Positions 1 through 60,655 of a stretch of DNA of 60,655 nucleotides are shown here, one piece after another. The notes under the pieces were generated by a model. That model saw only the letters and a program-made list of their open reading frames with translations. It made no database searches and had not been told where the DNA came from. Made by a program: the position numbers and the translations under genes. Location: NCBI GenBank assembly GCA_008632985.1, contig QPGO01000308.1:1-60655 (forward strand). Reading direction: 5' to 3'. Every line of letters begins with the position of its first letter. Within the stretch, counting starts at the first letter, position 1. This DNA comes from Psammoneis japonica. Taxonomy: Eukaryota.

Positions 1-129
1 GGATTCCGTGAAATGGACTTTCATGCATGCAAGCAGGGAATTTAAAAAATTTTCGAGGTCGATCGAGCTCCAGAACATTTGTTGAGATTTTAGTCGTACA
101 AGTCGAAGCTGATGCCACTTGCGCGTAGA

Positions 130-590
130 ACTGAACCACTGTGGCATGTGTGCATGCACGCACGCCAGCATGCACATTCAAAGCAAAGACAGTTCCAACA
201 CTGTCAACGATGCGACGACCCAAAAGCCACCTTGTGATGCAGCATGCAGCTAAAGCAAGCTGCGTGAATGGTGCAAAGCCCAAACAACACTTTGTCCTTT
301 TGTGCAGCAAGACAGTAGACAGCGGAGTGCCCATGTGGTGACTTCCCTGAGGTGTGGTTCTCTCGCAACTCGCAAGGCGCCGACTTTCTTCCTTCAGGCA
401 GCAAGGACAGTCAAGGAACGGAAAACCGGAAAACTGGCTTGTTGTGCCACGCTTGTTGCTTTTTCCAAACAAGCCTCTGTGTGTGGACTCTTGTCACGAT
501 CGCAAGTTTTTTCGAGAATGTTTTTAGAGCGAGAAACCTCAAAGACGACAACGTCTTTTTCAAGAATCGCACTTTGTTCTGCCTGATGGC
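130..590. other. TpA-depleted tract, probable degraded repeat at the window edge
   Basis: Few TA, many TG/CA (tgtggcatgtgtgcatgcacgcacgccagcatgcaca); overlapping short Cys/His-rich ORFs with no recognisable product; boundaries approximate. Confidence 0.45.
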
Positions 591-1917
591 TGACGGTAGT
601 GGTTTTGCACAGTCGATCGCACGGTACCCATGATATACATCAATCGAGGATGCTAGAAACGGAGAAAAAACGAATATCAATGCCTACTGTGTCACTTGTC
701 AGCCGTGGTAAAAAGCATGATGTGTCGGCCAACAACTATACGTCGCTTGTGGTGGTTTGCATGCCCATTTGATTGTTATTGTATGCGGCTTGGAAATGTT
801 GGGAGAATTAACCTACCGTATTGAACGAGGTTAAGGCATCAAGCCTTTATAGCTTCCTTGGGTTGCTGGAATAATCATTTGGGACGAGATTGGAAGGAAA
901 GCGACATTCGAGTCATACCTCACTATTACTTTCAGCGGCGTCAAAACTACCTTGCGAGACAAATCAAGAGACGAACGCATATAAATGAATCCAAAGAAAT
1001 GCAACCATCATGGATTGGCAGTGAAATACAAAATGAAAGTCTCCAAATAGAACCACACCGTTCTCCTACAAGAGCCATATACCGTATCGTGTCGATTCAA
1101 AGTTGATGTACCTTCTCTCAAGTACGATAAAAGACATGAAGCATTGTGATATGATTATTTAAAAGGTATGGAACGCATACCCGACAAGAATATTTGGCAT
1201 GGACACCAGCACTAAATCGGCGTGTGACCGTCGTTCTACCCGAGTGAGTCGGCAATCTTGTTGCTGCTCACATCCCGCGCCGCCTGTTGACTTTTCCCGA
1301 TCTCATTGAAATCTTCATCACACCATCTAGCACTGACGCAACAACATGGGGCCATTCATCATCAACCCAGACTTTGAGTATAGGATGAATAGCGTGACCG
1401 TTGCGCAACACTGAAGAACGTTAGTTAGAAAACAGAGTTGGGCAAGCCTGTCCACCGCAGCAGAAGCACAACAAGCAGGAATACGATTTGCGAGCGGACT
1501 GCAAAAAGTAAAGGGACTTTCAAAGTCAACGGGACAATAGAAAGAAGCATGGGCGGGCCATCACAACGCTCTGGCAGACCTTGCGATCTATCTCATTTCT
1601 TGTCGAGCGCAATCCGAACGGCTAGGAAGCTGAGATGAATCGAATAACATTTTGAGTGAATTGGTCAAATCTTGAAGACATATCTTTGTTCTTTCTTTAA
1701 CTGTTTTTTGGATTGAGCAGCATGGTGAATTTGCAAAGATTCCTGTCGTCTACGTCTGTTTTCGCTAAAAATGGAGAGGAAAAGCGACAGTACTGGCGTA
1801 GGTCAGGAGAAGAGGATGCTTACTGTTAGTATGTGTTCGGTTACACAGCTAATAAGCTGCAATAGCATGGTACGTGTACTGAAGCGTTGGACGTTTTGAC
1901 TGCTTTTGTATTCCATA

Positions 1918-3223
1918 CTAACAGTCTCTTTTCGATCCTGGGCATAGTTGTACAAATAGAAGCAAAGTTGCAGACTGTGGCATTTCTGACCGTATCTTCA
2001 TCCCCCCCCCCATGAAGATTCCAACTAAGGAGTCTGAAATAACGTTGCTGTTGATTGTTTTGTTGCTAACGTCGAAAACAACAATGTCGTTGATACTCCG
2101 AAGTTGATGGACGACGAAGCGCTGGAGATATCGTTTTCCTTGATGACAGTCTTTCGAAGCCTCTTGACCATCGCAGCCAACTTCCGCCTCGGAAATACTG
2201 CAAGAGGACGCCGGAGCCAGGGCGTGCCTCATTATCCACATAATGTTTACCAACCAAAACATTCGAAATGGCATTGCGCTGAACGTCGACTGCGACAGAA
2301 TTGATGAGTTTGGTTCCAATGTCAGACGAGTCGACCTTGTTCTGATGACGTTCATGCGCGGTCCAGGACAGAACAAGGTACCGAAATCGCAGGCTTGACA
2401 TGACACTTGAATCCCGATCGCAGGTAGATTATAAGTGGAAGCTCCATAGGTGATGACGTTGTTTTTGATTACTTCGGTCAAGGCTCTACCTCCGACAAAT
2501 ATGCGTAGGGAGCCCGAGTTGGGAAAGACCGAATCTTTGACCGTGAGCTGGTATTGCTGGACCGTTGAACACGACTGGACAAAAATGTCAAAGCTTGAGC
2601 TTGAATGGGACGATGTCTTCTATACGTTGATGACTTCAACCTGATGAACGACACGACTCGGAGGAGCCAGGAACGAGCAGTCAAGTCCGTCGACACCTTT
2701 CAACGTTAGATTCTCGATCTCCACATTGCTGTTGAGATTACCAAGGATGACCGCACCTGCTGAATTAGCAGTGGGTCGAATGATAGATGAACCAATTTCA
2801 CCTCCCCAAATCTAGACAGCATGGCGGCTTCGTTGTACGTTTAAGCCCAAGTTAAATGGATACACCGGAGCTCGCTCCCGCCAATGCTTTGGCAATGGTC
2901 GTGTAGTAAGGATCTTTGTCCTTGTCATTGCAATTCTCCTTGTCAGTGCCTGCCACGATCGTTCGAGGATCACCAGTGCCTTCAACCAAGCTCTCCTTCG
3001 AACCTGCGTCTGACAGCTTGCGTTGCGCTTGAACGTGTGCCGCCCTTAGTGAAGCCCGGCAGATGGGACCTGGCAAGGAGAGATGAATATTCTCTGGTCT
3101 AAGAAGGGACTCCATAACTGGCTGCACATCCCAAGAAACCCAAGCGGAAGATGCGTAGACATGGCTCGCACCCATCAAAGTACCAGGAACCAACGCCGCC
3201 ACGAAAACCTGTGCAAGGCGCAT
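1918..3223 (-). pseudogene. Disrupted paralog of the secreted beta-helix protein at 5404-6822
   Basis: MRLAQV...RKLSD...PRTIVAGTD aligns to MRLTQL...RKLSD...PRTVIVGTD. Stop at 2852 where the paralog has Q, followed by frameshifts. Downstream frames still match: IWGGEIGSSIIRP..NSNVEIENLTLKGVDGLD and IKNNVITYGA..IGIQVSCQA. Confidence 0.85.
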
Positions 3224-3814
3224 GATTTTGATACACTAGCTATCTCTTCGTTTCGCTGAGAGGGGGGTTGTCGACTGCTGGATTCAACACGCGGTAAGTG
3301 CGGTACCGGCGAAGGAAGGAGAAGTGAGCAGGTGGAGAGAGGACATTCCTCTCTAGCTAGTAGTAGAGTAGAGCGCGATCACGACTTACGATGCCTGTCA
3401 GTTCATGTGCGAATTGAGAATGGCGGGACAGATGCAGGTCACAGATTGATGATTCGGTGTGATTCGCACTATGAAAAGTCATTCAATGCCTGCGGTCACA
3501 GAGACACATCATGCGAGGGCGGCGGGTGGTTGTGAGTCGCGCTATGACGAGTCATTAGTTTTCAGTCAACAATGTCTATTTGGGGCTATTCAATTGAATG
3601 ACCACAAGTCCATCCTCGTCTTATTGAGCTATACTTGGATGAACATTGAATAAGTCATGGGTCATTGACAAAATATTAAGCCCTGGCACAGAGATGTAAG
3701 ACGTTTCGAGTGCTCCACGCTTTTTGCTTTTCTCACATTTCCCGTTTAGCATTTGTTTACAAGCCAATCTTATTCTTCTGCAACAGGTCAACAAGCTGGT
3801 TGACAAACTGGTCC

Positions 3815-4885
3815 ATGATGACATCTTTAAAGGGAATTGTAGTCTCGTGCTTGGTAGCCTTTTGCGCTCTGCGGGTTACCAGCGCGTCAAACCTTCGTCA
3901 CTCTTCATGGATGCGCGAACTCGTCGATCCCGAATTTCGTTTCGCAGCTGAGAAGTACACATACGAAATACACACTGAAAACGATAATGATCCCTATCTA
4001 TCCACGGATACGATGAAATGCCTCGAGTTGGTTATTGCTGACGAACTTGGAAAGCTCGTGGAGGAGTATGCAGTGAAAGAGCTTTTGTATACAGGAAAGG
4101 ACGTGGACGGCGGGCGTATGAAAGTAGCCAACCACACCACGCCGGAACGTGTCGTGATTCTCACAGAAGAGGAGGACGGCTCTCGAGACTTTTTCGTCTG
4201 GGAGGATGGAGTAGTTCCTAGTCTTGTTAGCTTCGTAGGATCACGAGGAGGTGTCAGCAGCGTTACCAAGCAATACTCTCCTGACGCCGAGGTTCCTAAA
4301 GCTAACACAGGCAATACAGAGAAGCAGGATGATGCAGAAGGGAAAGGAGGTAGCAACGAAGCAGTCAAGCAAGACGAGAACCTGGGTAACGATGTCGGCA
4401 TTGATGTTGAAGAGATCTGGCCAACACCAACTCCAACGCCAGCCCCCCCTGAAGGGGCCACAAAAGGCTACGGAGGCTGGGGTGGCCATCTGTTGGGAAA
4501 TTGGGGCAGAGAGAGACGTGATCTGTCGCTAGTGGACCATGTGGCGGGGATGCATAAAATTGTTGACTTTCAACCCAGAATGCTGGCAGCGGAGGTCGAC
4601 CCGGAACTTGCTGCGCTTAAAGCAAAACGAAAGAAAAGACGGAGGAAAAAGAGAAGGCAACAGAGAAAGAAGTGGCAAGCCTCTATACAAGTCGAAGCAA
4701 CGTGCGGCATATTCTGTAGCACCGATAACGAGGATGCGGGAGGGAGGACTAGGGCTTTGAATGATCGGAAACTTGATGCTGAAGATTTTGAATCCTGGAT
4801 GAAAGGCAAGCTCACCCGAAAGATCAAGCGAAAGTGCTCGGAAACTGAAAATCTTATTACGTCGTCGTCCTTCAAAATTGTTTAA
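3815..4885 (+). CDS. Secreted hypothetical protein with a PT-rich stretch and a polybasic KRKKRRRKKRR tract
   Basis: Long ORF; first ATG at 3815 is followed by a signal-peptide-like stretch (SLKGIVVSCLVAFCALRVTSA); several RXL motifs. Confidence 0.7.
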   Translation: MMTSLKGIVVSCLVAFCALRVTSASNLRHSSWMRELVDPEFRFAAEKYTYEIHTENDNDPYLSTDTMKCLELVIADELGKLVEEYAVKELLYTGKDVDGGRMKVANHTTPERVVILTEEEDGSRDFFVWEDGVVPSLVSFVGSRGGVSSVTKQYSPDAEVPKANTGNTEKQDDAEGKGGSNEAVKQDENLGNDVGIDVEEIWPTPTPTPAPPEGATKGYGGWGGHLLGNWGRERRDLSLVDHVAGMHKIVDFQPRMLAAEVDPELAALKAKRKKRRRKKRRQQRKKWQASIQVEATCGIFCSTDNEDAGGRTRALNDRKLDAEDFESWMKGKLTRKIKRKCSETENLITSSSFKIV

Positions 4886-4894
4886 AGGCGTGAC

Positions 4895-5200
4895 AGGAAA
4901 CGAGGTATTGTATGAAAAGACTTTGGGAACTGGGGAATAAAGTATGGTTGCTTCTTAGGGAAGGGCAACAAGACCGGAAGTTTGTAAGTTTGCCTTTTAG
5001 GGACGGGGCAAATCATGTCAAGGACAAGACGGGAAATGGGGTAAAATACGACAACCTTGGTGGGACTTGGGTAGCAGAGTGTGCAGAGAACAGGGCGGGG
5101 AATTGGGTTTTTCATGCTAGCCTTGATGGGACTCGGGGGTAGCAGAGTGTGTAAAGAACAAGACTGGCAATGGGGTATTGTATGCTTGCCTTTGTGGGAA
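4895..5200. repeat. Degenerate ~70-bp tandem repeat
   Basis: Recurring gggact..gggtagcagagtgtg.a.agaaca and gg.attgtatg...cctt units. Confidence 0.5.
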
Positions 5201-5403
5201 GGCTAAAGCATACATGCCGGTACAGTTCATGTGCATTCAATAGTGTATCAGGTAAAAGCTTAATTTCGTTTGGTCAAAACAAAACACTTTAAAATCACAT
5301 ACTTGTACATACTGTAGGTACTCGGGGATCAAAGAGTCAAAAATGACATACTATTAGAGACAGAAATGTCGTCTCGCTTCTTTATCTGCAAAAACCTGTC
5401 CTT

Positions 5404-6822
5404 CTAGGGAGAGGGGGGCGGTGTGGGGAACGGAGGGGTATTGTCCATGAACGTGGTGCCACTGCCGTTGTCATCATATGGCGTGACGGCGTTTACTGTA
5501 TTATTCTTGACATTATTGTTATTGCCCACGACGGAGATGCCAACTGCACAATTGGATGCTATAAAATTGCTCTCGACCGTGTTGTTTGAAATGTTGATCG
5601 TTGCAACGTCAGAGAAGAAGGCGACCCCAGCGGTGTCAATTGGTACAGCGCAGGAGATGTCGTTGCTCTTGACATTGTTGATATCCACGACCTCTGGTCC
5701 ATCAGCACAGCCAAGATCATCACTGGCATTTCGCCGGAGAAGAATTCCCGCACCACCTTCTACACCGTTTGAAATGGCATTGTCTTGAATGTCGGCTGAA
5801 ATAGAGTTGAGGAGAAGGATTCCTACTCCAGCAGAATCGATCTGGTTCATTTTGACTTCCGTAGCTGGTCCTTGACAGAACAAGGCAATCCCAGTACCAG
5901 TAGCTTCAAAGTTGCTGACGGTGTTGGCCTCAACCACAACATTGGCTTGGCGGGACACTTCAATCCCAACGGAAGGCTGAATCCCGTCATCGGTGCCTTC
6001 ACCTATGAAAGGAGCCCCCCTTGTAAAGACGTTGTTCTTGATCGCTCCTAACATTGCGCTGCCGGCTACAAAAACACCAAAGGAGCCCACATTGGGAAAG
6101 GTTGAATCTATCACCCTGATCTGGTAGTCTCGGATTGATGAAAACGACTGCACAAATATGTCAAAGCTCCTGGTTGAATTGGGTTGCGTGTCCCTTATGT
6201 TCGTGATTGCGACCATAACAAAATGGGCATCGCAGTCGTCACAGGCAAATCCAGCCACGGCGTTTGAGCTAGCGCCGTCCAGCCCGTTGACGCCGTCCAG
6301 CGTTAGCCTCTCGAGCTCCACATTGCTGTTGTTACCGGCAAAGATGACTGAATCCGATGCATCGGTCAGGGGGCTAATGATGGACGAACCCATTCCTGCA
6401 CCCCTGATCTTGACGGTATATTCTGGGCTAATCTCCAAGGCTTCTTCGTACGTTTCAGCACAAAGTTGAATGACCACGCCAGAGCTCTCCTTCGCCAACG
6501 CTTCGGTGATGGTCGAGTAGTCAGGATCTTCATCATTGCACTTATCATCGTCAGTGCCCACAATGACTGTGCGAGGTCCAATATCACTTGAATCCGAGTC
6601 AGAGAGCTTACGTCGATCTTGAATTGGGGTAGCCCTTAGCATATTCCGGTTGGTGGAGCGCGGAAAAAAGGGCTGAATGTTCTCGGATGTTAAGGCTGAT
6701 CCGAAATCTGGTACTATATCCTCCCATGACTCCCATGATGGTTGTGACGAACCAACTATGGGAGTCGCTCCCATCAACGTGGCAGATCCCAAGGATGCAA
6801 AGGCGAGTTGAGTAAGGCGCAT
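5404..6822 (-). CDS. Secreted right-handed parallel beta-helix (pectin-lyase-like/NosD-like) protein, 472 aa
   Basis: Intact intronless ORF with signal peptide, RRKL motif, YSTITEAL..LCAETYEE..IRGAG..SII lead-in, repeated GI.v/N.v..N rungs and a Pro-rich C-terminus. Confidence 0.8.
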   Translation of the reverse strand: MRLTQLAFASLGSATLMGATPIVGSSQPSWESWEDIVPDFGSALTSENIQPFFPRSTNRNMLRATPIQDRRKLSDSDSSDIGPRTVIVGTDDDKCNDEDPDYSTITEALAKESSGVVIQLCAETYEEALEISPEYTVKIRGAGMGSSIISPLTDASDSVIFAGNNSNVELERLTLDGVNGLDGASSNAVAGFACDDCDAHFVMVAITNIRDTQPNSTRSFDIFVQSFSSIRDYQIRVIDSTFPNVGSFGVFVAGSAMLGAIKNNVFTRGAPFIGEGTDDGIQPSVGIEVSRQANVVVEANTVSNFEATGTGIALFCQGPATEVKMNQIDSAGVGILLLNSISADIQDNAISNGVEGGAGILLRRNASDDLGCADGPEVVDINNVKSNDISCAVPIDTAGVAFFSDVATINISNNTVESNFIASNCAVGISVVGNNNNVKNNTVNAVTPYDDNGSGTTFMDNTPPFPTPPPSP

Positions 6823-7908
6823 GGCGGTATTGCGATGAACCTTGTTGTCACGAGGCGTTGGAGATTGGAGATCCCTTGGATGACTTTTTTGTGTGATGTG
6901 AGGTGTGTTGGATTACATTCAGCACACCGAACAAAAGCGCTGATTCGACTCCGAGTACTTTAGTCTGCGTTTTGTTCTGCTGCAGCGTACATAGCATTGG
7001 ATTCATGATGTAGGCTTTTCGCGTTATGCGTCGCCGCAAGTAGAAACATTATGGCTGTAGATAAGTATCCTGGTTACTCCTATTGCAGCGCAATTCATTT
7101 ACAACTACAGTACCATCTTGTCTTACGTGTCAGAGAGCAGCTATACGGCGACATCGGCATCATATCACGATAATGTGACAAAGCGTTGATGCCAAGATGT
7201 AAGATCAAACATGCGTTATGCGAACGAACAAGACCAAAAAGTGAAAAAGCTAAATGACATTTTCCGGTTTCGTCCTGATACGAAAAGGAAAAATACTTAG
7301 GGGTCATTTCTGTCATAGAGTGACTGCTTCTTGGGTCTATCAGTAATGTTTGTATAAAGATCTAAATATATACACATAATAATTCCTAAGTAGTGTACTG
7401 GAGTCACAATAACGCACATAGCAGTTGATTGAATGTCTCATAGCCCTTGAGGACATGGAGTTAGTAAAGCCATCACCTTTTTTTGTCACTCTCTCGCGTA
7501 TCCCAAGATGATCAACCGCAATGAGAACTGGAGGTCCACATGTCGTCAGACCATGTGGTCCACATGGTCTGACAACAACCGTCAGGACACCGACTCAGCC
7601 TCACTGTCAACACCCCAAAGTCTCTGAGAAAAAAAATCATGCCCCACCCAGCCCAGAGCCCAGTCTCTGGTGGAGCATCCAAGAGGCGCTGGCTTGGAAG
7701 TGGCTCTTTCGACAGATTCCAGTCCTCCAGCAGGTGGAACTCTGTGTGGCATTGGGTCTGCAGAATTCTCTGTGTGAGCTCCGCAGCAAATTTGTCAAGC
7801 AATGACAACATGAACAATCGCGAACAGAAAAACAAAAGAGGAAATTTTGCCAAACCCTCCCCCCTCCTTCACACTTCTTGAAGCACATCATTGATGGTTT
7901 GCACAGGT

Positions 7909-8901
7909 GACATGTTCTAGTCCCAGGTGACACACAAAACAACAATCCATTTTGAACATAAATTGTGCATCTCTCGTGCATGAAGCACTTGAATGTAAAA
8001 TGCTCAGAGAGGCGGATGGGCTTTTGCAGAGGCTCAGAGTGTGAACATGTGAGCAGTTTTTTCATTGGCACTCAATTCCTCATGGGACACGCACCACAAA
8101 CTCTCTCTGCAAACTTAATGCTGATTGTGTGACAGTGCATTGGATGCACATTTTCGGGCGCAGGTGGAACACCTGCCAGGAGGTCTTGCAGAAAAATTGT
8201 TTGATTCAACACTCAAGTGTGATGGCAACAATTTTGCCAAAAATCATCCATTGTGTTGCAATTCATTTGTTGCAATGAAAAACATGAACAGCAAAAAAAG
8301 AATGACATTGCAACACTCACGCAAGTCTTGTTGGTGTTGCAAAACATTCAATTTTGGATGAATCTGTGCTTTTGGTGGTGTGAAAGCTCGTTCGCAAGTG
8401 GGCGTGTTCCAGTCCCAGGTGACACACAAAACGACAATCGATTTTGAATGTAAATTGTGCATCCATTAGTGTGTGGAGCATGTTCGTGTAAAATGCTCAA
8501 GCAAATTGGCTTTTATGAGTGTCCAGAGCATGGACAATTGTGAAGAAACAAACAGTTTTTTGTGGGGCATTAAAGTCCTCATGGAACATGTGTCACAAAC
8601 TTCCTCAGCAGACTCAACACTGATTGTGCGTCAGTGCTGTTCATGCTGAGATTTCTTTGCAGGTAGAAAATCTACCAAGAAGTGTCACAGAAAGATGTGT
8701 TTAGTTGACATCCAAATGACGGCAATGATTTTGCCGAAAATCATCCGTTTTGTGTTGCGATTCGTTCATCGCAATCAAAAACATTGATGGCAGGATGACA
8801 ATGATTTTGCAACACTCACATGAGTCGAGTCTTGTCAGTGTTGCAAAACATTAGAATTTGAATAAATCCACATTTTTGGTGGTGAAAAAGTGTTCGTAAG
8901 T
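7909..8901. repeat. ~490-bp tandem duplication (7909-8400 and 8401-8901)
   Basis: Both copies begin g..tgttc.agtcccaggtgacacacaaaac and end gttgcaaaacatt...tttggtggtg..aaag..gttcg.aagt. Confidence 0.85.
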
Positions 8902-9050
8902 CAGAGACCGCGCAAAAATTGTGCAAATGTCGTTTTTGTGCACGATTTGGGTCACGTGCGGCTGGAACACGTCAGTGAGAGACCATGCAAAAATTGCGCA
9001 AATGTCATTTTCGTGCATGATTTGGGTCACGTGCAGCTGGAACACGTCAG
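8901..9050. repeat. 75-bp tandem duplication
   Basis: agagacc..gcaaaaattg.gcaaatgtc.tttt.gtgca.gatttgggtcacgtgc.gctggaacacgtcag twice; internal differences are transitions in YR dinucleotides. Confidence 0.85.
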
Positions 9051-9375
9051 GTGTGTTCCACACCAGACATTGTAGAACACACCCAGCATGTTTTGATTCT
9101 CACAAATGTTGAAAATGGAAAGCCTCTTTGGCGCTTCGCGAAACAGGGAGAGCATGAGACAATTTCATAGAATGTCACACACAGCCATTTGCATGCAACA
9201 CATTTGGTGCAATCCAAAAAACTGTTCGATGTGTCACAGTTCAGCAGTGCGAGGTCCCACCTGGAGCTGAAACGCGGCTTTTCTCGCTCGTTTCCAGCGC
9301 TTTTGTCATGGTTTTGAGCAAGAAGGCTGCAAAACAAAGACCTGAATTTGCTTGCAAAGCTCAAAGGGTTGGCAT

Positions 9376-9765
9376 GACGCGTTCCAGGTCTAGGTGGGAC
9401 CTCGCACTACTGAACTGTGACATCGACAGTTTTTTGAATCACGTCGTATGTCGCACACGTAGATTTCTACGTGATTTTTTCGATATTTTGTGTCATTTTA
9501 CGGTACACTTATTGAGCGATCCGTCCAACAACTTTTGACATTTTTTGTTACAGCGCGATTCTATAATGTCTTAAGAATCGCGTAGGGCAGGCGCATTTGC
9601 AAAAACGTTGAGTGGCAAGAGGCATAATTGTACCACAAACTTGGCAGTTTATTTGATGTTGAAGATAAATATATCCATTAATTTAATTCTCGTACTACGG
9701 AGCTCGCACGTAGAATTCTACGGGCCCAATGTCACACGGAGTCCCACCTAGGACTGGAACCCGTC
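9376..9765. mobile_element. Non-autonomous TIR element (MITE), ~390 bp, possible 4-bp TSD GCAT
   Basis: Left end gacgcgttccaggtctaggtgggac; right end gtcccacctaggactggaacccgtc (inverted); gcat at 9372-9375 and 9766-9769; AT-rich non-coding interior. Confidence 0.75.
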
Positions 9766-10073
9766 GCATGTCATTGCCTCAAGGATGACTCTTCCACACA
9801 TTAGACTTGGACTGCTGCTCTGCCACTTTGACTTTCACTTGCTTCTTGCTTTGATCAGTTAAACGGTGTCTGCACACCGCCCGTCGGCATGCATTACAGT
9901 ACCGCCAGACCGATGACGTCATCTATGTTAGAACGCGCGTGCTCGCGCGGGCGCGCGGGGGGCTTCGATGACGTGTGCGATGCTCAACGTCACGCACAAA
10001 ATCTGCAACAGAATAACCAAACCAAAATCGCAGACGACAACGATACATAAAGACCACAACAACAAGACAAACC

Positions 10074-11229
10074 ATGAAGTGGACTCAAGCTGCAATTACA
10101 GGCCTCGTTTGCCTCGCTGGCTCCACCAGAGCCTTTGGACCATCTCGTGCGTTTGTATCTAGAACACCAGCTTTCTCCACGGCTGCTGCTGCTGTCGCGC
10201 CTCGATACAACACCGCCCTGAATGCCAATGTTCTCAAGCTGTCGGAACCGGCTTCTCAGATTCTCGACAATACCGATGTGTTTATTTTTGATTGTGATGG
10301 TGTCATTTGGAGGGTACGTGTCGAACCGTATCTTATGATTGCATTACTTTGACTGGTGCTAACTCATACATCATATGTCTCTGTTCACACTTCTCACATT
10401 ATCACAGGGCGATTCCTTGATTGACGGCATTCCCGAAACGCTCGCCAAGTTGCGTGCCATGGGTAAGAAAATGTACTTTGTCACCAACAACTCGACGAAA
10501 TCCCGCAAGGGCTACAAGAAAAAGTTTGATTCGCTGGGACTCGACATTCCCGCCGAAGAAATCTTTTCGTCGTCCTTTGCGGCCGCTGCCTATTTGGAAC
10601 AGACCAAATTCAAAGACACGGGAAAGAAAGTCTATGTCATTGGTGAGGTGGGAATTTGTGAAGAATTGGATCTTATTGATGTTCCGTGGATGGGTGGACC
10701 GGACGATAAGGGCAAGGAACCCGACATGGGACCCGGCGGTATGCTGCACCAAGATGAGGACGTGGGTGCCGTCATTGTGGGCTTTGATCGCAACATTAAC
10801 TATTACAAGATTCAGTACGCACAGCTTTGCATTAATGAAAACGACAATTGCGAATTCATTGCCACCAACACGGATGCCGTGACACACTTGACGGATGCGC
10901 AAGAGTGGGCCGGCAATGGCAGCATGGTGGGTGCCATCAAGGGATGCACCGGACAAGAACCCACCGTTGTGGGCAAGCCGAGTCCGCTCATGATTGATTA
11001 CCTTTGTACCAAGTTGGGTTTGGAACGGTCTCGTATCTGTATGGTTGGTGATCGTCTGGATACCGATGTCTTGTTTGGGACCGATAATGGATTGCAGTCC
11101 TTGTTGGTCTTGTCGGGTGTCACGTCGGAAGAAAAGCTCCTTAGCCCGGAAAACAGCATTACACCCGATTACTATGCCGATACGATTAATGACTTTTTCC
11201 TGGAGTCGCACGCCAAGGTTGAAGCTTAG
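10074..11229 (+). CDS. PGP: Phosphoglycolate phosphatase (HAD IIA), plastid-targeted; exons 10074-10313 and 10408-11229
   Basis: FIFDCDGVIWR|GD motif I across a GT-AG intron 10314-10407; FVTNNS, GKPS, MVGDRLDTD; signal peptide plus TRA-FGP (ASAFAP-like) transit peptide. Confidence 0.95.
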
Positions 11230-11575
11230 ACTAATACATAGGGGATTGTGCGACGAGACATTATTGCGATGAAGTAGCATTGCAGTAACTTGGTATTAGT
11301 AAATTCTTTTGGTTCATGAAGAGAAACAGATCTTCCCTAACTACTACAGTAGGGCCCTACCTAGATATTACAGCGTTTGTATCACGGATTGATGGTTCGT
11401 TCAATCAACAACATGCATCTAAAATATGTAGCGTGAACTCTATCTATCAACTAAAACTAAAACGTGCAGGCTTCTCGTTTCTCTCTCTCCACTATTCCGA
11501 GAATCCCACAACCGTGCTCGTCACTGCAGCCACGATTGGCAGTGTCGCATATTACGTACTCGCCATTCTTCTTCT

Positions 11576-13852
11576 TTATTGATTTTTCTTGGACAATTCC
11601 AAATCAATTCTTCTCCGGACATGTCCCAGATCGGCCGATACGGCCGCCCACCAAACGGCCACCACCAAGCACAGGACCATATTGGGTGAAATCCCAAACA
11701 GCGTTCCATGTTTGGAAATTTTCATCACGGCCTTGTCCATAAGTGACACCAAAAAGGCCGCCGATCCACCACCCCAACGATTGGCCAGCGTATCGACAAT
11801 GGGTTTCGCCTCGTACCGTGCTTCATTGGACAGTCCCCGCCAGAGCGATTCACGAACCGGTTTGGCCACGGCAAAGTTAATGACTTTTGTGCACTCGTCC
11901 AGCAATAAAAACAACAAGAGATTCGGTGGTTGTCCCTGTGAAAACAAATGCCACCACGCCAACGACGCGACCCCGACGAGTCGCAAAATGGGAATGAGTG
12001 CGAGCGTCCCACGTTGTCCACACGCATGAGCAATGTAGGGACCCATGCCGGATGCTTGCAACAAGAATACAGCCACGGATGAACAGATATTGATTCGAGC
12101 CAAAAAGGCTGTATCGTCCGTGGCGGAACCCGTATGATTGGAACGGTTCACCACGAGTTCGGCACGTTGAAAACTCAATAGCACCGACGTGGACGCAAAG
12201 AGCGCATTGTACGTGAAAATGGCCATTAACAGTCGTGACCGTAAAATGGTGGTAATGCCTCGAAGTAACCGTTGCGTAAAGGAATTGTCATTCATTTGTT
12301 CTTCAATCGACGGACCGGCAGTGCTGCTATTGTTGTTGCTGTTGCTACTGAATTGCATCGATTTGGATCGCACCATGTTGAGGGAATTCCCGGAAGCGAC
12401 TCGTTTCATGGATTCCATGGATTGCGATCGTTTCATGCTGGTATCCAACAAACTACCCAAATCCGTTGTGGACGGATGACGTCGTTCTTCTTCCCAATGA
12501 ATTTGCATAATACGTCCCAACTCGATCGAGAGTTGCGCTGACCATTCCAACAAGACACACGACACCACAAGCAGTCCCGACATGTTTAACAAATGCGCCG
12601 TGGTGGATGCAATTATAGATCCCAAGATTCCACCCATGGTTCCACCAAATCCCACCAATCCCAAAATTTGCAATCGCGTCTTGCTGCTGCCTTTTGTTTT
12701 GATGCCACGCCGTGTTTTGGCCAATTCTTCATACTCCATGGCTTCCGTCGTGACGCCCCAAACCAGACTCAACGAATGGAGCTTCATCAAGTGCACCACC
12801 AAAAAGAACGCCACATACATGAATTTGCCCAATGGGATCTTGGCGAGAATGAGTGAAATCCATGATACTTCTCCTCCTCCATCATCATTGCTATTGTTGT
12901 TGTTTCTGGAATTGAGTTCAAATCCCACCGCATAACACAATAGAGATACAGCAAAGAATCGATAAAACAGTGCCAAACTCGTTCCTTGTGTTTCACCTCG
13001 TGTCAATCCCATTTGTTTCCATAATTTTCGTCGTTTCGGATCGGGTGCTTCAAACAGCCATCCAATGGGAACCGAAGACACGATAGCCAATCCCGTCGAC
13101 GCCAAGGTCAAGGCGGGCATGTGTTTGACGCCCACTTGGAGTGCAATCGCATCGCGCATCGGTGACAACATGTAATTGGCACACGTCACCATGCCCAGCG
13201 CCCAAAATCCAATCCACGCAGCGCCCCAATTGTTGTTATTTTCGTTTTCTTGATTGTTATTTTTGCCATATAATAAAAACAATCGTGTCAATTGTTTCAA
13301 GAATTTCGTGACAACAAAACTCTGTTGTTCCAATTGTAATTCTTGACGTGCAAGTGAATTGAGGGAGGAAGTCGAAGACGAGGCTGCCATGGAAGAGGAT
13401 CGATTACTATTGGATTGAAAGAAACCCGGTGGAGGTAAATCGGAAATCGTGGATGGCTTACGATTGTGTAGAGCAGCCGCCATTGGCTTTTTTTCTTCTT
13501 GTTCGTCGTCTCGAGACAGTGACGAAGTGGTGCGTAGGAGAAATCCCGAAGCCGTGGGAGTCAACAAGTTGGTATTCCTAGCACGTGCATCATCTGTAGT
13601 ACTACTACTACCCGTATGATCCATGGTTGGAATCGAGTGATCGTCACTGTCATCCTCTTGACTTAGTTGTAGATAGACGGGATTGTCGGGAGATAAGGAC
13701 GAGAGCGATAAAGGAGATGTCAATACTGTTTGCTCTTCTTCTTCAGAGGGTTCTTGAATGCTGCCGCCGTCTTGCTTTTTTGGACTGTCCTCGAGCGTTG
13801 GTGGTGTGAGTCCGTTCAAGTGACCCATACTGGTTACTTCTGGTTTCACCAT
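11576..13852 (-). CDS. MFS transporter of the NTT/TLC (ADP/ATP carrier-like) family, 758 aa
   Basis: About 12 hydrophobic segments; NYMLSPMRDA and KPVRESLW..EARYEAKPIVDTLANRWG resemble Npt/NTT-like signatures; low-complexity N-terminus. Confidence 0.8.
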   Translation of the reverse strand: MVKPEVTSMGHLNGLTPPTLEDSPKKQDGGSIQEPSEEEEQTVLTSPLSLSSLSPDNPVYLQLSQEDDSDDHSIPTMDHTGSSSTTDDARARNTNLLTPTASGFLLRTTSSLSRDDEQEEKKPMAAALHNRKPSTISDLPPPGFFQSNSNRSSSMAASSSTSSLNSLARQELQLEQQSFVVTKFLKQLTRLFLLYGKNNNQENENNNNWGAAWIGFWALGMVTCANYMLSPMRDAIALQVGVKHMPALTLASTGLAIVSSVPIGWLFEAPDPKRRKLWKQMGLTRGETQGTSLALFYRFFAVSLLCYAVGFELNSRNNNNSNDDGGGEVSWISLILAKIPLGKFMYVAFFLVVHLMKLHSLSLVWGVTTEAMEYEELAKTRRGIKTKGSSKTRLQILGLVGFGGTMGGILGSIIASTTAHLLNMSGLLVVSCVLLEWSAQLSIELGRIMQIHWEEERRHPSTTDLGSLLDTSMKRSQSMESMKRVASGNSLNMVRSKSMQFSSNSNNNSSTAGPSIEEQMNDNSFTQRLLRGITTILRSRLLMAIFTYNALFASTSVLLSFQRAELVVNRSNHTGSATDDTAFLARINICSSVAVFLLQASGMGPYIAHACGQRGTLALIPILRLVGVASLAWWHLFSQGQPPNLLLFLLLDECTKVINFAVAKPVRESLWRGLSNEARYEAKPIVDTLANRWGGGSAAFLVSLMDKAVMKISKHGTLFGISPNMVLCLVVAVWWAAVSADLGHVRRRIDLELSKKNQ

Positions 13853-14229
13853 GGTGTTTGAATGAGACTCTAATGACGGTAGAAAGGCTTTTTACAATAC
13901 AACAGTCAATCCCAATGTTGTGCTATGCTTTGATTGCTTCAACAAGACCTGCTGCCCTTGAGCGTGCGAGGAGTGTGGGAGAGCTGCGTGGTGCAAAAAT
14001 CACAAAAAAAATTGCCGCCAGCGCGCTTATCGCAAACGGGTTGGAATTGGAATGGGCAATACTGTAGAAATGTACATACACTGTTCTACGTATATTTCTA
14101 CGGATTCCGTCGGAATCATCGACGTCATTCGACACGTCGTCCATAAACAATGGTCTGGCAGGAACCAATCAAAGAATGCCACGAGCATTCTTGCGAACAA
14201 TGTTAAGTAAAGATTACGTGTATTTTAAC

Positions 14230-16030
14230 GGTCGACATTCGGAGATTTCAATCGTGCCGCACCCCAACAGGATAGGGACAACACACAGGTGCCCCGATGT
14301 GTTGGCCACAGGCACAACAAAAAAGGGGGCATTTCAAGTGGTCATGTGTGTCCCACATCAGAGTGGTGTGTGTGGTTGGTTTTGCTCCCACTGTGAGTTG
14401 ATTGTCACAGCCAGCAGCATTTGGTGAGTGACAAAAAGTGCCTCAATGCTGCGCAGCGACTGGCAGAGCTGCTCTGCCCTGGGGCCACACACAGAAGCAA
14501 CGAGTTTTTTGCATGAAAAACAGCTGACACAGCCAGTTTTTGACAAAAGCTGGCTGGCGGCCCTCCTCTGACTCCCTCAGGCCCCCCAGCAGCACAGCAG
14601 ATTTTTGCAGTGGCTGTGTCATGATGCACACCACTTGCTGTGTTTTTTGTGCCCAAAACAGCTCTGCATCGGCAGCAAGAAAAAAAACAAACAGCAAAAG
14701 TTTGCTCATTTTTGGCCAGCTTGAAATGCTGAGCATGTCACACACAGACACAGCCACGATTGTCCTGTTTTTTCAGTGATCTTTTTTGTGCTCATTCTCT
14801 TGCCACCCAACACGAAGCAATTGAGAACGCAAGTGAGGAGAGGCCCAGTGCTGCTGCTTGCAACAACAAAAAAAAGCAGGAGGTGACTGCTCTTGCTGCA
14901 AAAACTGGGTTGGTGGGACCCTTGAAGCTCTTGCCACAATGGACATGTTGCAGCCACACTTGAACCAAAAATCGCACACACAAAAATGACACGTGCGTGC
15001 CATTTTCACATGGTCTCTAAATTGCGGACAAGCTTTCACCACCAAAAGCACAGATTCATCCAAAAACATCAAATGTTCTGCAATGCCAACAAAGCTCACA
15101 TGCGTGCTGCAGCGTCATTCTTGCTTTTGTGCCATTTGTGTTCTTTGTTGTGCCAAACAAATTGCAGCACCACAGATGATTTTTGGCAAAAATGTCAAAG
15201 ATTTGTGTTGATTTGGTGTTTGCATGAGCAGACATTGAAAACAATTGCTCATGATGTTTTCCAGTGGGTGCTCTGCATGCATGGGATTCTCCCCACCAAA
15301 TGTGCTGTTGCACAAAAACCGGCATTGAGTCTGCAAAGGGAATTTATGATGCATCATGTTCCATGAGAACTTGACACCCACAAAAATGCATGCTGCCATG
15401 ATCATCTGGACAAGCATTTTATGAAAATGCCCCATGCATGAGAGACACAAAGCTTGCCTTTAAAATGGATTGACATTTCATGCATCACCTGGGGCTGGAG
15501 CATGTCAATGCTGGGCCCAATTGCAGCAAGGTTGCCAAGGTTTGTTGCACACAACATGGGTTCCCAGAGCCCAGAGAGAAGAAATGTGTCTTCTTCTGGC
15601 CAGATGATCATGCACAGTCTGTGGCTGCAGAGGTTCTTGCCGACCATCAGACACACAGAGTGATTTTGTGCTTGTTTTCTTGTCCAACATGGAGTGAGCA
15701 GGCAACATGATGATGGCACTGCCACTTTCTTCCAGCCACTTTTGAGAAACAAGAGAGCAGAGCCAAAGAGAAGGTTTTTGGCGCTGGTTGTTGTTGTGTG
15801 ACCCCCAGAACAAGCTCGCCCCATGTGCTGGTGATGGGTCCAGACATCAACCAGGTCACCACAACACAATTTCTTTTGCAAGAACTTCACCCGTTGTTGA
15901 TCGAGAATGTTCTCCGCCTGAGCTGGCCTGACAGCGTCCGATGGTGCCTCCCACAAAGAATCCATCAAAAATCGGCGACGCGAAATGTCAATGTTGTTGT
16001 CCTTCCCGTCCTTCCAATCGGATGCAAGTC
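14230..16030. repeat. TpA-depleted tract (unidentified degraded element)
   Basis: TA nearly absent over 1.8 kb, CG also low; dense Cys/His-rich ORFs in all frames; TA-rich edges on both sides. Confidence 0.7.
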
Positions 16031-16438
16031 CCGTACAAAGTTTACTACCAGATGACATTGTACATTGGACACATGTTCGGTCGCGGATCATGTGATTCAA
16101 AAATACCTGAACTATAAGTGAACGTATAATGGACCCGAAATATAAACATACAGATTTATTAGATTTCAAATTTGAATCACCTTGCCCACGGGATTCAGAC
16201 ACCCGTTGTTGTTTTCAAAATATCCGATGGAGATGCCAAAAGAAACAACGCGCTCGTCTCACTATTTTGCAAGAGTCAACAAGTTGAGAAAGTTACAAAA
16301 AACAAACAAGGTAAAGCGCTATTCTGTCACGGTGTGCTCTCATGGACACGAGCGAGTGTCAACAACCAACGTTGTTTCTTACTTTGTGTTTGTTTTCTTT
16401 TCGTTCTCTCCATTATTTGCGCAAAGAATTCCAAAAAG

Positions 16439-16615
16439 ATGAAGTTCTCCATTATCTCCGCCGCTTGTATCTTTATGCTTGCCATTATTGGGAGCGCTGT
16501 TGCAGAGCCCGTTTCCTTGTCTGATGATAGATTGAAGAGGCGTCTGAGTAAGAGCAGGATCGCGGCTCCTCCTCCTCCTCGCTCAAGCAGCTCCAAGAAG
16601 AAGAACTTCAAATAA
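16439..16615 (+). CDS. Small secreted Ser/Lys-rich peptide precursor, 58 aa
   Basis: MKFSIISAACIFMLAIIGSAVA signal peptide, then RRL and SKSRIAAPPPPRSSSSKKKNFK; AATAAA about 100 bp downstream. Confidence 0.65.
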   Translation: MKFSIISAACIFMLAIIGSAVAEPVSLSDDRLKRRLSKSRIAAPPPPRSSSSKKKNFK

Positions 16616-17027
16616 TTGGTGCCTTGAAGCTCAGCACATTTGAACGACAGCGGAGATTATGGATTGTCTCATTACCATTTTGGTCACAAATGAATTCCAC
16701 TTTTACATACTTATCAATAAACTCTAGCGAGATACATGTTTCATGCCTTTGAAGATTGACTTGATTCTTGAGCGTGACGACACTCGGAGTGCAGTAGTCG
16801 TATGCATGACGTTTCGTCTTGTGTGTCTCTGTTATTGCTTGCGTTATTGTTGCATTTGTTTGTTTGAGTGAATCAAATCTCGTAGGGTACCTCTCGGGGC
16901 GTCACATTCTATGGTACTCTTTTTTGCTGTTGTTGCTTGCCTGCATCGCCACAGGAGGATGAGAAACGTTCCAAAGCAAGGATCCTGCTGCTCTCTTGAG
17001 AAGCTATGAAAAATAAATTTATAAGTC

Positions 17028-18717
17028 TTAGCCAATATCATTATTGCATCTTGCTATGATTTTGTTGTCGCACTCTTTTCCAAAGACAATCATCCACTCG
17101 GCGACGCACACGGCCACAATTGCATGGCCCACCAATAGCTTTCCCATTTGAGCATGCTTGGTATAAATGCAAGTACAACCACAAAGGCATGCTTGCTTGG
17201 TGTTTGCAGCAAGGGCAGCAAGACCCACGTGCAGCCCCCAAAGTGTTGTACCGAAACCTTGCCCGCTACCAAAAAGGGTAAAATGGGCAGGCACCACGAC
17301 AAATTTGGAAACTTTGGAATGAATCGTTGCAACAGTCTCGTGATTCCCTTCAGTATTTGAAACAAGCTATGAACAACCAAGACTAGAATTAGTACGGAAG
17401 CGAATCTCAAATGGCGTTGCTGTGAAACAAGTAGCCACGCCGACGATGTAGTGACAAGGATAGTTACAGGCCAAACATTCTGAAAAGTAGTGTCCTTGAA
17501 CCATTCATTCAAGGTCGCCATCACCAAGTACAATCCCAAAAGCATTTCCAAATGATACAGCATGGATGCTTCCATAATCAGAGAATGAAAAATGCCAACT
17601 GAATTCTAACCAGAGAAAACGAGCTGAGTGAGCGAGCCGAGAGAGGAACGAACCATAGAAGCCACAAAACACACAAGATACGCACTCGAAAATTCTCACG
17701 CATTTCTATTGCCTCTTTTACAAATTCCGTAGCATTCTTGTCGTGTACAGCGGTGGTATCATTCAGCACAATTCTTCGAACAACACTCAACACCTCTCGA
17801 CACCACACGATTGCCCTGTGATCCATTCCCAAATTATTTTCTGAATATTTGCGGTGTTCAAGAGACGTTGTCAAGAGCGTTGTTCCATAATAGTATGTAC
17901 AAGTATCTGCTGGAATTTGTTCATCTCTCAATCCCCCCGAAATGGAAATGATATTGTTGTTGTTGGGCGTGTTGGACAATTCTTGATACAAATCATGCAT
18001 GCTCTTGTCCAACCCATAGGGCAACGCGCTATGGGGCGTCGCCAGTGTAATAATGTGTTGGATTGCAAGTTCAGGATATGATTGGACTACTTTTCGTGCC
18101 ACGAGTCCGCCTAAAGAGTGAGCCACAATGTGGATCGAATCGTGATGAAACTAAAATATATCGAAAAAAGCAATTGAGAAACTGAGTACGTTCACAAAAT
18201 CATGACCAACTTCAGCATCAACAATAGCATACAGCACTTTCTCCTCACCTCTTGCATTAATTTCTCAATTGCACTTGCCGTGTAGTTTGCTTGTCGCCTG
18301 ACGTAATCTCCATGCAACCCCGTGGGTTCCTCATTGAAATCCACCGCATACACATTCATGATTGGAGTCGAGGTATTGTAGTTTGCCATTTTCTCGTTTC
18401 GGCCCACCAAATTCAATCCATGAGCTCCAATCGAACGTGCCTGCAAATGACTCGCGCCATGTCCTGGAATGTACAGAATCGTGGGTAACGATTGGGAAAC
18501 GGCACTCGCAACCTCTTGTCTGTGAACCGAAACAGTTTGTAATTATCTTCCTCGTCGTGAGAATGCTCCATGTCGATGAATTGATAGTGAGAATACGTCA
18601 TGGTGCACTCGTTTCCGTGAAACATTTTGTGAAATTGAGATATATCCATAACCATAGAGAGAAACGGCAAGAATGTGAATGAAAATGGCGACAACATGAC
18701 GATTGTGGAGCTTCATG
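17028..18717 (-). CDS. PGAP1: GPI inositol-deacylase PGAP1-like, with at least one intron (~18155-18250) and several apparent frameshifts
   Basis: ECTMTYS, ILYIPGHGAS, YAVDFNEE, IVAHSLGG (lipase Ser), ITLATPH, ISISGGLRD, MDHRAIVWC, then C-terminal TM segments; frames switch near 18620, 18490 and 17600; 3' end uncertain. Confidence 0.8.
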
Positions 18718-19241
18718 TCAATCATTGGCATGCGCCATGGTGTTGTGATGCTGCGGATCGGGATACGTCTCGCTTGTTGGTTTGTCTGTGGTAGGTTTAC
18801 CACACACGGAAGAACGGTTCACGAGCTCAGTCACGCCACGCACGCACTTCCGCGCGGATCCGCTCAACCCGCAGACGACCCATGACGGACGCTGCAAGTT
18901 TCTGACCGTTATGTCGGTTATAAGTTCTGGTATATTTCTACAGGTGTCAGTTGAACGAGTGACACTCGATTCGATGACGCACGTGCTTGGTACGGCTGTC
19001 ACGTGCAATGGACATAAATTTTCCTGCAATTTGATTGGCTGCATTTCCGGTAATGCGTAGAATGACTACCAATCGTTACAGAAAAGGCTCTGTTCGGTCA
19101 GAAAAAGTTTGGCCCTTCCACGAAGGATCGCCGGTGTCACACTTCAAGAGGTTGTTTGCTCTCAGCTTGCACTTGAACCACCAAGCTCAACCTCAACGTT
19201 GACGACGGCCTTTGATTTGAAACTTGCCTCCGACCTTTGTC

Positions 19242-21210
19242 ATGTCAACAACACCACCAACAACAGCTGCAGTAGCAGCTGCAACGACAACACCACCACC
19301 AGCCGCAGTAGCAACAGCGAGTACGGGTGACAATGGGTAAGTCGTATTCTCGACGGGAATTCTCATCACGAACGTCAGTGTGTCTGTGTTGGTACGTACT
19401 TACATGATCGTGTTGTTGTTGTTTAGTCTCCCATCACTGCTCGTCCAAGCGGCCCGTACCGCAGCTCAAGCCGATGGCGTTGCTGCAAAAACGGAAACTC
19501 CCACAACAGCCAATACGACTGCGACAAAGCCTCCACCCTCGGCTGGTACAGCGGCCTTTATCGCTTCCACTTCTCAACCACCGCCGCAGCAACGCAAGGC
19601 CCCACCTCCCAAGAAGAAGGGTCCCCCGTTGCGTCGTGGCAAGTGGACCCCCGAAGAAGAGCCTATGCCAATCGTTTGATTCAAGAATTCAAAGCCGGAC
19701 TACTCCCGCTCACGGACGGAACGACGCTTCGTACGTTTTTATCCAAGCTATTGAATTGCGATCCCATGCGCATCTCGAAAAAGTTTGTCGGAAGCAATTG
19801 TATCGGCAAACAAGTCTTTCGACGACGCACGGGTGACATGAACCGTCTTACTCCGGAACAGATTCAGCAGTCACGTGCCGAATTGAGTGAATTGGAACGC
19901 CGATTCTTGGAACGAGTCGCCCAAACCAATCGCGTTAAGAGCAACAACAGCGGAGTCGGTGGAGACAAAAAGGACTTTTTGCTCCCCCCCACGGCTGCTG
20001 CGGCGGCAGCGATTCAAGCACCACCGAGTCCTCCGTGGTTGCAACCACCCCTGGGCTACAAGCAAGGCACGGGAGCCACCATGGCGGCGGCTGCCGCGGC
20101 GGCAGCCAATAACCGTGCCGCCGCCGCGGGACGAGCCTTGCTGGCGGGACAAGCCACCTCGACACCGTCGTTGTTGGCTGCCGAATTGCAACGCCGGTCG
20201 GCGTCCAATTTGCTTCGCAAGGCGTCTGCGGCACGGCTTGCCGCGGCGGCGAGTAGCAATCCGTCCTCGGTTTCCAATCTCATGCAGGGCCTGTCACGAG
20301 ATCAACTCTCGCTCCTTTCGGGAGCAGCTGCTCGCAATGCGGCCTCCTCCAGTTCACTCACCGACATGATGGAACGCCAATCGTCCTTTGATGCACTCAT
20401 GAGTTTGGATTATCAATCTCTGCAGAGCATTGACAATTTGGCCAATTTGATTCAAACGGGACAAACGGCGGCTGCCGCGTCGAATCAAGACATGAAGAAT
20501 TGGAGTGCGGCTGCCGACGGTAGTAGCGCCAGTCGTTTAGCCAGTGCCGGGCGCATGGAGAGTCTCCTGAAGAGCTTGAGTAGCAATTCGAGTCAAAACT
20601 TGCTCGGAGCCGCCAATGCAGCCTCGGCATTGTCCTTGGCCAGCATGCTGCGGCCACACGATTCCAGCACGGGTCTGACGGCACTCCGCATGCAAGATGG
20701 ACTGGTACAACGCAATTCCTCCGTGGATGACTTTTTGTCTCTTGTAGCGTCGGGTGACATTCCTCATCAAGATCCAACTTTACTGAATATTCCACTACTA
20801 CAGCAACAACAGCAGCAACAAACCAATGCCCAAGCAGCGGCACAGTACTTGGCGCAACAACAGTTATTAGCTCAAGGTGCGTGTAGTGTGTTGTTTTTGT
20901 GGAAGTGTACGTTTTGTTTCACATTATTGACTCACACTGCTATCTCATTCTTTACCTTCCTCACTATACAGCCGCAAACAGTGGCAGCGCGGCCGCCTTG
21001 CAGAGTGCCTTTGGTTCGCTCTCCAATCTCCGTGCCAGTTCCTTGAGTAACTTGAGGAATGCGGCAGCCGTGGCGGCAGCAACCGCCGGAACAAACGCTG
21101 CCGCCGCAGCCACGGTTCAACAACGAGCAGCCGCCTTGGGATTGGATTCGGGTAGCAACAAGCGAAAAGCAACAGATCTACCGGATCAATCACCCGCCAA
21201 GAAGCGATAG
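19242..21210 (+). CDS. Stramenopile Myb-like (GKWT.EEE) putative transcription factor; introns 19337-19426 and 20877-20971; 1-nt frameshift near 19660
   Basis: LRRGKWTPEEE-AYANRLIQEFKAGLLPLTDGTTLRTFLSKLLNCDPMRISKKF; both introns GT-AG and frame-restoring; Ala/Ser/Gln-rich C-terminus. Confidence 0.8.
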
Positions 21211-21954
21211 TTTATTAGTAACTACTACATGCATGCATATTATGTGGGGAATTCATGTGTTTGTGCCAATTTGAGTGTTTGCATTTTGAAATATGGAACG
21301 AGCCACCGGACAAGAAAGCATTCTACTGTAATTTGTTATCGATATATTTCTAATAATATTGGGGTTGAAACGCATATGTAGATTGTTGTTTCTAGCAAAG
21401 CCCATTCTTCTCTACGGTTTTGATATCAATACCTGTTTGTAGTCTCTAGCAAGCGATGCTCTCTTCTTCCGTACAAACCGTTCTCTCCTTCGACTTTACC
21501 CATTTTCTTTGCGGCTTGTCGTAGCCATTCTCTTTTTGAATCCGCCTCTAGTCCAGAACGATAAGGCCTTTTCTGCAAACGTAGTTACAATACCTTTGCC
21601 GATCCGAAAGCGCAAAGGTACTATAATTCCAGACAGAGACTACAAGTATATGGTAGGTCATTGGACCGTGCGACCTAGTCTAACGAAAGCAGTCCTACAA
21701 ACACACAGTTTTAACGTTATAGTATTGGAGTGCGCATTCGTTGTATGAATGGTGCCTTCTGCTTCCCAAATCATTCTTTATATAGAAAGAGTTTTGCTTT
21801 GCGCCTTCAGTAAGAAACGTAGCTGCTGCAACTCAGAAGCACCTTTTCTATTTCCAACGACGTAATCTCTACCTCCCACTCTTCTTCATTACTCCTTGTT
21901 CAATCCATTCTCTCCTCCAGCCACTTGTAGTCGACCTTCATCTTTTCCTACTTG

Positions 21955-22310
21955 TTTCTTGAATCCCATTGGTCACACCCTGATCCGACACTTTGCACTG
22001 GACACCCCGATAATTGGTAATGTTCCCACCGGCATCCATCAAGGTGGCAATAGAGAATCGATTCAAAAAGGTCGTTCCATCGACACGATAATTCAACAGA
22101 CACGCCGACACGTCGGATCCTCCTTCAGTCGATCGACGAATCTTTTCCGCCGCCTTGGGGTCGGTCTCTTGTCCATGAAAGGAATCGACAATTGCGTCCC
22201 AACACTTGATCCAACGCGTATCCCGTGAGCTTCAAAAATACCTGTGTCTCATATTTATTCACGACAAAGCTTTGTTGTGCCATTTGCAAGGCCTTGACGA
22301 AACTAAAATA
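21955..22310 (-). pseudogene. AUREO1a: Degenerate aureochrome-1a-like LOV domain fragment (absent from the ORF track)
   Basis: Manual minus-strand translation: FSFVKALQMAQQSFVV..FLKLTGYALDQVLGRNCRFL/HGQETDPKAAEKIRRS...CLLNYRVDGTTFLNRFSIATLMDAGGNITNYRGVQCKVSDQ; internal deletion, one frameshift, no bZIP upstream. Confidence 0.85.
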
Positions 22311-22681
22311 GGTCGTTAGACGAAATTGTGTTCACTCTGATTAATCACGTGCAGAATTGAAGCCAATTCGGGGCATACAAAGCTCAACGAGACCTTGGTC
22401 AGGTATCCTCGTTTCCAAGTTCATCCTTCGACTCCGAGTAGCAACAAGCCTGAGAACTATTTGTGCAAAGCGGGTCAGTATTCGAGGATACTAAATTGCG
22501 TTTGCCGTGCACTGCAGCAGATTTTTGGGACCACAGCAGACCCACCAACAAAACATAGGGCTACGAAACTTCAACGACCATTTGAAATTTTCGCCAGCCA
22601 ATCGGATCTCAAGGAAGCCCACCTTCGCTCGCAAGCTCCATATCTTTCTTACAAAACGTTGACTTGGAAAAGCATCCAACC

Positions 22682-23935
22682 ATGTCATCCAAAGGTCAAG
22701 AAACGTTAGAGACCCTTCTGGGAACAGATTGGTTCTTAGCTTACATAGGACCCTATCTGTCTTTCGGAGACTTGCCAAGTCTTTGCGCATCCAGCAAAAG
22801 CTTGAACACTGTTGTGCGATCTTTGCTATCTTCATGGCCCGAGGATGTCAGAGTTCTTCTGAACAACTGGAACTACCGGTCTCGGCTTCTGCTTTTTGGG
22901 ATACATAGCGCCGTCATGCCACGAGATGAACCATTTAAGACCTCAACAATGCATCGGAACCCAGTCCCAATCGCTCAGTTTTCATTTGGATCACTTGGAT
23001 TTGACGGTGGAACTGACAAATTGATCGGGAACCCATGGAAAATTTTGACCGTCAATGGAAATTCGCCTGCTCTTGGACGTATTAGACCCATGGTCTGTGA
23101 AGCGGATGATGCGGGTTCCAACGTGTTTTACTGTGGAGGGCGACTTTCTGTGTCGAACCGAGACGAGAAGTGGCTCGAAGTGAGAGATATGAATCGACGC
23201 ACCTCTTCTGTTGCAGCCATTTTTGACGTCAAAACAGCTTCATGGAAATCGCTGCATCCAATGCCAGAAGCCAGGCACAATGCAGGCGTTTGTCGTATTG
23301 GATCGAGAATCTATGTTATTGGAGGTGAGCTGGAAGCTGACCTTTTCCGTCCAACTCGTTCTCTGCTTTGCTTCGATCTCGACCGACTGGAATGTGCAAA
23401 TCACAATCTTGAGGGGTTTCCTGGAGCAGCATACGGCGATTACGCAGTCGTAGCAAATAGCGTGAATTCTACCATTGTTGTAGCCGGTGGGAGTTTTATC
23501 AGCGAATGGCATGTCGAATACGGTGAATTGGTCGGTCGCTCTAGAGAAGCGTTCGCTCTGAACACTACGACTGGGACATGGACTAGACTTGCTGACTTGC
23601 CTGAGAGCATAGCTGAATCCAAGAACCTCCAGATATTTCTTCTTCAGGATGCTTCTCACGACGAGCCGAGTGTTTTTGCGGTTTGTTGTGAGGGGTTTGC
23701 TCGACTTCTACCCAGTGGAGAATGGGAAGCTGTTTCCCACCTTACGGGCCTTGGATGCGCTGCTGTTAAATTGGACTCATTCGAAAGCTTGATCTTCACT
23801 GGCGGTAGCTCGTGGAGGCGCCTTCCCCCTGAACATCCGGTACGGAAATCTGGTATTTATTGCTGCGACGCTTCTACTGGTGAACGTGTGCGTTTATTCT
23901 TGGGTGAGAATACCAAAATTTCAGTGACCAGGTAG
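22682..23935 (+). CDS. F-box-like/Kelch-repeat protein
   Basis: N-terminal IGPYLSFGDLPSLCASSKSL; Kelch-type FYCGG, MPEARHNAGVC..IYVIGG, IVVAGG, WTRLADLP. Confidence 0.75.
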   Translation: MSSKGQETLETLLGTDWFLAYIGPYLSFGDLPSLCASSKSLNTVVRSLLSSWPEDVRVLLNNWNYRSRLLLFGIHSAVMPRDEPFKTSTMHRNPVPIAQFSFGSLGFDGGTDKLIGNPWKILTVNGNSPALGRIRPMVCEADDAGSNVFYCGGRLSVSNRDEKWLEVRDMNRRTSSVAAIFDVKTASWKSLHPMPEARHNAGVCRIGSRIYVIGGELEADLFRPTRSLLCFDLDRLECANHNLEGFPGAAYGDYAVVANSVNSTIVVAGGSFISEWHVEYGELVGRSREAFALNTTTGTWTRLADLPESIAESKNLQIFLLQDASHDEPSVFAVCCEGFARLLPSGEWEAVSHLTGLGCAAVKLDSFESLIFTGGSSWRRLPPEHPVRKSGIYCCDASTGERVRLFLGENTKISVTR

Positions 23936-24277
23936 AAGTAGTTACAGTCCAGTTGTCGAGTAGGGACATGGACGGAATAATTACAGAGATCCCCGTTTGT
24001 GCTTGTTTGGATTGTTTTGAAAAATCGGTTGGAATCAGTACCAGCACACTCAGTCACACTAATAGAAACGCGTAAGTCAGCAGTCAAGCAAGGCGAGACT
24101 AACGCCTAACGTAAGGATCATCGTCATACACCAAAAAATAGCAAAAGATGCACCCGCCGCCGTCGCATTCGATGTCTGGTCAGCAGCGCTTCCCGGTCAT
24201 ATGAGGAACAATGTGGTTTGCCGCAAACGATCGGATAATTTCGTACTGTTCGTCCTCATCCACCATGTCAAGCAGGT

Positions 24278-24901
24278 CTAGCTGATCCGCAACCTCACTG
24301 TTGTATTGTGGTGCGAGCAAGCGCAAGAATTCCGCCGCCCTCGATCCATGTTGTCTACTCTCACTGTGATTCCCTCATGCTCGGTAAATCCCGTTTCATT
24401 ATTTGAAGCATGAGCTTGATCACCAGGAGTGGATCCTAACGCTGGTCCATGCTGTTTCCCACCTGAATCCCCCGTTCCATCCGGATTTTGCGGACCCAGG
24501 TTAGCGCTAGTTCTAGCGTTGTCCGGGTTCGTGCAATCAACGGAGCGCAAGCGCTTGGCCCTGGATGAATGGCTCAATTTTTGCATCAAGTCCTCAGTGG
24601 CGGCCTTCTCCGGTAACTCAAAGAACATGCTCAAGAGTGCACGCTTGGACCCAAAGGAAGCATCAGAAAGGTCGATTGTTTTTTTCTTCGATGTATACTC
24701 TTTGGCAAACAGGGTAAGCGCGGCAACGGTGTCTTCCGGAAGAAGCTGCTGCGTCTTCTGCTGTTTGTATGCGTTGAACGCATTGAAGGTTTCTGCGCTA
24801 TTGAACGAAGGATTATTAAAATCGGCTGCAGTGTACCCACAATTCTCAAGGTAGGCACGATAATCCTCTCCAATTCTATCCCAAGGAGGAGTCGTCGCCA
24901 T
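24278..24901 (-). CDS. Hypothetical protein, 207 aa, possibly truncated
   Basis: ORF with a good ATG context and protein-like N-terminal half; no recognisable domain. Confidence 0.4.
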   Translation of the reverse strand: MATTPPWDRIGEDYRAYLENCGYTAADFNNPSFNSAETFNAFNAYKQQKTQQLLPEDTVAALTLFAKEYTSKKKTIDLSDASFGSKRALLSMFFELPEKAATEDLMQKLSHSSRAKRLRSVDCTNPDNARTSANLGPQNPDGTGDSGGKQHGPALGSTPGDQAHASNNETGFTEHEGITVRVDNMDRGRRNSCACSHHNTTVRLRIS

Positions 24902-25089
24902 GGTTGCTTGTTGTTGCTTGCCTTATTCTTTTTCCCATTTCTCGCGTTGTTACGAGACAAACGGCCGACAGACAGACAAATGCGACGGAAGAGTCGATTT
25001 CACGATTTCCGTCGTCCCCGTGCTTTTTGTGTGGCATTCCATGCTGACAATGGCGTGCCACCGATGACGCCGTTGATTTTAATTTTTAT

Positions 25090-27190
25090 GTGCCAAAATG
25101 CACCAGTTGTGTTGCACGGTGAGTGACAAGCATGGATGTGCACCCACAATGACCCTGGGTGCAGTTCTTTGTGGTTGAATTCAGGGCATCATCAGAGGCC
25201 GAATGCAGCGGCTTGTTCCACTTTCCTTTTTGCAAAATTTTTTAATGTGCATTGTTGAAATTGTCAATGAGCCAAATTTGAAAACTGTCAGCAACAATGC
25301 TCAACAAACTGCAGTTGTTTTGTGCATTTCATCTGAGATGTCTCATCAGCTTTTCTTGCACAAGCTTCAATCAAGTGCAGCCACCAGCCATGCAACAAGA
25401 GTGTCCAATTTAGAGTTGGGGCTGACATCTTTTTCTTGTGATGAATTGTTTGGTTTCCTTTTGATGGTCATCAATTTGAACTTGGTTTCAACTTTGGCCC
25501 TCCCCACTCATGTGCACCATGTGTCTTTGCATGTGTGCAGTCTGTTTCGCGCACAACAAGCCTGTCCCGCCCTCATTTTGAACTCCTCTTCATGCGTGTG
25601 GCTGCTTCCCAGATTTGTGCAGCCCCCAGCAGTTGGTCTGCAGCATTTTCAGCATTTTTTCTGTCCTCAGGCTGTGCTGAAAAAAGAAGGAGGGGAGAAG
25701 TGTGGGAATGCAGAAGCAGACCACATCACACAGGTTCCTGCGCGCAATTCAATGGCCCAGCTCACCTTTGAACAACACAGAGCTGTGGCTTGACAGTGTG
25801 CCAATTGCACACCTTGCGCCCCCACCTTCCTTTTTGTCCTCATCACAGTGCTGATGGGTGAGATTGGCATCAAATCATGTGCCATTGTCACTCTGCACTG
25901 CAAGAAAAATGAAATGGGCCGTGGCAGAGAGTCCAGTCAAATGTTGCTGTGGTGTGGTGTGGCATGTGCTGCTGCCCACACAGTTGATTGACCCACGTTG
26001 TGGGAGGAACAAGTGCACATGATGCTCCCAACTTGAGAGACTCCCTGACAACATCCAGAGGCACCCAACAACATGAGCAACAAGGTGGTTGCCATGAGAA
26101 GAGGAGCACTCACATGAGAGTCAACCAACTGATGACATGCTGCCCCTGGCATTGCTTTTTGTTGCGCAGTGCTTGCACCTCTCAAGTGCTTGCATCATTG
26201 TTGTTGTCTTGCCATGGCATGGTCTCTCACTTTCTCTTTTGCTGTCTTGTCGCCAAGTGCCCTGGGCTGGTTGTTGACTTCTTGGTTCTGGCATGGCAGA
26301 TGACAACAAAAGGTGGCTTCAACAAAGTCAACACTGTGCTTCTGCTGCTGGGGGACTCTCAGAGCATGTGCGAACCCAGTGACCCACTTTGGCTTCTCAG
26401 AGATTTGCCATTGTTGAGCAACCATCTGTTGTTCATTTGAGGACACCAGCTGGAGCAATGTTGGTGGCTGTTGTGAATGTTTTTGTTGCTCAGGAGTGAC
26501 AAGAGAATCTGCTCAAAAGCTGCTCATCATTTTGGAAAGAGCACGCTTGTTGTCAATGCCCCACATTGTCATGATCTTCATGTGTGGCCACACTGTGTGC
26601 ACTGTTCTTCTTGTGGCGCAAACTTTGGAGAGAGGCAAACCACTTTGTGCACTGCAGGGCCTGCAGATGTTGCACTCTGACTCAACCCACAAGTGGGCTG
26701 CAGAGAGTTCATGATGAATTGTCTGGGCCACATCGTGCTCCGACAAGTGTGGTGCGTCCTGTTGTGTTTGCTGGCGCCCGCTCATCCCATCCCGTGTGTG
26801 CCCGTGTTTCTGTCTGCACAGAAACCTGTGAGAGTTTCACGCCTCTGCACAAGAGTCACTGTAGACAACATGTTCTGTTCATTCTTTTGAGCTTGTGAGC
26901 AGCTGGGACATGCACTAAAAGAAGGGACTGCAAGCAGAATGATGCACGCACGCATGCGTGTGCATCGCATGCATGTCAATCAACCTTCTGAGTCACAAAC
27001 GCCTAAACTGCATAACACAGGTTCTCGCTTGCACACTGCAATCACAGAAGAGAACCATGAACCATGATGGCATCTATCAGAGGCTGTCTTTTGTGTCCTC
27101 TCCTCTCGCTGATGCACGTGCAACAACAAGGCGTGACAGGGAAAAAAGTGATCCTTCCCATCATGCCTATTGCCACTTCATTCGAGCATG
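25090..27190. repeat. TpA-depleted tract (unidentified degraded element)
   Basis: TA nearly absent, TG/CA excess, spurious Cys/His-rich ORFs. Confidence 0.7.
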
Positions 27191-27301
27191 AGAAGCAAAT
27201 ACAAATGCCGGTAATACCTTCGTCTGCAACACCAACCGGTCCCGCGGTCGTCAGTCTAGACTTTCAAACATTATTTGACAACGCGCAACAGTTCGGGATG
27301 C

Positions 27302-28171
27302 TTTGAGCGCATGTAGATTTCTCGTGAATCGAATCGCGATTGTTTTCAATGTGCGTTCGTGATAAATTGCAAGTGCATTCAAAAAACGCGAGTCCAACCA
27401 GAAAACGCGACATCGACCCCGTCTCGTTGTTCTGATTCCATGATTTGATATCGCGTTGTTGTTCGTCGCCGCGATCTGTTGGGGGTGTATCGGACAACAC
27501 GATTGATTTCAATCACGTCGTGTGGGAATGTAAATAAAAGGCGGGACCGGATGCAGTTGTACATGTACGTCCTCATGGTATGTTCCGAGCGCATGGTCTC
27601 CGCGATTCGATGACAGCTACAAAATGTGCGGAAAGATTGGAAAACGCGAACTAGATCGTAAATGCGAAGCTGTGTCTTGGTTATGCAACGATGCTTGTTC
27701 ATCCAGAGAATACATAAATCAAGAAAAAGCATCTTACAACGCTCGCCGCAACAATGAAAGGAATGTTTTGAGTGCATGTAGATTTCATAAAAAAACGCGA
27801 GTCCAACCATGAAAATGCGACATCGATCCCGTCTCGCGGTTTTGATTCCATGATTTGACATCGCGTTGTTGCACGTCGCCGCGATCTGTTGAGAGTGCAT
27901 CGGACAACACGATTGATTTCAATCACGTCATGTGGGAATGTAAACAAACGGCGGGACCGGATGCAATTGTATTTGTACGTCGTCATGGTATGTTCCGAGA
28001 GCATGATCTCTGCGATTCGATGACAGCTGCAAAATGCGCGGAAAGATTGGGAAACGCCGAACTAGATCGTAAATGCGAAGCTGTGTCTTGGTTATGCAAC
28101 GATGCTTGTTCATGCAGAGAGCACATAAAATCAAGAAAAAGCATCTTACAACACTCGCCGCAACAATGAAA
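27302..28171 (+). repeat. Tandem duplication of the upstream region plus ATGAAA of the lectin gene (27302-27759 and 27767-28171)
   Basis: Two ~400-bp near-identical copies, both ending aaaaagcatcttacaac.ctcgccgcaacaATGAAA; only the second continues into the CDS. Confidence 0.9.
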
Positions 28172-28690
28172 TTATTACTTTCCATTACAGTCTCCACCTT
28201 GGCTATTGGATCAGCGAGCGCTCTTCGGGGCGTTTACCAGCTTAAAAACCATGCATACTGCATCGGAGCTGAAGGCGATCGGGCCAAGTACGTCTCTTGC
28301 AGTAACTCCAACACCCAATGGTATGTGGAAAATACCAATGGTGGCAGGATTCGTTTGGACTCCAACCGAAACAAGTGCCTCACGGCTGGGCATGGCGATC
28401 TTCTGCAGGACGGAACGAACATGCGGGTCAAGGATTGCAGAAACAGTTCATTGAAAAGGAGTCTCCAGACGTTCAAGCATCCGGGGGGGGAAATGATCCT
28501 CGAGGCCTTCCCGGATTACGGCGTTTTTGCTCAAGGTGACCCGCCTCGCGAGGGCAACATCATCGTTGTGAAACTGCATCAAAACCTGGGAGGGCGCGAT
28601 TATTCGTGGGACTTTGAAGACAGGAAGCTAGAAGGAAATGATTCCAATGGTGATGGCTGGGAACTGATTTTAGTAGAGGAGGAAGAATAG
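28166..28690 (+). CDS. Secreted ricin-B (beta-trefoil) lectin-like protein, 174 aa
   Basis: Signal peptide MKLLLSITVSTLAIGSASA; YCIG..VSC..TQW and KCLTA..VKDC..LQTF subdomains; RKL plus acidic tail. Confidence 0.75.
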   Translation: MKLLLSITVSTLAIGSASALRGVYQLKNHAYCIGAEGDRAKYVSCSNSNTQWYVENTNGGRIRLDSNRNKCLTAGHGDLLQDGTNMRVKDCRNSSLKRSLQTFKHPGGEMILEAFPDYGVFAQGDPPREGNIIVVKLHQNLGGRDYSWDFEDRKLEGNDSNGDGWELILVEEEE

Positions 28691-28869
28691 GATGATATGC
28701 AGGATTGAGGGGTTGGCATCTCGGAGACTTGGATCTATGCTCCTTGAACCTCTTGACTCATTGGGTGATTGATCGGTCTTTTACATATGTAGAGTACATA
28801 TAGTTCATGTTATTTATTGCTTGTTCCCATCATTGTCCACTCTCGACTTTTTGGGAATAAAGATTTACG

Positions 28870-30490
28870 ACGAAAGCACGTGAGTCCCACAGGCTCAAAA
28901 ACATGCACTCATGATCATCTCACTCGATTGTGACGTGGATTTTGACGCCGTGGTGCAACGGCGCACTTCACGACGACGATGGCAATGATCCCACCATTAT
29001 GACAATTGCCCAAATCCACACTTTCAGACTGGTGCAAGCCACAAACTGACTTTTGTCTGCAGAGGCAGTTGTCAGCCACTCTTGTAATTTTGCAAAGCAG
29101 CGTGCAAAATGTTCCATGTGAACAAAAACAGCATGCTTCCATCAATGCTGCATGCTCAAGAACAGGTCAAATGCTTGTGCTCCAATGCTGTGCACAATCC
29201 ATTGTGGGCTGGATGATGATGTGGTGGTGTGCACGCTTTCTGGCACCAGAGGCACAACAGCAGCAAACATGGTGATGGGGCAACAACAGCAGCTGAAGTT
29301 CCACAGTTGTGTTGTGTGTCTTTTGGCGTCATTTTGTGGTGTGTTGTGAGGGTGCCATGCTGGAATTGTGCACTTTCTCTGTGTGTGCAAAAGGTGCAGA
29401 GGGTTGCTGTGGGGCTTTGGTGCTTGCTGGAAAGAAAACAGCTCTCTGCAAAGGTCAGATTCAAAAGCCTTCTTTTGACAAGAACGTCTCTTGCAACTGT
29501 GATGAATGTTGCTGCAAGAAACCGGGGTGCACACCTGCTCATCATTTTCTGCTGAGCAAGGCTCCACAAGCTCATGGCATAAGATGCTGCCATTTTTCAA
29601 GTGGGCAGAACAATGAATGGTTGCACCACAAATTGGCGCAAAATCAATCTAAAATTGAGCAAAGGCAAACATGAATTTTGCACAGGGACACAAGAAAAAA
29701 ATGTGAGCAAGTGTCACAGCCCTGCCCACGACAGCTCTCATGTGCAGTCATGGGAAAGGTGGCACAGCTGGGCTGCACAGCCAGGTTGCACAGCCAGAAG
29801 AAGGTCACAGCTCTGGTGATTGTGTTCTCTCCATTGCATCCAACATCACTTTGTTCCTGTGCAAGCAAAGCAGTGGCATCTTTTTTCACCCCCACAGGCG
29901 GCACAGTCTGGCGTTTGTCTGACATGACTTGCCCTCTCACACTGCTGCAGCTTGTGGCAATGTGTTCCAGCTCTGAGCGGGACTCTGTTTGACACTGGGC
30001 TCATGCAAAATTCTGCATGTGAGCTCTGCAGCAAAATTGCCAGCTGATTTTCTCACACCACATCAAGAATGATCATGAAAAGGAGAAAAAAGCTGTTTTT
30101 GCAAATCAACAAACTCACTCAGCAGCATCAGCAGGCTTTGAAGGCATCATTTTGCCATGCTGCAATCCAGCCAGCCAGAGCTGGCGAATGTTGGGGAGGT
30201 GCTGGAGGATGACCCTTCAAAAAATGACGGTTTTCTGCCCAAGTTGTTTGCAAAAGCACGATCCAGCAAAGAAAGCTCAGAAGTGTTCCCTTGTCATGGT
30301 TGTCATTCTACAAACAGGCTTTGCATTGATGTGTGCGCCGTCGCCCTCTAGCTGGCAGGTGGCAGCTGGAGCAGTCAGTGCAGAGGTGAAACGGCGTGTG
30401 TCGCACGGCCAACGCGACGGGATGACCATGCCAGAACGCAATTGCGGACAGATGGACGACGAGCATGTCAGGCAGGCATTGCAGGTGGGC
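28870..30490. repeat. TpA-depleted tract upstream of the nested elements
   Basis: TA nearly absent; no credible CDS. Confidence 0.65.
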
Positions 30491-30830
30491 CCCACCCCTG
30501 AGCAAGAGGGTTCTCGTGTCAGTTGCTTCGGGTGTGCAGTGCTTGGTTGATTGCATGAAATGGTTCGAATTGTCTGTGCAGGCCGACACAGCGCTTGCAC
30601 GCTCGCAACACAGACATTGAGAGTTCAAAGTCATGTTTCAGTCTCTTTTCCAGGTTATTTCACATGTCCCTGCTCATTTTTCACGAGCTCTAATTTGCAC
30701 ACGAACCACATGCTGGTTCCTGTGCATTTGCGTGCATTTTGTGCCAGCCGCATCGTAGAGGGGTGTTGTTCGCCGGCCCTGACGAACTCTTTCTCAGACA
30801 CAAAATGCTTTTCACGACGTTCCGGCACAT

Positions 30831-30994
30831 TGCAGCAACTCACCCGCATGCTTCTGACACACAGCATCAATTTTGGATGTTAGATTGACACAGCCGTTTG
30901 AGAGAGGCTCACCAGCGTTCGCTGACACTTAGGCTCCCCTCTCTTTGGTCTACTCACTTCTTTGTTTTGACACCAGTTTCAGCTTGAGCTTGCA
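30831..30994 (+). repeat. 5' LTR
   Basis: Gap-free alignment with 36111-36274; 19 differences, all transitions. Confidence 0.95.
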
Positions 30995-31024
30995 CTGCAA
31001 TTGCAGTCAATTGTAAAGAGTTGA

Positions 31025-31234
31025 ATGAGAAACAACGACACAACTAACAGGCTTGCAAAACAAGAGAAAAGAATGTTGAGAGCGAAGGCAGCGAACTGGG
31101 CTTTGGAACAAAAACGGCAAAAGGAGACACGAAAACAACGAAAACAGGATTTGGCGATTCGGGTTGCACAACTCGAGTCGAAGGTGGAGCACTTGAAGCA
31201 GTTTCTTGGAGGACCAACTTGGCCTGATGAGTGA
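31025..31234 (+). CDS. Short basic/coiled-coil ORF in the Gypsy leader, overlapping the gag start
   Basis: 69 aa; KRQKETRKQRKQDLAIRVAQLESKVEHLKQFL heptad pattern. Confidence 0.4.
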   Translation: MRNNDTTNRLAKQEKRMLRAKAANWALEQKRQKETRKQRKQDLAIRVAQLESKVEHLKQFLGGPTWPDE

Positions 31235-32444
31235 TCGCGAGAGTCTTAAAGAACCGTGCATTTTGCATGCTGTGAAATTTGCTCATTTGGATTTGGAACT
31301 TGCGGGGTTGACTCAGTCGCATGATGATGGCAGCACGCGTGTGAAGAAGTGCCCTTGTTTTGACGGAACTAATGGCATTGAAGCGCTGTTGTTCATGGAA
31401 GATTGTTTTTGTAAACTGGCTGCAAAACTTGAATTCACTGCAGGTGAAGAACCATTTGACAATTTCGAGGAAGTGTTGACAGACACTGCTGAAGACAAAT
31501 GGTCCAATCTCACCGTGGCGATTCCGAATGCGCAAAAGACGGTGGCTCGTTTTGACCAAGAATTGGCTCGTTTTTATTTGTCACATTGTGAAACTGAAGT
31601 GCGTGACACGATGATTGAACACTTGCTCTCCCTCAAAAAACCACATGATGTTGAAGCACAGGCACACGCAGATCGAATGGAGACCTTGGTGCGATGCACA
31701 AACAAGTTGCCGGGAAATGATCCAGTTGTCACTCAGAACCAAAAGAAGAAGATGATCTTCGACAGCTTCCCTTTGTCGTGGCGCAAGATGCACACAAGAG
31801 CAGGACGCATGATTGGAAATGATGCGTCAGTGGAAATTGTGGCGTGTGTGAGCACGGAGAAATCATTTGCAGACAGAAACAAGAAGACTTCGAAGAAGCG
31901 CAAAGATGGACAATCGAAAGGTGGCGGCTCTGCCAAGAAAAAAGGCAATCGCATTGACCAAGAATCTCAATGTCCTTTGCATGCTCACAATCACAAGTGG
32001 AAAGATTGCGTCATGAATCCCGACTCTAACAACTGCTGTCCAAGAACTGATCGCGGAGGTCGCGGACATGGTGGCCGTGGCGGTCGAGGTGGCAGTCGAG
32101 GTGGAGGTCGTGGTTGTGGCGGAGCGCAAGGTCGTGGTTGGCAAGGCCGTTGCTGTCAAGGTCGTGGTGGTGGCCGAGGAAACTACGGTGGTCGCGGAAA
32201 CTGTAACTCTGGCGGCAACAGCGGCGAGCATCATGATGATGGTGGCTCTTGCATGCAATGTCAAAACGACACCCGAACCAATGCAGATGGCGGCGGTTAC
32301 GGCAATCCAGCCAGAACGGCTCCTCCCAATGATTGGTCTGCTGAAAGCCATCATCTTGATTCGACAGGAGGGCCTCGAGAGCATCGAGGTGGAACGGGAA
32401 GTTTTTGACCTGGTGGTCGCTTCTCGGGACGCAGTCGACACTGA
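31227..32444 (+). pseudogene. gag: Gypsy gag
   Basis: CPLHAHNHKWKDC knuckle-like motif and RGG-rich nucleocapsid tail; TGA at 32406 and 32442. Confidence 0.8.
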
Positions 32445-35400
32445 CCCAATGAGCTTGAAGAGCTGTCGTCCGAGTGTGTCACTCCTGATTTTTGTGTGTT
32501 TGATGATTGCACTGATTGCATTGATGATTGTCACACACACGCTGCTGATTTATTTGATGACGACGATTTCGGAAATTACACTGTGAATGACGAAGATGAT
32601 GTGGGAATTGAGTGTGCTGTGCCAACCCCAAAAACAAAACCAACAAAGCCATTGAGTGTGGTCCCTGCAACCTCACTCACGGCGCGATTCATTCAAGACA
32701 AGGAAAGCAAGCGCATGATGTGGGTGTTGCTTGATTCCGGTGGAACCCATTCAATGATTCATGCTTGGGTGTTGCCGGTTGGAGCAGTTCCAGCATTGGA
32801 AGAGACAGGAACGATTCGTGCAAAGTTTGGGACAACAGTGGGAGAACTCGAATCAACTCGTTGTGTTTGACTGCAGGACTTGGTGCTCCCTGAATTCAAC
32901 AAGACCAAACATGTTGACTGCATGCATGCGCATGTGTTTGACTCACCCTGCCAATGTGATGTGATCCTTGGACAGGACTTCTTGGCGAGAGCGGGCATCA
33001 CGTTGGATTTCGAACACGGAATTGTCAAGTGGCTCGGTTCAAGCATTGCAATGAAGCCGAAGAATCAACAGACTGGCATCCAGCAATGGCTCAATGATTT
33101 AACTGATGAGCCAGCCAATGATGATGATGTGTGGGACAGTTGCATCCTCGATGCAAAGTGTGAAGAGACGTCCCCGTCTGAAGCAGCTTCAGCTCAGAAG
33201 CATCTCACTGCCGAACAGCAAGAGAAATTGCATCTCGTGTTGGAGAAACACACTGCTCTTTTTGATGGCACCCTTGGCAAGCACACTGGCGAAAAAGTTC
33301 ACCTTGATGTTGACGCTGACGCCGTTCCGCACCATTCTCGAGCGCACGCAGTGCCGCACAATGATCTCGAGACTTTTGAGCGAGAATTAGATCACTTGGT
33401 GGCTCTTGGCGTTCTTGAAGAAGCCGGAACTTCGGAATGGGCTGCAGGTGCCTTTATTTGACCGAAGAAAGATGGTCGAGTGCGGTGGCTCAGCGACTTT
33501 CGGGAACTCAACAAAGCCCTCAAGCGCAAGGTTTGTCCCTCACCGATCATTCAAGATGTGTTGCAAAAGAGAGCCGGGTGCAAATTTCTTACAAAATTGG
33601 ATCTCTCAATGATGTGCTGTGCATTTGAACTGGACGACGATTCCAAAGATCTGACGACAATCGTGACACCCTTTGGAAAGCATCGATGCTGCCGTCTGGC
33701 AATGGGTTTGAAGCCAGCTCCAGATGTTGCGCAATGCTTGATTGAGAAAACTGTGCTTGACTTGGACGTTGACGCGTGCATTGATGATCTCGCTCAATTT
33801 GATGACAATTTTGACATTCACCTTGCTCGTCTCGACAAACTCCTGCAACGTTTGGAAGAAGCTGGATTTAAAGTGAACCCTTTGAAATGTGAATGGTGTG
33901 TGCAGGAAACGGATTTCCTTGGGCATTGGCCAACTCCGACTGGAATTCGTCCGTGGAAGAAGAAAGTGGAAGCCATTCTGCAAATGCAACCTCCGGAAAA
34001 CATCAAGCAGCTTCGTTCGTTCCTTGGTGCTGTGACATGCTGTCGCAACATGTGGCCTCGGTGTTCTCACTTGTTGAAACCCTTGACAGATCTCACAGGC
34101 AAAGGCTCGTGGACGTGGACAGCAGATTGTCAGGCAGCGTTCGAAGAGATGAAAGCAGCACCAGCGGCCGAGACGTCAATGGTGCACCTGAATCACAACA
34201 AACCCTTCCATGTCTGCACCGATGCCAGTGATTGCCAAATGGGTGCAGTGATTGTACAAGATGGAAAACCCATTGCACATTGGTCTTGAAAGCTGAACGC
34301 GGCGCAACAAAACTGCTCGACGATCGAAAAAGAACTCTTGGCCATTGTCGTGTGCTTCCGCGAATTCTGAACAATGCTCCTTGGCGGTGATTTGCATGTG
34401 TTCACCGACCACAAGAACCTTGCCTTTCGCACCTTGAATTCACAACGTGTGCTCCATTGGCGCCTCTTTCTGGAAGACTTTGCCCCTCAATTCCATTGTG
34501 TCGAAGGCCGCTTGAATGTCTTGGCTGATTGTTTTTCTCGTTTACCTCACATGGATCCTCCCTCTGAAGGGAAGAGTTTGGCTCCGGGCAAAGGAACTGT
34601 TGTTGATTTTGCTCCGCTCGATTCGAAGTTGGTGCCGAGTGAGGAACCATCCGAAGTCGAGGATTTCCGCGATGAGGACTTGGAGCTTGGCGCGTGCCGA
34701 TTCAAGTGTTGTCGCAACATTGAAAATGAAGGCCACTCACACTTCTTCTCTTTCTTTGTTGATGAGCCGGAGCTGTTTGATTCTTTTTTGAATTGCCCTG
34801 CGATGCAGGAGATGCAAAATCCAATGACGTTACAACGGATTCAAGAGTGCCAGTTCGAGGACCAACAATTGAACCAGATGCGCATTGCTCACCCTGATCA
34901 TTTTCTCGTGGAACATGTGAACAATCGACCGCTTGTGTGTTGTCGCACGCGATTGAATGATCCTCCAGGACAGTGGAAAATCTGTTTGCCGACTGCACTT
35001 GTGCCCGACATCTTATGGTGGCATCATCTCGTCCTTGGCCATGCCGGAAGCCAGCGCATGCGTGAAACAATCCAGGCTCATTGTTGTCACCCTGGGTTGC
35101 GTCGCATGTGTGATGAATGTTCTTGCGCTGATTGCCAACATGACAAAACTTTGGGTCCTGGCCATGGAGAGCTGCCCGAACAAGAAGCTCCATTGACTCC
35201 CTGGTCGGAAGTGGCGGTTGACCTCATTGGCCCGTGGAAAATCAAAGTGCCGAATGGAGAGATTGAGTTTCGCGCGTTGACCTGCATTGATCCTGTCTCC
35301 AATCTTGTTGAACTGGTGAGAATTGAGAACAAAACTGCTCGACATGTTGCCAACCAATTCGAAAACTGCTGGCTTGCACGCTGTCCCAGACCGAATCGAT

Positions 35401-35987
35401 GCATCCACGACAACGGCGGCGAGTTCACCGGGTGTGAGTTTCAGATGCCATTGCAACGAGCCGGAATTGATGATGTGCCAACTGCTTCATGCAACCCTCA
35501 AGCCAATGCCATTTGTGGATGAATGCACCAGACTGTCGGCAATGCACTGCGCACGCTCATTGCTTCTGATCCACCTCAAAACCTTCAGGATGCAGCCAGC
35601 CTCGTGGACGATGCTTTGGCAACTGCAGCGCATGCAACCCGCTGTGCTGTTTCCCGTTCCTTGCAGATTTCACCAGGTGCTGTGGTGTTCGGACGTGACA
35701 TGATCTTGGACATCCCAGCACTGGCAGATTTGTTGACAATTCAAGGCCATCGCCAGATGCTGATCAACGACAACTTGCGATGAGCCAATGCCAAGAGAAG
35801 ATCCTGCGATTGTCAAGTGGGTGATCAAGCTCCAGTCAAGCACATTGAGCCATCCAGACTCGAGCCTCGTGCTCATGGTCCTCACCCTGTTGTTCAAGTG
35901 CATGCAAATGGCACACTCTCGGTTCGTCGAGCTCCTCATGTGGTTGAGCGCCTCAACACTCGGCGCCTGATTCCTTTTCGCGGTTGA
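32445..35987 (+). pseudogene. pol: Gypsy pol (protease, RT, RNase H, integrase) in one frame with six internal TGA stops
   Basis: LLDSGG; DFRELNK, LDLSM, ACIDD (for YIDD); TDASD, EKELLAIV, TDHKN; HLVLGH..C..C, VAVDLIGP, DNGGEF, NPQANA; stops at 32868, 33459, 34287, 34368, 35520 and 35781. Confidence 0.95.
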
Positions 35988-36110
35988 TCAGGGGGTTTTC
36001 TTCCCAACACCTGGGTTTCCTCCTGTCATTGTCTTTGCTTTTGGTTTTGGTCCTTGGTTTTTGGCCCTTTGCATGATCCTCTGGTTCTTTCGGATCATAG
36101 AAGGGAAGAG

Positions 36111-36274
36111 TGCAGCAACTCACCCGCACGCTTCTGACGTGCAGTGTCAATTTTGGACATTGGATCAACGCAGCCGTTTGAGAGAGGCTCGCCAGCATTC
36201 GCTGGCGCTTGGGCTCCCCTCTCTTCGGTCTACTCACTTCTTTGTTTTGACATCAGTTTCAGCTTGAGCTTGCA
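36111..36274 (+). repeat. 3' LTR
   Basis: Preceded by the PPT and followed by TSD CACAT. Confidence 0.95.
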
Positions 36275-36387
36275 CACATGACTGCCGGCTCGGTGGACAC
36301 TGTTTCGAGTGCGTTTTCACGTAGAGCCCACTGCAGATGTAGGCATTCAGATTTAATTCGGTACAAATCTACGCAGCATTTTGCGTA

Positions 36388-36424
36388 GGGTGCACACGAA
36401 CCACCAGGTGGTTCGTGTGCACCC
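36388..36424. repeat. Perfect 18-bp-arm palindrome with a 1-nt spacer
   Basis: gggtgcacacgaaccacc-a-ggtggttcgtgtgcaccc, followed by an imperfect second copy at 36430-36459. Confidence 0.9.
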
Positions 36425-36701
36425 AAAAATGCACACGGACCAGCAGGTGGTTCGTGTGCGAAAAATCTATATGTGACGAAGACAACATATTTACCCCTCG
36501 GCGTAATTCACACGGCCAAATGTTTGCGTAGAGGCCCTCGCTCAGGGGTGGGTAGGCCCTACCGTAGCGGCGCAGGCGGGCGCGGCTTCGCTTCGCTGTC
36601 GATTGCGGCTCACCACATTTTTGCGGGAGTTTTCGCTTTTTTTTTTACCGGCATGATAGGCATCAGGGTCACACTCTTTTCTCAGTCTCGACGGATTCAA
36701 G

Positions 36702-39279
36702 ATGAATCTAACAGTTACAGGAAACGAAAGCACTGCTTCTATAAGCCACAATGAAGAAGAAAATCCGATAGCTGAAGACTCGGCAATTCATAGCTATGAA
36801 AGTTACCTGAAACAACAACGCCGGCTGAAAAGTCTGCGGCTGCACAACTCGCAAGCGCACTTGGCAGAAGAAGACATGGAGGAGGATCGATTGCATCAGG
36901 ATGAAATTAATAGATCAACCAGAAAGAGACTCGAAGTCATGAGTATTATCGGGAGACGACAGGCCTTTGTGATTGAGAGCGCCGAGTGGCAATCTGCTTT
37001 GAAGACAACTGCCGGTGACGACGACTTGCATCATGCAACCGATGACCACCCGAGCATTCCGTTTTATGCTCATCCAGTCCAACGCCAACGCTGGGGAGAC
37101 GAACAAGTGTTGCCTCATATTAATTGGGGCGACTTATTCTTTGATTTATTCTACGTGGCGGCTGCTTATAATTTGGGCAGTCTACTGATTTCTGCGCTCG
37201 ATTCCGTTCAGTGGCCGCGGGGTGTCTTGTACTTTGTTGGAATTTTTGGATCTCTTTACAACATGTGGGAAAATGCTGTCAACTATCAAGCACGATATAC
37301 TGTGGTCGATTACGCGCATCGTCTCTTTGAGGTGGTGCGCTTTCTCATTGTTGCGATTGCGGTGTTGCACATCAAGCCGATCGAGTTCCTCTCCAATCCA
37401 GAATCCATCGAGACGTTTTGTTTAGTGCTGTCGCTGTTATTGGAGAGCATTATGCATTTGGGTATTTGTTTAGAGTTGTATTTGCGCGCCGAGGGGGATC
37501 GCATTGCGATTCAAAATCATACGAGACGCAAAATTACCTACGGATCGCTTCCGGCGTCGTTGGTGTATCTGGCGGCTACAATCATTTCAGCCGTGCTTTA
37601 TTGGAATGGCAAGGATGACAGACCAAATCGTTTACTGGCAGACGAATATGGGACAGAGAAAGGTAGCGCTGCTGGGTATGCCGCTGATGATGGTGACATT
37701 AACTGGAACATTGCCGACCTTCCTTTGGCACTTTGCTTTGCTGCTTATGTCTTCAATGCATTTTACACAGGCTTTCGCAAGCTCCGGCTTTCCAATCAGA
37801 ATAACATTGAGGATATGCGTGATCATTTTGTTCCAAGCAACATAGATTATGTGAGTCGTAAAAGTGAAGGAACGAGTCGTTTTCATGATTTTGCTCTTTC
37901 TAACAACTTGTGTGATATATCTCCATTCCTATCCATATCGACAGATGATTCATCGGTAAGTCAGCGGTGCTCCTCTGTACATCTACTCGTCAATGATACA
38001 CTCTCACTAGCTATGCCCTGCCCTGTATGAACCCTAGGTATGGTGAATGGATCATGCTCATGTTTGGAGAGAGTATTCTCTCCCTGCTGATTGTTGAAAC
38101 GACCGAGTCCGCTCAATACTATGTTGCGGCAGGATTTGGTATTCTGACTGTGATTGTCTTGCAAGGTATCAAATTCGAGTCCGAACCGGTCCATGCCGAT
38201 GCACACGCGCTTTGGAGAAATATTCGAGGACAAATGGCCTTTGTCTATACCATTCAACTACTCTCCATGAGCCTAATTGCTTTTGGCGTAAGCTTCAAGG
38301 TTTTTCTAACTATGTTGAAACAAGAAGAAGACAAACCATACGATGACAAGTCCAATCGTCTGTTGGCTCCCACTCCGGCTGTGGAAGAAAATGCAGCAGC
38401 TGCACTTTATTGTGTTTCCTTGAGCGTTGTTCTAGTCGCGTTGGAATTGATGCTCTTGACTCATGGTGGTGCAAAGCACAATTGGAATCTCTTGTTTCGT
38501 TCAAAGGAGAATCGAAGCCTCAACTGGCCACTAGTCATGCTTACGGCTAAAAGTTGGGATTGATTCTGTTTGCCGCAACGCTGAGCCAGTGGCAAACTAA
38601 TCCGACAGCTCTGACTGCCATTGGATTTGTTGAGGTGGCTTCTCTTGCGTGGTCGAGAATACTTGGTTGGGGCTTGGTACACAAGAGAAAGGAAATCAAA
38701 CAAGCTGTCAGGACATCGATTGAAAAGATCAAGAAACCGTCGAGATCATGCGCGACGTCCCAACACAACGACAAGTGCTGTTCCCACCAATTTGGTCAGT
38801 CGCTGCCTTCTAGGAGAAAACGGTCGAAAGCCATGAAATCGTCGGAGTTGGAGGAATGCGCGGAATCGGCTTCTGAAATTGCATCTGAAGCTTCGTATTC
38901 CCAGACTTCGTTTCTAGCGTCCATCCTGGACACGTCCTTTGATGCCATTGTTGTGACGGACGACTACGGACTCATCAAGGAAGCAAACGAGACCGCGGTT
39001 ACCATGTTTGGATATGACAGCGTTTCGGACTTAGTGGGAGAGAGTGTGTCTATTTTAGTGGGAGCGCAGCACGCTAGAGTCCACGACCAGTACATAAAGA
39101 AGTTTCGTGATGAGGGACGCTCGTCGATTATACTTGGAAAACAGCGAGTATCCTTTGCAAGATGCAAGGACGGAAGTGAATTTCCTTGCACCATTGGTAT
39201 CAAGAAGATACCAAACAGTAACTTCATGGTTGCCTACATCAGAGACATGACACCGACGCACAGAAAGAAGGATAGCTAA
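36702..39279 (+). CDS. LtrA-like multi-pass membrane protein with a C-terminal PAS domain; exons 36702-37850, 37945-37955, 38038-39279; apparent frameshift near 38550
   Basis: WGDLFFDLFYVAA; spliced NIDY|MIHR|YGEWIMLMFGESILSL (LtrA-like motifs); PAS region ILDTSFDAIVVTD..N..A..MFGY..LVGESVSIL..HDQYI. Confidence 0.8.
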
Positions 39280-39579
39280 GAAATGTGAGGCCTGAAGTGC
39301 CTCGACTGGCGCTTTCAAGCTCTTCTCTTGGAAGATCCTTTAGACGTGTGCTTTAGAGAGAGGATGTGAAACAAACGACAACCAAAGCTGATGACTCTCT
39401 GCCACCAACCACTCTCTCCAACCACTTCGATTTCCTGCCCGTCACTGTTGAATGTGAAGTCCTTGGATCGTTGCGGACGTCTAGTTTCTTTCATCGTTCC
39501 TAAGCTGCTCCCTCCTGGTTTCAAAACAAAAAGACAAAAACTGAACTGCTGCACTTTCCCACTTTCGCTGCCCTCTAGA

Positions 39580-42500
39580 CAGTGACATTTCATTTTTGTC
39601 TGATGTGTCTCTTCTCAGTTTTCAAGAGCACCCTCTTTGATGCCAATGTTCGACCCAAGTCCCACATGTCTTTCAAGCATTTTTCCTCTTTGCTGTCTTC
39701 ACAACTTTCCACTTTCAGCCATTATCATGTATGCGAAGGACCATGACATGCTGCGCACCTTCTCCTCCAAAGGATGCTGTTAGTGGCGTAACCCGTTGGG
39801 TCGCTGTGCTGAGTGTGAGGGAGTCCAATGAGCAAGGCCCTGCCATCATGTCCTGCCCACCATCATGAACCGCACCCAAGCCGGCAACAATTTCTTGGAG
39901 GCTTCCATCCTTGACCATGCAGTCCAAATTTGAGCAGGGGCAACCTTTCTCAAAGAGTCAGACAATCATCTGATGGAGCAGGGCCAGCACTGGCAACCAG
40001 CCCACAGAGACATCTGTGACCAGAGTGACTCAGACAGCGGCATCTTGACCCACCTCTGGCTGCACAAATGCAAAGACATCATTGTGACCTTGCAGGGCTG
40101 ATGTGGATGTGGGGCAGCTTCAGCTGTTGGGGGCACAGTCACCTTTGGCACAGCCACAGCACAACCCAAGCAAGCCAGTTGTTGCATGCCGGGGTGGCCA
40201 AGATGGTGGCACCACAAATTGCTCACAGCAAGACATTGTGGGGAGTGCAGGATGGGATCAACTTCATTGTGGAGATTGAACCGGGAGACAATGGAGAGGG
40301 GTCAGTGGCAGCGCAGACAAGAAGTCAACCTGTGTGCTTGCAGATGAGAGGCACACTGGGCTGGAGGCATGGGACAAACTGCAACCCATTTACCCAAACC
40401 ATCAGAAAGGACTGCAGAATGAATTGCACAAAAGATCAATCATTGCCAGCCACCATGATGATGCCATGGCCAAGATCCATGTGGGGAGCTGCGTGTTGTG
40501 CTGGATGCAATGCTCAACAACAAGTGACAGAGGTGGCCAGGAGATGCAAGTGTCTCACCCAGTCTGGGACAACAGAACATTGGGACAGAGCAGGCTTGAT
40601 TGTCCCACATCATGAATGACAGCACACATGCCCACACCATGGGCAGAGAGAGGTTGCTGGCTGGAGGCTGGTGCTGCAGTCATTGGCTGGGGATGGTGGC
40701 AGTTCTTGGTCAGGAGGTGGCAGTGGTCTTAAGATTGCTGATGCTGGTGCACAATGGAAAGTGGGCAGCAGTGATGGCACCATGGTTCAGTGCACGAACC
40801 ACAGCAAGTGCAAGAAGAGGGGGTGTCATTGGCTCTGACACCTCAAGCTGTTCCTGAAAGCAGCTCAGGATCCCCACTGGGTTCTTCTGCAAAGTTTTCC
40901 AAAGCTGTTGCCCATGATTCATTAGATGTGGAGAGCAACTCATCATCCGGGAATGAGTGACATTGGTTGGGTGCCTGGCGCCAGTGTGTGCAAGGCCAAA
41001 CAAGTCTCAATGGTTGTGGGGGTGTTGTGGAACATCTTTCATGCCATCACAATGGGCCCAGCCTGGGTCAAACCCAAGCTGGCTCAGCTTGGTTGCTGCA
41101 AAAATGAGGTCAACCTGGTGTGGTGACCACCATCCATGTCAATTTGCCAGTGGCCTTGCAGTGCAAAAAACCATGCTTGCAGAAGAGCTGCCATGTTTCA
41201 CCATTGGTGGCGCAGGCGTGAATTCCTTCTTGTCAAGTTGTTTGGAGAAGAATGAGTTGCTGGGCATTGAAAGAGACACAGTGTGGGTGGGATGATCTGC
41301 ATCATTGGACCAGAGAAAGAGGCAGTTGGCCAGGATCTGTTTCACATGGGAGAGTGCTGCACTGGAGACTGCTGCAATTGCACATTTGCTTGACATCACA
41401 GGCAGCCCAGAAACAGCTTGAGGAGACCTTGGCATTTGACCTCACTGCCCCTCAGGTTCCTGTCCACAACATCACAAATGCAGCGGCATGTCTCATCAGA
41501 GTGAGTCTGCCACAACAGCAAAATCATCCTCTGACACAGAAAAAGGACTTCCTTGCCACTGACATGGCTGGTGCAGACACATGGTTCATGAGTGGTTGGG
41601 GTGAGGTGGATCTTGCAATGAATGATGCCATTTGCGTGAACACTTCACAGCTGTGGGGACCAGATCTTTGGGAGCACCAGGGAGGCAGAAGACAGCTGCC
41701 ACAACAGAGTCACATCACATGATCACATGTTCACCCAGGGAAGGCCACATGTGGTGGGCTGGGGTGGGGAGGCTTGTGCAAGCAATGGCTTGTCAAGGGC
41801 CAAGGGTGGATGTGAGGCCAGTTGAAGATCTGTGGCAACCATCGGGGGAGGGGCAACCTGCTGAGTTGTTTCAAGTCAAAGAGCAGCTGGGGTTCTGGCA
41901 GCTGGGTGGGTTGTGCAAAATGTGCTTCAACAAACGCTGCACATGTGGCCATCTTCAAGTGACCAGAGGTGGTGTCCACATGTCAAGTGTTGTGATCAGT
42001 TGCAGCAGAGGAGCATCCCACAAAGATGATGCTGAACATGCGGTGCTCCAGTTTGGCAGGGGGCTGCCAGTGTGGTGTGCACAAATGTGTGATCTGAGTG
42101 CACAGCACAGCCAGGTGAGCAAGAATCTCTGGGACCTTGACATTCTGTGAGATTCAAACAGGGTCTTTTTTCTTGTTGAATGCAACAGGTTGTTCTTTAA
42201 ATGGTGTGTGGCATGGAGGACTGCATCAGACCAGAAGGTTCTTGCTGGTGGACCCAATGAGTGGAGCAGTGCATGCACCACAATGCCAAAGGTGTCATGT
42301 GGATTTTGGCATGGCCATTTTGCACCAGATCCAGTCAGCTCAACAGTGCACCCATGTTGGAGACATGTCATGTGCAAAAGTCTCAAGACTTGATGAGTTC
42401 TCCACCTTGACTGGCATGAATGGCAAGATGTGGCCATCTGGGCACACATGGGTTCCAGCGGGGCTTTGTGCCAGGTGCAGGGAACACCCAAGGGCACCAG

Positions 42501-44690
42501 GTGCACACATCCACAACATTGTCCTTGATGCATTGCTTGTTCATCCATGGCTGTTGCATGTTGGGGCCAGAGGAGGAGGCATGCATGAAACCACAAGCAG
42601 TGCTGCCCCCCATTTCCCCCCCCCCCCCCACACACAAATTGCAAAAAGAAGTGGGCCTGCTGCTGCCACCACAGGTGGTTTGTGATCATTGAGTGAGGAA
42701 GTCCTTTGGTCTTTGGTGCATCTGCTGCTGGGAGCAGAGTTTTCCATGCTGCAGGGGTCACAAAAGTGCACTCAAGTTCATTTGAAGTGCACTCATCACA
42801 AGAGGAGGAACAAGAAACAAGATGCCCAGGATCCAAAATGGTGCACCACCACATTTTTCACAGATCACTTGTCTGTCAATTTTTTCAATTGGGGGACATC
42901 TCTCCCTGAACTCTTCTGTGGTGATGTTGTGTGTTGTGAGGTGTGTTGGTGCACATGATGACAGAGAGTGCCATGGACAAGATGGTGAGTGGAAAAACAC
43001 ACCCAGAAAAGTGCAAAAATGCACTTCCCTGCAAAGACTGCACACCGATGTGGCACAATTGTGAGAAAGCAAAGGGCTCCACACTCAAGAGACTTGAAAC
43101 TGATTTGCATGCAATGTCATCTTTCCAGAAAAGAAGATTTTCAGTGAAAGAACAGCACAGATTGAAGCTGCATCCAGGGGTTCCACAGATGCTCAGTTGA
43201 TGGAGGAACCGAGTGTTGGCATGCCAGCAACACAAGAGCCCAAGCATTGAGAGGACTGGAGCTTGCCCCACTGGCTCTTCATGTCAATGTGCTTCCCTGA
43301 TGTGGCTGGATCATGCCAGCTGGAAAAGATCAGAGTGTTGTGTCAAGCCACTGGAGTGCAGGGCATTGAAGGCCAGATTGCAAAGGCAGAGCAGCACCTT
43401 GCTGGCCTCTCACAAAAGAAAGCATCAACAGCCTGCACCAAGCCTGTGAGCCACACATCACATCTTGCAGTGAGCAGTGTTTTGGCATTTGGTGCACCCC
43501 TTCAGAAAACAACTGACGCTGAACTTGAAGACATGATTGACATGGATGAGGCAAAAATTCTTTCCTGAGTTTTCCACTCTTTCTGAGTTTTCCAACCAAT
43601 CACATGCAAAGATGTCGCCAGAGCACCAATGCCGCACAACTGGACTTTGTGGTCATGGAAGAGGAAGAAGAATTTTTGTGAGAGCAACATCTCCATGTGG
43701 TTGTCATTGGCACAAATTTGAGGAACAACCTGGAGCTGATGTGGTGCTTTTCATGAGTCTGCCTGTTGACGAGATTCTTGCAGACATTGGCCTGCAGGCC
43801 ATGGACAGCTTGGTTCAACACCATCCCATCTGGTTGTCTGGTCAATTCTCATGGTGGGTCACCAGGTGGGGTGTTCCTCACCCCCTGCCACCCGGTGGAT
43901 GACCCATCAAACTCATGCTCAACATGTTCAAAGGGGCCCTCAAGGGATGCTCTCACATTGGGAGATCTTCCATGATGCAGATCTTGTGCTGAAGTTGTGC
44001 TCTGTCATTGGAATTCTTGGCCCTCCTCACTGCCCTGGTTTTTGTGAGGTGGGCTTTAGATGAAAAACAACAAAACACAGAGAACAATCTGCGAGTGGCT
44101 GAGCCGCAGCTGCCCACGGAAAATGAAGCTTTCTAAAATCTCAGCACCCCTGGCCTGATTTGTGCACAAAAGCAACCCAGTGCGCGGGTTGGTGGCAGAC
44201 AATGCCCCTCACTTGTTCACTTGTGCACAAATTGCATGTGCATCAGAGCACCTGCTGGACATGCCCGGCACACAAGCCAACTTCAGCAGCTGCCTTGCAG
44301 GGCAAAATGTTGAAGCAACATTTGCTGTGCACAGATCTGCTGAAGTGCCACTGCCACTTGAAAGTCTCGGCACTCTTTTTGTCATTTCTTCAAGAAGCTG
44401 GGCAAGACGTTGATCACTTTGCCCTCTTTCAACCCGAAGCAAGTGCAAAGATGCGCCGCAATTGCTGCTTGATTGTTGATTGTCAAGCGCTGATTTAAGG
44501 AAGCTTTTTTTTCATGACGATGGGGGGGAATCTCCTCCCATCAAGTGCCTTCTCTTGACTTCTTGAGGCTCAGCGTCGCCCAACCCGGTCGATTGTGCCG
44601 GTGTGTTCATCATCGTCATGGCTGTGGTCCGGCAATGGCATCTTTCGCCCATGCATGGCGTGATCTGAAGAATGGAGCGGCAGACACAAC
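39580..44690. repeat. Large tract depleted in both TpA and CpG, containing Copia remnants
   Basis: For example, no TA between 40021 and 40390; CG also rare; boundaries approximate. Confidence 0.8.
41870..42530 (-). mobile_element. Ty1/Copia integrase and downstream region, heavily degraded
   Basis: VVDVCTWCPWVF (~IVD.YTRY.WVF), QGGEL, HGCTVELTG, LLHSLG..FWSDAVLHA..LKN, ATCAAFVEAHF..P.PQLLFDL; a pre-integrase-like LWCHHLGHPG also occurs near 40200. Confidence 0.75.
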
Positions 44691-45062
44691 ATATAAGACG
44701 AAAAAATGTGGCAGACACGATTAAAATATCATATATGCGCATCCAACATCGTATAAAAATGACAAAAAGGGATGCGCTTCTTCAACATCTTATTGATTGA
44801 CATTTATTCAATAGTAAGAGTGTTCATAAATTCTCAACGGACAAATAGAAAAAAGATCCTCATGCTTGAAAAACAAATGTAAGCATGCTACAGTAATCAC
44901 ATTGTGTGATAGGGCCCTCTACGCTCTATCTACGTATGTACATGTCATCTCAAAATGCTCGTCGCGTCGCCCTGATGCTCGTTTTCGCTTCGGAGTTCGT
45001 TCGGATCTCGCATTCTTTTTACACTCTGTAGAGAAAAAAGAAACATACTCTCGACTCCAACC

Positions 45063-46403
45063 ATGGCGTCTCCATGGAGGATTAGCCGCATCATGCATCT
45101 GCCGAAATGGTTGATCGTGTCTATGGCACTGTTGCTGGTCATTATGGATGCAAGATCCGCTTCTATTGCCATGACTTTCCACGTCGCCTCATTGATGAAA
45201 CAGTCACGTACATGGAGAATAGAGTATACATTGATCCTTCCCACGGCGACAAGGCGTGCTCCAACCCAGACGATGACGAAGAAGCTGCAGAAGACATTGA
45301 CTATGGCGTACCACAAAAGGAGCATGACGAGGCGACGCAGAAAGTCATTGCAGAAACTGTCAAGTACATGGAGAATACAGTATATGTTGATGCTGCCTAC
45401 GAATCGGTACGCAGCAGGTGCAAGAATGAACATGTAGACTGTGCTTATTGGGCGAGTGTTGGTGAGTGCGAAAAGAGTTCACAGTATATGAATCAGCATT
45501 GTACTGCTGCCTGTCAAACGTGTGATATGCTCCACGTTGCCAAGAGGTGTAAATGGGATCCTACCAAACCTCAAGCATGGAAACACGGCGATTTGAATCG
45601 CATGTTTGAACGCATCACGGCCGACCCTGATTTAATCGAAAAGTACAGTCCAACCATTTTGTCACGGCCGTCTGAAAACAAGGATGAGGACGGACCTTGG
45701 ATCATTACTCTTGATAATTTCATTTCGGAAACAGAGTGCGACTATCTTATTCAAGCTGGTAAGGATGTTGGATACGAACGATCCACGGGTGGATCCGACA
45801 AGAAGGGTGAAAACGGAGAATACCTGAGTACCGTGTCCGAGTACCGCACGTCGTACCAGACATGGTGCATGGGCGAGTGCTATGAGAGTGAAGCGGCCCG
45901 AAATGTTTCGGCTCGCATTGAACACGTGACGGGGATTGCCGAAGTACATTCCGAGTTCTTCGAATTGCTTCGATACCAGCCTGGTCAGTATTACAAAGTT
46001 CACGGCGATTTTATCGATGTTCAGTTGGAGCGGCCCATGGGACCGAGGCTCTTGACTGTTTTCCTCTACTTGAACGAACCAGAAGAGGGAGGAGGGACGA
46101 GCTTTCCTAAGCTAGGTCCGTTAACGGTGCAACCAAAACGTGGTCGCGCCCTGATTTGGCCATCGGTGTTGAATGAAGATTTTTCTACACCTGATACACG
46201 AACGGACCACGAGGTATGTTTTATGTATGTAGGGCGTTTGTCCTTGATTCACAGAAATGCGTGCTCACAACACCTTGTTCTTCTGGTGAAACAAAAAAAT
46301 TCAGGCCTTGCCCGTTGTTGCTGGTGAGAAATATAGTGTCAATGCGTGGTTACACCTGGGAGACTTCAAGGATGCCTATGCACGAAGCTGCAGCTTCAAT
46401 TAG
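45063..46403 (+). CDS. P4H: Prolyl 4-hydroxylase with ShK domain; intron 46214-46304; apparent frameshift near 45175 after the signal peptide
   Basis: CKNEHVDCAYWASVGEC..YMNQHC..ACQTC (ShK); RTS..WC, LLRY..GQYY..HGD, RLLTVFLYLN..EGGGT.FP, HE|ALPV..GEKY..NAWLH. Confidence 0.9.
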
Positions 46404-46921
46404 AAGGTCTCGCATGTACATTGCATGCTGTTTGGGCACTAGTCTTCTAATTATTCGTGGAGAACATTGCGTGCGTTTCAATCAGATTATCTTTATTAGT
46501 GTAAAAAGTAACCGCTGATGCTGCCTTACCTAGTCTTACTCGAGAATCTTTGCTTGGAATGAGACCTTTGATTTCAACGGAATCAGAGCACATGCAAAAT
46601 AGATCGAGAACGCCAAGCCAATCACCCGAACACGTGTACGTATTGTTTTCATGCCTGTGTGCTGAACGAATGAAAAAGCAGTTTGGCGTCAAGGATTTCG
46701 AGTCATGCAATTGATTGGGTCGGCTTTGTCGTATGGTAAGCCCAAGACATTGAGCGTCCGGGTTCCATTTTCAGTTTGCTGTTTTCTCTAGCTATTTGAT
46801 TCACCCAGTGCTTTGCAGCGATCCAGTAAATGAACATAACAACTCGGGAGTTGAATAGCCTTAGCAGTTCAAGCTGCATCTGTGGCTCAATCTTCAGGCG
46901 TACAACATCTTCTGACACTCT

Positions 46922-48412
46922 CTACACAACAGCCCACACGTAGCAAGCGACACCAAGAATGGCGGCTGCCCCAATGGTGAGTAGTGAGTAATAGTATCCA
47001 TGAGCATGTTGCGGAAGAGCCTTCATTAAACTCTCCGTCTCAACGACAAAGGTTGACACGGTGCTGAGACATCCCGCAAAGCCAAACTTGATGGCACCCA
47101 CCACCAAGAGCAGGGTTAGCTCGTCATTTATTTCGAGAGACAACGCCGCCATGAGAGCTGAAATAGCGCTCGCCAACATGTTGGCTGCAAAGGTTCCAAT
47201 GGGAAGCCACTCCCATTTTGGATTGTGTATGCAACCATTCAACTTGGAAAGTTGCCATCGTAGGATTGTTCCAAACGGTGAAAACAGAGTCGCTATAAAA
47301 TAGGTGCGGTAGGTAATTGAAGACGGATCCGATTTGTCCGACAGGGCAACGGCTCCCCAAATAAGCAAAGCCGTGGCAGAAAGAAAGCCAACCAAATTGA
47401 CAAACAATTCCATTCTGTACAATCGTAGATGTGACAATTTATGAAACTTGACGTGATGATGCCATCCTGCATTCCTTGCCGACTCCATCAAGTTCGCTCG
47501 TGGCCTTTCATGTCGAATATGAATCATGCTTTGAATCTCTCGAAGCTTTTGTGTGAAGGCGTGCTTGTGAAAGTAATGATGACGGTGGTCCTCCGTATCC
47601 GTTTGTTTCTCCAGATAAATCCCTTGATCCTCGTGCTTGCTCTCCTCCTCATAACTAATGTCATTATCATTGCCCACCGAGTCATAGTCTGTGGTCATAT
47701 CTGGCAACAAGTCCTTTTGCTGTACCAACATGCTCTTGCGGCTCTCATGAGCATCTGCTTGTCGACGCACCTCGGGATTGTTTCTCCGATGCAACGCCAC
47801 GGCTACATCCCTCCCGATCAGAAAGGATTGCATAGCGGCCATCCATCCAACTGCATATCCAAACAGTGCACTGACCCATTGTGTACTTGTTCCATTTCCA
47901 CCGCAAATCATTATTACCATTTGCGTATTCCAAGACGCAAACGTGGTGAGCGACCCAAACAGTCCTGTGCGCAAGCCCAAATGCGTTGTAGACCACTTTT
48001 GAAAGGCATGCGATTGCGGCAAAAACGCCACGGGCATTTCGTTCTGAGATACAGCATCCCCCGACACAAACATTCCAATTAAAAAGCATCCCAACATGTT
48101 GGCGGGCATGTCGATAAACATGGCACCACCCGACATGGACGTACTACCGGGATCTGTCGTGCAAGGCATCCATTCGAATTCGTTCAAACTGATCGAGCCG
48201 GGATTGTGACAGGCTTGACCAAAGATTTGTCCGACTACCCAACGAATCGATTCTCCAATGTACGAATAAAACGAGAGGGCAACGAGTTGAGAAATAAAAA
48301 CATGATTGTCGCTGCGAATCATCTCGTCATGAGCCGTCATGTCGAACGCAAAGCGAGACGCACTGCCAGACACCTCGGGATATCTCGAAAGGAAGAGTAA
48401 GGCGAGAATCAA
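46922..48412 (-). CDS. FEX: Fluoride exporter FEX (two CrcB/Fluc domains)
   Basis: ANMLGCFLIG..GLRTGLFGSLTTFASW and GTFAANM..FGFAGCLSTVSTF; the true start may be the ATG at 48453 through a 1-nt shift. Confidence 0.9.
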   Translation of the reverse strand: MILALLFLSRYPEVSGSASRFAFDMTAHDEMIRSDNHVFISQLVALSFYSYIGESIRWVVGQIFGQACHNPGSISLNEFEWMPCTTDPGSTSMSGGAMFIDMPANMLGCFLIGMFVSGDAVSQNEMPVAFLPQSHAFQKWSTTHLGLRTGLFGSLTTFASWNTQMVIMICGGNGTSTQWVSALFGYAVGWMAAMQSFLIGRDVAVALHRRNNPEVRRQADAHESRKSMLVQQKDLLPDMTTDYDSVGNDNDISYEEESKHEDQGIYLEKQTDTEDHRHHYFHKHAFTQKLREIQSMIHIRHERPRANLMESARNAGWHHHVKFHKLSHLRLYRMELFVNLVGFLSATALLIWGAVALSDKSDPSSITYRTYFIATLFSPFGTILRWQLSKLNGCIHNPKWEWLPIGTFAANMLASAISALMAALSLEINDELTLLLVVGAIKFGFAGCLSTVSTFVVETESLMKALPQHAHGYYYSLLTIGAAAILGVACYVWAVV

Positions 48413-48540
48413 CGGGAAAAGAACTTGGGGAAAGATGCTTGAAGCGCCGCCATTGTGCGTGATTGATTGATGCCAGAAATGTGGGTACAGGTCAAGGGCC
48501 TATGAGAAATAACAGAGAGTGATTGAACTCTGCTGTGTGT

Positions 48541-48880
48541 TCTACTCTCTCTACTAGAGAGAGTAGAGCTAGAGTACAGTAGAGGTAGCTACCTACTCTC
48601 TCTCTAGCTAGAGCTAGTAGAGAGAGCACCGTAGCTACTAGAGTAGAGCTAGTAGTAGAGGTAGCTACCTGCCGGTGGCCACCGGCAGCCAGAGCCAGCC
48701 AGCTGCTCTCTGCTCTAGCTTTTTGCTGGAGTTGCGGGGTGGAAGCATGGCAGCACTTTAAACAGTGGAGAGCCAGCAGCCAGAGAGCAGAGCTGCCGCC
48801 ATGTGATGCTGCCGCACCGCAGAGAGAGCTGCCATGACTGCGACTCTCTCTCTAGCCAGCTGGCTGCTCTGGCTGGCAGG
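48541..48880. repeat. TAG/CTA/GA low-complexity satellite: intact to ~48668, TpA-converted beyond
   Basis: agagtagagctagtagtagaggtagctacc changes to ctgccggtggccaccggcagccagagccagccagctgctctc. Confidence 0.8.
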
Positions 48881-49770
48881 ATGACAGTCAGATGGGAACA
48901 CTGGAAAATCTTTCACACACTGCGAGCAGATCTCATTCTGGCACTCGGTCCAGAGTGTGCACACAAAGAAGGGTCACCCATCCTCAGCCAAACCATTTCG
49001 AAAGACGAACTTTTCACAATCAACACGGGATGCCGGCAAGTGCTTGTGCATCCCATCCGCAGCAATCTTGCTCAATGCATCAAAATCTGTGCGCTCCTCG
49101 GGCGTCGATGACTTCTTGCAGCCCAGCTTGAGCAGCAAGTCCGACGGATCGAACCCTGTCAAATTGTTCCCAGTTCGAGGCTCACAAGAAAAGCACAACA
49201 AATGCAAATGAGATGGGTTGGAGTGGCGCGTTGTCCTTGTAGTCAGCGTGCATGAGGAGCCAACAACGCAAGCCACCCGATGTGGCGTCCTTGCAAATGC
49301 CGCAGTGCCGCCCAACTCCACGATGGGTGGAGCCTCGAGTTGGAGGAGGAGGAGTTGGGACATCCTCTGCAGTCTCATTGTTGCCGCCATGATGCCTTGG
49401 ATCTGCTTCTGCGGGTGAGGGTCAGCCTCATGCCGGCAGTCAGAGTCGCTGTCATCAGAGCAGTCGTCGATGCCACCATCGGTCTGCACGCCAACAGAGA
49501 CAACCACGTGCTGCAACAACAAGCCCCAATTTTTGAGGTTCCCAGTGGGTGCAGCATTGTCGTCCTCAATGTCTCCAGCTGCAGCAGCGTCGGTGCCATT
49601 TTGGCGTGAAGTTTGAAAGATGGGGCATTCGAAAAAGGCTGTGGTGAAGGACACAATGACGGACCCAATGCTGACGAGCGCTTTGTTGTGACGTGCGCCC
49701 GCCGAGTGCAGCACATGGCGTTGGAACTTGCAAATCCAAGTGCAAGTTTCCTTGAGAACAAAGAAATGAG
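48669..49770. other. TpA-depleted tract
   Basis: Very few TA between the satellite and the MITE. Confidence 0.7.
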
Positions 49771-49775
49771 CACTA

Positions 49776-50137
49776 TGGGGACATCCCGAATAAATTTAGC
49801 CAGTGGCTAAAAACCTCCTGTAGAATTCTACGGATTTCTCCTGGTATGCGATATATTTAATGATAACGCCTTTTAACGCCACCCCATTGTTTTCTTTTAT
49901 ATACATATTATTATTTGTAGTTTTTTGTTTTTGTATTCATTTTGAAACGCTTAAAAGCTAAATGTTTTATATGAACGAACGTTATAGTTAGCACCAAACC
50001 GTTACAGATATGACATTTATAGGTTCAGTACAATGGATAGTAAATACTTTTTGTGTAGAAAATATACCAGCGTACAAACCTGGTATGTGTCTACACAAAA
50101 TTTTAGCCACTGGCTAAAATCATTCGGTATGTCCCCA
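49776..50137. mobile_element. AT-rich MITE, ~360 bp, with ~37-bp TIRs, flanked by TA (Tc1/mariner-type target)
   Basis: ta|tggggacatcccgaataaatttagccagtggctaaaa ... ttttagccactggctaaaatcattcggtatgtcccca|ta. Confidence 0.85.
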
Positions 50138-50261
50138 TAATAGTGAACAAGAAGGAGGGGACCACCATGCAAACCAAATCAATGTCGAGGTTTGAGGATT
50201 CGCTCGGCCATGTCAAAGCCTGTACACAACACGACGGAGAGCCAATATTTTGTGACGAAAG

Positions 50262-51386
50262 TCAAAAAGTTGAAAATTGCACAAGGAAACGAAAGACGCC
50301 AGAACTGACCTTAAGAGCATTGATGAAGTCCAATGCCGCCAGTGGTCCCAGCATCATGAGGAGACAAAAACGGACTTGGCGTTGGGGCGACGTCAACAAA
50401 AAGTTGATGCACTGAGTGCCAACTACGAGGACCGACGAGATGGCGCTTGAAGGCGGAAATGCAATGGGAGGAGGAAAGAAGGGCACTTCTAACTGAAAGA
50501 GCCTGGACATCTCGAGCGAGATTCGAGCCATCAACCACTGTTCCACCATGACCTTGAGAAGGACACTGACCAACTTCGCGCAAGGAGCCCGCACAACAAA
50601 CCTCTCGCAAATGGAATCGAGATGCTCGTAGAAGCATTGACCGAGGAATCCATACAAAAGCCCAAGCTTGATCATGCGGAGAGTTTGATGAGAATCATAT
50701 TCGTACCACTCATGAGAGCTGGCGAATTCGTCGCGGGAATCCTTGTCTTGCAAGCCAATCTGGATCCACACGTCGACACACGCGAAGACAACTGCGCTTG
50801 AAAGTAAAGAACGCAACAAATTGCTAGTAAAGAAAGACTCCGGGAGGCCGCGAAAGTCATCCTTGGGAGGAGTAGGAATGCCTTGCTTTTGAGTTTCGAC
50901 GGTGTCATCATCTTCGGAGAGGACAGACTGAGACCCGGAAGCGTGTGCGTTCTCTTGCTCATCCAAACCGCGCTCGTAGCCTGACTGTCCCCTCTGCTCT
51001 GGCGGACCAACATTGACTTGCGTAGAAATGTCTTGCTCTTGAGTTTCGAGGGCAGGCCCCAAAGTATGTTTATTCTCTTGCTTGTCCCAATCGCGCGTGT
51101 AGTCTGACTCTCCCCTCTGCTCTAGGGGACTGACATGGGCTTCGTTTCGGAGGGATCGCAACGGTTGCGTCGCGAGCAGTAACGAACGAGAACACTGGGA
51201 GGCAGATGCGATGTTATTGGTTTCCTGTGCTTCCATGATGGGGATGCTTTCGCCACTCCCACTAGGCTGCGGCGCAAGAGGCACGTTTCGCTGCGACGCA
51301 TCCGCCACTGGAAGAGCCACACGTCTACGCTTCTGCTGTGAAACACCATTGTTCCCAGCCTTTCGCTTGTGCGGTGATACCCCCAT
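50262..51386 (-). CDS. Divergent Mpv17/PMP22-like membrane protein with a disordered N-terminus
   Basis: D...Q, YDSHQTLRM..LG..YG....FYEHLD, KVMVEQ, Q.INF...PQ.QV. Confidence 0.6.
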   Translation of the reverse strand: MGVSPHKRKAGNNGVSQQKRRRVALPVADASQRNVPLAPQPSGSGESIPIMEAQETNNIASASQCSRSLLLATQPLRSLRNEAHVSPLEQRGESDYTRDWDKQENKHTLGPALETQEQDISTQVNVGPPEQRGQSGYERGLDEQENAHASGSQSVLSEDDDTVETQKQGIPTPPKDDFRGLPESFFTSNLLRSLLSSAVVFACVDVWIQIGLQDKDSRDEFASSHEWYEYDSHQTLRMIKLGLLYGFLGQCFYEHLDSICERFVVRAPCAKLVSVLLKVMVEQWLMARISLEMSRLFQLEVPFFPPPIAFPPSSAISSVLVVGTQCINFLLTSPQRQVRFCLLMMLGPLAALDFINALKVSSGVFRFLVQFSTF

Positions 51387-52799
51387 CTTGCAGTACCGCC
51401 AACAAGGAAAGGTATGTTTTCAATCCTTACAACTACAAGACTCAGCTACTCTGGCTCGAAGCAGATGTAGAGTGCGATTCTTTCGTGCTCTCGCCAGATT
51501 ATGAACTTGTTGCTGCAAGTCTTGTTGACTCGAGAATAGATCTTCCACCAAAATTTTCTTCTCTCGAAAGTTTCAGTTGTGAATATAGATGTCATATCCT
51601 TTTCTGAAGTTTTATTGCTCTCAAAATATCGCTGATTTGCATGTGCAGCCTCGCGAAAATTACAAACACATGATGGATTGATCGGCAAACAAGAGCGATG
51701 TGAAACCACAATATTCGCATCGTGCAGCACTGCACTCGACTGCGAAAACGGCGCGTCTCGGTCTTTCCTGCAAGTACAGACATCTTCCCAAAGAGAATTC
51801 GTATGTAAAAGAGCCCTTCCAAGATGTACCAACCCGACACCGCAGTTTCCAAGTGTTTACATAAACAGTCACCAACGCATATGTGACTTTTGGCCATAAA
51901 ACCAATCTTCGTCTGAGAACTTTCAATAGCGAGGGTCCTCACATTTTATATCGCATATGATAAGCCTTGCGATATTCTGAAATGCCGCGTCGGTACTTGA
52001 CGCAGAACCCTCGTCCGATGTTTCAGCAGCCATGTTTGCATTAGATTCGGGACGTTCGACTGCGTCGCGCTCACTTGATTTCCTATTTCTCTCTTGATAG
52101 CAGGGCCTTGCCATCGGTAACCTTGTCAAATGACACTTCGATTCCTTTAGAAGCCCCTTGTGCCTCAGAACCGTTTGGGCGGTTTATCGGGAAGCACGGC
52201 CTGCGGAGCGGTTGGCTCAGAAAGATAAATCGGCCCTGAGATAAAGCAACGTTGTGGATCCATCCTGCGACCAGTGGAACCTCTGTAATCCGCACTTTCG
52301 TTAGTAGGTTGGATAGATTGCAACTTCTGTACCTCAGCCGCGCGATACTGGGCTTCGCTAGCAATGTTACGATAGCTTTGCCAAGGGCCCACGGAGCTGG
52401 TGGCCCACTGGTTGGCTCAGGCCTCGGTCCTGAAATGAACCCACCTGTTTTACGAGTATTCATTCGGCCGGGGCCGATGTAGTCATCCATCATGCTCTTG
52501 TTCTACCTTCCAACAGAGGTCAAATCTTCCTTCGGCTCCTTTGGGGGAGGAAGCGCTGGCTGCACCACTGTCCAAGGGCGTAGCACCAAAGAAATGCCCA
52601 ACGGTGTTTCTGTCTGTCATCTTGTCCTTGGATCTCTCACTGGTCCGAGACGTGGGCATGATATTTGAAAGGGCAGAAAAATGCAACGACTGGCCGAAAC
52701 AACAGATACATGACATTGGCCGTCAGCGCACAAAAGACTACAAACGAGGCCGTTTCGAGTTGCAAGCCCGACACTTCGTTCAGCCAAGACACAGTCTGC

Positions 52800-53400
52800 G
52801 CTAACATCCAAGGAACAAGTGAGTATGCGAAACAACGAATCTCGAGTGAGATAATGCATACTCGACTCACCTGGTAGGATATAAGGCGAAAAAAAATCAC
52901 CCAGCGTCCTGGCTAGGTAGATCAAGTGACGGTTGTTGGTCGGTAAAGGCCAAAACGTCATGAACTGAGAAGTGAACAACAGAGAAAGGTTGTAGTGCTT
53001 GGCTCCAAAGATAAAGGAGGAGAAAAGAACGACTTTCCTCCATGAAGTAAGCACGACATCTTGAATCTTTGTCAAGATGTGGAACCAAACAACGTGTTCG
53101 ACAAGCACACCTTGCACAGGACACTGACAATGTTTCTACCGGGGATCGGATCGCATCGAGATGCTTGTTGAAAAGGAATCTAAGAAAACCATACGCTAGT
53201 CCAAACAACGCCATCCTGAGCGTTTGAGGCGAATCATAATCTCCGCGCCATAAAGGGTCACCAAAAACGCTTCCTGGCGAAAAAAGCTGACACATCACGT
53301 CGACGAAAACGTATGCCAGTACGCTCACGAGAACGCCATGGAGCACCCTGTCGGGCTGCTTCCTGAATGTGCTGTTTTAGGGTGGCAGTGTCGTAGTTTA
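52800..53400 (-). pseudogene. Second Mpv17/PMP22-like copy, frameshifted
   Basis: DVMCQ..YDSPQTLRMALFGLAYG....NKHLD, continuing in another frame as VLVEHVVW; ends approximate. Confidence 0.5.
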
Positions 53401-53833
53401 GTATATTTCTTTTTCGATTCACGGCCTTCTCTTGGATTCTTCGTAGTGCGCTCCTCAATACTGATAGGAATCAAGCCGGCTTGAATCGAGTGGAATTCAT
53501 CCAAAGAAGATGTTCAGAGTCGAAACGTCTTGCTTCGACTCTAACTCTCGAAAGATAAAGACTCACTCTCTCCCATCATACCAGTAAGTCCCGTCAAAAT
53601 TTTGGGATGGCTTTCACAAGAAAGCTTCAGTTGAGATTCTTCTTTTACGTTCAACGGAAAAAGGTATCGCGCGGGAATCGAGACAGTCCGTCAAATACCG
53701 ACCGCACACACATGTATGACAGGCTTTTAGGTGTATCATAAAAAACTGTGGAACGACCATCATCACCAACCAATTATTGTGCCACTTCACTCCTCTGTAG
53801 AGAGAAAAGGCAGAGCCCAACCTCGGAAGAACC

Positions 53834-54376
53834 ATGGTGCATGAAATTGCACCCGAGAGCTTTATCGCTGTGGGTAACGAACGGTCCCAGGTTCTTGAAC
53901 ATGACAATGGGTCCGTCACCGGTGTTACCATTGCCGAATCCGTTCATGAAGAAGACGACGTGTTGAGCATCAAGAATGATGCCACGCAAGAGCTGGCATC
54001 AATGAGGGCGGAATTGGAGGAACTGCGACAACTCACGGAGAGGAACGAGATTCGCATTAAGACGAAGGAGAAGCTTATGATTCTTGCATTCCTGTTGTCG
54101 CTAGCATGTAGCGGAGTCGTTGCTGTTTGGCTACATCTACAGGACCTTGGTCACCGCAACGAAGTTGTTGACCTCCGCAACGAAGTTGTTGACCTCCGTA
54201 ACGATGTTGTCAGCCTCAGTAACGAAGTTGTTGGCCTCCGTCAAGAACTTGAGCTTCAGCACTTCTCGCCACTTGAAGGTATGAGCAAGGCCATTGTAGG
54301 CGGCAAGGACGTAGCAGCGAAGGTATTTGAGTGGTATGTAGGCATACCTACCGAGACGGAGGAGAAAAGCTTGTGA
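53834..54376 (+). CDS. Hypothetical single-TM coiled-coil protein, 180 aa, with a 21-bp tandem repeat
   Basis: Intact ORF; RNEVVDL-like heptad four times at ~54155-54240. Confidence 0.6.
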   Translation: MVHEIAPESFIAVGNERSQVLEHDNGSVTGVTIAESVHEEDDVLSIKNDATQELASMRAELEELRQLTERNEIRIKTKEKLMILAFLLSLACSGVVAVWLHLQDLGHRNEVVDLRNEVVDLRNDVVSLSNEVVGLRQELELQHFSPLEGMSKAIVGGKDVAAKVFEWYVGIPTETEEKSL

Positions 54377-55032
54377 AGTAAGCAGCCCTCTTGTAAGGTC
54401 TATAGGAAGTAGGAGAAAAGTTATTAGTATGATCAATTGAAACCCAATAAGTCAATTAACCTCATTCTTTGTCTGACAGTGCATTCGCTCACTCATCAAA
54501 CCAAGATCAAACTGTGAATTCTTTCAGTCGAAAGGATTGAAAGAGCATGTAGAAATATCAGAACATCTACATCCTTAGACTCACCCTTTTCTTATGCACT
54601 GATAATATCTCTTACGAACAGCGCCAGACACAATCAAAACGCTTCGTACCGGGAGTCATTGTATGAATACGAATCATAGATTATTGAAGTTGCATGGGTG
54701 AGCGCTGGTAGAGAACATCTACCGGTATCGCTCTAGAACGCCATGGCGAAGTGTTCGTCGGGAGGTCGACGGTAGGTCGGTGGGACTGGTATGTTTGTCC
54801 GTGTAATACTATTACTGGGTGCGCACCAGGTTATTACAATTACGCGCGCCACGCACGACTGACCGAATCTTCGGAATTTCAATTTTGCGCCGACTTCAAC
54901 TGTATCCACGTAGACATCTACGCGCTTTTGTACCAGAAAACAGCTGGCCGAAAAGATACTTCTCTTGACAACAAGATCTGACATGGCTCACTTTTTTCTC
55001 GTTTTGGCCTGTTGTCACAAAAGAAACCCACC

Positions 55033-55303
55033 ATGATGTCGCTTCGTTCTCTCTTTGTTGCTCTTGCCGTCCTTGCCGTCTTGCCGTGGCGAATGCTTTT
55101 GCCCCATCCTCCAACAACAGGCCTTTTGGAGTGGCCAAATCGACTACTAGTCTCAACATGAAGTTCATGAAGGATCTTGGATTCGAAAAGCCATCGTGGT
55201 TGCCCAACTTTGGAGGAGACGAAAGAAGGAAGAAGCTCCCGCTGCAAAGGAAGAAGAAGAAACTGCCGAGGAAGAGGTGGCAGAACCCTCCAAAGAAGAG
55301 TAA
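55033..55303 (+). CDS. Small plastid-targeted protein with acidic tail (two apparent 1-nt deletions)
   Basis: MMSLRSLFVALAVLAV-ANA|FAP presequence, TSLNMKFMKDLGFEKPSWLPNFGG, then EEAPAAKEEEETAEEE after a shift in an A-run. Confidence 0.7.
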
Positions 55304-56388
55304 GGATACGTAAGGAGAGATGTGCAATAGATGACCCCAGGGGTGCTTGAATCATGACACGACGCCGCACCATGTCACGCCTATTAACCGTTGATCCATC
55401 CATCGACCATGTGGTCGTGTAAGCAAATAACATACCTTACCGCGCGGGTGGTCCAAGAGCAGATTTTAGACAATATAATGATTATAGAGCAAGACCATGA
55501 AAGTCGATTTTACCACAAACACAGAACTGACCATTCTGCACACAAGAGAACATGTAAGAGTTGCCCTATCCCAGTTAAACTCAACCGTTGAATGATCTCG
55601 TCCACGCATCTCCACACTAAGCAAGATCGTGCTTCCAAGTGGCCTCAAGACTGAGTTGGAGCGCCTATAACATTTCGACGTTCTCTAAAAATCAGGCACT
55701 TTGGGTGTGGCAACGTTCTTGACGCCATATTCATCCCGGGGTGAATGATGTCGCGGAGCTACCCTGGTTCAGATTTTGGAGTTTCCATGACCGATCACTA
55801 AAGAGGACATCCGGTACCCCATGTTCTTGCTATGCCATCTTTAACTTTACCGTCAGTTTGACAATGTCCGGAAGAAACAGGAGGTTGGAAACATCTAATT
55901 GAAGAGGGAGAGGGACCATTGGGGCTATTATATGCCGTGTCGAAGAACAAAGGTGTAATACCTCGATAAGACTTACACTTTGCCAGGAAGTGTTTTGTGC
56001 CGGGGTCTCGTGAAAAAGTGAGGCCCGAGAGGTCAACTACAGTACGGTACAGAACGTGTACTGTCGTTGATAATCGTTGCAAATAGACATATACAAAGTT
56101 TGATATGTAGTTTCTATTTTTCTAGTCGTTATCTCTACAGTTTCAACTATGCCATTTTTATTATTGTATGTTGTAATTTATATTTATAATTTGTAGTCGT
56201 GTTAAATAACAACGTAAGCCCTACTTAACGTTGCATGCCGGTTGGGGGGATGAGTTGAGAACGATCACATTTTTGTTCTTTTCTTGCCCAAAACACACGC
56301 ATTGAGAGAGAGTGTGATCCGAACACCACTACTGTACATTCCTTCCCGATATATCTTGCTCCCCTTGAGACTCCCTTGAAGCCCGAAG

Positions 56389-58374
56389 ATGAGAAGCGAC
56401 TACCTCAGATCTCTTCTGGCTATCCTGTCGGCTTCAGTCGTCCATGCCAACGTTGGAGATTTGTTGTCGAACCGGAAACTAGAAAATGGCATGTTCTTGA
56501 AAGACGCCTCCGAAATTTTGGAGGAGCTGGATTCGTTCAAGTACTTATTTATTTCTTATCACAACTGCGTGTGAGTATGAAGATTCTTTACTTTTCTTTT
56601 TATTCGCAGAGTCGAGACTCAAGCTAAACCTTTCGTTTTCCTCTTTTCCAAACAATAGCTGGAGTGAATATAAAGGCAGTGATTATCAGGAAGAGGAAGA
56701 TTACACTGGCGACACTACGAGTGCATATGAGAACGAGAGTACAGATACAACCTATAGAGCCAATGCTGCCTTTAGTCTCTATGGTGTGCTCGACGACGGC
56801 TCTGATTCAGGCACAACAACCAATTATTGTAATTCGGGAACGTTCATTAATTCTTTTGTCTCCAGCTATGGAGTAGAATCTTTTGCAGGACCCTTAGGCA
56901 TTGACACATCCATGGTTACTTCTCAATGTTCCGTACAAAAGAAGATAATTTCATACACCAGCATAACAACTGGATGCTCCGCTCAAGGACTCTTCACCAT
57001 TGATGAATTTATGGGGAAGAGCTGTGACATCTCAAAGTATAAAGCTACACTTGATACGCTGGATGATTTCAACAACGCATTGCAAGATCAGGCCTGCGTT
57101 CAGGTCTTTAGCTCAGATGATGATAGCGAACGAAAGCTTGATTCTGGCAGCTTATTGCGGAGCTAGTTCTTGCAAGTAGCTCACCTTGTTTGATTGCCAA
57201 TATCACAAACGAATGCCCGGACCCATTTGGCTTACTGCCAGATTCTGATGAAGCTGGTGGTGACAGTGGTAGTGGAGGAGGTGGCGGCGGCGGAGGTAGT
57301 GGTGGTGGTGGTGGTGGCGGGTCCTCATTAACTAGCAGCACTTCTGCATCCAGTAGCAGCTCTTCGGCATCCAGCAGCAGCGCTTCCGCATCAAGTAGCA
57401 GTGGAGGCTCCAACGGCGGAGGGTCCTCAAATAGCATGGAGAGAGCGGCCATGTTCAAATGGATTTCCTTTGGTATTGCTGCGATGGCGGCAATGGCAGT
57501 AGCCACGGCTTGGACTATGTATCGCAGCGATGCGGCAAGAAATGAACCCAGGCTTTCTTTAGACGATGACGGTAGCTTCATTGCAAATCCTCCGCCCAAA
57601 AAATCAATGAAAGCTAGAGTGTCAGGTAGCATCCGAAGAGCCAAGACACGATTTCAAGAGTACGCCGAAGAAGAAGAATATGATCCCGACGGCAGTCGCT
57701 ACATGCCTCCGAATACCGGAGCTACGACAATAAATTATGCCAACAGGTCTTACCGGGCTCAAGTTGGTGTGTCGAAAGGCCAAAATCAAGCGCCATGCTT
57801 AGCAAGATCCAGACATGTGGATATCTACGGAAGAATACCGGACGTATTCAGTGAAGATTCTGAGAACAGAGGGACAGGTGCAACGACTATTACTTATCCC
57901 AACAGATCTTACAATGTTCAGATTGGCCTGGCCAAGAATCAAGACCAAGCTCCAGACATTTCCAAGAGTAAAGTTGTAGAGATGGCTGGTAGTATTCCAA
58001 ACGTGTTCAGCATTGACACGGATGAAAAGGGTAACAGCAATGGAGCCACGACGGTATGTTACACGGCCCGATCGTACAATGCTCAGATCGGTTTTGCCGC
58101 GGACCAGGTCGAGACACCAAACGTGGCGGCAAGCCAAACGGTTGCCCTTCCCGGACGTCTTCCGCCAGTCATGAGTGACGACACCATGTTTCGTGACCTG
58201 GAAACCCCGCAGCAGCAGGCTCCAGCTCGTAAAAAGAGGCCTCGTCTCGCCAAAGTGTCTTCTAGGCTTTTTGGGTTCGAAAAAGTGACTCGTGATACCG
58301 TGGGTGGGCAAAAACCAAAGATTCGCACCCATAAATGTTTTGCATTTACTTGCATAAGAATTAATTTTACGTAA
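56389..58374 (+). CDS. Diatom type-I membrane protein with silicalemma-associated-protein-like architecture; intron ~56570-56658; apparent frameshifts
   Basis: Signal peptide, RKL motifs, Cys-spaced luminal domain (YHNCV|WS, YRANAAFSLYG, TFINSF), Gly/Ser linker, one TM, repetitive cytosolic tail; true stop may be near 58288. Confidence 0.65.
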
Positions 58375-58560
58375 TACCTTTACGTGTTCATTTATTCCCA
58401 CCGCTAGTGAACATTCCCACCGTTCTGTAAATTCTGTACTGTAGCGTCCATGCGTATCTGAAACTCTAAGAGTTGCCCATACCATGTAAAGCTACTCGAC
58501 AGATTCTCAAAAGAAGAAGGCGATCCAATATGACAGTAGTACAACTCTCTATTATTTATC

Positions 58561-59877
58561 CTACTCCTTGCTCTTCTCCTCTTTTTCATTATTCCCTTTG
58601 GCTCGATTCAATCCTTGTTCCAACTCGGTCGCTTCCTCGACTCGCTTGCATTTGAAGAGGTATGTCACGGACGACTTGTCGGGATTGAGCGTTGTGAGTT
58701 GTATGCAATGATCGCTTTTGCGTTCACACCGCGACAAAAGTAACTTGACATTGATCAAGAGCTTTGTTCCCGGTCCACCCGCTGTGGTTTCCCGTCGTTG
58801 CACAACACGGCCGTGTCCATTCTGGACAAGAATGCGCAACGGACCAATCCCGACCTCTTTCCACTCTTTTTCTGTAGTAGAACTGTCTTGTTTTGTTTCT
58901 GATTTCTTTTCGGGAGTTGGTTTCTTGGCTTGCGCAGAATTGCTGCTGGGTGGGACCGAGGGTGCCGACGATGCCTTTTTCGTTTCGTCCGTCTCGGCTT
59001 CTTCTCCTTCCTCTTCTTCTTCTGGTTTTTTATCCGCCAACTCAAAGGCCTTGACTCGAACCTGAAGAATACACTCTTCGTTCTCTTCCCCTGTACTGAG
59101 TTTCACAGACTCGGGAAGAACCACGGCTGGTTCTTCTTTTGGTTTGCTTGCAGTAGCAAAGCCAGACGAAGCAAAGCCAGACGTTGTTTCTCCGGATGAT
59201 GCCGATCCAAATCCTGAACTTGTCGTAGAACCAAAAGTTGATGTAGTTGCTGCTGCAGCTGCACCGAATCCCTTGGAAGCTGCTGTTCCGGCACCAAACA
59301 CAAATGCCCCAGAAGATGCTGCGGTTGATCCGAATCCGGCAGAAGAAGCTGTTCCAGAACCAAACACTCCAGACGACGCTGCAGTCTTATTTTCGACTTT
59401 TCCAAACCCACTAGTTTTGCTCGTACTATTATTAGTACCGAATGCCTTGCTAAAGGTACTACCAAAGACACTAGTAGTACTACTCTTGCTCTTTTCAGCA
59501 GCCGCAGCAAAGGGATTGTTCGACGTGGTTGCTTCTGGAGCTGCAGCGGACGGTCGCTTGACTTTGAGAATTTTACGCTTTTTCAAGACTTCCTCGCTCG
59601 CCCGTTCAAACGAACCCGGGGCAGCGTTTGTACTGCCTTCGTCTTCATCTTCTTTATCGTCCTTTGTGATTTGTCGATCGGCGACGCGCTTCTTTTTGGC
59701 TGGTGCAGCGCTCGTTTGTTTTGTTTCCGCAGGCGTTGTGGATGTTTTTGTTTCGCTTTCTTTTGCTTCTACCGGTGATTTGTCGTCTGCTTTTTTGTCG
59801 TTGCTAATGCCGCCGTTTTCTTCTGGCTTGGCACCGCCCTCATCCTTGGCGGCATCCGTGGTGGTTGACGCCGCCAT
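58561..59877 (-). CDS. NUP50: Nup50/Nup2-like FG nucleoporin with Ran-binding domain, 438 aa
   Basis: KKRVADRQITKDD..FERASEEVLKKRKILKVKR N-terminal motif, FG repeats, TGEENE..WKEVGIGPLRIL RanBD. Confidence 0.9.
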   Translation of the reverse strand: MAASTTTDAAKDEGGAKPEENGGISNDKKADDKSPVEAKESETKTSTTPAETKQTSAAPAKKKRVADRQITKDDKEDEDEGSTNAAPGSFERASEEVLKKRKILKVKRPSAAAPEATTSNNPFAAAAEKSKSSTTSVFGSTFSKAFGTNNSTSKTSGFGKVENKTAASSGVFGSGTASSAGFGSTAASSGAFVFGAGTAASKGFGAAAAATTSTFGSTTSSGFGSASSGETTSGFASSGFATASKPKEEPAVVLPESVKLSTGEENEECILQVRVKAFELADKKPEEEEEGEEAETDETKKASSAPSVPPSSNSAQAKKPTPEKKSETKQDSSTTEKEWKEVGIGPLRILVQNGHGRVVQRRETTAGGPGTKLLINVKLLLSRCERKSDHCIQLTTLNPDKSSVTYLFKCKRVEEATELEQGLNRAKGNNEKEEKSKE

Positions 59878-59954
59878 GGTGATGTTGAAATAAAAGTGAT
59901 TGCGCTGAGGTCCGGCGGCGCCCACGTGAGGTTCGGTACATTTTCTACTTAGGA

Positions 59955-60409
59955 ATGATGGGAAAATCTGTCTGTCTGTCTGTCTCACGCAACATGGTCC
60001 GTGACTCGATAAAGAATGGCCCACATTGCTGCACAGGATGCCACATGGGGCTGCACCTGCACTGTAAGAGAGAATGGGCTTGGGGAAAAAGAAAAAGACA
60101 CTGGACTGCCATGGGTGAGATGTTGACAAATAAAGAGCCAATGACAACTGCTCCTCCGTTGCATCATTTGCACCGCTGGTCGAACACCAAATGCCCGCCA
60201 AGAAGCGAAGCCTCAGAAAACATGCATTGTTGGCAACGACATGCTGCAAGACGTCTGTCACTGAGCATGGAACAGTGATGATGGAGGTCTCACTGGCAGC
60301 ATCACTTCTGTGGGTGGAAACAGCACCATTCCCTGAGCAAAAGCTTCAGCAGTGCCGCTGCGAGGATCAAGAATGTGGGGGCCTTCTGCATTCATTGAGA
60401 ATGCCGGCA
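59955..60409. other. TpA-depleted tract between the NUP50 start and a MITE
   Basis: About three TA in 450 bp; TG/CA-rich. Confidence 0.6.
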
Positions 60410-60655
60410 GACGCGTTCCAGCCCTAGGTGGGAGCTCGTAGTACTGACGTGTGACAACAATAATTTTTATCATCCGTCGTATGTTTCGTACATAGATTTC
60501 TACGTGTGATATTAAAAAAAATTGTCCAGACTCGCTGTTTTGCGAAGCCCCAGACGTTTTATATAACAAATTTATAGAAACAATAATGCGCAAGTTACAT
60601 TCTTCAATGTCTGAAGAATGTAACTGGCTAAGTAAAAAATGATGTACTTCAATCA
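60410..60655 (+). mobile_element. Left part of a MITE related to 9376-9765 (runs off the window)
   Basis: gacgcgttccagccctaggtgggagctcg...cgtcgtatgt...tagatttctacgtg shared with 9376-9475. Confidence 0.75.

Follow-up and report, generated by a model that had tools for sequence, protein, structure and literature searches.

Sharply bounded TpA-erased domains in a diatom contig suggest DNA-level hypermutation of mobile DNA

The stretch analysed here (the window: all 60,655 nt of a Psammoneis japonica contig) is diatom nuclear genome DNA. Over its full length the observed/expected ratio (o/e) of the dinucleotide TA is 0.44, and in 300-bp bins the ratio is bimodal, with 45 bins at 0.0-0.1 and another peak between 0.5 and 0.7. 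Run on 100-bp bins, a two-state Poisson HMM separates states with TA o/e of 0.068 and 0.61, fits clearly better than one state (log-likelihood -1078 vs -1399) and finds depleted segments at 1-500, 7501-9400, 14301-16000, 25101-27000, 28901-36200, 39801-44600, 48801-49700 and 60201-60400, in sum 19.2 kb or 31.7% of the window. Edges refined from individual TA positions lie at 130-590, 7500-9390, 14274-16033, 25088-27003, 28867-36321, 39790-44691, 48669-49773 and 60132-60424. Erased DNA amounts to ~19.6-19.8 kb (32% of the window) in eight or nine sharply bounded domains, each with TA o/e of 0.02-0.12 against 0.60 in the rest of the window; erasure is 88-98% complete. The bimodal bins and the HMM bear out an earlier sequence-only reading, which had put about one third of the window in discrete TA-erased domains. 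Most of the edges it proposed fall no more than a few tens of bases from ours. The three exceptions are 27190, which should lie ~190 bp further left, and 39580 and 59955, which should each lie ~200 bp further right, in ambiguous zones with 3-4 TAs each. The features are as follows, with strand where one applies.

130-590: erased domain a, 461 bp; 3 TA, TA o/e 0.10, CG 0.73, TG 1.66, CA 1.48
7500-9390: erased domain b; TA o/e 0.12, CG 0.56
7909-8399 and 8401-8901: two tandem ~490-bp non-coding repeat units in domain b
8895-9050: 75-bp tandem repeat in domain b
9178-9276: erased copy of a ~100-nt module in domain b
9371-9473, plus strand, and 9680-9780, minus strand: TA-normal copies of the ~100-nt module adjoining domain b (region 9371-9780)
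14274-16033: erased domain c; 4 TA, TA o/e 0.034, CG 0.30, TG 1.92, CA 1.80
25088-27003: erased domain d; 4 TA, TA o/e 0.033, CG 0.26, with a 1451-bp TA-free gap
28867-30830 and a further 42 bp at 36280-36321: erased domain e, a repeat that predates the LTR element and received its insertion; TA o/e 0.073, CG 0.47
30826-30830 and 36275-36279: 5-bp target-site duplication CACAT flanking the LTR element
30831-36274, plus strand: Ty3/gypsy LTR retrotransposon (LTRs, target-site duplication, pol domains), nearly all TA erased
30831-30994 and 36111-36274, plus strand: LTRs of this element, 164 nt each, with TG..CA ends
31197-35522, plus strand: its single reading frame
39790-44691: erased domain g, 4.9 kb long and the most strongly erased; 7 TA, TA o/e 0.024, CG 0.16, TG 1.81, CA 1.94
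48540-48668: TA-rich low-complexity tract, unerased, adjoining domain h on the left; GTAGAG/CTAGAG/GCTACC motifs; 23 TA, 2 CA and 0 TG in 129 nt
48669-49773: erased domain h, starting as a low-complexity tract like 48540-48668 with CA/TG replacing TA
49774-49812 and 50101-50139: inverted ends of a TA-rich MITE-like unit adjoining the right edge of domain h
60132-60424: erased domain i, 293 bp, upstream of a NUP50-like gene; 0 TA, TG 1.91, CA 1.51
60406-60510: TA-normal copy of the ~100-nt module adjoining domain i

Across 200 first-order Markov simulations using the window's dinucleotide content, no TA-free gap exceeded 472 bp and no simulation had more than two gaps of 300 bp or longer; the window has 20 such gaps, the longest of 1859 bp. 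Because the simulated gaps are so much shorter and fewer than those observed, chance is excluded as the origin of the domains. Erased DNA has o/e values of 0.06 for TA, 0.48 for CG and 1.72 for both TG and CA, compared with 0.60, 0.99, 1.19 and 1.19 in normal DNA; the summed pyrimidine-purine steps are the same (3.98 erased vs 3.97 normal), and therefore only transitions at those steps are involved. AT (0.89), AA (1.22), GC and other steps are near normal in erased DNA, GC content is 0.50 there vs 0.47 in normal DNA, and over 121 windows of 500 bp TA correlates with TG/CA at r = -0.80. In 7/9 domains the counts of TG and CA are strand-symmetric; asymmetry is seen in the LTR element (TG 584 vs CA 443) and is marginal in domain d (250 vs 207, p 0.049). 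The edges are step-like: flanks 50-400 bp out are at a background TA o/e of 0.72-0.74, and at the left edge of domain b TAs are dense up to 7499 and then absent for 419 bp. Host ORFs in the window use TA and Tyr normally, as had been proposed for the intervening genes (TA o/e 0.6, Tyr 2.3%).

One recognisable target is the LTR element, which we assign to Ty3/gypsy from its two LTRs with TG..CA ends, its target-site duplication and the Pfam domain order RVT_1, RT_RNaseH_2, Integrase_H2C2, rve, that is RT - RNase H - integrase. Its pol has 1624 homologs, including two named reverse transcriptase of Nitzschia inconspicua. Tyr makes up 2.6-4.5% of residues in 120/120 of the pol homologs listed, and 0 of 686 pol residues in the element, which bears out the predicted loss of Tyr codons. 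Tyr is present in 60% or more of 40 homologs at 21 columns; there the element reads Cys (TGY) at 14, His (CAY) at 4, Phe at 2, Arg at 1 and Tyr at none, and the YxDD motif of RT reads CIDD; the element retains other conserved residues at 69-100% of their columns. Changes from R to stop, Cys, His or Gln, in keeping with CpG decay, are also seen in pol. Erasure is absent from all 79 metagenomic relatives (TA o/e 0.43-1.00); the element itself has o/e values of 0.076 for TA and 0.81 for CG and retains 26 TA vs ~239 expected at the relatives' o/e of 0.70 (~89% lost). TG and CA stand at 1.68 and 1.22 in its pol and at 1.22 and 1.09 in the relatives. The sense-strand TG excess of the element comes partly, perhaps not wholly, from codon context (top-only TA contexts 1111 vs bottom-only 559). 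Two further expected consequences were found in erased DNA, namely false Cys/His-rich ORFs and the loss of TAA/TAG stops (9/9 in-frame stops are TGA in the tallied 1,574-codon ORF region).

The two LTRs are 99.4% identical in purine/pyrimidine coding, and their 19 transition differences, among them 2 TA/TG and 4 CA/TG sites, all fall at pyrimidine-purine steps (19/19, with 0 at ~88 other positions); therefore at least part of the change is post-integration. The pair holds few ancestral TA sites and proves only a few post-integration TA changes, ~2 of the 4 CA/TG discordances could stem from CpG, and the element could have been largely erased already before it inserted here. Its empty site is found in run X1, a separate public run, perhaps of the same sample as the assembly and so independent in read type at most, in which a contig joins 30825 straight to 36275.

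The direction of change is shown to be TA to TG/CA, because conserved Tyr columns read Cys or His and because copies of the ~100-nt module in normal DNA hold TA. Three such copies have TA where three in-domain copies, one of them at 29957-30033 in domain e, show CA or TG; those next to domain b keep CTAGG, GTAGA and CTACG, and erased and unerased copies sit 100 bp apart. A similar boundary crosses the low-complexity tract at domain h, where 48669-48860 has 3 TA, 18 CA and 18 TG (48854-49773: TA o/e 0.021, CG 0.69); what had been described as an erased microsatellite is thus erased from 48669 onwards, and its TA-rich half at 48540-48668 is not. A 380-bp tandem duplication of 92% identity (27381-28171) is TA-normal. 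Such TA-normal repeats may just be younger or under a length threshold.

Depleted segments had been expected to relate to repeats, and this holds for the LTR element and for the ~490-bp units. Base identity between the two units of domain b is 70%, against 87.5% when they are coded as purine/pyrimidine, and 14 sites are CA/TG discordant; domain c carries inverted copies at 15022-15507, making one family common to b (7.9-8.9 kb) and c (15.0-15.5 kb). Four or five erased domains match nothing in Pfam, Rfam or protein searches, and for these a transposon nature is not demonstrable: Pfam searches of domains a and d gave no match, and domain g, with TA-free gaps of 1859 and 1275 bp, has no Pfam match, no homolog of its 300-aa ORF and no terminal repeats.

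Survival of TA depends on its neighbours. R-TA-Y sites have 1 survivor vs 510 in normal DNA, sites with one favourable strand 39 vs 940, and Y-TA-R sites survive most (31 vs 264); ATAT has 0 vs 246 and TTAA 20 vs 120. This shows a strong preference for a pyrimidine after TA (T-A-Y, or R-T-A on the other strand). CpG is lost in the same domains, CG o/e being <0.5 in 21/38 erased windows vs 1/83 normal windows, and this loss is a separate, slower process than TA erasure.

The best reading of these data, to which we give a probability of about 0.7, is a hypermutation of TpA at the DNA level, from A:T to G:C, restricted to silent mobile DNA. On this reading, blocks of mobile or repeat DNA have had their TpA converted to TpG or CpA by transitions that can hit either strand. 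The sequence itself shows that the change is limited to sharply bounded domains, works on both strands and spares neighbouring genes, and that it destroys Tyr codons and TAA/TAG triplets but creates no stop codons; through the loss of Tyr (RT YxDD to CIDD) the elements are therefore inactivated, leaving long spurious Cys/His-rich ORFs. A TadA/ADAT-type deaminase, from a family whose natural tRNA target is an A preceded by U, may deaminate adenine in the DNA to inosine, which is then read as G. The requirement for a 5' T and the preference for a 3' pyrimidine are measured in the window and may reflect TadA/ADAT specificity; Pfam-type domain searches of the window found no deaminase gene. What guides the enzyme would probably be silent, CpG-methylated chromatin and not repetition in itself.

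Other explanations fare less well. That the domains are artefactual or non-mutational, whether because modified bases caused systematic errors in base calling or assembly or because the DNA was always TA-poor (foreign composition, selection against TA), is hardly credible. Differences between the window and X1 do fall mainly within erased DNA, and 7 sites, all in one direction, read TG/CA in the window and CG in X1, which could be consensus error at methylated CpG. However, X1 contigs at a single-copy-like word depth of ~56x reproduce the erased domains with <1% differences, at most 14 for example in 1684 nt of erased DNA where ~40 TAs are expected at normal density, and because they carry the same sequence the erasure is no assembly error; moreover, the Cys/His readings of Tyr codons, the destroyed RT active site and the TA content of the element's relatives point to degeneration from a TA-normal ancestor. 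Editing before integration, either ADAR-like A-to-I change on retroelement RNA or cDNA deamination during reverse transcription, is very unlikely, although the LTR element has its sense-strand excess of TG over CA and ADAR is described as favouring U upstream of the edited A in a recent preprint (bioRxiv 10.64898/2026.01.13.699255). APOBEC and ADAR in animals likewise inactivate retroelements by deaminase-type hypermutation, but they act on RNA or cDNA, strand-asymmetrically and on retro-copies only, whereas in the window non-retroelement, non-coding domains are equally erased and TG/CA symmetric. A single LTR pair shows both outcomes and differs only at pyrimidine-purine steps, module copies of opposite state are near neighbours, and the erasure extends over the host repeat that received the LTR element.

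Homology- or repeat-induced targeting as in RIP, by which any multicopy sequence would be mutated regardless of chromatin, is possible, though not likely. The LTR element attracts many X1 contigs that are at least 90% alike, with a summed word depth of 1600-2600 (which is not equal to copy number) vs ~56 for single-copy DNA; X1 depth is likewise high (870) at the junction that marks the empty site in domain e, and domains b and c have a repeat family in common. Against this, the ~100-nt module copies and the MITE-like unit are repeated yet TA-normal where they adjoin erased domains, the 380-bp duplication escapes as well, and domain g, the most erased, is covered by X1 contigs at single-copy-like depth with <1% differences (likeness at least 90%). 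The sequence-only reading had proposed a regional process, chromatin- or homology-directed and not tied to reverse transcription; its regional character stands, non-retroelement repeats and low-complexity DNA being erased as well, and the TA-normal copies beside the domains argue against homology alone. Modification of the thymine of TpA, for example TET/JBP oxidation to 5-hydroxymethyluracil (5hmU) or 5-formyluracil in silenced TE chromatin, with mispairing or faulty repair giving T to C, is unlikely. A palindromic TpA target with symmetric TG/CA products fits a two-strand mark, but 5hmU pairs normally with A, which counts against this route, and TC steps are not depleted (whole-window TC o/e 1.03). 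In dinoflagellates, which are also SAR, TET/JBP-made 5hmU is enriched on transposons and silences them, and in older work it was found to take the place of T with a preference for TA and TC, according to one account (PMC11572971); there it is an epigenetic mark and no mutation, and base-resolution mapping in Breviolum finds 5hmU without a sequence motif (PMC11071213). Our literature search gave no report of 5hmU in diatoms. Deamination of A and modification of T give the same outcome in sequence alone.

TpA hypermutation of silent mobile DNA would defend the genome much as RIP does in fungi, by the reverse base change. In Neurospora and other ascomycetes RIP is likewise an in-chromosome hypermutation of mobile DNA on both strands, through transitions in one dinucleotide context and in sharp domains beside normal genes. 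It converts CpA to TpA, raising TA, lowering GC and creating stops, whereas the window shows neither TpA excess nor AT enrichment: TpA is erased, CpA and TpG rise, GC is unchanged or slightly up and no stops are created. RIP is triggered by duplication and acts premeiotically; in the window some erased DNA is multi-copy-like, yet TA-normal repeats escape and domain g is single-copy-like. CpG decay driven by 5mC would account for the CpG loss with TG/CA gain limited to the same domains, but cytosine deamination cannot remove TA, and TA erasure is the faster and more complete (LTR element CG 0.81, TA 0.076); DNMT5-dependent TE methylation is known in diatoms (PMC9998398).

Targeted mutation that disables mobile DNA in this manner has been reported once so far, in an unrelated alga. 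In mutation-accumulation lines of Bigelowiella natans, integrated viral DNA hypermutates at TpA alone, which becomes TpG/CpA, new TpA mutations are reported at ~1000 times the background rate, TE-type Pfams (RT, DDE) are enriched among TpA-poor CDS, and an ADAT2-like deaminase is proposed (Mettrop et al., bioRxiv 10.64898/2026.01.13.699255, 2026). For the rate, the window gives an indirect bound, with ~89% of the expected TAs lost in the LTR element and 0 differences between its LTRs at ~88 positions outside pyrimidine-purine steps. Both cases share change at TpA only, to TpG or CpA by strand, its local occurrence in foreign or mobile DNA, and long-term TpA-poor, CpA+TpG-rich clusters; in the window too, change is TpA-restricted, A to G or T to C with both products, hitting mobile DNA and sparing host genes. 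For diatoms our literature search found no report of TpA erasure. B. natans belongs to Rhizaria and the window to a diatom, in Stramenopiles. Its targets are viral DNA rather than an LTR retrotransposon and non-coding repeats without recognisable viral genes, its mutations were seen as new whereas the diatom case is known from finished sequence, and its NCLDV region has a Rho of 0.45 and its virophage region is TA-rich, compared with near saturation here (TA o/e 0.02-0.12). The T-A-Y context and the co-located CpG decay are what the diatom window adds to B. natans.

TA is nearly absent from discrete blocks of the window (observed/expected frequency, o/e, of 0.00–0.15 in sliding windows compared to 0.4–1.0 elsewhere). 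We refer to these blocks as erased domains and to the remainder of the window as normal DNA.

Erased domains of the window
130–590: domain a
7500–9390: domain b
14274–16033: domain c
25088–27003: domain d
28867–30830: domain e, resuming at 36280–36321 beyond an LTR element
39790–44691: domain g
48669–49773: domain h
60132–60424: domain i

The sequence-only reading had described TA-depleted domains alternating with ordinary gene islands, and these are real and beyond chance. A two-state Poisson HMM, with TA o/e of 0.068 and 0.61, exceeded the log-likelihood of a one-state model by 321 units and called 8 depleted segments totalling 19.2 kb, while the longest TA-free gaps (1859, 1451, 1275 and 1084 bp; mean gap 34 bp) compare with gaps never exceeding 472 bp in 200 Markov simulations. 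Most of the edges proposed in that reading lie within a few tens of bases of those set by TA positions and three are about 200 bp off; its interpretation was correct in outline. The edges are step-like: TA occurs every 5–30 bp up to 7499, 14273, 28866 and 48666 and resumes from 9391, 16034, 36322, 44692, 49774 and 60425, with hundreds of TA-free bases in between. The change is restricted to the domains, as flanks 50–400 bp beyond the edges have background TA o/e (0.72–0.74) and show no leakage, the innermost 50 bp being outside this judgement because the edges themselves were set by TA positions.

In erased DNA the o/e of both TG and CA is 1.72 (1.19 in normal DNA) and that of CG is 0.48 (0.99 in normal DNA). 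The four pyrimidine-purine steps nevertheless sum to 3.98 in erased compared to 3.97 in normal DNA, the remaining dinucleotides are nearly constant between the compartments, with GC remaining near 0.50. TA and TG/CA are inversely correlated (r = −0.80) over 121 windows of 500 bp. Transitions restricted to pyrimidine-purine steps would yield this pattern, through change of TA and, as a separate process, of CG, each to TG/CA. GC-biased gene conversion is ruled out, since TA steps alone are affected and AT and AA are spared. Both strands are changed: TG and CA counts do not differ beyond noise in seven of nine domains, ruling out for these seven that transcription-strand asymmetry is a general feature. 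A GC-rich (0.60) ORF region at 19751–20750 is also TA-poor (o/e 0.20–0.31), with TG/CA at 1.15–1.29 and hence no excess. This is ordinary compositional TA poverty and not the erasure signature, so both indices are needed to call erasure.

The direction of change, from TA to TG or CA, can be read from a retrotransposon and from a family of short repeats.

Repeats informative on direction
30831–36274 (+): Ty3/gypsy LTR retrotransposon inside domain e (the LTR element), 164-nt LTRs with TG..CA ends, perfect 5-bp duplication CACAT
about 9371–9473 (9365–9480): ~100-nt module, TA-normal
about 9680–9780 (9675–9790) (−): ~100-nt module, TA-normal
about 60406–60510 (60400–60515): ~100-nt module, TA-normal
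about 7710–7788 (7690–7805): ~100-nt module, erased
about 9178–9276 (9170–9285): ~100-nt module, erased
about 29957–30033 (29935–30050): ~100-nt module, erased
49774–50139: MITE-like unit of the module family with inverted ends, TA-normal, adjoining the edge of domain h

The LTR element encodes RT, RNase H and integrase domains in one frame with no indels. All nine in-frame stops in the 1,574-codon ORF region tallied are TGA, and the two in the RT-integrase part fall at columns where homologs carry Arg, which fits a CGA to TGA change. Its pol has no Tyr among 686 residues, compared to 2.6–4.5% in all 120 homologs listed, none of which is Tyr-poor. At 21 columns with Tyr in at least 60% of 40 homologs, the element has 14 Cys (TGY), 4 His (CAY), 2 Phe and 1 Arg (CGT), and the catalytic YxDD reads CIDD; conserved residues other than Tyr are kept in 69–100% of columns. 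We also inspected 79 metagenome loci with pol relatives (379.9 kb). Their TA o/e is 0.43–1.00 (median near 0.70) and none carries the signature, in a sample biased to intact, abundant elements so that absence elsewhere is not implied. On this baseline the LTR element would have about 239 TAs, and it has 26. The relatives give the ancestral baseline and show that the element lineage as such is not erased. The four TA-free gaps of at least 300 bp in these relatives are gag segments rich in both GC and CG; there TG/CA is below or close to 1, unlike the erasure signature.

The sense strand of the LTR element has more TG than CA (584 and 443). Across 30 relatives, TAs with a pyrimidine after them and no purine before them are commoner than the converse (1111 vs 559), and TG is already above CA (1.22 vs 1.09, compared to 1.68 vs 1.22 in the window pol). 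The TG excess is therefore partly expected from the relatives' contexts, and the window pol values leave room for a residual strand effect.

The two LTRs of an element are identical at integration. Those of this element differ at 19 positions, all of them transitions within pyrimidine-purine steps, with no difference in ~88 other positions; the site classes are 7 CG vs TG/CA, 2 TA/TG, 4 CA/TG, 3 CG/CG and 1 TA/TA. These differences show that both the TA and the CpG change worked on chromosomal DNA. Simple two-copy arithmetic ascribes about two of the four CA/TG sites to CpG, so that the LTRs prove only a handful of post-integration TA changes.

The ~100-nt module has a conserved core, GTAGAATTCTACGTG, is sometimes paired as the inverted ends of 300–400-bp MITE-like units and has no Rfam match. 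Where normal copies read CTAGG, GTAGA and CTACG, erased copies read CCAGG/CTGAG, GCAGA/GCAAA and CTGTG/CTGCA respectively; hence TA is ancestral and one site can yield either product. By this comparison of copies, the module is a second, independent line pointing to TA to TG/CA change. Non-coding repeats are erased as well as the retrotransposon: three ~490-bp units (7909–8399, 8401–8901 and, inverted, 15022–15507) share 66–76% base identity, compared to 82–94% in purine/pyrimidine coding, with 7–14 CA/TG discordant sites per pair.

Several edges adjoin TA-normal repeats (the module at 9371 and 60406, the MITE-like unit at 49774–50139). Three erased domains have a TA-normal copy of the module family precisely at their right-hand edge; these copies may be young insertions favouring domain edges. 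Directly to the right of domain d, a ~380-bp tandem duplication (27381–28171, 92% identity) is TA-normal with an unusually high CpG o/e of 1.2–1.7. Repetition is therefore not sufficient for erasure; the spared repeats may be of younger age or insufficient length, or else the cue acts regionally. A low-complexity tract changes at 48668, over ~10 nt, from 23 TA, 2 CA and 0 TG (129 nt) to 3 TA, 18 CA and 18 TG (192 nt). Its left part, 48540–48668, is the TA-richest stretch of the window, consists of palindrome-rich motifs (GGTAGCTACC, CTAGCTAG) and borders directly on an erased tract similar in style.

TA erasure and CpG decay share a compartment, CG o/e being below 0.5 in 21 of 38 erased windows and in 1 of 83 normal windows. 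It varies from 0.16 (domain g) to 0.81 (LTR element) while TA stays at 0.02–0.12 throughout, so TA erasure is faster than CpG decay and independent of it. Diatom TEs are known to carry CpG methylation placed through DNMT5a (PMC9998398).

With normal DNA standing in for the ancestral TA contexts, we find a clear context preference. Survivors relative to normal-DNA counts are 1/510 for R-TA-Y, 39/940 where one strand is favourable and 31/264 for Y-TA-R; survival tracks the number of strands offering TA followed by a pyrimidine. There are no survivors at ATAT, ATAC or GTAT, survival is best at TTAA (20/120) and CTAA/TTAG (19/129), and T at −2 and A at +2 are over-represented around surviving TAs. 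The tRNA substrate of TadA/ADAT2 presents A34 after the invariant U33, and by analogy a T-A-Y target is what a related deaminase might show.

Contigs of X1, a public sequencing run in which 84% of sampled words of 36000–45999 are present, cover domains e and g at ~56x word depth with 0.6–0.9% differences, so the erased sequence is present in those reads. The empty site of the LTR insertion is represented by one contig, in which 30825 is joined to 36275 with 5 letters shared; it confirms that the LTR element inserted into a repeat that was older and erased. Numerous contigs of 90% likeness or more map to the element, their summed depth being a hint only and not a copy number, and differ from the window mostly by transitions (199, compared to 42 transversions). 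CA-to-TG double changes at single steps between X1 and the window occur at 29993–4, 31453–4, 31828–9 and 36082–3. X1 records lying entirely within erased DNA differ from the window at 16 of 1885 positions, compared to 0 of 1897 for those in wholly normal DNA; the ~0.85% divergence concerns 28867–30520 and 41229–43106. All seven domain e differences far from contig ends are CG in X1 and TG/CA in the window, and may stem from differences between alleles or strains, concentrated in erased DNA, or from an assembly consensus that is wrong at methylated CpG.

We tentatively suggest, at a probability of roughly 0.4, that diatoms possess a dedicated heterochromatin-directed defence which deaminates adenine at T-A-Y and is homologous to the TpA hypermutation of chlorarachniophytes. 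Such a system would act on adenine of chromosomal DNA, would erase TpA from transposons to near saturation and would kill them through loss of Tyr together with loss of promoters or target sites, no stop codon ever being created. The window itself shows the direction of change, action on DNA, use of both strands, the context preference and confinement to domains; the enzyme and its targeting cue are what we infer. Modification of thymine instead of deamination of adenine would be a rival chemistry, and the two cannot be told apart by sequence alone. The TET/JBP product 5hmU silences TEs in dinoflagellates and is reported to favour TA and TC (PMC11572971). The comparison is with Bigelowiella natans, in whose mutation-accumulation lines two integrated viral regions mutate ~1000-fold faster than the remaining genome, every mutation falling at TpA and almost all being A to G or T to C. 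Clusters poor in TpA and rich in CpA+TpG are enriched in RT and DDE domains in that genome, and an ADAT2-like deaminase has been proposed (Mettrop et al. 2026, bioRxiv 10.64898/2026.01.13.699255).

The literature searched contains no report of TpA erasure in diatoms, and the signature was found only in the B. natans preprint. The diatom window shares the TpA signature of that preprint, lies far closer to saturation, involves a retrotransposon and non-coding repeats, and provides a measured flanking preference. Fungal repeat-induced point mutation (RIP) is a functional analogue, but with reverse chemistry, and its defining base change is not the one in the window. The process is of a kind described only once before, very recently, and the diatom window is a new member.

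If real, the process adds a second example of A:T to G:C hypermutation directed at TpA in mobile DNA, one far more complete and from another major lineage, that of the diatoms, which are key primary producers in the sea. The process would then not be peculiar to one chlorarachniophyte, retrotransposons and non-coding repeats would be targets beyond integrated viruses, and the saturated end-state would let the sequence preference be read (T-A-Y strongly preferred, Y-TA-R resistant). Were the adenine-deaminating defence true, the SAR supergroup would have an ancient form of immunity based on DNA adenine editing, and nature would offer an A-to-G DNA editor with a defined sequence context; the responsible enzyme, if an adenine deaminase on double-stranded chromosomal DNA, would be of interest to base-editing research. 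Long Cys/His-rich ORFs free of stops, and repeats diverged by transitions only, will mislead TE annotation and gene prediction in diatoms; purine/pyrimidine-coded comparison recovers such repeats. The TA and TG/CA indices, used jointly, offer an inexpensive marker for silenced DNA.

Pfam returned sub-threshold noise only for the 123 stop-to-stop ORFs (70 aa or longer) of the domains other than the LTR element. A 300-aa ORF in domain g has no homolog, and its length is expected by chance with TGA as sole stop. Rfam found nothing over the window, and no terminal direct or inverted repeats at the ends of the other domains rose above the null, purine/pyrimidine coding included.

The DNA of the window is nuclear and eukaryotic, its exons are long and its GC content is 48%.

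Host genes of the window
10363–11229: HAD-family phosphoglycolate phosphatase, 76–92% identity to the best 120 matches listed
also: two-domain CrcB/FEX; NUP50/RanBP1 protein; Kelch protein; prolyl-4-hydroxylase with ShK domain; paralogous beta-helix proteins

Those of the phosphatase's best 120 matches that carry an organism name are all from diatoms (e.g. Fragilaria, Synedropsis, Phaeodactylum, Thalassiosira and Chaetoceros), and none is identical. Among the runs listed for the stretch none is recorded as RNA. A second run, X2 (labelled 'DNA?'), covers gene islands only; its lack of cover on erased domains is not evidence for silencing. X2 may be a transcriptome, though not recorded as RNA. 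Its contigs skip 182 bases (37854–38037) and 103 bases (46214–46318) inside gene islands, with intron-like joints. The right-handed beta-helix (NosD-like) paralogs, 1918–2968 and 5404–6912 (−), share ~65% DNA identity and are both TA-normal.

Follow-up and report, generated by a model that had tools for sequence, protein, structure and literature searches.

A complete Ty3/Gypsy element

The window, a 60,655-nt stretch of Psammoneis japonica contig QPGO01000308.1, carries a complete Ty3/Gypsy LTR retrotransposon at 30831–36274. These coordinates are exact, and the element has the LTRs, the target-site duplication and the domain order (reverse transcriptase, RNase H, integrase) of that class. 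It is composed of the following features:

30826–30830, no strand: 5′ target-site duplication CACAT, with the identical 5 bases at 36275–36279
30831–30994, plus strand: 5′ LTR, 164 bp, TG..CA; 3 TA and 4 CG left
31197–32405, plus strand: gag-like open segment, 403 aa with 3 Tyr; no Pfam match
32445–35984, plus strand: pol, sharing the frame of gag; 6 internal TGA stops
33462–33926, plus strand: reverse transcriptase domain RVT_1, Pfam E 1.2e-12
34116–34286, plus strand: RNase H-like domain RT_RNaseH_2 (Pfam), ended by a TGA at a conserved Arg
34989–35150, plus strand: integrase zinc-binding domain Integrase_H2C2, E 2.8e-5, just under Pfam's cut-off
35238–35498, plus strand: integrase core rve, E 8.8e-6, under Pfam's cut-off
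36111–36274, plus strand: 3′ LTR, 164 bp; 1 TA and 9 CG left
36275–36279, no strand: 3′ target-site duplication CACAT, the copy of the 5′ duplication

With full-length homologs as queries, tblastn gives a match that covers 32574–35981. The empty site is also present, as one contig of public run X1 joins 30825 directly to 36275. A single frame spans 31197–35984 with no frameshift, interrupted by 8 internal stops and closed by a ninth at 35985; all nine are TGA. Within the aligned part of pol, four of six stops fall on conserved Arg (CGA>TGA), which indicates that CpG decay is present in the element. An earlier, sequence-only reading of this DNA had described identical target-site duplications, LTRs of equal length and gag-pol in one frame with no indel, all of which we find here.

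Depletion of TA and loss of tyrosine

The element contains only 26 TA dinucleotides, an observed/expected ratio (O/E) of 0.08 against 0.47 in the remainder of the window. Taking the island-free background (O/E 0.57) as reference, around 196 would be expected (Poisson P = 7e-53), and approximately 87% of the expected sites are missing. The ratios for TG, CA and CG are 1.60, 1.37 and 0.81, respectively. The local counts that first drew attention to the deficit, 3 TA in 33481–34260 and 12 in 45181–45420, were both reproduced. At the right end of the element the depleted state stops sharply, with TA reappearing at 36322, 48 bp beyond the end of the LTR, and at normal density from there.

Stop-to-stop segments of 196, 275, 383, 86 and 67 aa in pol contain no Tyr, in line with the Tyr-free segments reported previously, and in an alignment with 30 homologous pol proteins none of 24 conserved Tyr columns is kept: 16 read Cys (TGY) and 6 His (CAY), the two outcomes that the sequence-only reading had named, with one Phe and one Arg (CGT). 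The catalytic motif of the reverse transcriptase, Y-I-D-D in homologs, is CIDD. The same comparison shows Cys retained at 15/15, Trp at 15/15 and Gly at 38/39 conserved positions, and non-Tyr conserved residues are kept at 75–100%; conserved Arg has become stop, Cys, His or Gln in 9 of 38 cases. Mutation at TpA, by which the sequence-only reading had the element inactivated, would account for the lost Tyr codons; most of the stop codons come from CpG>TpG/CpA decay.

Ancestral states in this analysis were read from proteins 55–68% identical and from 40 of 319 variant places listed. Polarisation at the codon level gives 29 TA>TG, 12 TA>CA, 7 CG>TG, 7 CG>CA and 13 other transitions. Single-step changes of TA to TG or CA (41) outnumber the 13 transitions outside TA and CG. 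Both products occur throughout the element, with an excess of 134 for TG and 57 for CA, and with 16 Cys to 6 His at the Tyr columns (binomial P = 0.052).

Comparison of the two LTRs over their 164 sites yields 19 differences. Every one is a transition, and 17 fall within YR dinucleotides. Two sites are TA in the 5′ LTR and TG in the 3′ LTR; at four, one LTR has CA where its partner has TG, for which CG is a possible origin instead of TA; and seven have CG opposite TG or CA. LTR differences can in principle arise in reverse transcription. The element had been described as young, which is true only at non-YR sites.

Other copies and relatives

The family is multi-copy, with 2049 contigs of run X1 matching the window and differing from it at 285 transition and 34 transversion places. 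Among 40 of these 319 variant places that were listed, other copies have TA at 9 and CG at 15 where the window has TG or CA. Two of these places, 30734 and 36329, fall in the flanks of the element and are TA in paralogs and TG or CA in the window. One contig with a depth of 392 matches 33781–33920 with 2 differences; part of the mutated state may therefore be common to several copies, that is, inherited and not acquired in place.

Related metagenome loci have ordinary TA content in 17 of 17 cases (O/E 0.45–1.01), which speaks against a family natively without TA, a possibility that the sequence-only reading had named as a refutation of its claim. Of 303 public relatives, 11 retain Tyr at under half of the 21 columns with a Tyr consensus (sources jgi, ena and lgn), and the Tyr-to-Cys/His pattern among public relatives differs from copy to copy. 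In a family of nine sibling relatives, Cys, His and Tyr alternate at the same columns, and two siblings retain Tyr.

TA-poor islands and flanking context

Counting the element, the window holds seven TA-poor islands beside host genes with a TA O/E of about 0.57. The other six, recognized by dinucleotide O/E, are as follows:

7501–8100, no strand: short TA/CG-poor island
14301–16000, no strand: older TA/CG-poor island
25001–27000, no strand: older TA/CG-poor island
28901–30800, no strand: older island adjoining the element, which lies at its right edge; TA O/E 0.08, CG 0.43
39801–44700, minus strand: older island; TA O/E 0.03, CG 0.16, TG and CA 1.8–1.9
48701–49800, no strand: weaker TA-poor island; TA O/E 0.12, CG 0.65

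Retroelement identity is established for two of the seven, the element and 39801–44700, whose minus strand carries, at roughly 42153–42353, what is left of the tail of a Copia-type integrase. In all seven the deficit of TA plus CG approximates the excess of TG plus CA (226 versus 191 in the element, 421 versus 406 in 39801–44700), and in the six older islands TG and CA are in excess to much the same degree. The CG O/E is 0.16–0.43 in five of these six and 0.65 in 48701–49800. Judged from such composition, CpG methylation decay would be a second, separate process here.

The TA sites that survive are a biased set. Among 64 survivors, 29 are YTAR, 20 YTAY, 13 RTAR and 2 RTAY, compared with 266, 471, 475 and 509, respectively, among 1721 background sites (YTAR versus RTAY, Fisher odds ratio 27.7, P = 1.8e-11). 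At the conserved Tyr columns, RTAY codons became 7 Cys and 5 His and YTAY codons 9 Cys and 1 His (Fisher P = 0.16). Flanking context may account for part of the excess of TG over CA in the element.

Explanations for the signature

The homologs' Tyr, the LTR-specific outcomes, the TA in other copies, the sharp edge and the six islands together support a both-strand, TpA-specific change in mobile DNA, and with it the central claim of the sequence-only reading: conversion of A:T to G:C at TpA that affects either strand, takes place in DNA and is limited to mobile sequence. The explanation we favour, and regard as probable, is that silenced mobile DNA undergoes TpA-directed A:T>G:C hypermutation at the DNA level, besides ordinary CpG decay. 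A Ty3/Gypsy element would have inserted into a repeat of the host genome, probably that of a diatom, and after integration a host process would have turned A:T to G:C at TpA on either strand, giving TG or CA. Decay of methylated CpG to TG or CA, a slower process in the same DNA, would be the source of most in-frame TGA stops. Both processes would in time give silenced mobile DNA the composition of the six older islands, with TA and CG gone and TG and CA abundant. The change at TpA has a flank preference under which nearly all RTAY is erased and YTAR lives longest. The process would act after integration and not at the cDNA stage; the LTR-specific outcomes and the TA in other copies and in flank paralogs agree with this, although they are compatible with cDNA-stage events too. 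It would presumably be targeted through the silenced or foreign state of the integrated DNA. Defence may be its function, and repeats as such may be the trigger.

The chemistry is the more tentative part. Deamination of adenine to hypoxanthine, by an enzyme of the TadA/ADAT2 type or another of the deaminase fold that prefers 5′-TAY, is the likeliest single possibility, and one we hold with considerable reserve. In YTAY Tyr codons the outcome is TG in 9 of 10, which if read as adenine damage amounts to a 5′-TAY preference and is a weak pointer away from other chemistries; the natural tRNA target context of TadA, U-A-C, resembles it. The same DNA-level process at TpA might instead proceed by modification of thymine, such as its oxidation to 5-hydroxymethyl- or 5-formyluracil by an enzyme of the TET/JBP type, with subsequent mispairing with G, by deamination of a methylated adenine or by an error-prone polymerase. 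These data do not distinguish A>G on one strand from T>C on its complement, 5-formyluracil forms mutagenic pairs with G, and hydroxylation of thymine at TpA is a feature of other protists. No observation here counts directly against these routes; even so, we consider them rather unlikely.

Editing before integration, in which a single-strand-specific deaminase acts on cDNA or RNA over at least one round of retrotransposition in the manner of APOBEC3, would have delivered a copy that arrived mutated. It would fit the TA-poor state ending exactly at the element's right end, the predominance of TG over CA on the coding strand and the mutated state that the high-depth contig has in common over 140 bp. 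We nevertheless judge it unlikely: TG and CA outcomes are both found throughout, the LTRs differ in outcome at TA sites, the flank sites 30734 and 36329 lie outside the element, and islands without a recognizable retroelement have the same loss with TG equal to CA. In Bigelowiella natans, moreover, integrated DNA viruses acquire the signature while the cells grow vegetatively (bioRxiv 10.64898/2026.01.13.699255). A sequencing or base-calling artefact, with true TA carrying a modified base miscalled as TG or CA, was raised by the sequence-only reading and is very improbable. Run X1, possibly from the same sample as the assembly, contains 35% of sampled 31-letter words of the window exactly, and 374 of its 2049 contigs are at least 99% alike to the window. 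Strand-specific miscalls would leave many TA and CG at Tyr codons, where we see 16 TG, 6 CA, 1 CG and 0 TA; the same Tyr-to-Cys/His pattern is found in proteins from three other sources; and for B. natans the calls were made on Illumina data. Finally, a family that natively avoids TA, for example through selection against UpA in RNA, with the element functional as it is, would explain the low TA count and nothing more. It is scarcely credible, being already contradicted by CIDD in place of Y-x-D-D, the loss of 24/24 conserved Tyr, the 8 internal stops, relatives with ordinary TA content and the TA carried by other copies.

Implications

A single preprint, on one chlorarachniophyte, had previously reported TpA-directed hypermutation. 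The same signature, here at saturation in LTR retrotransposons of another, probably diatom, genome and in public sequences from three other sources, suggests a widespread eukaryotic genome defence. Possibly, though we put it forward only tentatively, diatoms and chlorarachniophytes share a dedicated DNA-editing defence that may extend to much of the SAR supergroup, in which an enzyme of the deaminase fold would turn adenine into hypoxanthine at 5′-TAY in silenced mobile or viral DNA. If so, Tyr codons and TA-containing signals would be erased within a short evolutionary time, invaders would end, with CpG methylation decay, as TA- and CG-free fossils, and eukaryotes would possess a natural sequence-context-specific DNA adenine editor; such an editor with a defined context would be of interest to base-editing work. 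Comparison offers a handle on the enzyme, through deaminase or TET/JBP genes shared by genomes with the signature and missing elsewhere, and the flank rule (RTAY erased, YTAR spared) is a constraint that any candidate must reproduce. There are practical consequences as well. TA-free DNA lacks TAA and TAG stops and therefore has long spurious open reading frames in all frames, and where YR sites mutate this fast, insertion ages taken from LTR divergence, an approach used for diatoms, would be badly off.

Comparison with known systems

Like fungal RIP, the process makes dense, transition-only changes in mobile or repeated DNA, creates stops, leaves structure intact and spills somewhat into the flanks. 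RIP, however, acts through C>T, chiefly at CpA, and thereby generates TpA, whereas here TpA is destroyed and CpA and TpG are made; the ratios in the element (TA 0.08, TG 1.60, CA 1.37) are the opposite of those of RIP, which we reject. RIP also depends on repeats, a premeiotic stage and RID, and diatom DNMT4 is related to RID (PMC9998398). The decay of methylated CpG in silenced transposons is likewise seen in the element as CG>TG/CA, and is near complete in the older islands, but cannot remove TA, and the element's CG O/E of 0.81 compares with 0.08 for TA.

As with APOBEC3, a context-specific deamination inflicted by the host would kill a retroelement whose structure is unbroken. APOBEC3, in contrast, converts C to U on minus-strand cDNA and leaves G>A on one strand; here A:T pairs are changed in both orientations and the LTRs differ, and editing of cDNA of the APOBEC type is rejected. 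ADAR and TadA/ADAT2 share the A>G outcome and the preference for a 5′ U or T, yet are RNA enzymes by default, and ADAR edits many contexts on one strand. ADAR is not known outside animals. Amphioxus ADAT2 is reported to deaminate DNA (PMC10354150).

The closest parallel is B. natans, although the sequence-only reading knew of no description of such a system. The 2026 preprint (bioRxiv 10.64898/2026.01.13.699255), in the portion available, documents the emergence of TpA>TpG/CpA hypermutation in real time: in mutation-accumulation lines, 230 of 231 events were A>G/T>C, all at TpA and in integrated viral DNA; the long-term trace is TpA-poor, CpA- and TpG-rich clusters enriched in reverse transcriptase and DDE domains; and an ADAT2-like candidate is proposed. 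In that same portion the words diatom, trinucleotide, flanking and CpG are all absent. The two cases differ in several respects, as far as that text goes. Host background TpA is 4.0% of dinucleotides here and stated as 6.0% there, and the host ORFs here are long and intron-free, with Gypsy relatives from diatoms. The target here is a multi-copy LTR retrotransposon rather than single-copy integrated viral DNA, and the loss is near saturation (O/E 0.08, compared with a rho of 0.45 for the B. natans viral region), accompanied by CpG decay and by the flank bias that erases RTAY and spares YTAR. Real-time occurrence is demonstrated there, while here the signature is read from sequence alone. What the two have in common is A>G/T>C at TpA giving TpG and CpA, confined to foreign or mobile DNA that lies next to host sequence evolving at its normal pace. 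The element shows A:T>G:C change at TpA (22 of 24 Tyr to TGY or CAY), both products, and a mobile target.

Loss of TpA from a Gypsy element

The Gypsy element is complete, with LTRs of equal length and the same five bases, CACAT, duplicated on either side, as the sequence-only reading had described.

30831–36274, complete Ty3/Gypsy LTR retrotransposon
30831–30994, 5′ LTR, 164 bp, beginning TG and ending CA
36111–36274, 3′ LTR, 164 bp, beginning TG and ending CA

Its gag–pol runs in one frame (31197–35984) without a frameshift, agreeing with the earlier description of a frame free of indels, and full-length homologous pol proteins searched against the window with tblastn align in that single-frame manner over 32574–35981. 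The Pfam domains of pol follow the order RVT_1 (E = 1.2e-12), RT_RNaseH_2 (1e-11), Integrase_H2C2 and rve. Eight internal stops and the frame-ending stop at 35985 are TGA in 9/9 cases. A contig from X1, a public sequencing run, links 30825 straight to 36275; this empty site confirms the limits of the insertion. A 30-nt near-palindromic repeat flanks the element (30696–30725, 36391–36420 and 36430–36459), and X1 contigs of high depth span both flanks, so the element was inserted into a multi-copy repeat. The window holds no second copy of the family elsewhere. Protein searches with its pol returned no relative closer than 70%, and the named relatives are diatoms (Cylindrotheca closterium, Nitzschia inconspicua, Cyclotella atomus and Ditylum brightwellii), in keeping with a host that is probably a diatom.

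With 26 TA dinucleotides, the element has an observed/expected ratio (O/E) of 0.08, compared with 0.47 in the rest of the window and 0.57 when all TA-poor islands are removed; at this background O/E of 0.57, 196 would be expected (Poisson P = 7e-53). The local counts given in the sequence-only reading, 3 TA in 33481–34260 and 12 in 45181–45420, are exact. Because CG O/E (0.81) is equal inside and outside the element, TA loss is its distinguishing feature.

To read the direction of change, we placed the pol translation (stops entered as X) in an alignment with 30 homologous proteins of at least 1,000 aa (55–68% identical; the first 30 by id among those fetched) and took columns with at least 70% agreement as conserved. 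Tyr is the conserved residue in 24 of 550 such columns, and the element has kept none: 16 read Cys (TGY), 6 His (CAY), 1 Phe and 1 Arg (CGT), which bears out the replacement of Tyr by Cys and His noted from the sequence alone. Tyr is likewise missing from stop-to-stop pol segments of 196, 275, 383, 86 and 67 aa, as had been claimed for four such segments. Other conserved residues were retained (Cys 15/15, Trp 15/15, Gly 38/39, Ala 23/24); conserved Arg was altered at 9/38 columns (4 to stop, 2 to Gln, 2 to His and 1 to Cys), all explicable by CpG transitions. Polarizing each changed column against whichever consensus-residue codon lies nearest gave TA>TG 29, TA>CA 12, CG>TG 7, CG>CA 7, other transitions 13 and transversions 40, counts that are approximate because the nearest-codon choice, faced with alternatives, tends to pick a codon that contains TA. 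All the transversions, and several of the other transitions, fall in multi-change codons and come from ordinary divergence, the homologs being distant. The changes at TA yield both TG and CA. Elements of this kind do not natively lack TA, a possibility raised at the outset for the family: 17/17 related metagenome Gypsy loci have a TA O/E of 0.45–1.01.

Divergence of the LTRs and of other copies

The two LTRs of one element are normally identical at integration. Here they differ at 19/164 sites, all 19 by transitions and 17 within YR dinucleotides (Y, pyrimidine; R, purine). At seven sites CG in one LTR faces TG or CA in the other; at two, both of them TTAG, the 5′ LTR has TA and the 3′ LTR has TG; at four (eight mismatches) CA faces TG; and the remaining two differences lie at other positions. 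Outside YR sites the divergence is about 1%. The insertion is therefore young by its ordinary sites, as the sequence-only reading held, but its YR sites are heavily changed and do not share that youth. The 5′ LTR retains 3 TA and 4 CG and the 3′ LTR 1 TA and 9 CG, an unequal decay across the two site classes.

Run X1, which contains 35% of sampled words of the stretch exactly and is possibly the assembly's own sample, provided other copies; two further public runs, X2 and X3, covered almost none of the stretch. Of 2,049 aligned X1 contigs, 374 are at least 99% alike and the remainder more distant, which indicates many copies of the family. Variant places comprise 285 transitions and 34 transversions, and the comparison of states covers 40 of these 319 places. 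Among the 40, TG or CA in the window corresponds to TA in other copies at 9 and to CG at 15, one of the latter turning the stop at 34287 back into CGA; the opposite direction accounts for 2 and other kinds for 14. Two of the nine TA places, 30734 and 36329, lie in the flanks and hint at a slight spill beyond the element, although the flanks are themselves repeated DNA. Normal TA density returns from 36322, 48 bp past the 3′ LTR; the right flank is not TA-poor, whereas the left is, the element adjoining an older TA-poor island on that side.

Older islands in the window

Six further TA-poor islands were found.

7501–8100, TA-poor island
14301–16000, TA-poor island
25001–27000, TA-poor island
28901–30800, TA-poor island
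39801–44700, TA-poor island, the largest
48701–49800, TA-poor island, CG O/E 0.65

Their TA O/E is 0.03–0.12 and their TG and CA O/E 1.5–1.9; unlike the Gypsy element they are also CG-poor, with CG O/E of 0.16–0.43 in the five other than 48701–49800. Together with the element they make up about 29% of the window. In each of the seven, the deficit of TA plus CG relative to background matches the excess of TG plus CA (226/191, 130/140, 148/169, 124/146, 421/406, 52/47 and 41/33), as conversion predicts and compositional selection does not. TG and CA gains are about equal in the older islands; in the Gypsy element they are +134 and +57.

By similarity, the islands resemble neither the Gypsy element nor, beyond short patches, one another, and no LTR-like repeats were found in them. 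The scanned island stretches contain 99 stop-free segments of at least 70 aa; Pfam searches of 11 and then all 99 gave no credible match. One open frame could be placed.

41958–42857, minus strand, open frame of 300 aa with a weak Copia-type integrase tail (best match about 42153–42353)

It matches three proteins in a library of 1.8 billion (E about 3e-4 library-wide), all with the retroviral SH3-like domain found after Copia-type integrase cores, at 47% identity over 72 aa and with His where the matches have Tyr; this identifies island 39801–44700 as an old, degraded retroelement. Since TA-free DNA has neither TAA nor TAG, long frames stay open in all six frames, as in 39801–44700, and gene prediction there would yield spurious genes.

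Between the islands, host genes show ordinary TA, CG O/E near 1 and uninterrupted ORFs of 400–758 aa; none of 10 host ORFs had an exact match in the protein collection. Their products include a beta-helix protein, a HAD hydrolase, a nucleotide-transporter-like protein, a Kelch protein, an LtrA-like protein, a PAS protein, a 2OG-Fe(II) oxygenase with a ShK domain, CrcB and NUP50/RanBP1; for one, the nearest Atlas cluster is most frequent in Bacillariophyta. Abutting plus-strand frames at 36702–38027, 38027–38560 and 38554–39276, in different frames, encode first an LtrA-like domain in two halves, next a PAS domain, and may be a single gene with short introns or frameshifts. A GC-rich (59%) plus-strand open frame at 19643–21046, low in TA, normal in CG and without a Pfam match, does not belong with the hypermutated islands. 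A tandem repeat at 8895–9050 (75-bp unit, 2.1 copies, 88% matches) adjoins the first TA-poor island.

Preference for flanking bases

The 64 TA dinucleotides surviving in the seven islands fall in YTAR (29), YTAY (20), RTAR (13) and RTAY (2), compared with 266, 471, 475 and 509 among 1,721 background TA (YTAR against RTAY, Fisher odds ratio 27.7, P = 1.8e-11). Tyr codons preceded by a purine (RTAY, strand-symmetric) became Cys in 7 cases and His in 5, and those preceded by a pyrimidine (YTAY) in 9 and 1, a difference resting on few sites (Fisher P = 0.16). Much of the coding-strand TG excess may stem from this context effect, but on such small numbers a true strand bias may also contribute.

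The same pattern in public proteins

Among 303 related Gypsy proteins, the median one keeping Tyr at 91% of 21 Tyr-consensus columns, 11 keep it at less than half of these columns, with Cys or His in its place (P0128, P0234, P0259, P0262, P0176, P0144, P0242, P0039, P0246, P0137 and P0215; sources jgi, ena and lgn). Nine fetched proteins form one family, with mutual identity of 81–89% where measured, and have Y, C or H at the same columns in differing combinations: Tyr is retained throughout in P0244, which has 18, and in P0291, which has 8, P0128 and P0259 have none, and across these siblings the columns hold 34 C and 14 H. Intact and mutated copies of one family therefore exist side by side, with outcomes independent in each copy. 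A metagenome scan with the Tyr-poor family yielded 17 loci, all outside that family (65% at best), and a scan of viral contigs found none.

A proposed host process acting on mobile DNA

What is observed is the signature, together with its direction, confinement and recurrence, and these support in substance the initial interpretation, TpA→TpG/CpA hypermutation of mobile DNA. The best-supported reading is that a host process acts on integrated, silenced mobile DNA: it would convert A:T into G:C at TpA steps of both strands, most rapidly at RTAY, while methylated CpG on the same DNA would decay more slowly. That the change takes place at the DNA level is supported, although not proven, partly by an experiment in Bigelowiella natans; silent chromatin, small RNA or repetition could be its trigger, and a role in defence is plausible.

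As to chemistry, the survival bias and the Tyr-codon outcomes fit a 5′-TAY preference if adenine is damaged and a 5′-RTA preference if thymine is. We tentatively favour adenine deamination by a deaminase-fold enzyme, with thymine oxidation by a TET/JBP-type enzyme as the leading alternative. Biased gene conversion was dropped, as it is not TpA-specific and is unable to remove CG, as were UV photoproducts at TpA, which offer no reason for limitation to mobile DNA.

Comparison with known systems

The sequence-only reading knew of no earlier description; TpA-directed hypermutation is, however, of a kind described once before, in 2026. Our full-text literature search found the signature in one preprint for any organism and in no report on diatoms; in a 2025 diatom transposon preprint the stems hypermut, dinucleotide and deamin are absent. 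According to Hoguin et al. 2023 (PMC9998398), diatom DNMT4, a relative of RID, the enzyme of fungal RIP, has no known function.

According to the accessible part of the one preprint (bioRxiv 10.64898/2026.01.13.699255), two integrated viral regions took 231/302 nuclear point mutations in B. natans mutation-accumulation lines, of which 230/231 were A>G or T>C, all at TpA, at a rate roughly 1000x background and in a subset of the lines only. TpA-poor coding sequences of that genome are enriched for reverse transcriptase and DDE domains, and the authors propose DNA adenine deamination with an ADAT2-like candidate. The words diatom, trinucleotide, flanking and CpG do not occur in that part of the text. 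The background TpA stated there for B. natans is 6.0%, compared with 4.0% of dinucleotides here, which makes B. natans an unlikely source of this window. Our case differs in lineage and in target class, an LTR retrotransposon rather than integrated viral DNA; the signature here is at saturation, and a flank preference and a coupling with CpG decay are added.

Follow-up and report, generated by a model that had tools for sequence, protein, structure and literature searches.

In the mobile DNA of the diatom Psammoneis japonica, an A:T pair that is part of a TpA dinucleotide is converted to G:C, on both strands, at about 200 times the rate of an A:T pair elsewhere, and the amount of this rewriting follows the position of a copy in or beside a transposon-rich block more than its age. 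Both properties are described here for a Ty3/Gypsy retrotransposon contained in a stretch of 60,655 nucleotides (contig QPGO01000308.1, hereafter the window) and for its relatives in the same genome.

A retrotransposon inserted into a MITE

The element at positions 30831-36274 of the window is a Ty3/Gypsy retrotransposon with an intact 5-bp target duplication. It shows the LTRs in direct orientation with TG..CA ends, the short target duplication and the polypurine tract of this class, and Pfam domains in the sequence RVT_1, RT_RNaseH_2, Integrase_H2C2 and rve, where the location of the integrase 3' of the reverse transcriptase and RNase H corresponds to the Gypsy order. A Pfam scan of the frame at 31197-32408 returned no match. 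Over its whole length the element shows a TpA o/e of 0.08 and a CpG o/e of 0.81. The named relatives of a flanking gene place the host among the diatoms. Its features and those of its surroundings are as follows:

28950..30660, no strand: older upstream block poor in TA and CG (TpA o/e 0.06, CpG o/e 0.37)
30664..30830, + strand: left half of the MITE (7/9 TA lost, 0/11 CG lost)
30826..30830, + strand: left copy of the target site duplication CACAT, present once in uninterrupted MITE copies
30831..30994, + strand: 5' LTR, 164 bp, TG..CA (3 TA and 4 CG remaining)
30995..36110, + strand: interior of the Ty3/Gypsy element, broken by several in-frame TGA stops
33462..34289, + strand: reverse transcriptase/RNase H stretch (275 aa, Tyr-free)
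34371..35522, + strand: integrase zinc finger and core (Pfam matches slightly below the curated cut-offs)
36099..36110, + strand: polypurine tract directly 5' of the 3' LTR, assigned from sequence
36111..36274, + strand: 3' LTR, 164 bp (1 TA and 9 CG remaining)
36275..36279, + strand: right copy of the target site duplication CACAT, present once in uninterrupted MITE copies
36275..36459, + strand: right half of the MITE, terminal repeat missing (1/7 TA lost, 0/12 CG lost, 1 transversion)
36460..39300, + strand: host genes (LtrA-like, PAS domain) serving as internal control (ordinary TpA o/e 0.60, CpG o/e 1.01)

The sequence split by the insertion is a MITE-like repeat of about 345 bp. This repeat is present at high copy number, with many copies 98-99% alike, and carries CCCT..AGGG ends and 4-bp AT-rich flanks, from which we take it to be piggyBac-like. 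No allele of the window's locus was found in the contigs of this genome, and a sequence joint that skips the element, at a depth of 870, derives from other MITE copies and does not indicate an empty allele. One junction contig reaches about 60% of the depth of the flanks, which hints at, short of proving, the presence of the element on one haplotype.

The window contains further blocks at 7950-9040, 14300-16100, 24900-27050 and 39500-44600 with a TpA o/e of 0.04-0.15 and a CpG o/e of 0.15-0.65, the first two of which are inverted and diverged copies of each other; the frames scanned in these four blocks gave no Pfam match. Short inverted-repeat elements at 9232-9422 with 60410-60468 and at 49774-50139 (45-bp and 39-bp arms) are probably other MITEs.

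Differences between the two LTRs

The LTR pair had been singled out in an earlier note for the nature of its differences, and a gapless alignment of 30831-30994 with 36111-36274 recovers exactly the 19 that it had listed among 164 positions, all of them transitions, with neither a transversion nor an indel. As that note had stated, 17 of the 19 reside inside YR dinucleotides. The probability of observing at least 17 of 19 in this context amounts to 1.7e-4, given that 78 of the 164 sites are in YR context, and that of an all-transition outcome to 5e-4, even under the assumption that transitions make up two thirds of all changes. When related to the column states over 30 LTRs of the family, 11 of the differences (sites 29, 30, 31, 35, 36, 48, 49, 52, 56, 57 and 101) coincide with columns containing TA in other copies and six (sites 19, 60, 81, 87, 97 and 116) with columns that are mostly CG, where CG was lost five times in the 5' LTR and once in the 3' LTR, while the remaining two (sites 95 and 143) are located outside TA- and CG-type columns. 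A comparison was also made to assembled contigs of one sample, which is possibly the assembly's own source; the long contigs listed all fail to span an LTR, and the 40 differences shown, out of 44, are all located outside the LTRs.

Two mutational processes in the element family

In a search of the genome with the LTR, the best 40 of 47 candidates were scored. Of these, 32 pair into 16 elements, 15 of which are distinct, as C26 occupies the same locus as C295 and was dropped; the other eight matches, without partner among those listed, were left out, and the 3' LTR of C152 was trimmed to 149 bp. Over 2,458 columns, the 15 pairs, with K2P values ranging from 0.006 to 0.139, differ by 177 transitions in YR context, 15 transitions outside it and 6 transversions, and this ratio of 192 transitions to 6 transversions does not refute the earlier reading of the window's pair on a family-wide scale.

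Full elements were aligned for 14 copies, excluding C295 and C26 because of a nested insertion. The copies fall into two subfamilies, with C10a being intermediate between both. C10a and C4 have 404 bp of their left flank in common (98%), and the target sites of C70 and C152 are unmatched, which may reflect recombinants or truncation. In the subfamily of the window, the internal transversion distance amounts to 0.8-4.1 per kb and the YR transitions relative to the window copy to 53-58 per kb, with 7 transversions in 5,114 internal columns separating the window element from its nearest copy.

The YR class comprises two processes that act on almost disjoint columns, a fast change of TA to TG or CA and a decay of CG to TG or CA that is about ten times slower. 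Of the TA-type columns, 68-94% were lost in 13 of the 14 copies and 34% in the remaining one, and of the CG-type columns 10-19% in all 14; copies that lost more of the one also tend to have lost more of the other (rho 0.56, p = 0.035, where common ancestry within the two subfamilies renders p-values across copies optimistic). A->G singletons outside TA-type sites amount to 0.004-0.009 per site and transversions to 0.0002-0.0025 per class. The hazards per dinucleotide in subfamily A are 1.75 for TA and 0.135 for CG, which arithmetically corresponds to a per-base excess over background of about 200-fold and 17-fold, rates that were obtained from column counts instead of a family consensus and that are approximate with inflated precision, since TA-type columns are partly defined by their own polymorphism. 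As only 5 of the 112 TA-bearing columns of this subfamily hold any CG, a site mostly stops changing once TA has been converted to TG or CA, and double changes of TA to CG number 4-5 compared to 254-326 expected under context-free change, a count that is partly limited by the column definition. The values for the base following the edited A on the edited strand are 0.50 for C, 0.47 for T, 0.37 for G and 0.27 for A, an order that is repeated in subfamily B. Transitions are about twice as common after A than after G, and the preference of TA over AA is about hundredfold.

Direction, timing and strand

The fast process proceeds from TA to TG or CA with a loss of TpA, which is the opposite of RIP. 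This direction is evident in the reverse transcriptase/RNase H stretch, where Tyr is absent from 275 residues, compared to a median of 4.6% in 120 homologues, and where Cys (10) or His (4) takes the place of Tyr in 14 of 14 columns that normally conserve it, with 106 of 112 other conserved columns matching. It is equally evident in the MITE, whose halves were compared to the majority state among 26 copies. In the left half there are 8 changes, all from A:T to G:C and 7 of them at TA, with 11 of 11 CG kept, and the loss of TA differs between the left and right half (7/9 vs 1/7, Fisher p = 0.04). Since TA is palindromic, T->C and A->G are indistinguishable by sequence.

The proposal that mutation took place after integration and independently in each LTR is borne out by the column states of the copies and by the agreement in their TG or CA outcome, which at 0.63 equals the level of 0.625 calculated from site bias, implying that most changes were not inherited. 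Both strands were changed at a ratio of about 54:46 (858 TG vs 718 CA; 686 vs 573), a skew that is mild but significant. At the target duplication of C118, the left and right copies have become different, CACCA in one case and TGCCA in the other, each derived from a TA step.

C295 and C26 are probably two haplotypes of one insertion, as judged by their common flanks and target site. They differ at 116 of 16,375 columns (103 YR, 9 other transitions and 4 transversions), with a single difference in the TA-normal flank over its first 2 kb. Both have lost some TA and CG that is still present in their counterpart, and it is mainly CG that has changed where TA is exhausted. By these differences, the process is apparently still running. 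Both versions contain a nested second Gypsy element, which retains more TA (TpA o/e 0.2-0.3) and bears most of the TA differences between them. In the region 28500-30520 of the window, a contig of run X1 shows 14 differences, all in the TA-poor block and 13 of them YR, of which four adjoin indels and those between CG and CA are without polarity.

The two exceptional sites of the LTR pair had in the earlier note been traced to a CTAA precursor and regarded as a hint of processivity, a suggestion for which support is weak or lacking. At site 95, the TAA state is found in 7 of 30 LTR copies, and the A following a TA site was changed to G in 20 of 479 cases after a same-strand edit of TA, in 16 of 803 after an edit of the opposite strand and in 3 of 475 next to unedited TA, which amounts to a small same-strand excess (p = 0.034 for the first two classes). 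At site 143 such a precursor is absent, with columns 144-145 reading CA in 30 of 30 copies, and processivity in the form of strand runs was rejected, as no same-strand runs were found at 10, 30, 100 or 1000 bp in both subfamilies. Any processivity is at most weak.

Effect of position

Over 30 LTRs, the number of TA left is correlated with the TpA o/e in the 500 bp next to the LTR (rho 0.65), a relationship that is also found between LTR TA and flank TpA within elements (rho 0.78, n = 15), and the two LTRs of C295 retain 12 and 0 TA. C15, C110 and C143 are located between TA-normal flanks and their LTRs retain most TA, with interiors that are 74-82% erased overall. The same test was carried out on the flanks of the MITE at 17 of 26 loci, after 5 truncated and 4 divergent-subfamily loci had been dropped. 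These 17 copies have lost 40 of 323 TA and 3 of 390 CG, and their loss of TA is anticorrelated with flank TpA (rho -0.71); the six copies flanked by TA-normal DNA on both sides have lost none of their 114 TA. There are exceptions, which include the 3' LTR of the window that is nearly TA-free though TA-normal DNA adjoins, C4, which is 94% erased between normal flanks, and two MITE copies that adjoin TA-poor DNA and show no TA loss. A second effect besides position is a difference between the two ends, with more TA retained in the 5' than in the 3' LTR (p = 0.009). A tandem duplication of about 410 bp at 27401-28222 is repeated yet not erased (TpA o/e 0.48, CpG o/e 1.56), and its mixed, ordinary spectrum includes 21 transversions in a partly poor alignment.

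Consequences for LTR dating

The concern that dating by LTR divergence overestimates age in this genome is supported by the LTR spectra of the family and by the relationship between K2P and private transversions, whose lack of correlation (rho 0.23, p = 0.43, n = 14) led us to reject LTR divergence as a clock. K2P is correlated with the TpA of whichever flank is poorer (rho -0.55, p = 0.04, n = 14; p = 0.10 for subfamily A alone). With a process that saturates when TA is exhausted, LTR divergence would mainly report on exposure and not on age. At the mutation rate of 4.77e-10 given for P. tricornutum in the accessible part of PMC6604790, the K2P of 0.132 of the window's pair would translate into 1.4e8 generations. 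The family-wide excess in age is 5.7-fold when dated by non-YR changes and 7- to 22-fold when dated by transversions for an assumed Ts/Tv of 3.5 to 0.5, a range that rests on 6 transversions, and LTR dates are thus inflated roughly 6- to 20-fold. Ages of transposons that are calculated from the P. tricornutum rate would be too high wherever the process acts, which may include the 'ancient' LTR peak that was described in a 2025 preprint for two araphid diatoms from identity and this rate.

Proposed mechanism and alternatives

The observations are best explained by a domain-guided deamination of adenine at TpA that is combined with a slower decay of methylated CpG, a view that we hold with somewhat better than even confidence. 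A Ty3/Gypsy element landed in a MITE and was subsequently rewritten in place; in the proposed mechanism, the target would be mobile DNA in silenced chromatin, a domain that spreads to its neighbours, and not paired homologous sequence. That such a silenced domain constitutes the target we consider likely. The underlying chemistry would involve a distributive deaminase of the TadA/ADAT2-type, with a need for T at position -1, that converts DNA adenine to inosine, and the CpG part would reflect ordinary decay of 5-methylcytosine, a combination whose prospects we judge as even or marginally better. Adenine deamination is suggested by the near absence of transversions and by the editing of DNA at TA by TadA-type enzymes, as illustrated by the off-targets of TadA8e, which are located at TA sites according to the accessible part of PMC13225742. 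The outcome would be an inactivation of the element by the conversion of Tyr to Cys or His and by TGA stops, in a genome defence of a polarity opposite to fungal RIP.

Frames that we labelled TadA- and ADAT2-like by reading their motifs are found in the genome; they look like the expected housekeeping genes and provide no evidence for the enzyme. None of the deaminase single frames scanned contains a fused chromatin-reader domain. One frame combines a zinc deaminase domain with a 2OG-Fe(II) dioxygenase, either as fusion or as exons of two neighbouring genes, and is the only unusual fusion among the deaminase frames. The genome also contains 27 DNA-methylase matches, on contigs that include C297, C10, C28 and C301, several of which are clustered, with internal stops, suggesting that the methyltransferase family is expanded or mobile. 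Diatoms methylate transposons via DNMT5, as described in the available text of PMC9998398, and the observed loss of CpG would most simply reflect the decay of 5-methylcytosine at positions of predicted methylation.

Identical mutations would also be obtained if a RIP-like process with reversed chemistry was triggered by homology between repeats. We regard this trigger as unlikely, even though the affected DNA is only repeated or mobile and diatoms contain a DNMT4 related to RID/DMTA (PMC9998398, in the text available). The main target in Bigelowiella natans is single copy, as stated in the accessible part of the preprint on this alga. In the present genome, near-identical MITE copies (>40 matches) are intact in TA-normal surroundings and changed on the side facing a TA-poor block, the LTRs of one and the same element differ by 12 vs 0 TA, those of C15, C110 and C143 were spared with their interior erased, and the tandem duplication at 27401-28222 was not erased, all of which leans against homology as trigger. 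The argument from the MITE has to be viewed with the caveat that this repeat is possibly shorter than a length threshold, which in RIP is about 400 bp. Slightly less probable is a route where TpA adenines in silenced DNA would become methylated (6mA) and the mark subsequently deaminated, in parallel to the decay of 5mCpG. It would be in line with a palindromic target that is changed on both strands and with the correlated loss of TA and CG, but the loss of TA in the MITE far exceeds that of CG (40/323 vs 3/390), which is incompatible with one mark, and we know of no methyltransferase for adenine in TpA. A shade below this ranks the incorporation of G opposite T, either during error-prone repair synthesis by a polymerase eta/iota-like enzyme or by failed mismatch repair in heterochromatin. 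The small tandem excess of TAA->TGG (20/479 vs 16/803) and the twofold difference between transitions after A and G would agree with such errors, whereas the hundredfold preference of TA over AA, the almost complete absence of transversions and the lack of strand-coordinated runs do not. Pol eta has a broad WA target and makes transversions.

The palindromic nature of TA, where T->C equals A->G by sequence, would also accommodate a modification of thymine to 5-hydroxymethyl- or formyl-uracil that mispairs with G. We deem this improbable; a search of the genome for Tet_JBP gave no match, and the positive control likewise remained without match. Still less probable is an old element that has undergone ordinary CpG decay and GC-biased gene conversion, or an artefact of assembly. 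Six of the 19 differences are indeed attributable to CpG decay, and the LTRs were checked on assembled sequence instead of raw reads, but the pair contains no transversion or indel, the internal region only 7 transversions in 5,114 columns, the change of A:T to G:C is confined to TpA, and the double changes of TA to CG remain at 4-5 vs 254-326 expected. Least credible of all is ADAR-like RNA editing or reverse-transcriptase error prior to integration. ADAR prefers U before A, according to the accessible part of the B. natans preprint (10.64898/2026.01.13.699255), and there is a mild excess of A->G on the sense strand; yet strands were changed at about 54:46, the LTRs differ from each other, MITE DNA and a target duplication were changed and two versions of one insertion differ. 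For the domain-guided deamination that we favour, the split MITE, the asymmetric LTRs and the two versions of one locus are natural controls that make the trigger testable, and if the enzyme was an adenine deaminase it would constitute a natural DNA adenine editor.

Occurrence beyond this genome

At the level of protein sequence, the signature of Tyr loss is not private to this genome. Six of 240 homologues contain Cys or His in at least five of nine Tyr columns and, among 147 further representatives, four close relatives are Tyr-free or nearly so, where the share of Tyr-free homologues is inflated by a query that is itself Tyr-free. The Tyr-free or Tyr-poor Gypsy reverse transcriptases, which are known from protein only, belong to six groups at 47-66% identity (P0128, P0176, P0364, P0388, P0389 and P0461) and come from JGI, Logan, NCBI and ENA. 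When five of these groups (P0128, P0176, P0364, P0388 and P0389) were searched in this genome and the best candidates scored, four showed identities of 59, 56, 54 and 55% and the fifth had no candidate at E 1e-120. Five metagenome loci of related Gypsy elements show no erasure of TA (o/e 0.45-0.71), and none of the 7 near-length and 1 longer matches named Cylindrotheca, Nitzschia or Ditylum is Tyr-converted, in databases that favour intact frames. The loss of Tyr could serve as a database-wide screen for the process. It is a tentative idea, about which we are more doubtful than confident, that diatoms and other SAR algae would harbour a natural, silenced-chromatin-guided DNA adenine editor that erases TpA, as a second, non-fungal mutational defence that would be common to Stramenopiles and Rhizaria and found in several further genomes.

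Comparison with known systems

The editing of retroelements by APOBEC and ADAR takes place before integration, on one strand and in runs. The process described here resembles it as a deaminase-type, context-specific change that kills retroelements, and differs in acting after integration, on both strands, without runs and also on DNA that does not belong to retroelements. As a targeted mutational defence of the germ line, textbooks list a conversion of C to T that is found in fungi only. In RIP, which operates in Neurospora and other fungi, C is changed to T at CpA, which creates TpA, in a reaction of the sexual cycle that needs RID and the pairing of homologous sequence. Common to both are dense, dinucleotide-specific transitions on both strands, which inactivate mobile DNA, leak into neighbours and corrupt LTR dating. 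In contrast to RIP, TpA is removed and GC raised in P. japonica, where the change is not that of C to T at CpA; unlike expected for a need of homology, near-identical copies of a MITE, albeit a short one, escape and the LTRs of one element differ in load (on RIP, see the abstracts of PMC3318451 and PMC2621366).

The decay of 5-methylcytosine in DNMT5-methylated diatom transposons, as far as covered in the available text of PMC9998398, shares the change of CG to TG or CA on both strands and the generation of in-frame TGA stops, but it does not involve TA, which is altered here about ten times faster. Engineered TadA8e adenine base editors likewise introduce A->G or T->C in DNA with a preference for TA (PMC13225742, accessible part); TadA8e was evolved in the laboratory and its diatom equivalent is hypothetical. 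We found no report of TpA hypermutation in diatoms in the literature searched, which mostly did not cover subscription papers, and a TpA-directed change of A:T to G:C is otherwise described in one preprint on a rhizarian alga.

This TpA-specific hypermutation of integrated NCLDV and virophage DNA in Bigelowiella natans (Mettrop et al., bioRxiv 10.64898/2026.01.13.699255) is the closest known system. As far as the accessible text of the preprint goes, it proposes an ADAT2-like candidate enzyme, with a rate per generation that is about 1000-fold and an activity in some lines only, and its main text does not contain the words 'diatom', 'LTR' or 'CpG'. Both systems are characterized by transitions of A:T to G:C exclusively at TpA, on both strands and in foreign or mobile DNA only, and by clusters that are poor in TpA and rich in CpA and TpG. 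They differ in their host, which is a rhizarian in one case and a stramenopile in the other, in their targets, which are viral inserts in the former and retrotransposons and MITEs in the latter, and in the mode of observation, which has relied on mutation-accumulation lines in B. natans and on the comparison of copies in our case (with an approximately 200-fold relative excess per A). P. japonica is distinguished by a CpG component, by the effect of position and by its proximity to saturation, with a TpA o/e of 0.04-0.15 compared to 0.45 in the NCLDV region of B. natans. The present element family displays such a process in a diatom, on transposons and near saturation. New in this work are the control provided by a split MITE, the position effect and the Tyr-free Gypsy proteins outside this genome.

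Follow-up and report, generated by a model that had tools for sequence, protein, structure and literature searches.

The locus considered here lies within a window of 60,655 bp, which is the whole stretch of DNA that was analysed. It comprises a fluoride exporter gene (FEX) on the minus strand, a low-complexity repeat tract upstream of this gene that passes abruptly from a TA-rich into a CA/TG-rich form (the switch), a TA-poor domain of 1.1 kb that includes the CA/TG-rich half, and a MITE-like element (Table 1). The FEX open frame spans 46922-48499 (-) and its 5' end faces the tract. FEX has 181 homologues, of which the named ones are mostly from diatoms (Attheya, Pseudo-nitzschia, Ditylum), and the best matches are 57-63 % identical. 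Since conservation with five relatives starts right after Met54, the FEX start codon is best placed at the ATG at 48340. The original prediction had put the switch about 220-260 bp upstream of FEX, a distance that has to be corrected to 329 bp when counted from this best-supported start codon; an out-of-frame ATG at 48453 lies 216 bp from the switch. Rfam analysis of the window gave two matches far below the gathering scores (23.3 vs 100 bits and 19.7 vs 75 bits), and no tRNA was found in the window.

Table 1 Features of the locus and related features elsewhere in the window
Feature	Position	Strand	Remarks
Fluoride exporter (FEX, double CrcB)	46925-48340	-	Pfam CRCB, E = 9.9e-24, two stretches
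Unconverted TAG/CTA-type compound repeat	48541-48669		10-bp palindrome GGTAGCTACC at 48584-48593 and 48660-48669
Converted part of the repeat family, TG or CA in place of TA	48670-48880		3 TA vs 41 CA+TG; read-back 7-mers; lags 80-81
Perfect palindrome of 20 bp, beginning at the switch	48669-48688		Opposite-strand self-match 20/20
Fragment of dispersed repeat inside the right half	48716-48764		Contig depth 985 vs baseline 59
Non-repetitive rest of the TA-poor domain	48881-49772		892 bp, 1 TA in 176 TA/CA/TG sites
Lone TA of the domain remainder, heterozygous T/C (GTAG/GCAG)	49240		Two-allele bubble
TA-rich, unmutated MITE-like element; right edge of the domain	49774-50139		39-bp terminal inverted repeats
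Motif family copy 2, TA form, in ordinary DNA	3349-3374		19/30 k-mer hits
Motif family copy 3, CAG/CTG form, in gypsy-bearing TA-poor domain	30345-30375		20/30 k-mer hits
LTR-like pair, flanking the gypsy-type element	30831-30995 / 36111-36275		165 bp, 88 % identical
Dead gypsy-type element (RT, RNase H, integrase)	33462-35522	+	In domain 28877-36318

The sequence originally quoted for 48541-48880 is correct, and its division into two halves was confirmed. The TA-type repeat is intact to 48668, with 23 TA, 2 CA and 0 TG in the 128 bp of 48541-48668, and this left tract contains 7 CTAG. Beyond 48668 nearly every TA is replaced: the 212 bp of 48669-48880 hold 3 TA, 19 CA and 22 TG (TA vs CA+TG 23:2 on the left and 3:41 on the right; Fisher exact p = 5.7e-13). 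It had also been claimed that the right half can be converted back into the left. Indeed, when CA and TG are read as TA, 105 of the 206 right-tract 7-mers are common to the left tract, compared to 18 of 206 in the raw sequence. Dinucleotide-preserving shuffles of the right tract (n = 500), read back in the same way, gave a mean of 32.6 and a maximum of 54, and none of the 500 reached 105. The 212 bp after the right tract share 7 of 206 7-mers with the left half, which is not above the level of their own shuffles, and the tract ends at about 48880. A read-back scan of the whole window in stretches of 100 bp ranked 48671-48791 first, with 51/94 against a background mean of 4.0 (sd 4.6). Exact read-back matches between the halves measure 17, 14, 13, 12, 11 and 11 nt. 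Examples are GGTAGCTACC, found twice in the left half, with its counterpart GGTGGCCACC at 48674, and the pairs of TA form and converted form ACTCTCTCTCTAGCTAG at 48595 vs ACTCTCTCTCTAGCCAG at 48843 and TAGCTAGAGCTAG at 48605 vs CAGCCAGAGCCAG at 48686. Both halves belong to one repeat family, as had been proposed, and differ almost solely in TA versus CA/TG.

Inspection of reads had been suggested as a check. Three sequencing runs from one sample and study, probably the source of the assembly, were consulted as contigs. A short-read contig of 2648 nt (run X1) spans 47800-49208 with one substitution and one indel; as it runs across the switch, the switch is not an assembly artefact, and this run is probably from the assembly's own sample, so that the support is not independent. 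The run contigs have one extra base each at 48891 and 49418 and a C/T difference at CpG 48818, which may be small assembly errors or alleles.

The tract had been regarded as a single microsatellite, which did not hold. TRF reported three weak arrays only (periods 11, 16 and 12), each with 2.3-2.4 copies and confined to the left half. The tract is a compound of TAG/CTA and AG/CT words with frequent short palindromes, and has a higher-order period of ~76-81 bp, the double period being 161 bp. Exact repeats of 13 and 17 nt within the left tract are spaced 76-80 bp apart. At lag 80 and in TA form, 48640-48670 matches 48560-48594 with 86 % identity over 35 columns. At lag 81, 48686-48698 (CAGCCAGAGCCAG) matches 48605-48617 (TAGCTAGAGCTAG), with 3/3 TA converted. 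That the switch lies inside one array is best supported by this in-register match of the switch-crossing unit on both sides. Alignment of four units by MAFFT gave a mean column identity of just 52 %, low-complexity palindromic words being ambiguous to align. The core of the palindrome that begins at the switch is GGTGGCCACC, the TA to TG/CA counterpart of GGTAGCTACC.

The dispersed-repeat fragment in the right half has loose contig ends on both sides, at 48716-48723 and 48762-48764 (8 and 6 contigs), and self-comparison revealed no second copy of it in the window. A 47-bp piece of this fragment matches many contigs of the same sample, which diverge on either side. On the right of this piece, a T-rich consensus common to the other copies is missing from the present locus. 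A 19-letter degenerate motif of the 47-bp fragment retrieved 13 metagenome loci, which were discarded as chance matches of 19-24 nt in unrelated contigs.

Two short copies of the tract motif were found elsewhere in the window (Table 1). The TA-form copy lies ~125 bp upstream of a minus-strand ATG at 3221-3223 (read by eye), like the tract before FEX, and an association of the motif with promoters is possible (n = 2). The original prediction took a CAG-type half occurring unlinked to TA arrays as a sign of an independent repeat family. A short unlinked copy in CAG form does exist, at 30345-30375, but it has no refuting force: it lies inside another TA-poor domain, as conversion predicts, and the test is therefore invalid as worded. 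A survey at the other 17 borders called in the window found no other tract scoring at least 15/30 nearby; a weak match (14/30) at 39393, 28 bp inside the border at 39365, was rejected as a different sequence.

The switch occurs within a few bases, as predicted, between 48667 and 48670. The last TA of the run is at 48666-48667 and the first converted site is the TG at 48670-48671. A logistic fit of conversion state over the 69 tract sites placed the midpoint at 48668 with a best width of ~0; at a width of ~6 bp lnL is lower by 1.92, so that the 10-90 % rise takes no more than about 26 bp. Both strands are hit in the right tract, yielding the 19 CA and 22 TG, and a strand-run test of this half was not significant (z = -1.08). 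There is no CpG between 48630 and 48673. The switch also coincides with the left edge of the TA-poor domain, in agreement with the original prediction. Fifteen of the 17 other borders in the window could be fitted, the remaining two being too near the window ends. For eleven of these a step fits best, and for the other 4 a width of at least 150 bp. At ordinary TA density these borders constrain the width loosely, each step-like one alone ruling out only widths above roughly 30-100 bp, and the value of the border at 48668 therefore is its resolution.

Over the whole domain, 48669-49772, 4 TA remain in 220 TA/CA/TG sites, and the corresponding HMM segment (48763-49771) has a CG observed/expected ratio (o/e) of 0.66 and a GC content of 0.55. 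For the stretch 48670-49772, Pfam returned nothing, two large protein searches brought up no homologue, and tblastx against the window found no similarity beyond the locus itself. The open reading frame 48974-49795(-) had no Pfam hit at E<=1 and 0 hits both in 920 candidates and in 1.84 billion representatives. No recognisable transposon or viral content was found in the domain by the Pfam and protein searches. On its right side the domain ends at the MITE-like element, and this edge is probably trivial. The terminal inverted repeats of the element (49774-49812 / 50101-50139, 92 %) start with TATGGGG, and its 366 bp contain 45 TA. A contig depth of 1000-1800 points to many copies; loose contig ends occur at 49774-49776 and 50139-50140, and a target-site duplication may account for the outer TA. 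Among the A>G or T>C differences in other copies of the element, 9 of 13 are on TA (read by eye).

The lack of TA is not limited to this domain. In the whole window the o/e is 0.44 for TA, 1.34 for CA, 1.38 for TG and 0.81 for CG, the TA lack being strong and patchy. TA-free gaps of at least 150 bp number 47, compared to ~20 expected, and the longest in the window measures 1859 bp. A two-state HMM on all TA/CA/TG sites of the window called nine TA-poor segments, that of the present locus among them, with a TA o/e of 0.03-0.18 and a CA/TG o/e of 1.2-1.9. In eight of the nine segments the CG o/e is 0.18-0.72. The DNA between the segments has a TA o/e of ~0.4-0.9 and a CG o/e of ~0.9-1.45. One called segment, 19859-20512, has a GC content of 0.59 and a CG o/e of 1.09 and lies within a long open frame (19427-21046); rather than a mutated domain, it probably represents coding sequence that is poor in TA.

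Selfish or repeated DNA was found in the domain 28877-36318, which bears the gypsy-type element, and in the pair 7504-9385 and 14279-16025. The latter two share an inverted repeat family with 67-78 % identity, and 7504-9385 also contains an internal tandem duplication of ~490 bp (71 %) and a 75-bp tandem repeat at 8895-9050. The gypsy-type reverse transcriptase, RNase H and integrase were recognised by Pfam. Their reverse transcriptase and integrase frames have 0 Tyr in 658 residues and ~6 % Cys, and CIDD replaces the expected catalytic YxDD. The two members of the LTR-like pair differ by 19 mismatches, all transitions and 17 of them in YR dinucleotides. This pair was not used for inferring the direction of change, since CA/TG swaps between copies can come from an ancestral CG as well as from TA.

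The tract was excluded when the dependence of TA loss on neighbouring bases was measured, so that the resulting context rule comes from the other TA-poor domains. In R-TA-Y contexts the TA fraction of sites drops from 0.277 to 0.002 in TA-poor domains, and TA survives best in Y-TA-R contexts, from 0.144 to 0.036. RTAR sites yield CA over TG by 1.8:1 and YTAY sites yield TG over CA by 2.1:1, biases which indicate that the preferred target is the A of 5'-TAY, on either strand. The tract follows this rule. The three TA surviving in its right half (48716, 48759 and 48853) are all Y-TA-R, a class that makes up 13 of the 44 sites (hypergeometric 0.022, calculated by hand), and its Y..Y sites gave 10 TG vs 3 CA, as the rule predicts. 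In the left half, 16 of the 23 TA stand in contexts that are ~90-99 % erased within domains, and the left half thus was not exposed to the process. Domain survival fractions applied to the left tract predict ~3 survivors, compared to the 23 seen (a rough hand calculation).

That TA is the ancestral state was claimed from the tract, and this claim turned out to be correct in its outcome but not in its grounds: the tract alone cannot show a direction, TA and CA/TG being symmetrical, and the direction follows from context. The right half runs into TA-depleted non-repetitive DNA and the left half abuts ordinary DNA, with 5 TA and 29 CA+TG in the adjoining 200 bp. TA is further indicated as ancestral by the loss of Tyr and the CIDD for YxDD in the gypsy frames, by the motif copies, of which the one in ordinary DNA (3349) has the TA form and the one in a TA-poor domain (30345) the CAG form, by the GTAG/GCAG polymorphism at 49240, and by an experiment in Bigelowiella natans (see below) in which the change from TpA to TpG/CpA was seen directly.

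Variation within the sample was found in the same domain. The run contigs form a two-allele bubble at 49179-49300, with depths of 34.3 and 30.5. Its three substitutions are all in YR dinucleotides: 49240 TA/CA, 49247 CG/TG and 49270 CA/CG. Two of these three heterozygous differences are CpG transitions, and the one at 49240 (GTAG/GCAG) is the change that the context rule predicts. In the 2.6 kb of contigs compared, all 3 heterozygous substitutions outside the multi-copy MITE fall in the TA-poor domain, an indirect hint of a raised rate of new mutations.

It is considered fairly probable that, at this single locus, the array was partly rewritten by local TpA hypermutation over 48670-49772, with the left limit of the process within the array. 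An ancestral TAG/CTA-type array with higher-order units of ~80 bp would have been present upstream of FEX. Local hypermutation, changing TpA into TpG or CpA (A:T to G:C at TpA) and most simply understood as adenine deamination, would have worked on this 1.1-kb stretch up to a limit inside the array. To the right of 48669 nearly all TA would have been converted, on both strands and by many separate hits, and to the left none. As the array offers a TA every ~5.5 bp, the limit was recorded at near base-pair resolution, as a step and not as a gradient. The interleaving of the strands and the TA/CA site that is still heterozygous suggest many separate hits rather than one single-strand event, and with many separate hits the edge must have kept its place over time. 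A TadA/ADAT-like deaminase may provide the chemistry, with hits accumulating gradually under whatever fixes the edge. Candidates for setting the edge are an inherited mark (chromatin or 5mC), a bound barrier over 48660-48688, a homology limit or a later structural junction. Promoter or nucleosome protection had been raised in the original prediction as a possible cause of the sharp border, and is kept here as a putative one. A few-bp edge maintained over many independent two-strand hits could point to a heritable mark or a sequence-defined limit and not to diffuse chromatin, which is put forward tentatively as a possibility rather than an expectation. In the case of a mark, CpG 48673 is predicted to be the first methylated and CpG 48630 to be unmethylated; in the case of a barrier, the 20-bp palindrome at the switch would be the candidate.

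The step might be a structural junction instead, the right module having arrived preconverted within a mobile or duplicated segment, or the left array (or its last unit) having expanded or been gene-converted after the mutation episode. Such an origin is judged unlikely, and several features of the tract speak for it. The single-strand fold consists of separate self-complementary modules, the left one closing at 48670 and the right one extending from ~48681 to 48880, with the switch as their limit. The 17-nt exact repeat AGTAGAGGTAGCTACCT terminates exactly at 48670, the internal exact repeats of the left half suggest recent slippage, and a dispersed-repeat fragment is present at 48716-48764. 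In view of the fold and the 17-nt repeat, the step could owe its origin or its sharpness to a duplication, gene-conversion or insertion junction. However, the switch-crossing unit is in register with its sister unit on both sides, at lags 80 and 81, and even without 48640-48670 TA-form sequence would directly adjoin converted sequence. Self-comparison gave no repeat pair spanning 48670-49772, and visual inspection of its ends revealed neither terminal repeats nor a target-site duplication. The only part of the domain that is multi-copy at >=85 % likeness among the run contigs is 48716-48764. In the run contigs and the window, the right half thus lacks the terminal repeats, the target-site duplication and the several full-length copies by which a mobile element is recognised. 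The two halves might also be unrelated neighbouring low-complexity tracts, CAG/CTG richness being native to the TA-poor domain. CAG/CTG-rich 200-bp windows do occur in other TA-poor domains, e.g. at 14401 (23) and 25601 (20), as do short CCAGCCAG words, but windows such as these two represent a different tract type. After read-back only 48671-48791 comes near the left tract, with a score matched by 0/500 shuffles, and the matches of up to 17 nt, the common period of ~80 bp and the surviving TA that obey the context rule make unrelated origins improbable.

A reversed direction, with an ancestral CAG/CTG array whose left half went from CA/TG to TA by a RIP-like C-to-T process, would profit from the symmetry of the tract when taken alone and from the left half being abnormally TA-rich and almost without CA/TG. 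It would need a conversion island of 128 bp while the adjoining 200 bp retain their 29 CA+TG, and the overall trend in the window is a loss of TA and a gain of CA/TG, the gypsy frames lost tyrosine codons and TA-form motif copies are found in ordinary DNA; this direction is considered highly implausible. Alternatively, both halves may be within reach of the mutator, with converted left alleles being removed by purifying selection on a promoter element of FEX. In favour of this, the tract precedes the FEX start codon by 329 bp, and the similar TA-form motif at 3349-3374 stands ~125 bp above a minus-strand ATG. Moreover, borders facing putative gene 5' ends lie 79-990 bp from the first ATG (worked out by hand, with 48669 as the tract border, on gene models of which those of FEX and a 2OG oxygenase only were verified). 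Selection would, however, need to act on each of 23 TA sites separately and cease within 4 bp, and a functional element should give a graded edge and not a step. As a full explanation this is very improbable, though selection on a putative FEX promoter element could help to keep the left half intact.

The reading of the locus as an array partly rewritten by local TpA hypermutation places several constraints on the mechanism. The logistic width of at most ~6 bp makes the limit a step, the interleaved two-strand hits make a single one-strand event unlikely, and 5'-TAY is the preferred target with Y-TA-R being refractory. These constraints give precise predictions for methylome, nucleosome and mutation-accumulation work at one defined locus. 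If the edge is indeed fixed, the process would be a genome-defence-like A:T to G:C change, and the locus, taken with the 5'-TAY preference, would serve as a natural reporter, at base-pair resolution, of the targeting and arrest of a eukaryotic DNA adenine mutator.

Adenine deaminases of the TadA/ADAT type offer a parallel for the target context. TadA and ADAT deaminate tRNA at U33-A34, with U/T directly 5' of the target A. Bacterial TadA reads U-A-C, and early TadA-derived adenine base editors preferred YAC, which resembles the 5'-TAY preference measured here. TadA, ADAT and ADAR act on RNA or, when engineered, on single-stranded DNA, whereas at the present locus both strands of chromosomal DNA are hit.

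The pattern also resembles RIP of ascomycetes, in which dinucleotide-specific transitions confined to stretches of repeated DNA inactivate transposons. RIP involves RID/DIM-2, a premeiotic timing and the pairing of duplicates. In the present window some TA-poor domains are repeated, but 48670-49772 is not, apart from 48716-48764. RIP changes C into T, mainly CpA into TpA, and thereby creates TA, whereas here TA is destroyed; instead of the TpA excess typical of RIP, the affected domains are TA-depleted. RIP can overrun into adjacent single-copy DNA (PMC3105345); the edge here differs in being a step of a few bp. The decay of 5-methylcytosine at CpG in methylated transposons likewise gives TG/CA products, and such decay co-occurs here (CG o/e 0.66 in the domain). 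However, CpG decay cannot remove TA, and the conversion of the tract is TA-specific.

Full-text literature searches found no description of TpA hypermutation in diatoms and one publication on targeted TpA to TpG/CpA hypermutation, a 2026 preprint on a chlorarachniophyte with a resolution of 1 kb. PMC9258296 was rejected as a precedent, as its 'hypermutation' concerns immunoglobulins only. The preprint describes TpA-restricted hypermutation of integrated NCLDV and virophage DNA in B. natans (Mettrop et al., bioRxiv 10.64898/2026.01.13.699255). During mutation accumulation 230 of 231 new mutations in hypermutable regions were A>G or T>C, and every one of these 230 was at TpA (10.64898/2026.01.13.699255). 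The change described there is A:T to G:C at TpA only, resulting in TpG or CpA depending on the strand, and local domains are TpA-depleted and enriched in CpA+TpG, as they are here. Judged from the end state of the sequence, the restriction to TA to CA/TG changes and the confinement to discrete domains in the window match the B. natans signature. An ADAT2-type adenine deaminase is proposed in the preprint, and an adenine deaminase is suggested here too. B. natans is a chlorarachniophyte, whereas the host here is a diatom-like stramenopile, of a different supergroup. The targets in B. natans are integrated viruses; here they would be a gypsy element, other repeats and a 1.1-kb stretch without homologue. 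In B. natans the de novo rate came from mutation-accumulation lines and domains were analysed in 1-kb windows, whereas here the process is deduced from its end state and the edge is placed to a few bp. The text of the preprint contains none of the words 'boundary', 'border' and 'diatom', and the parts of it that were consulted make no mention of the 3'-neighbour context reported here. The same signature thus appears in a diatom-like genome, where a TA-dense array straddling the edge makes that edge readable almost to the base, and the locus contributes base-pair resolution, a two-strand pattern and a context rule.
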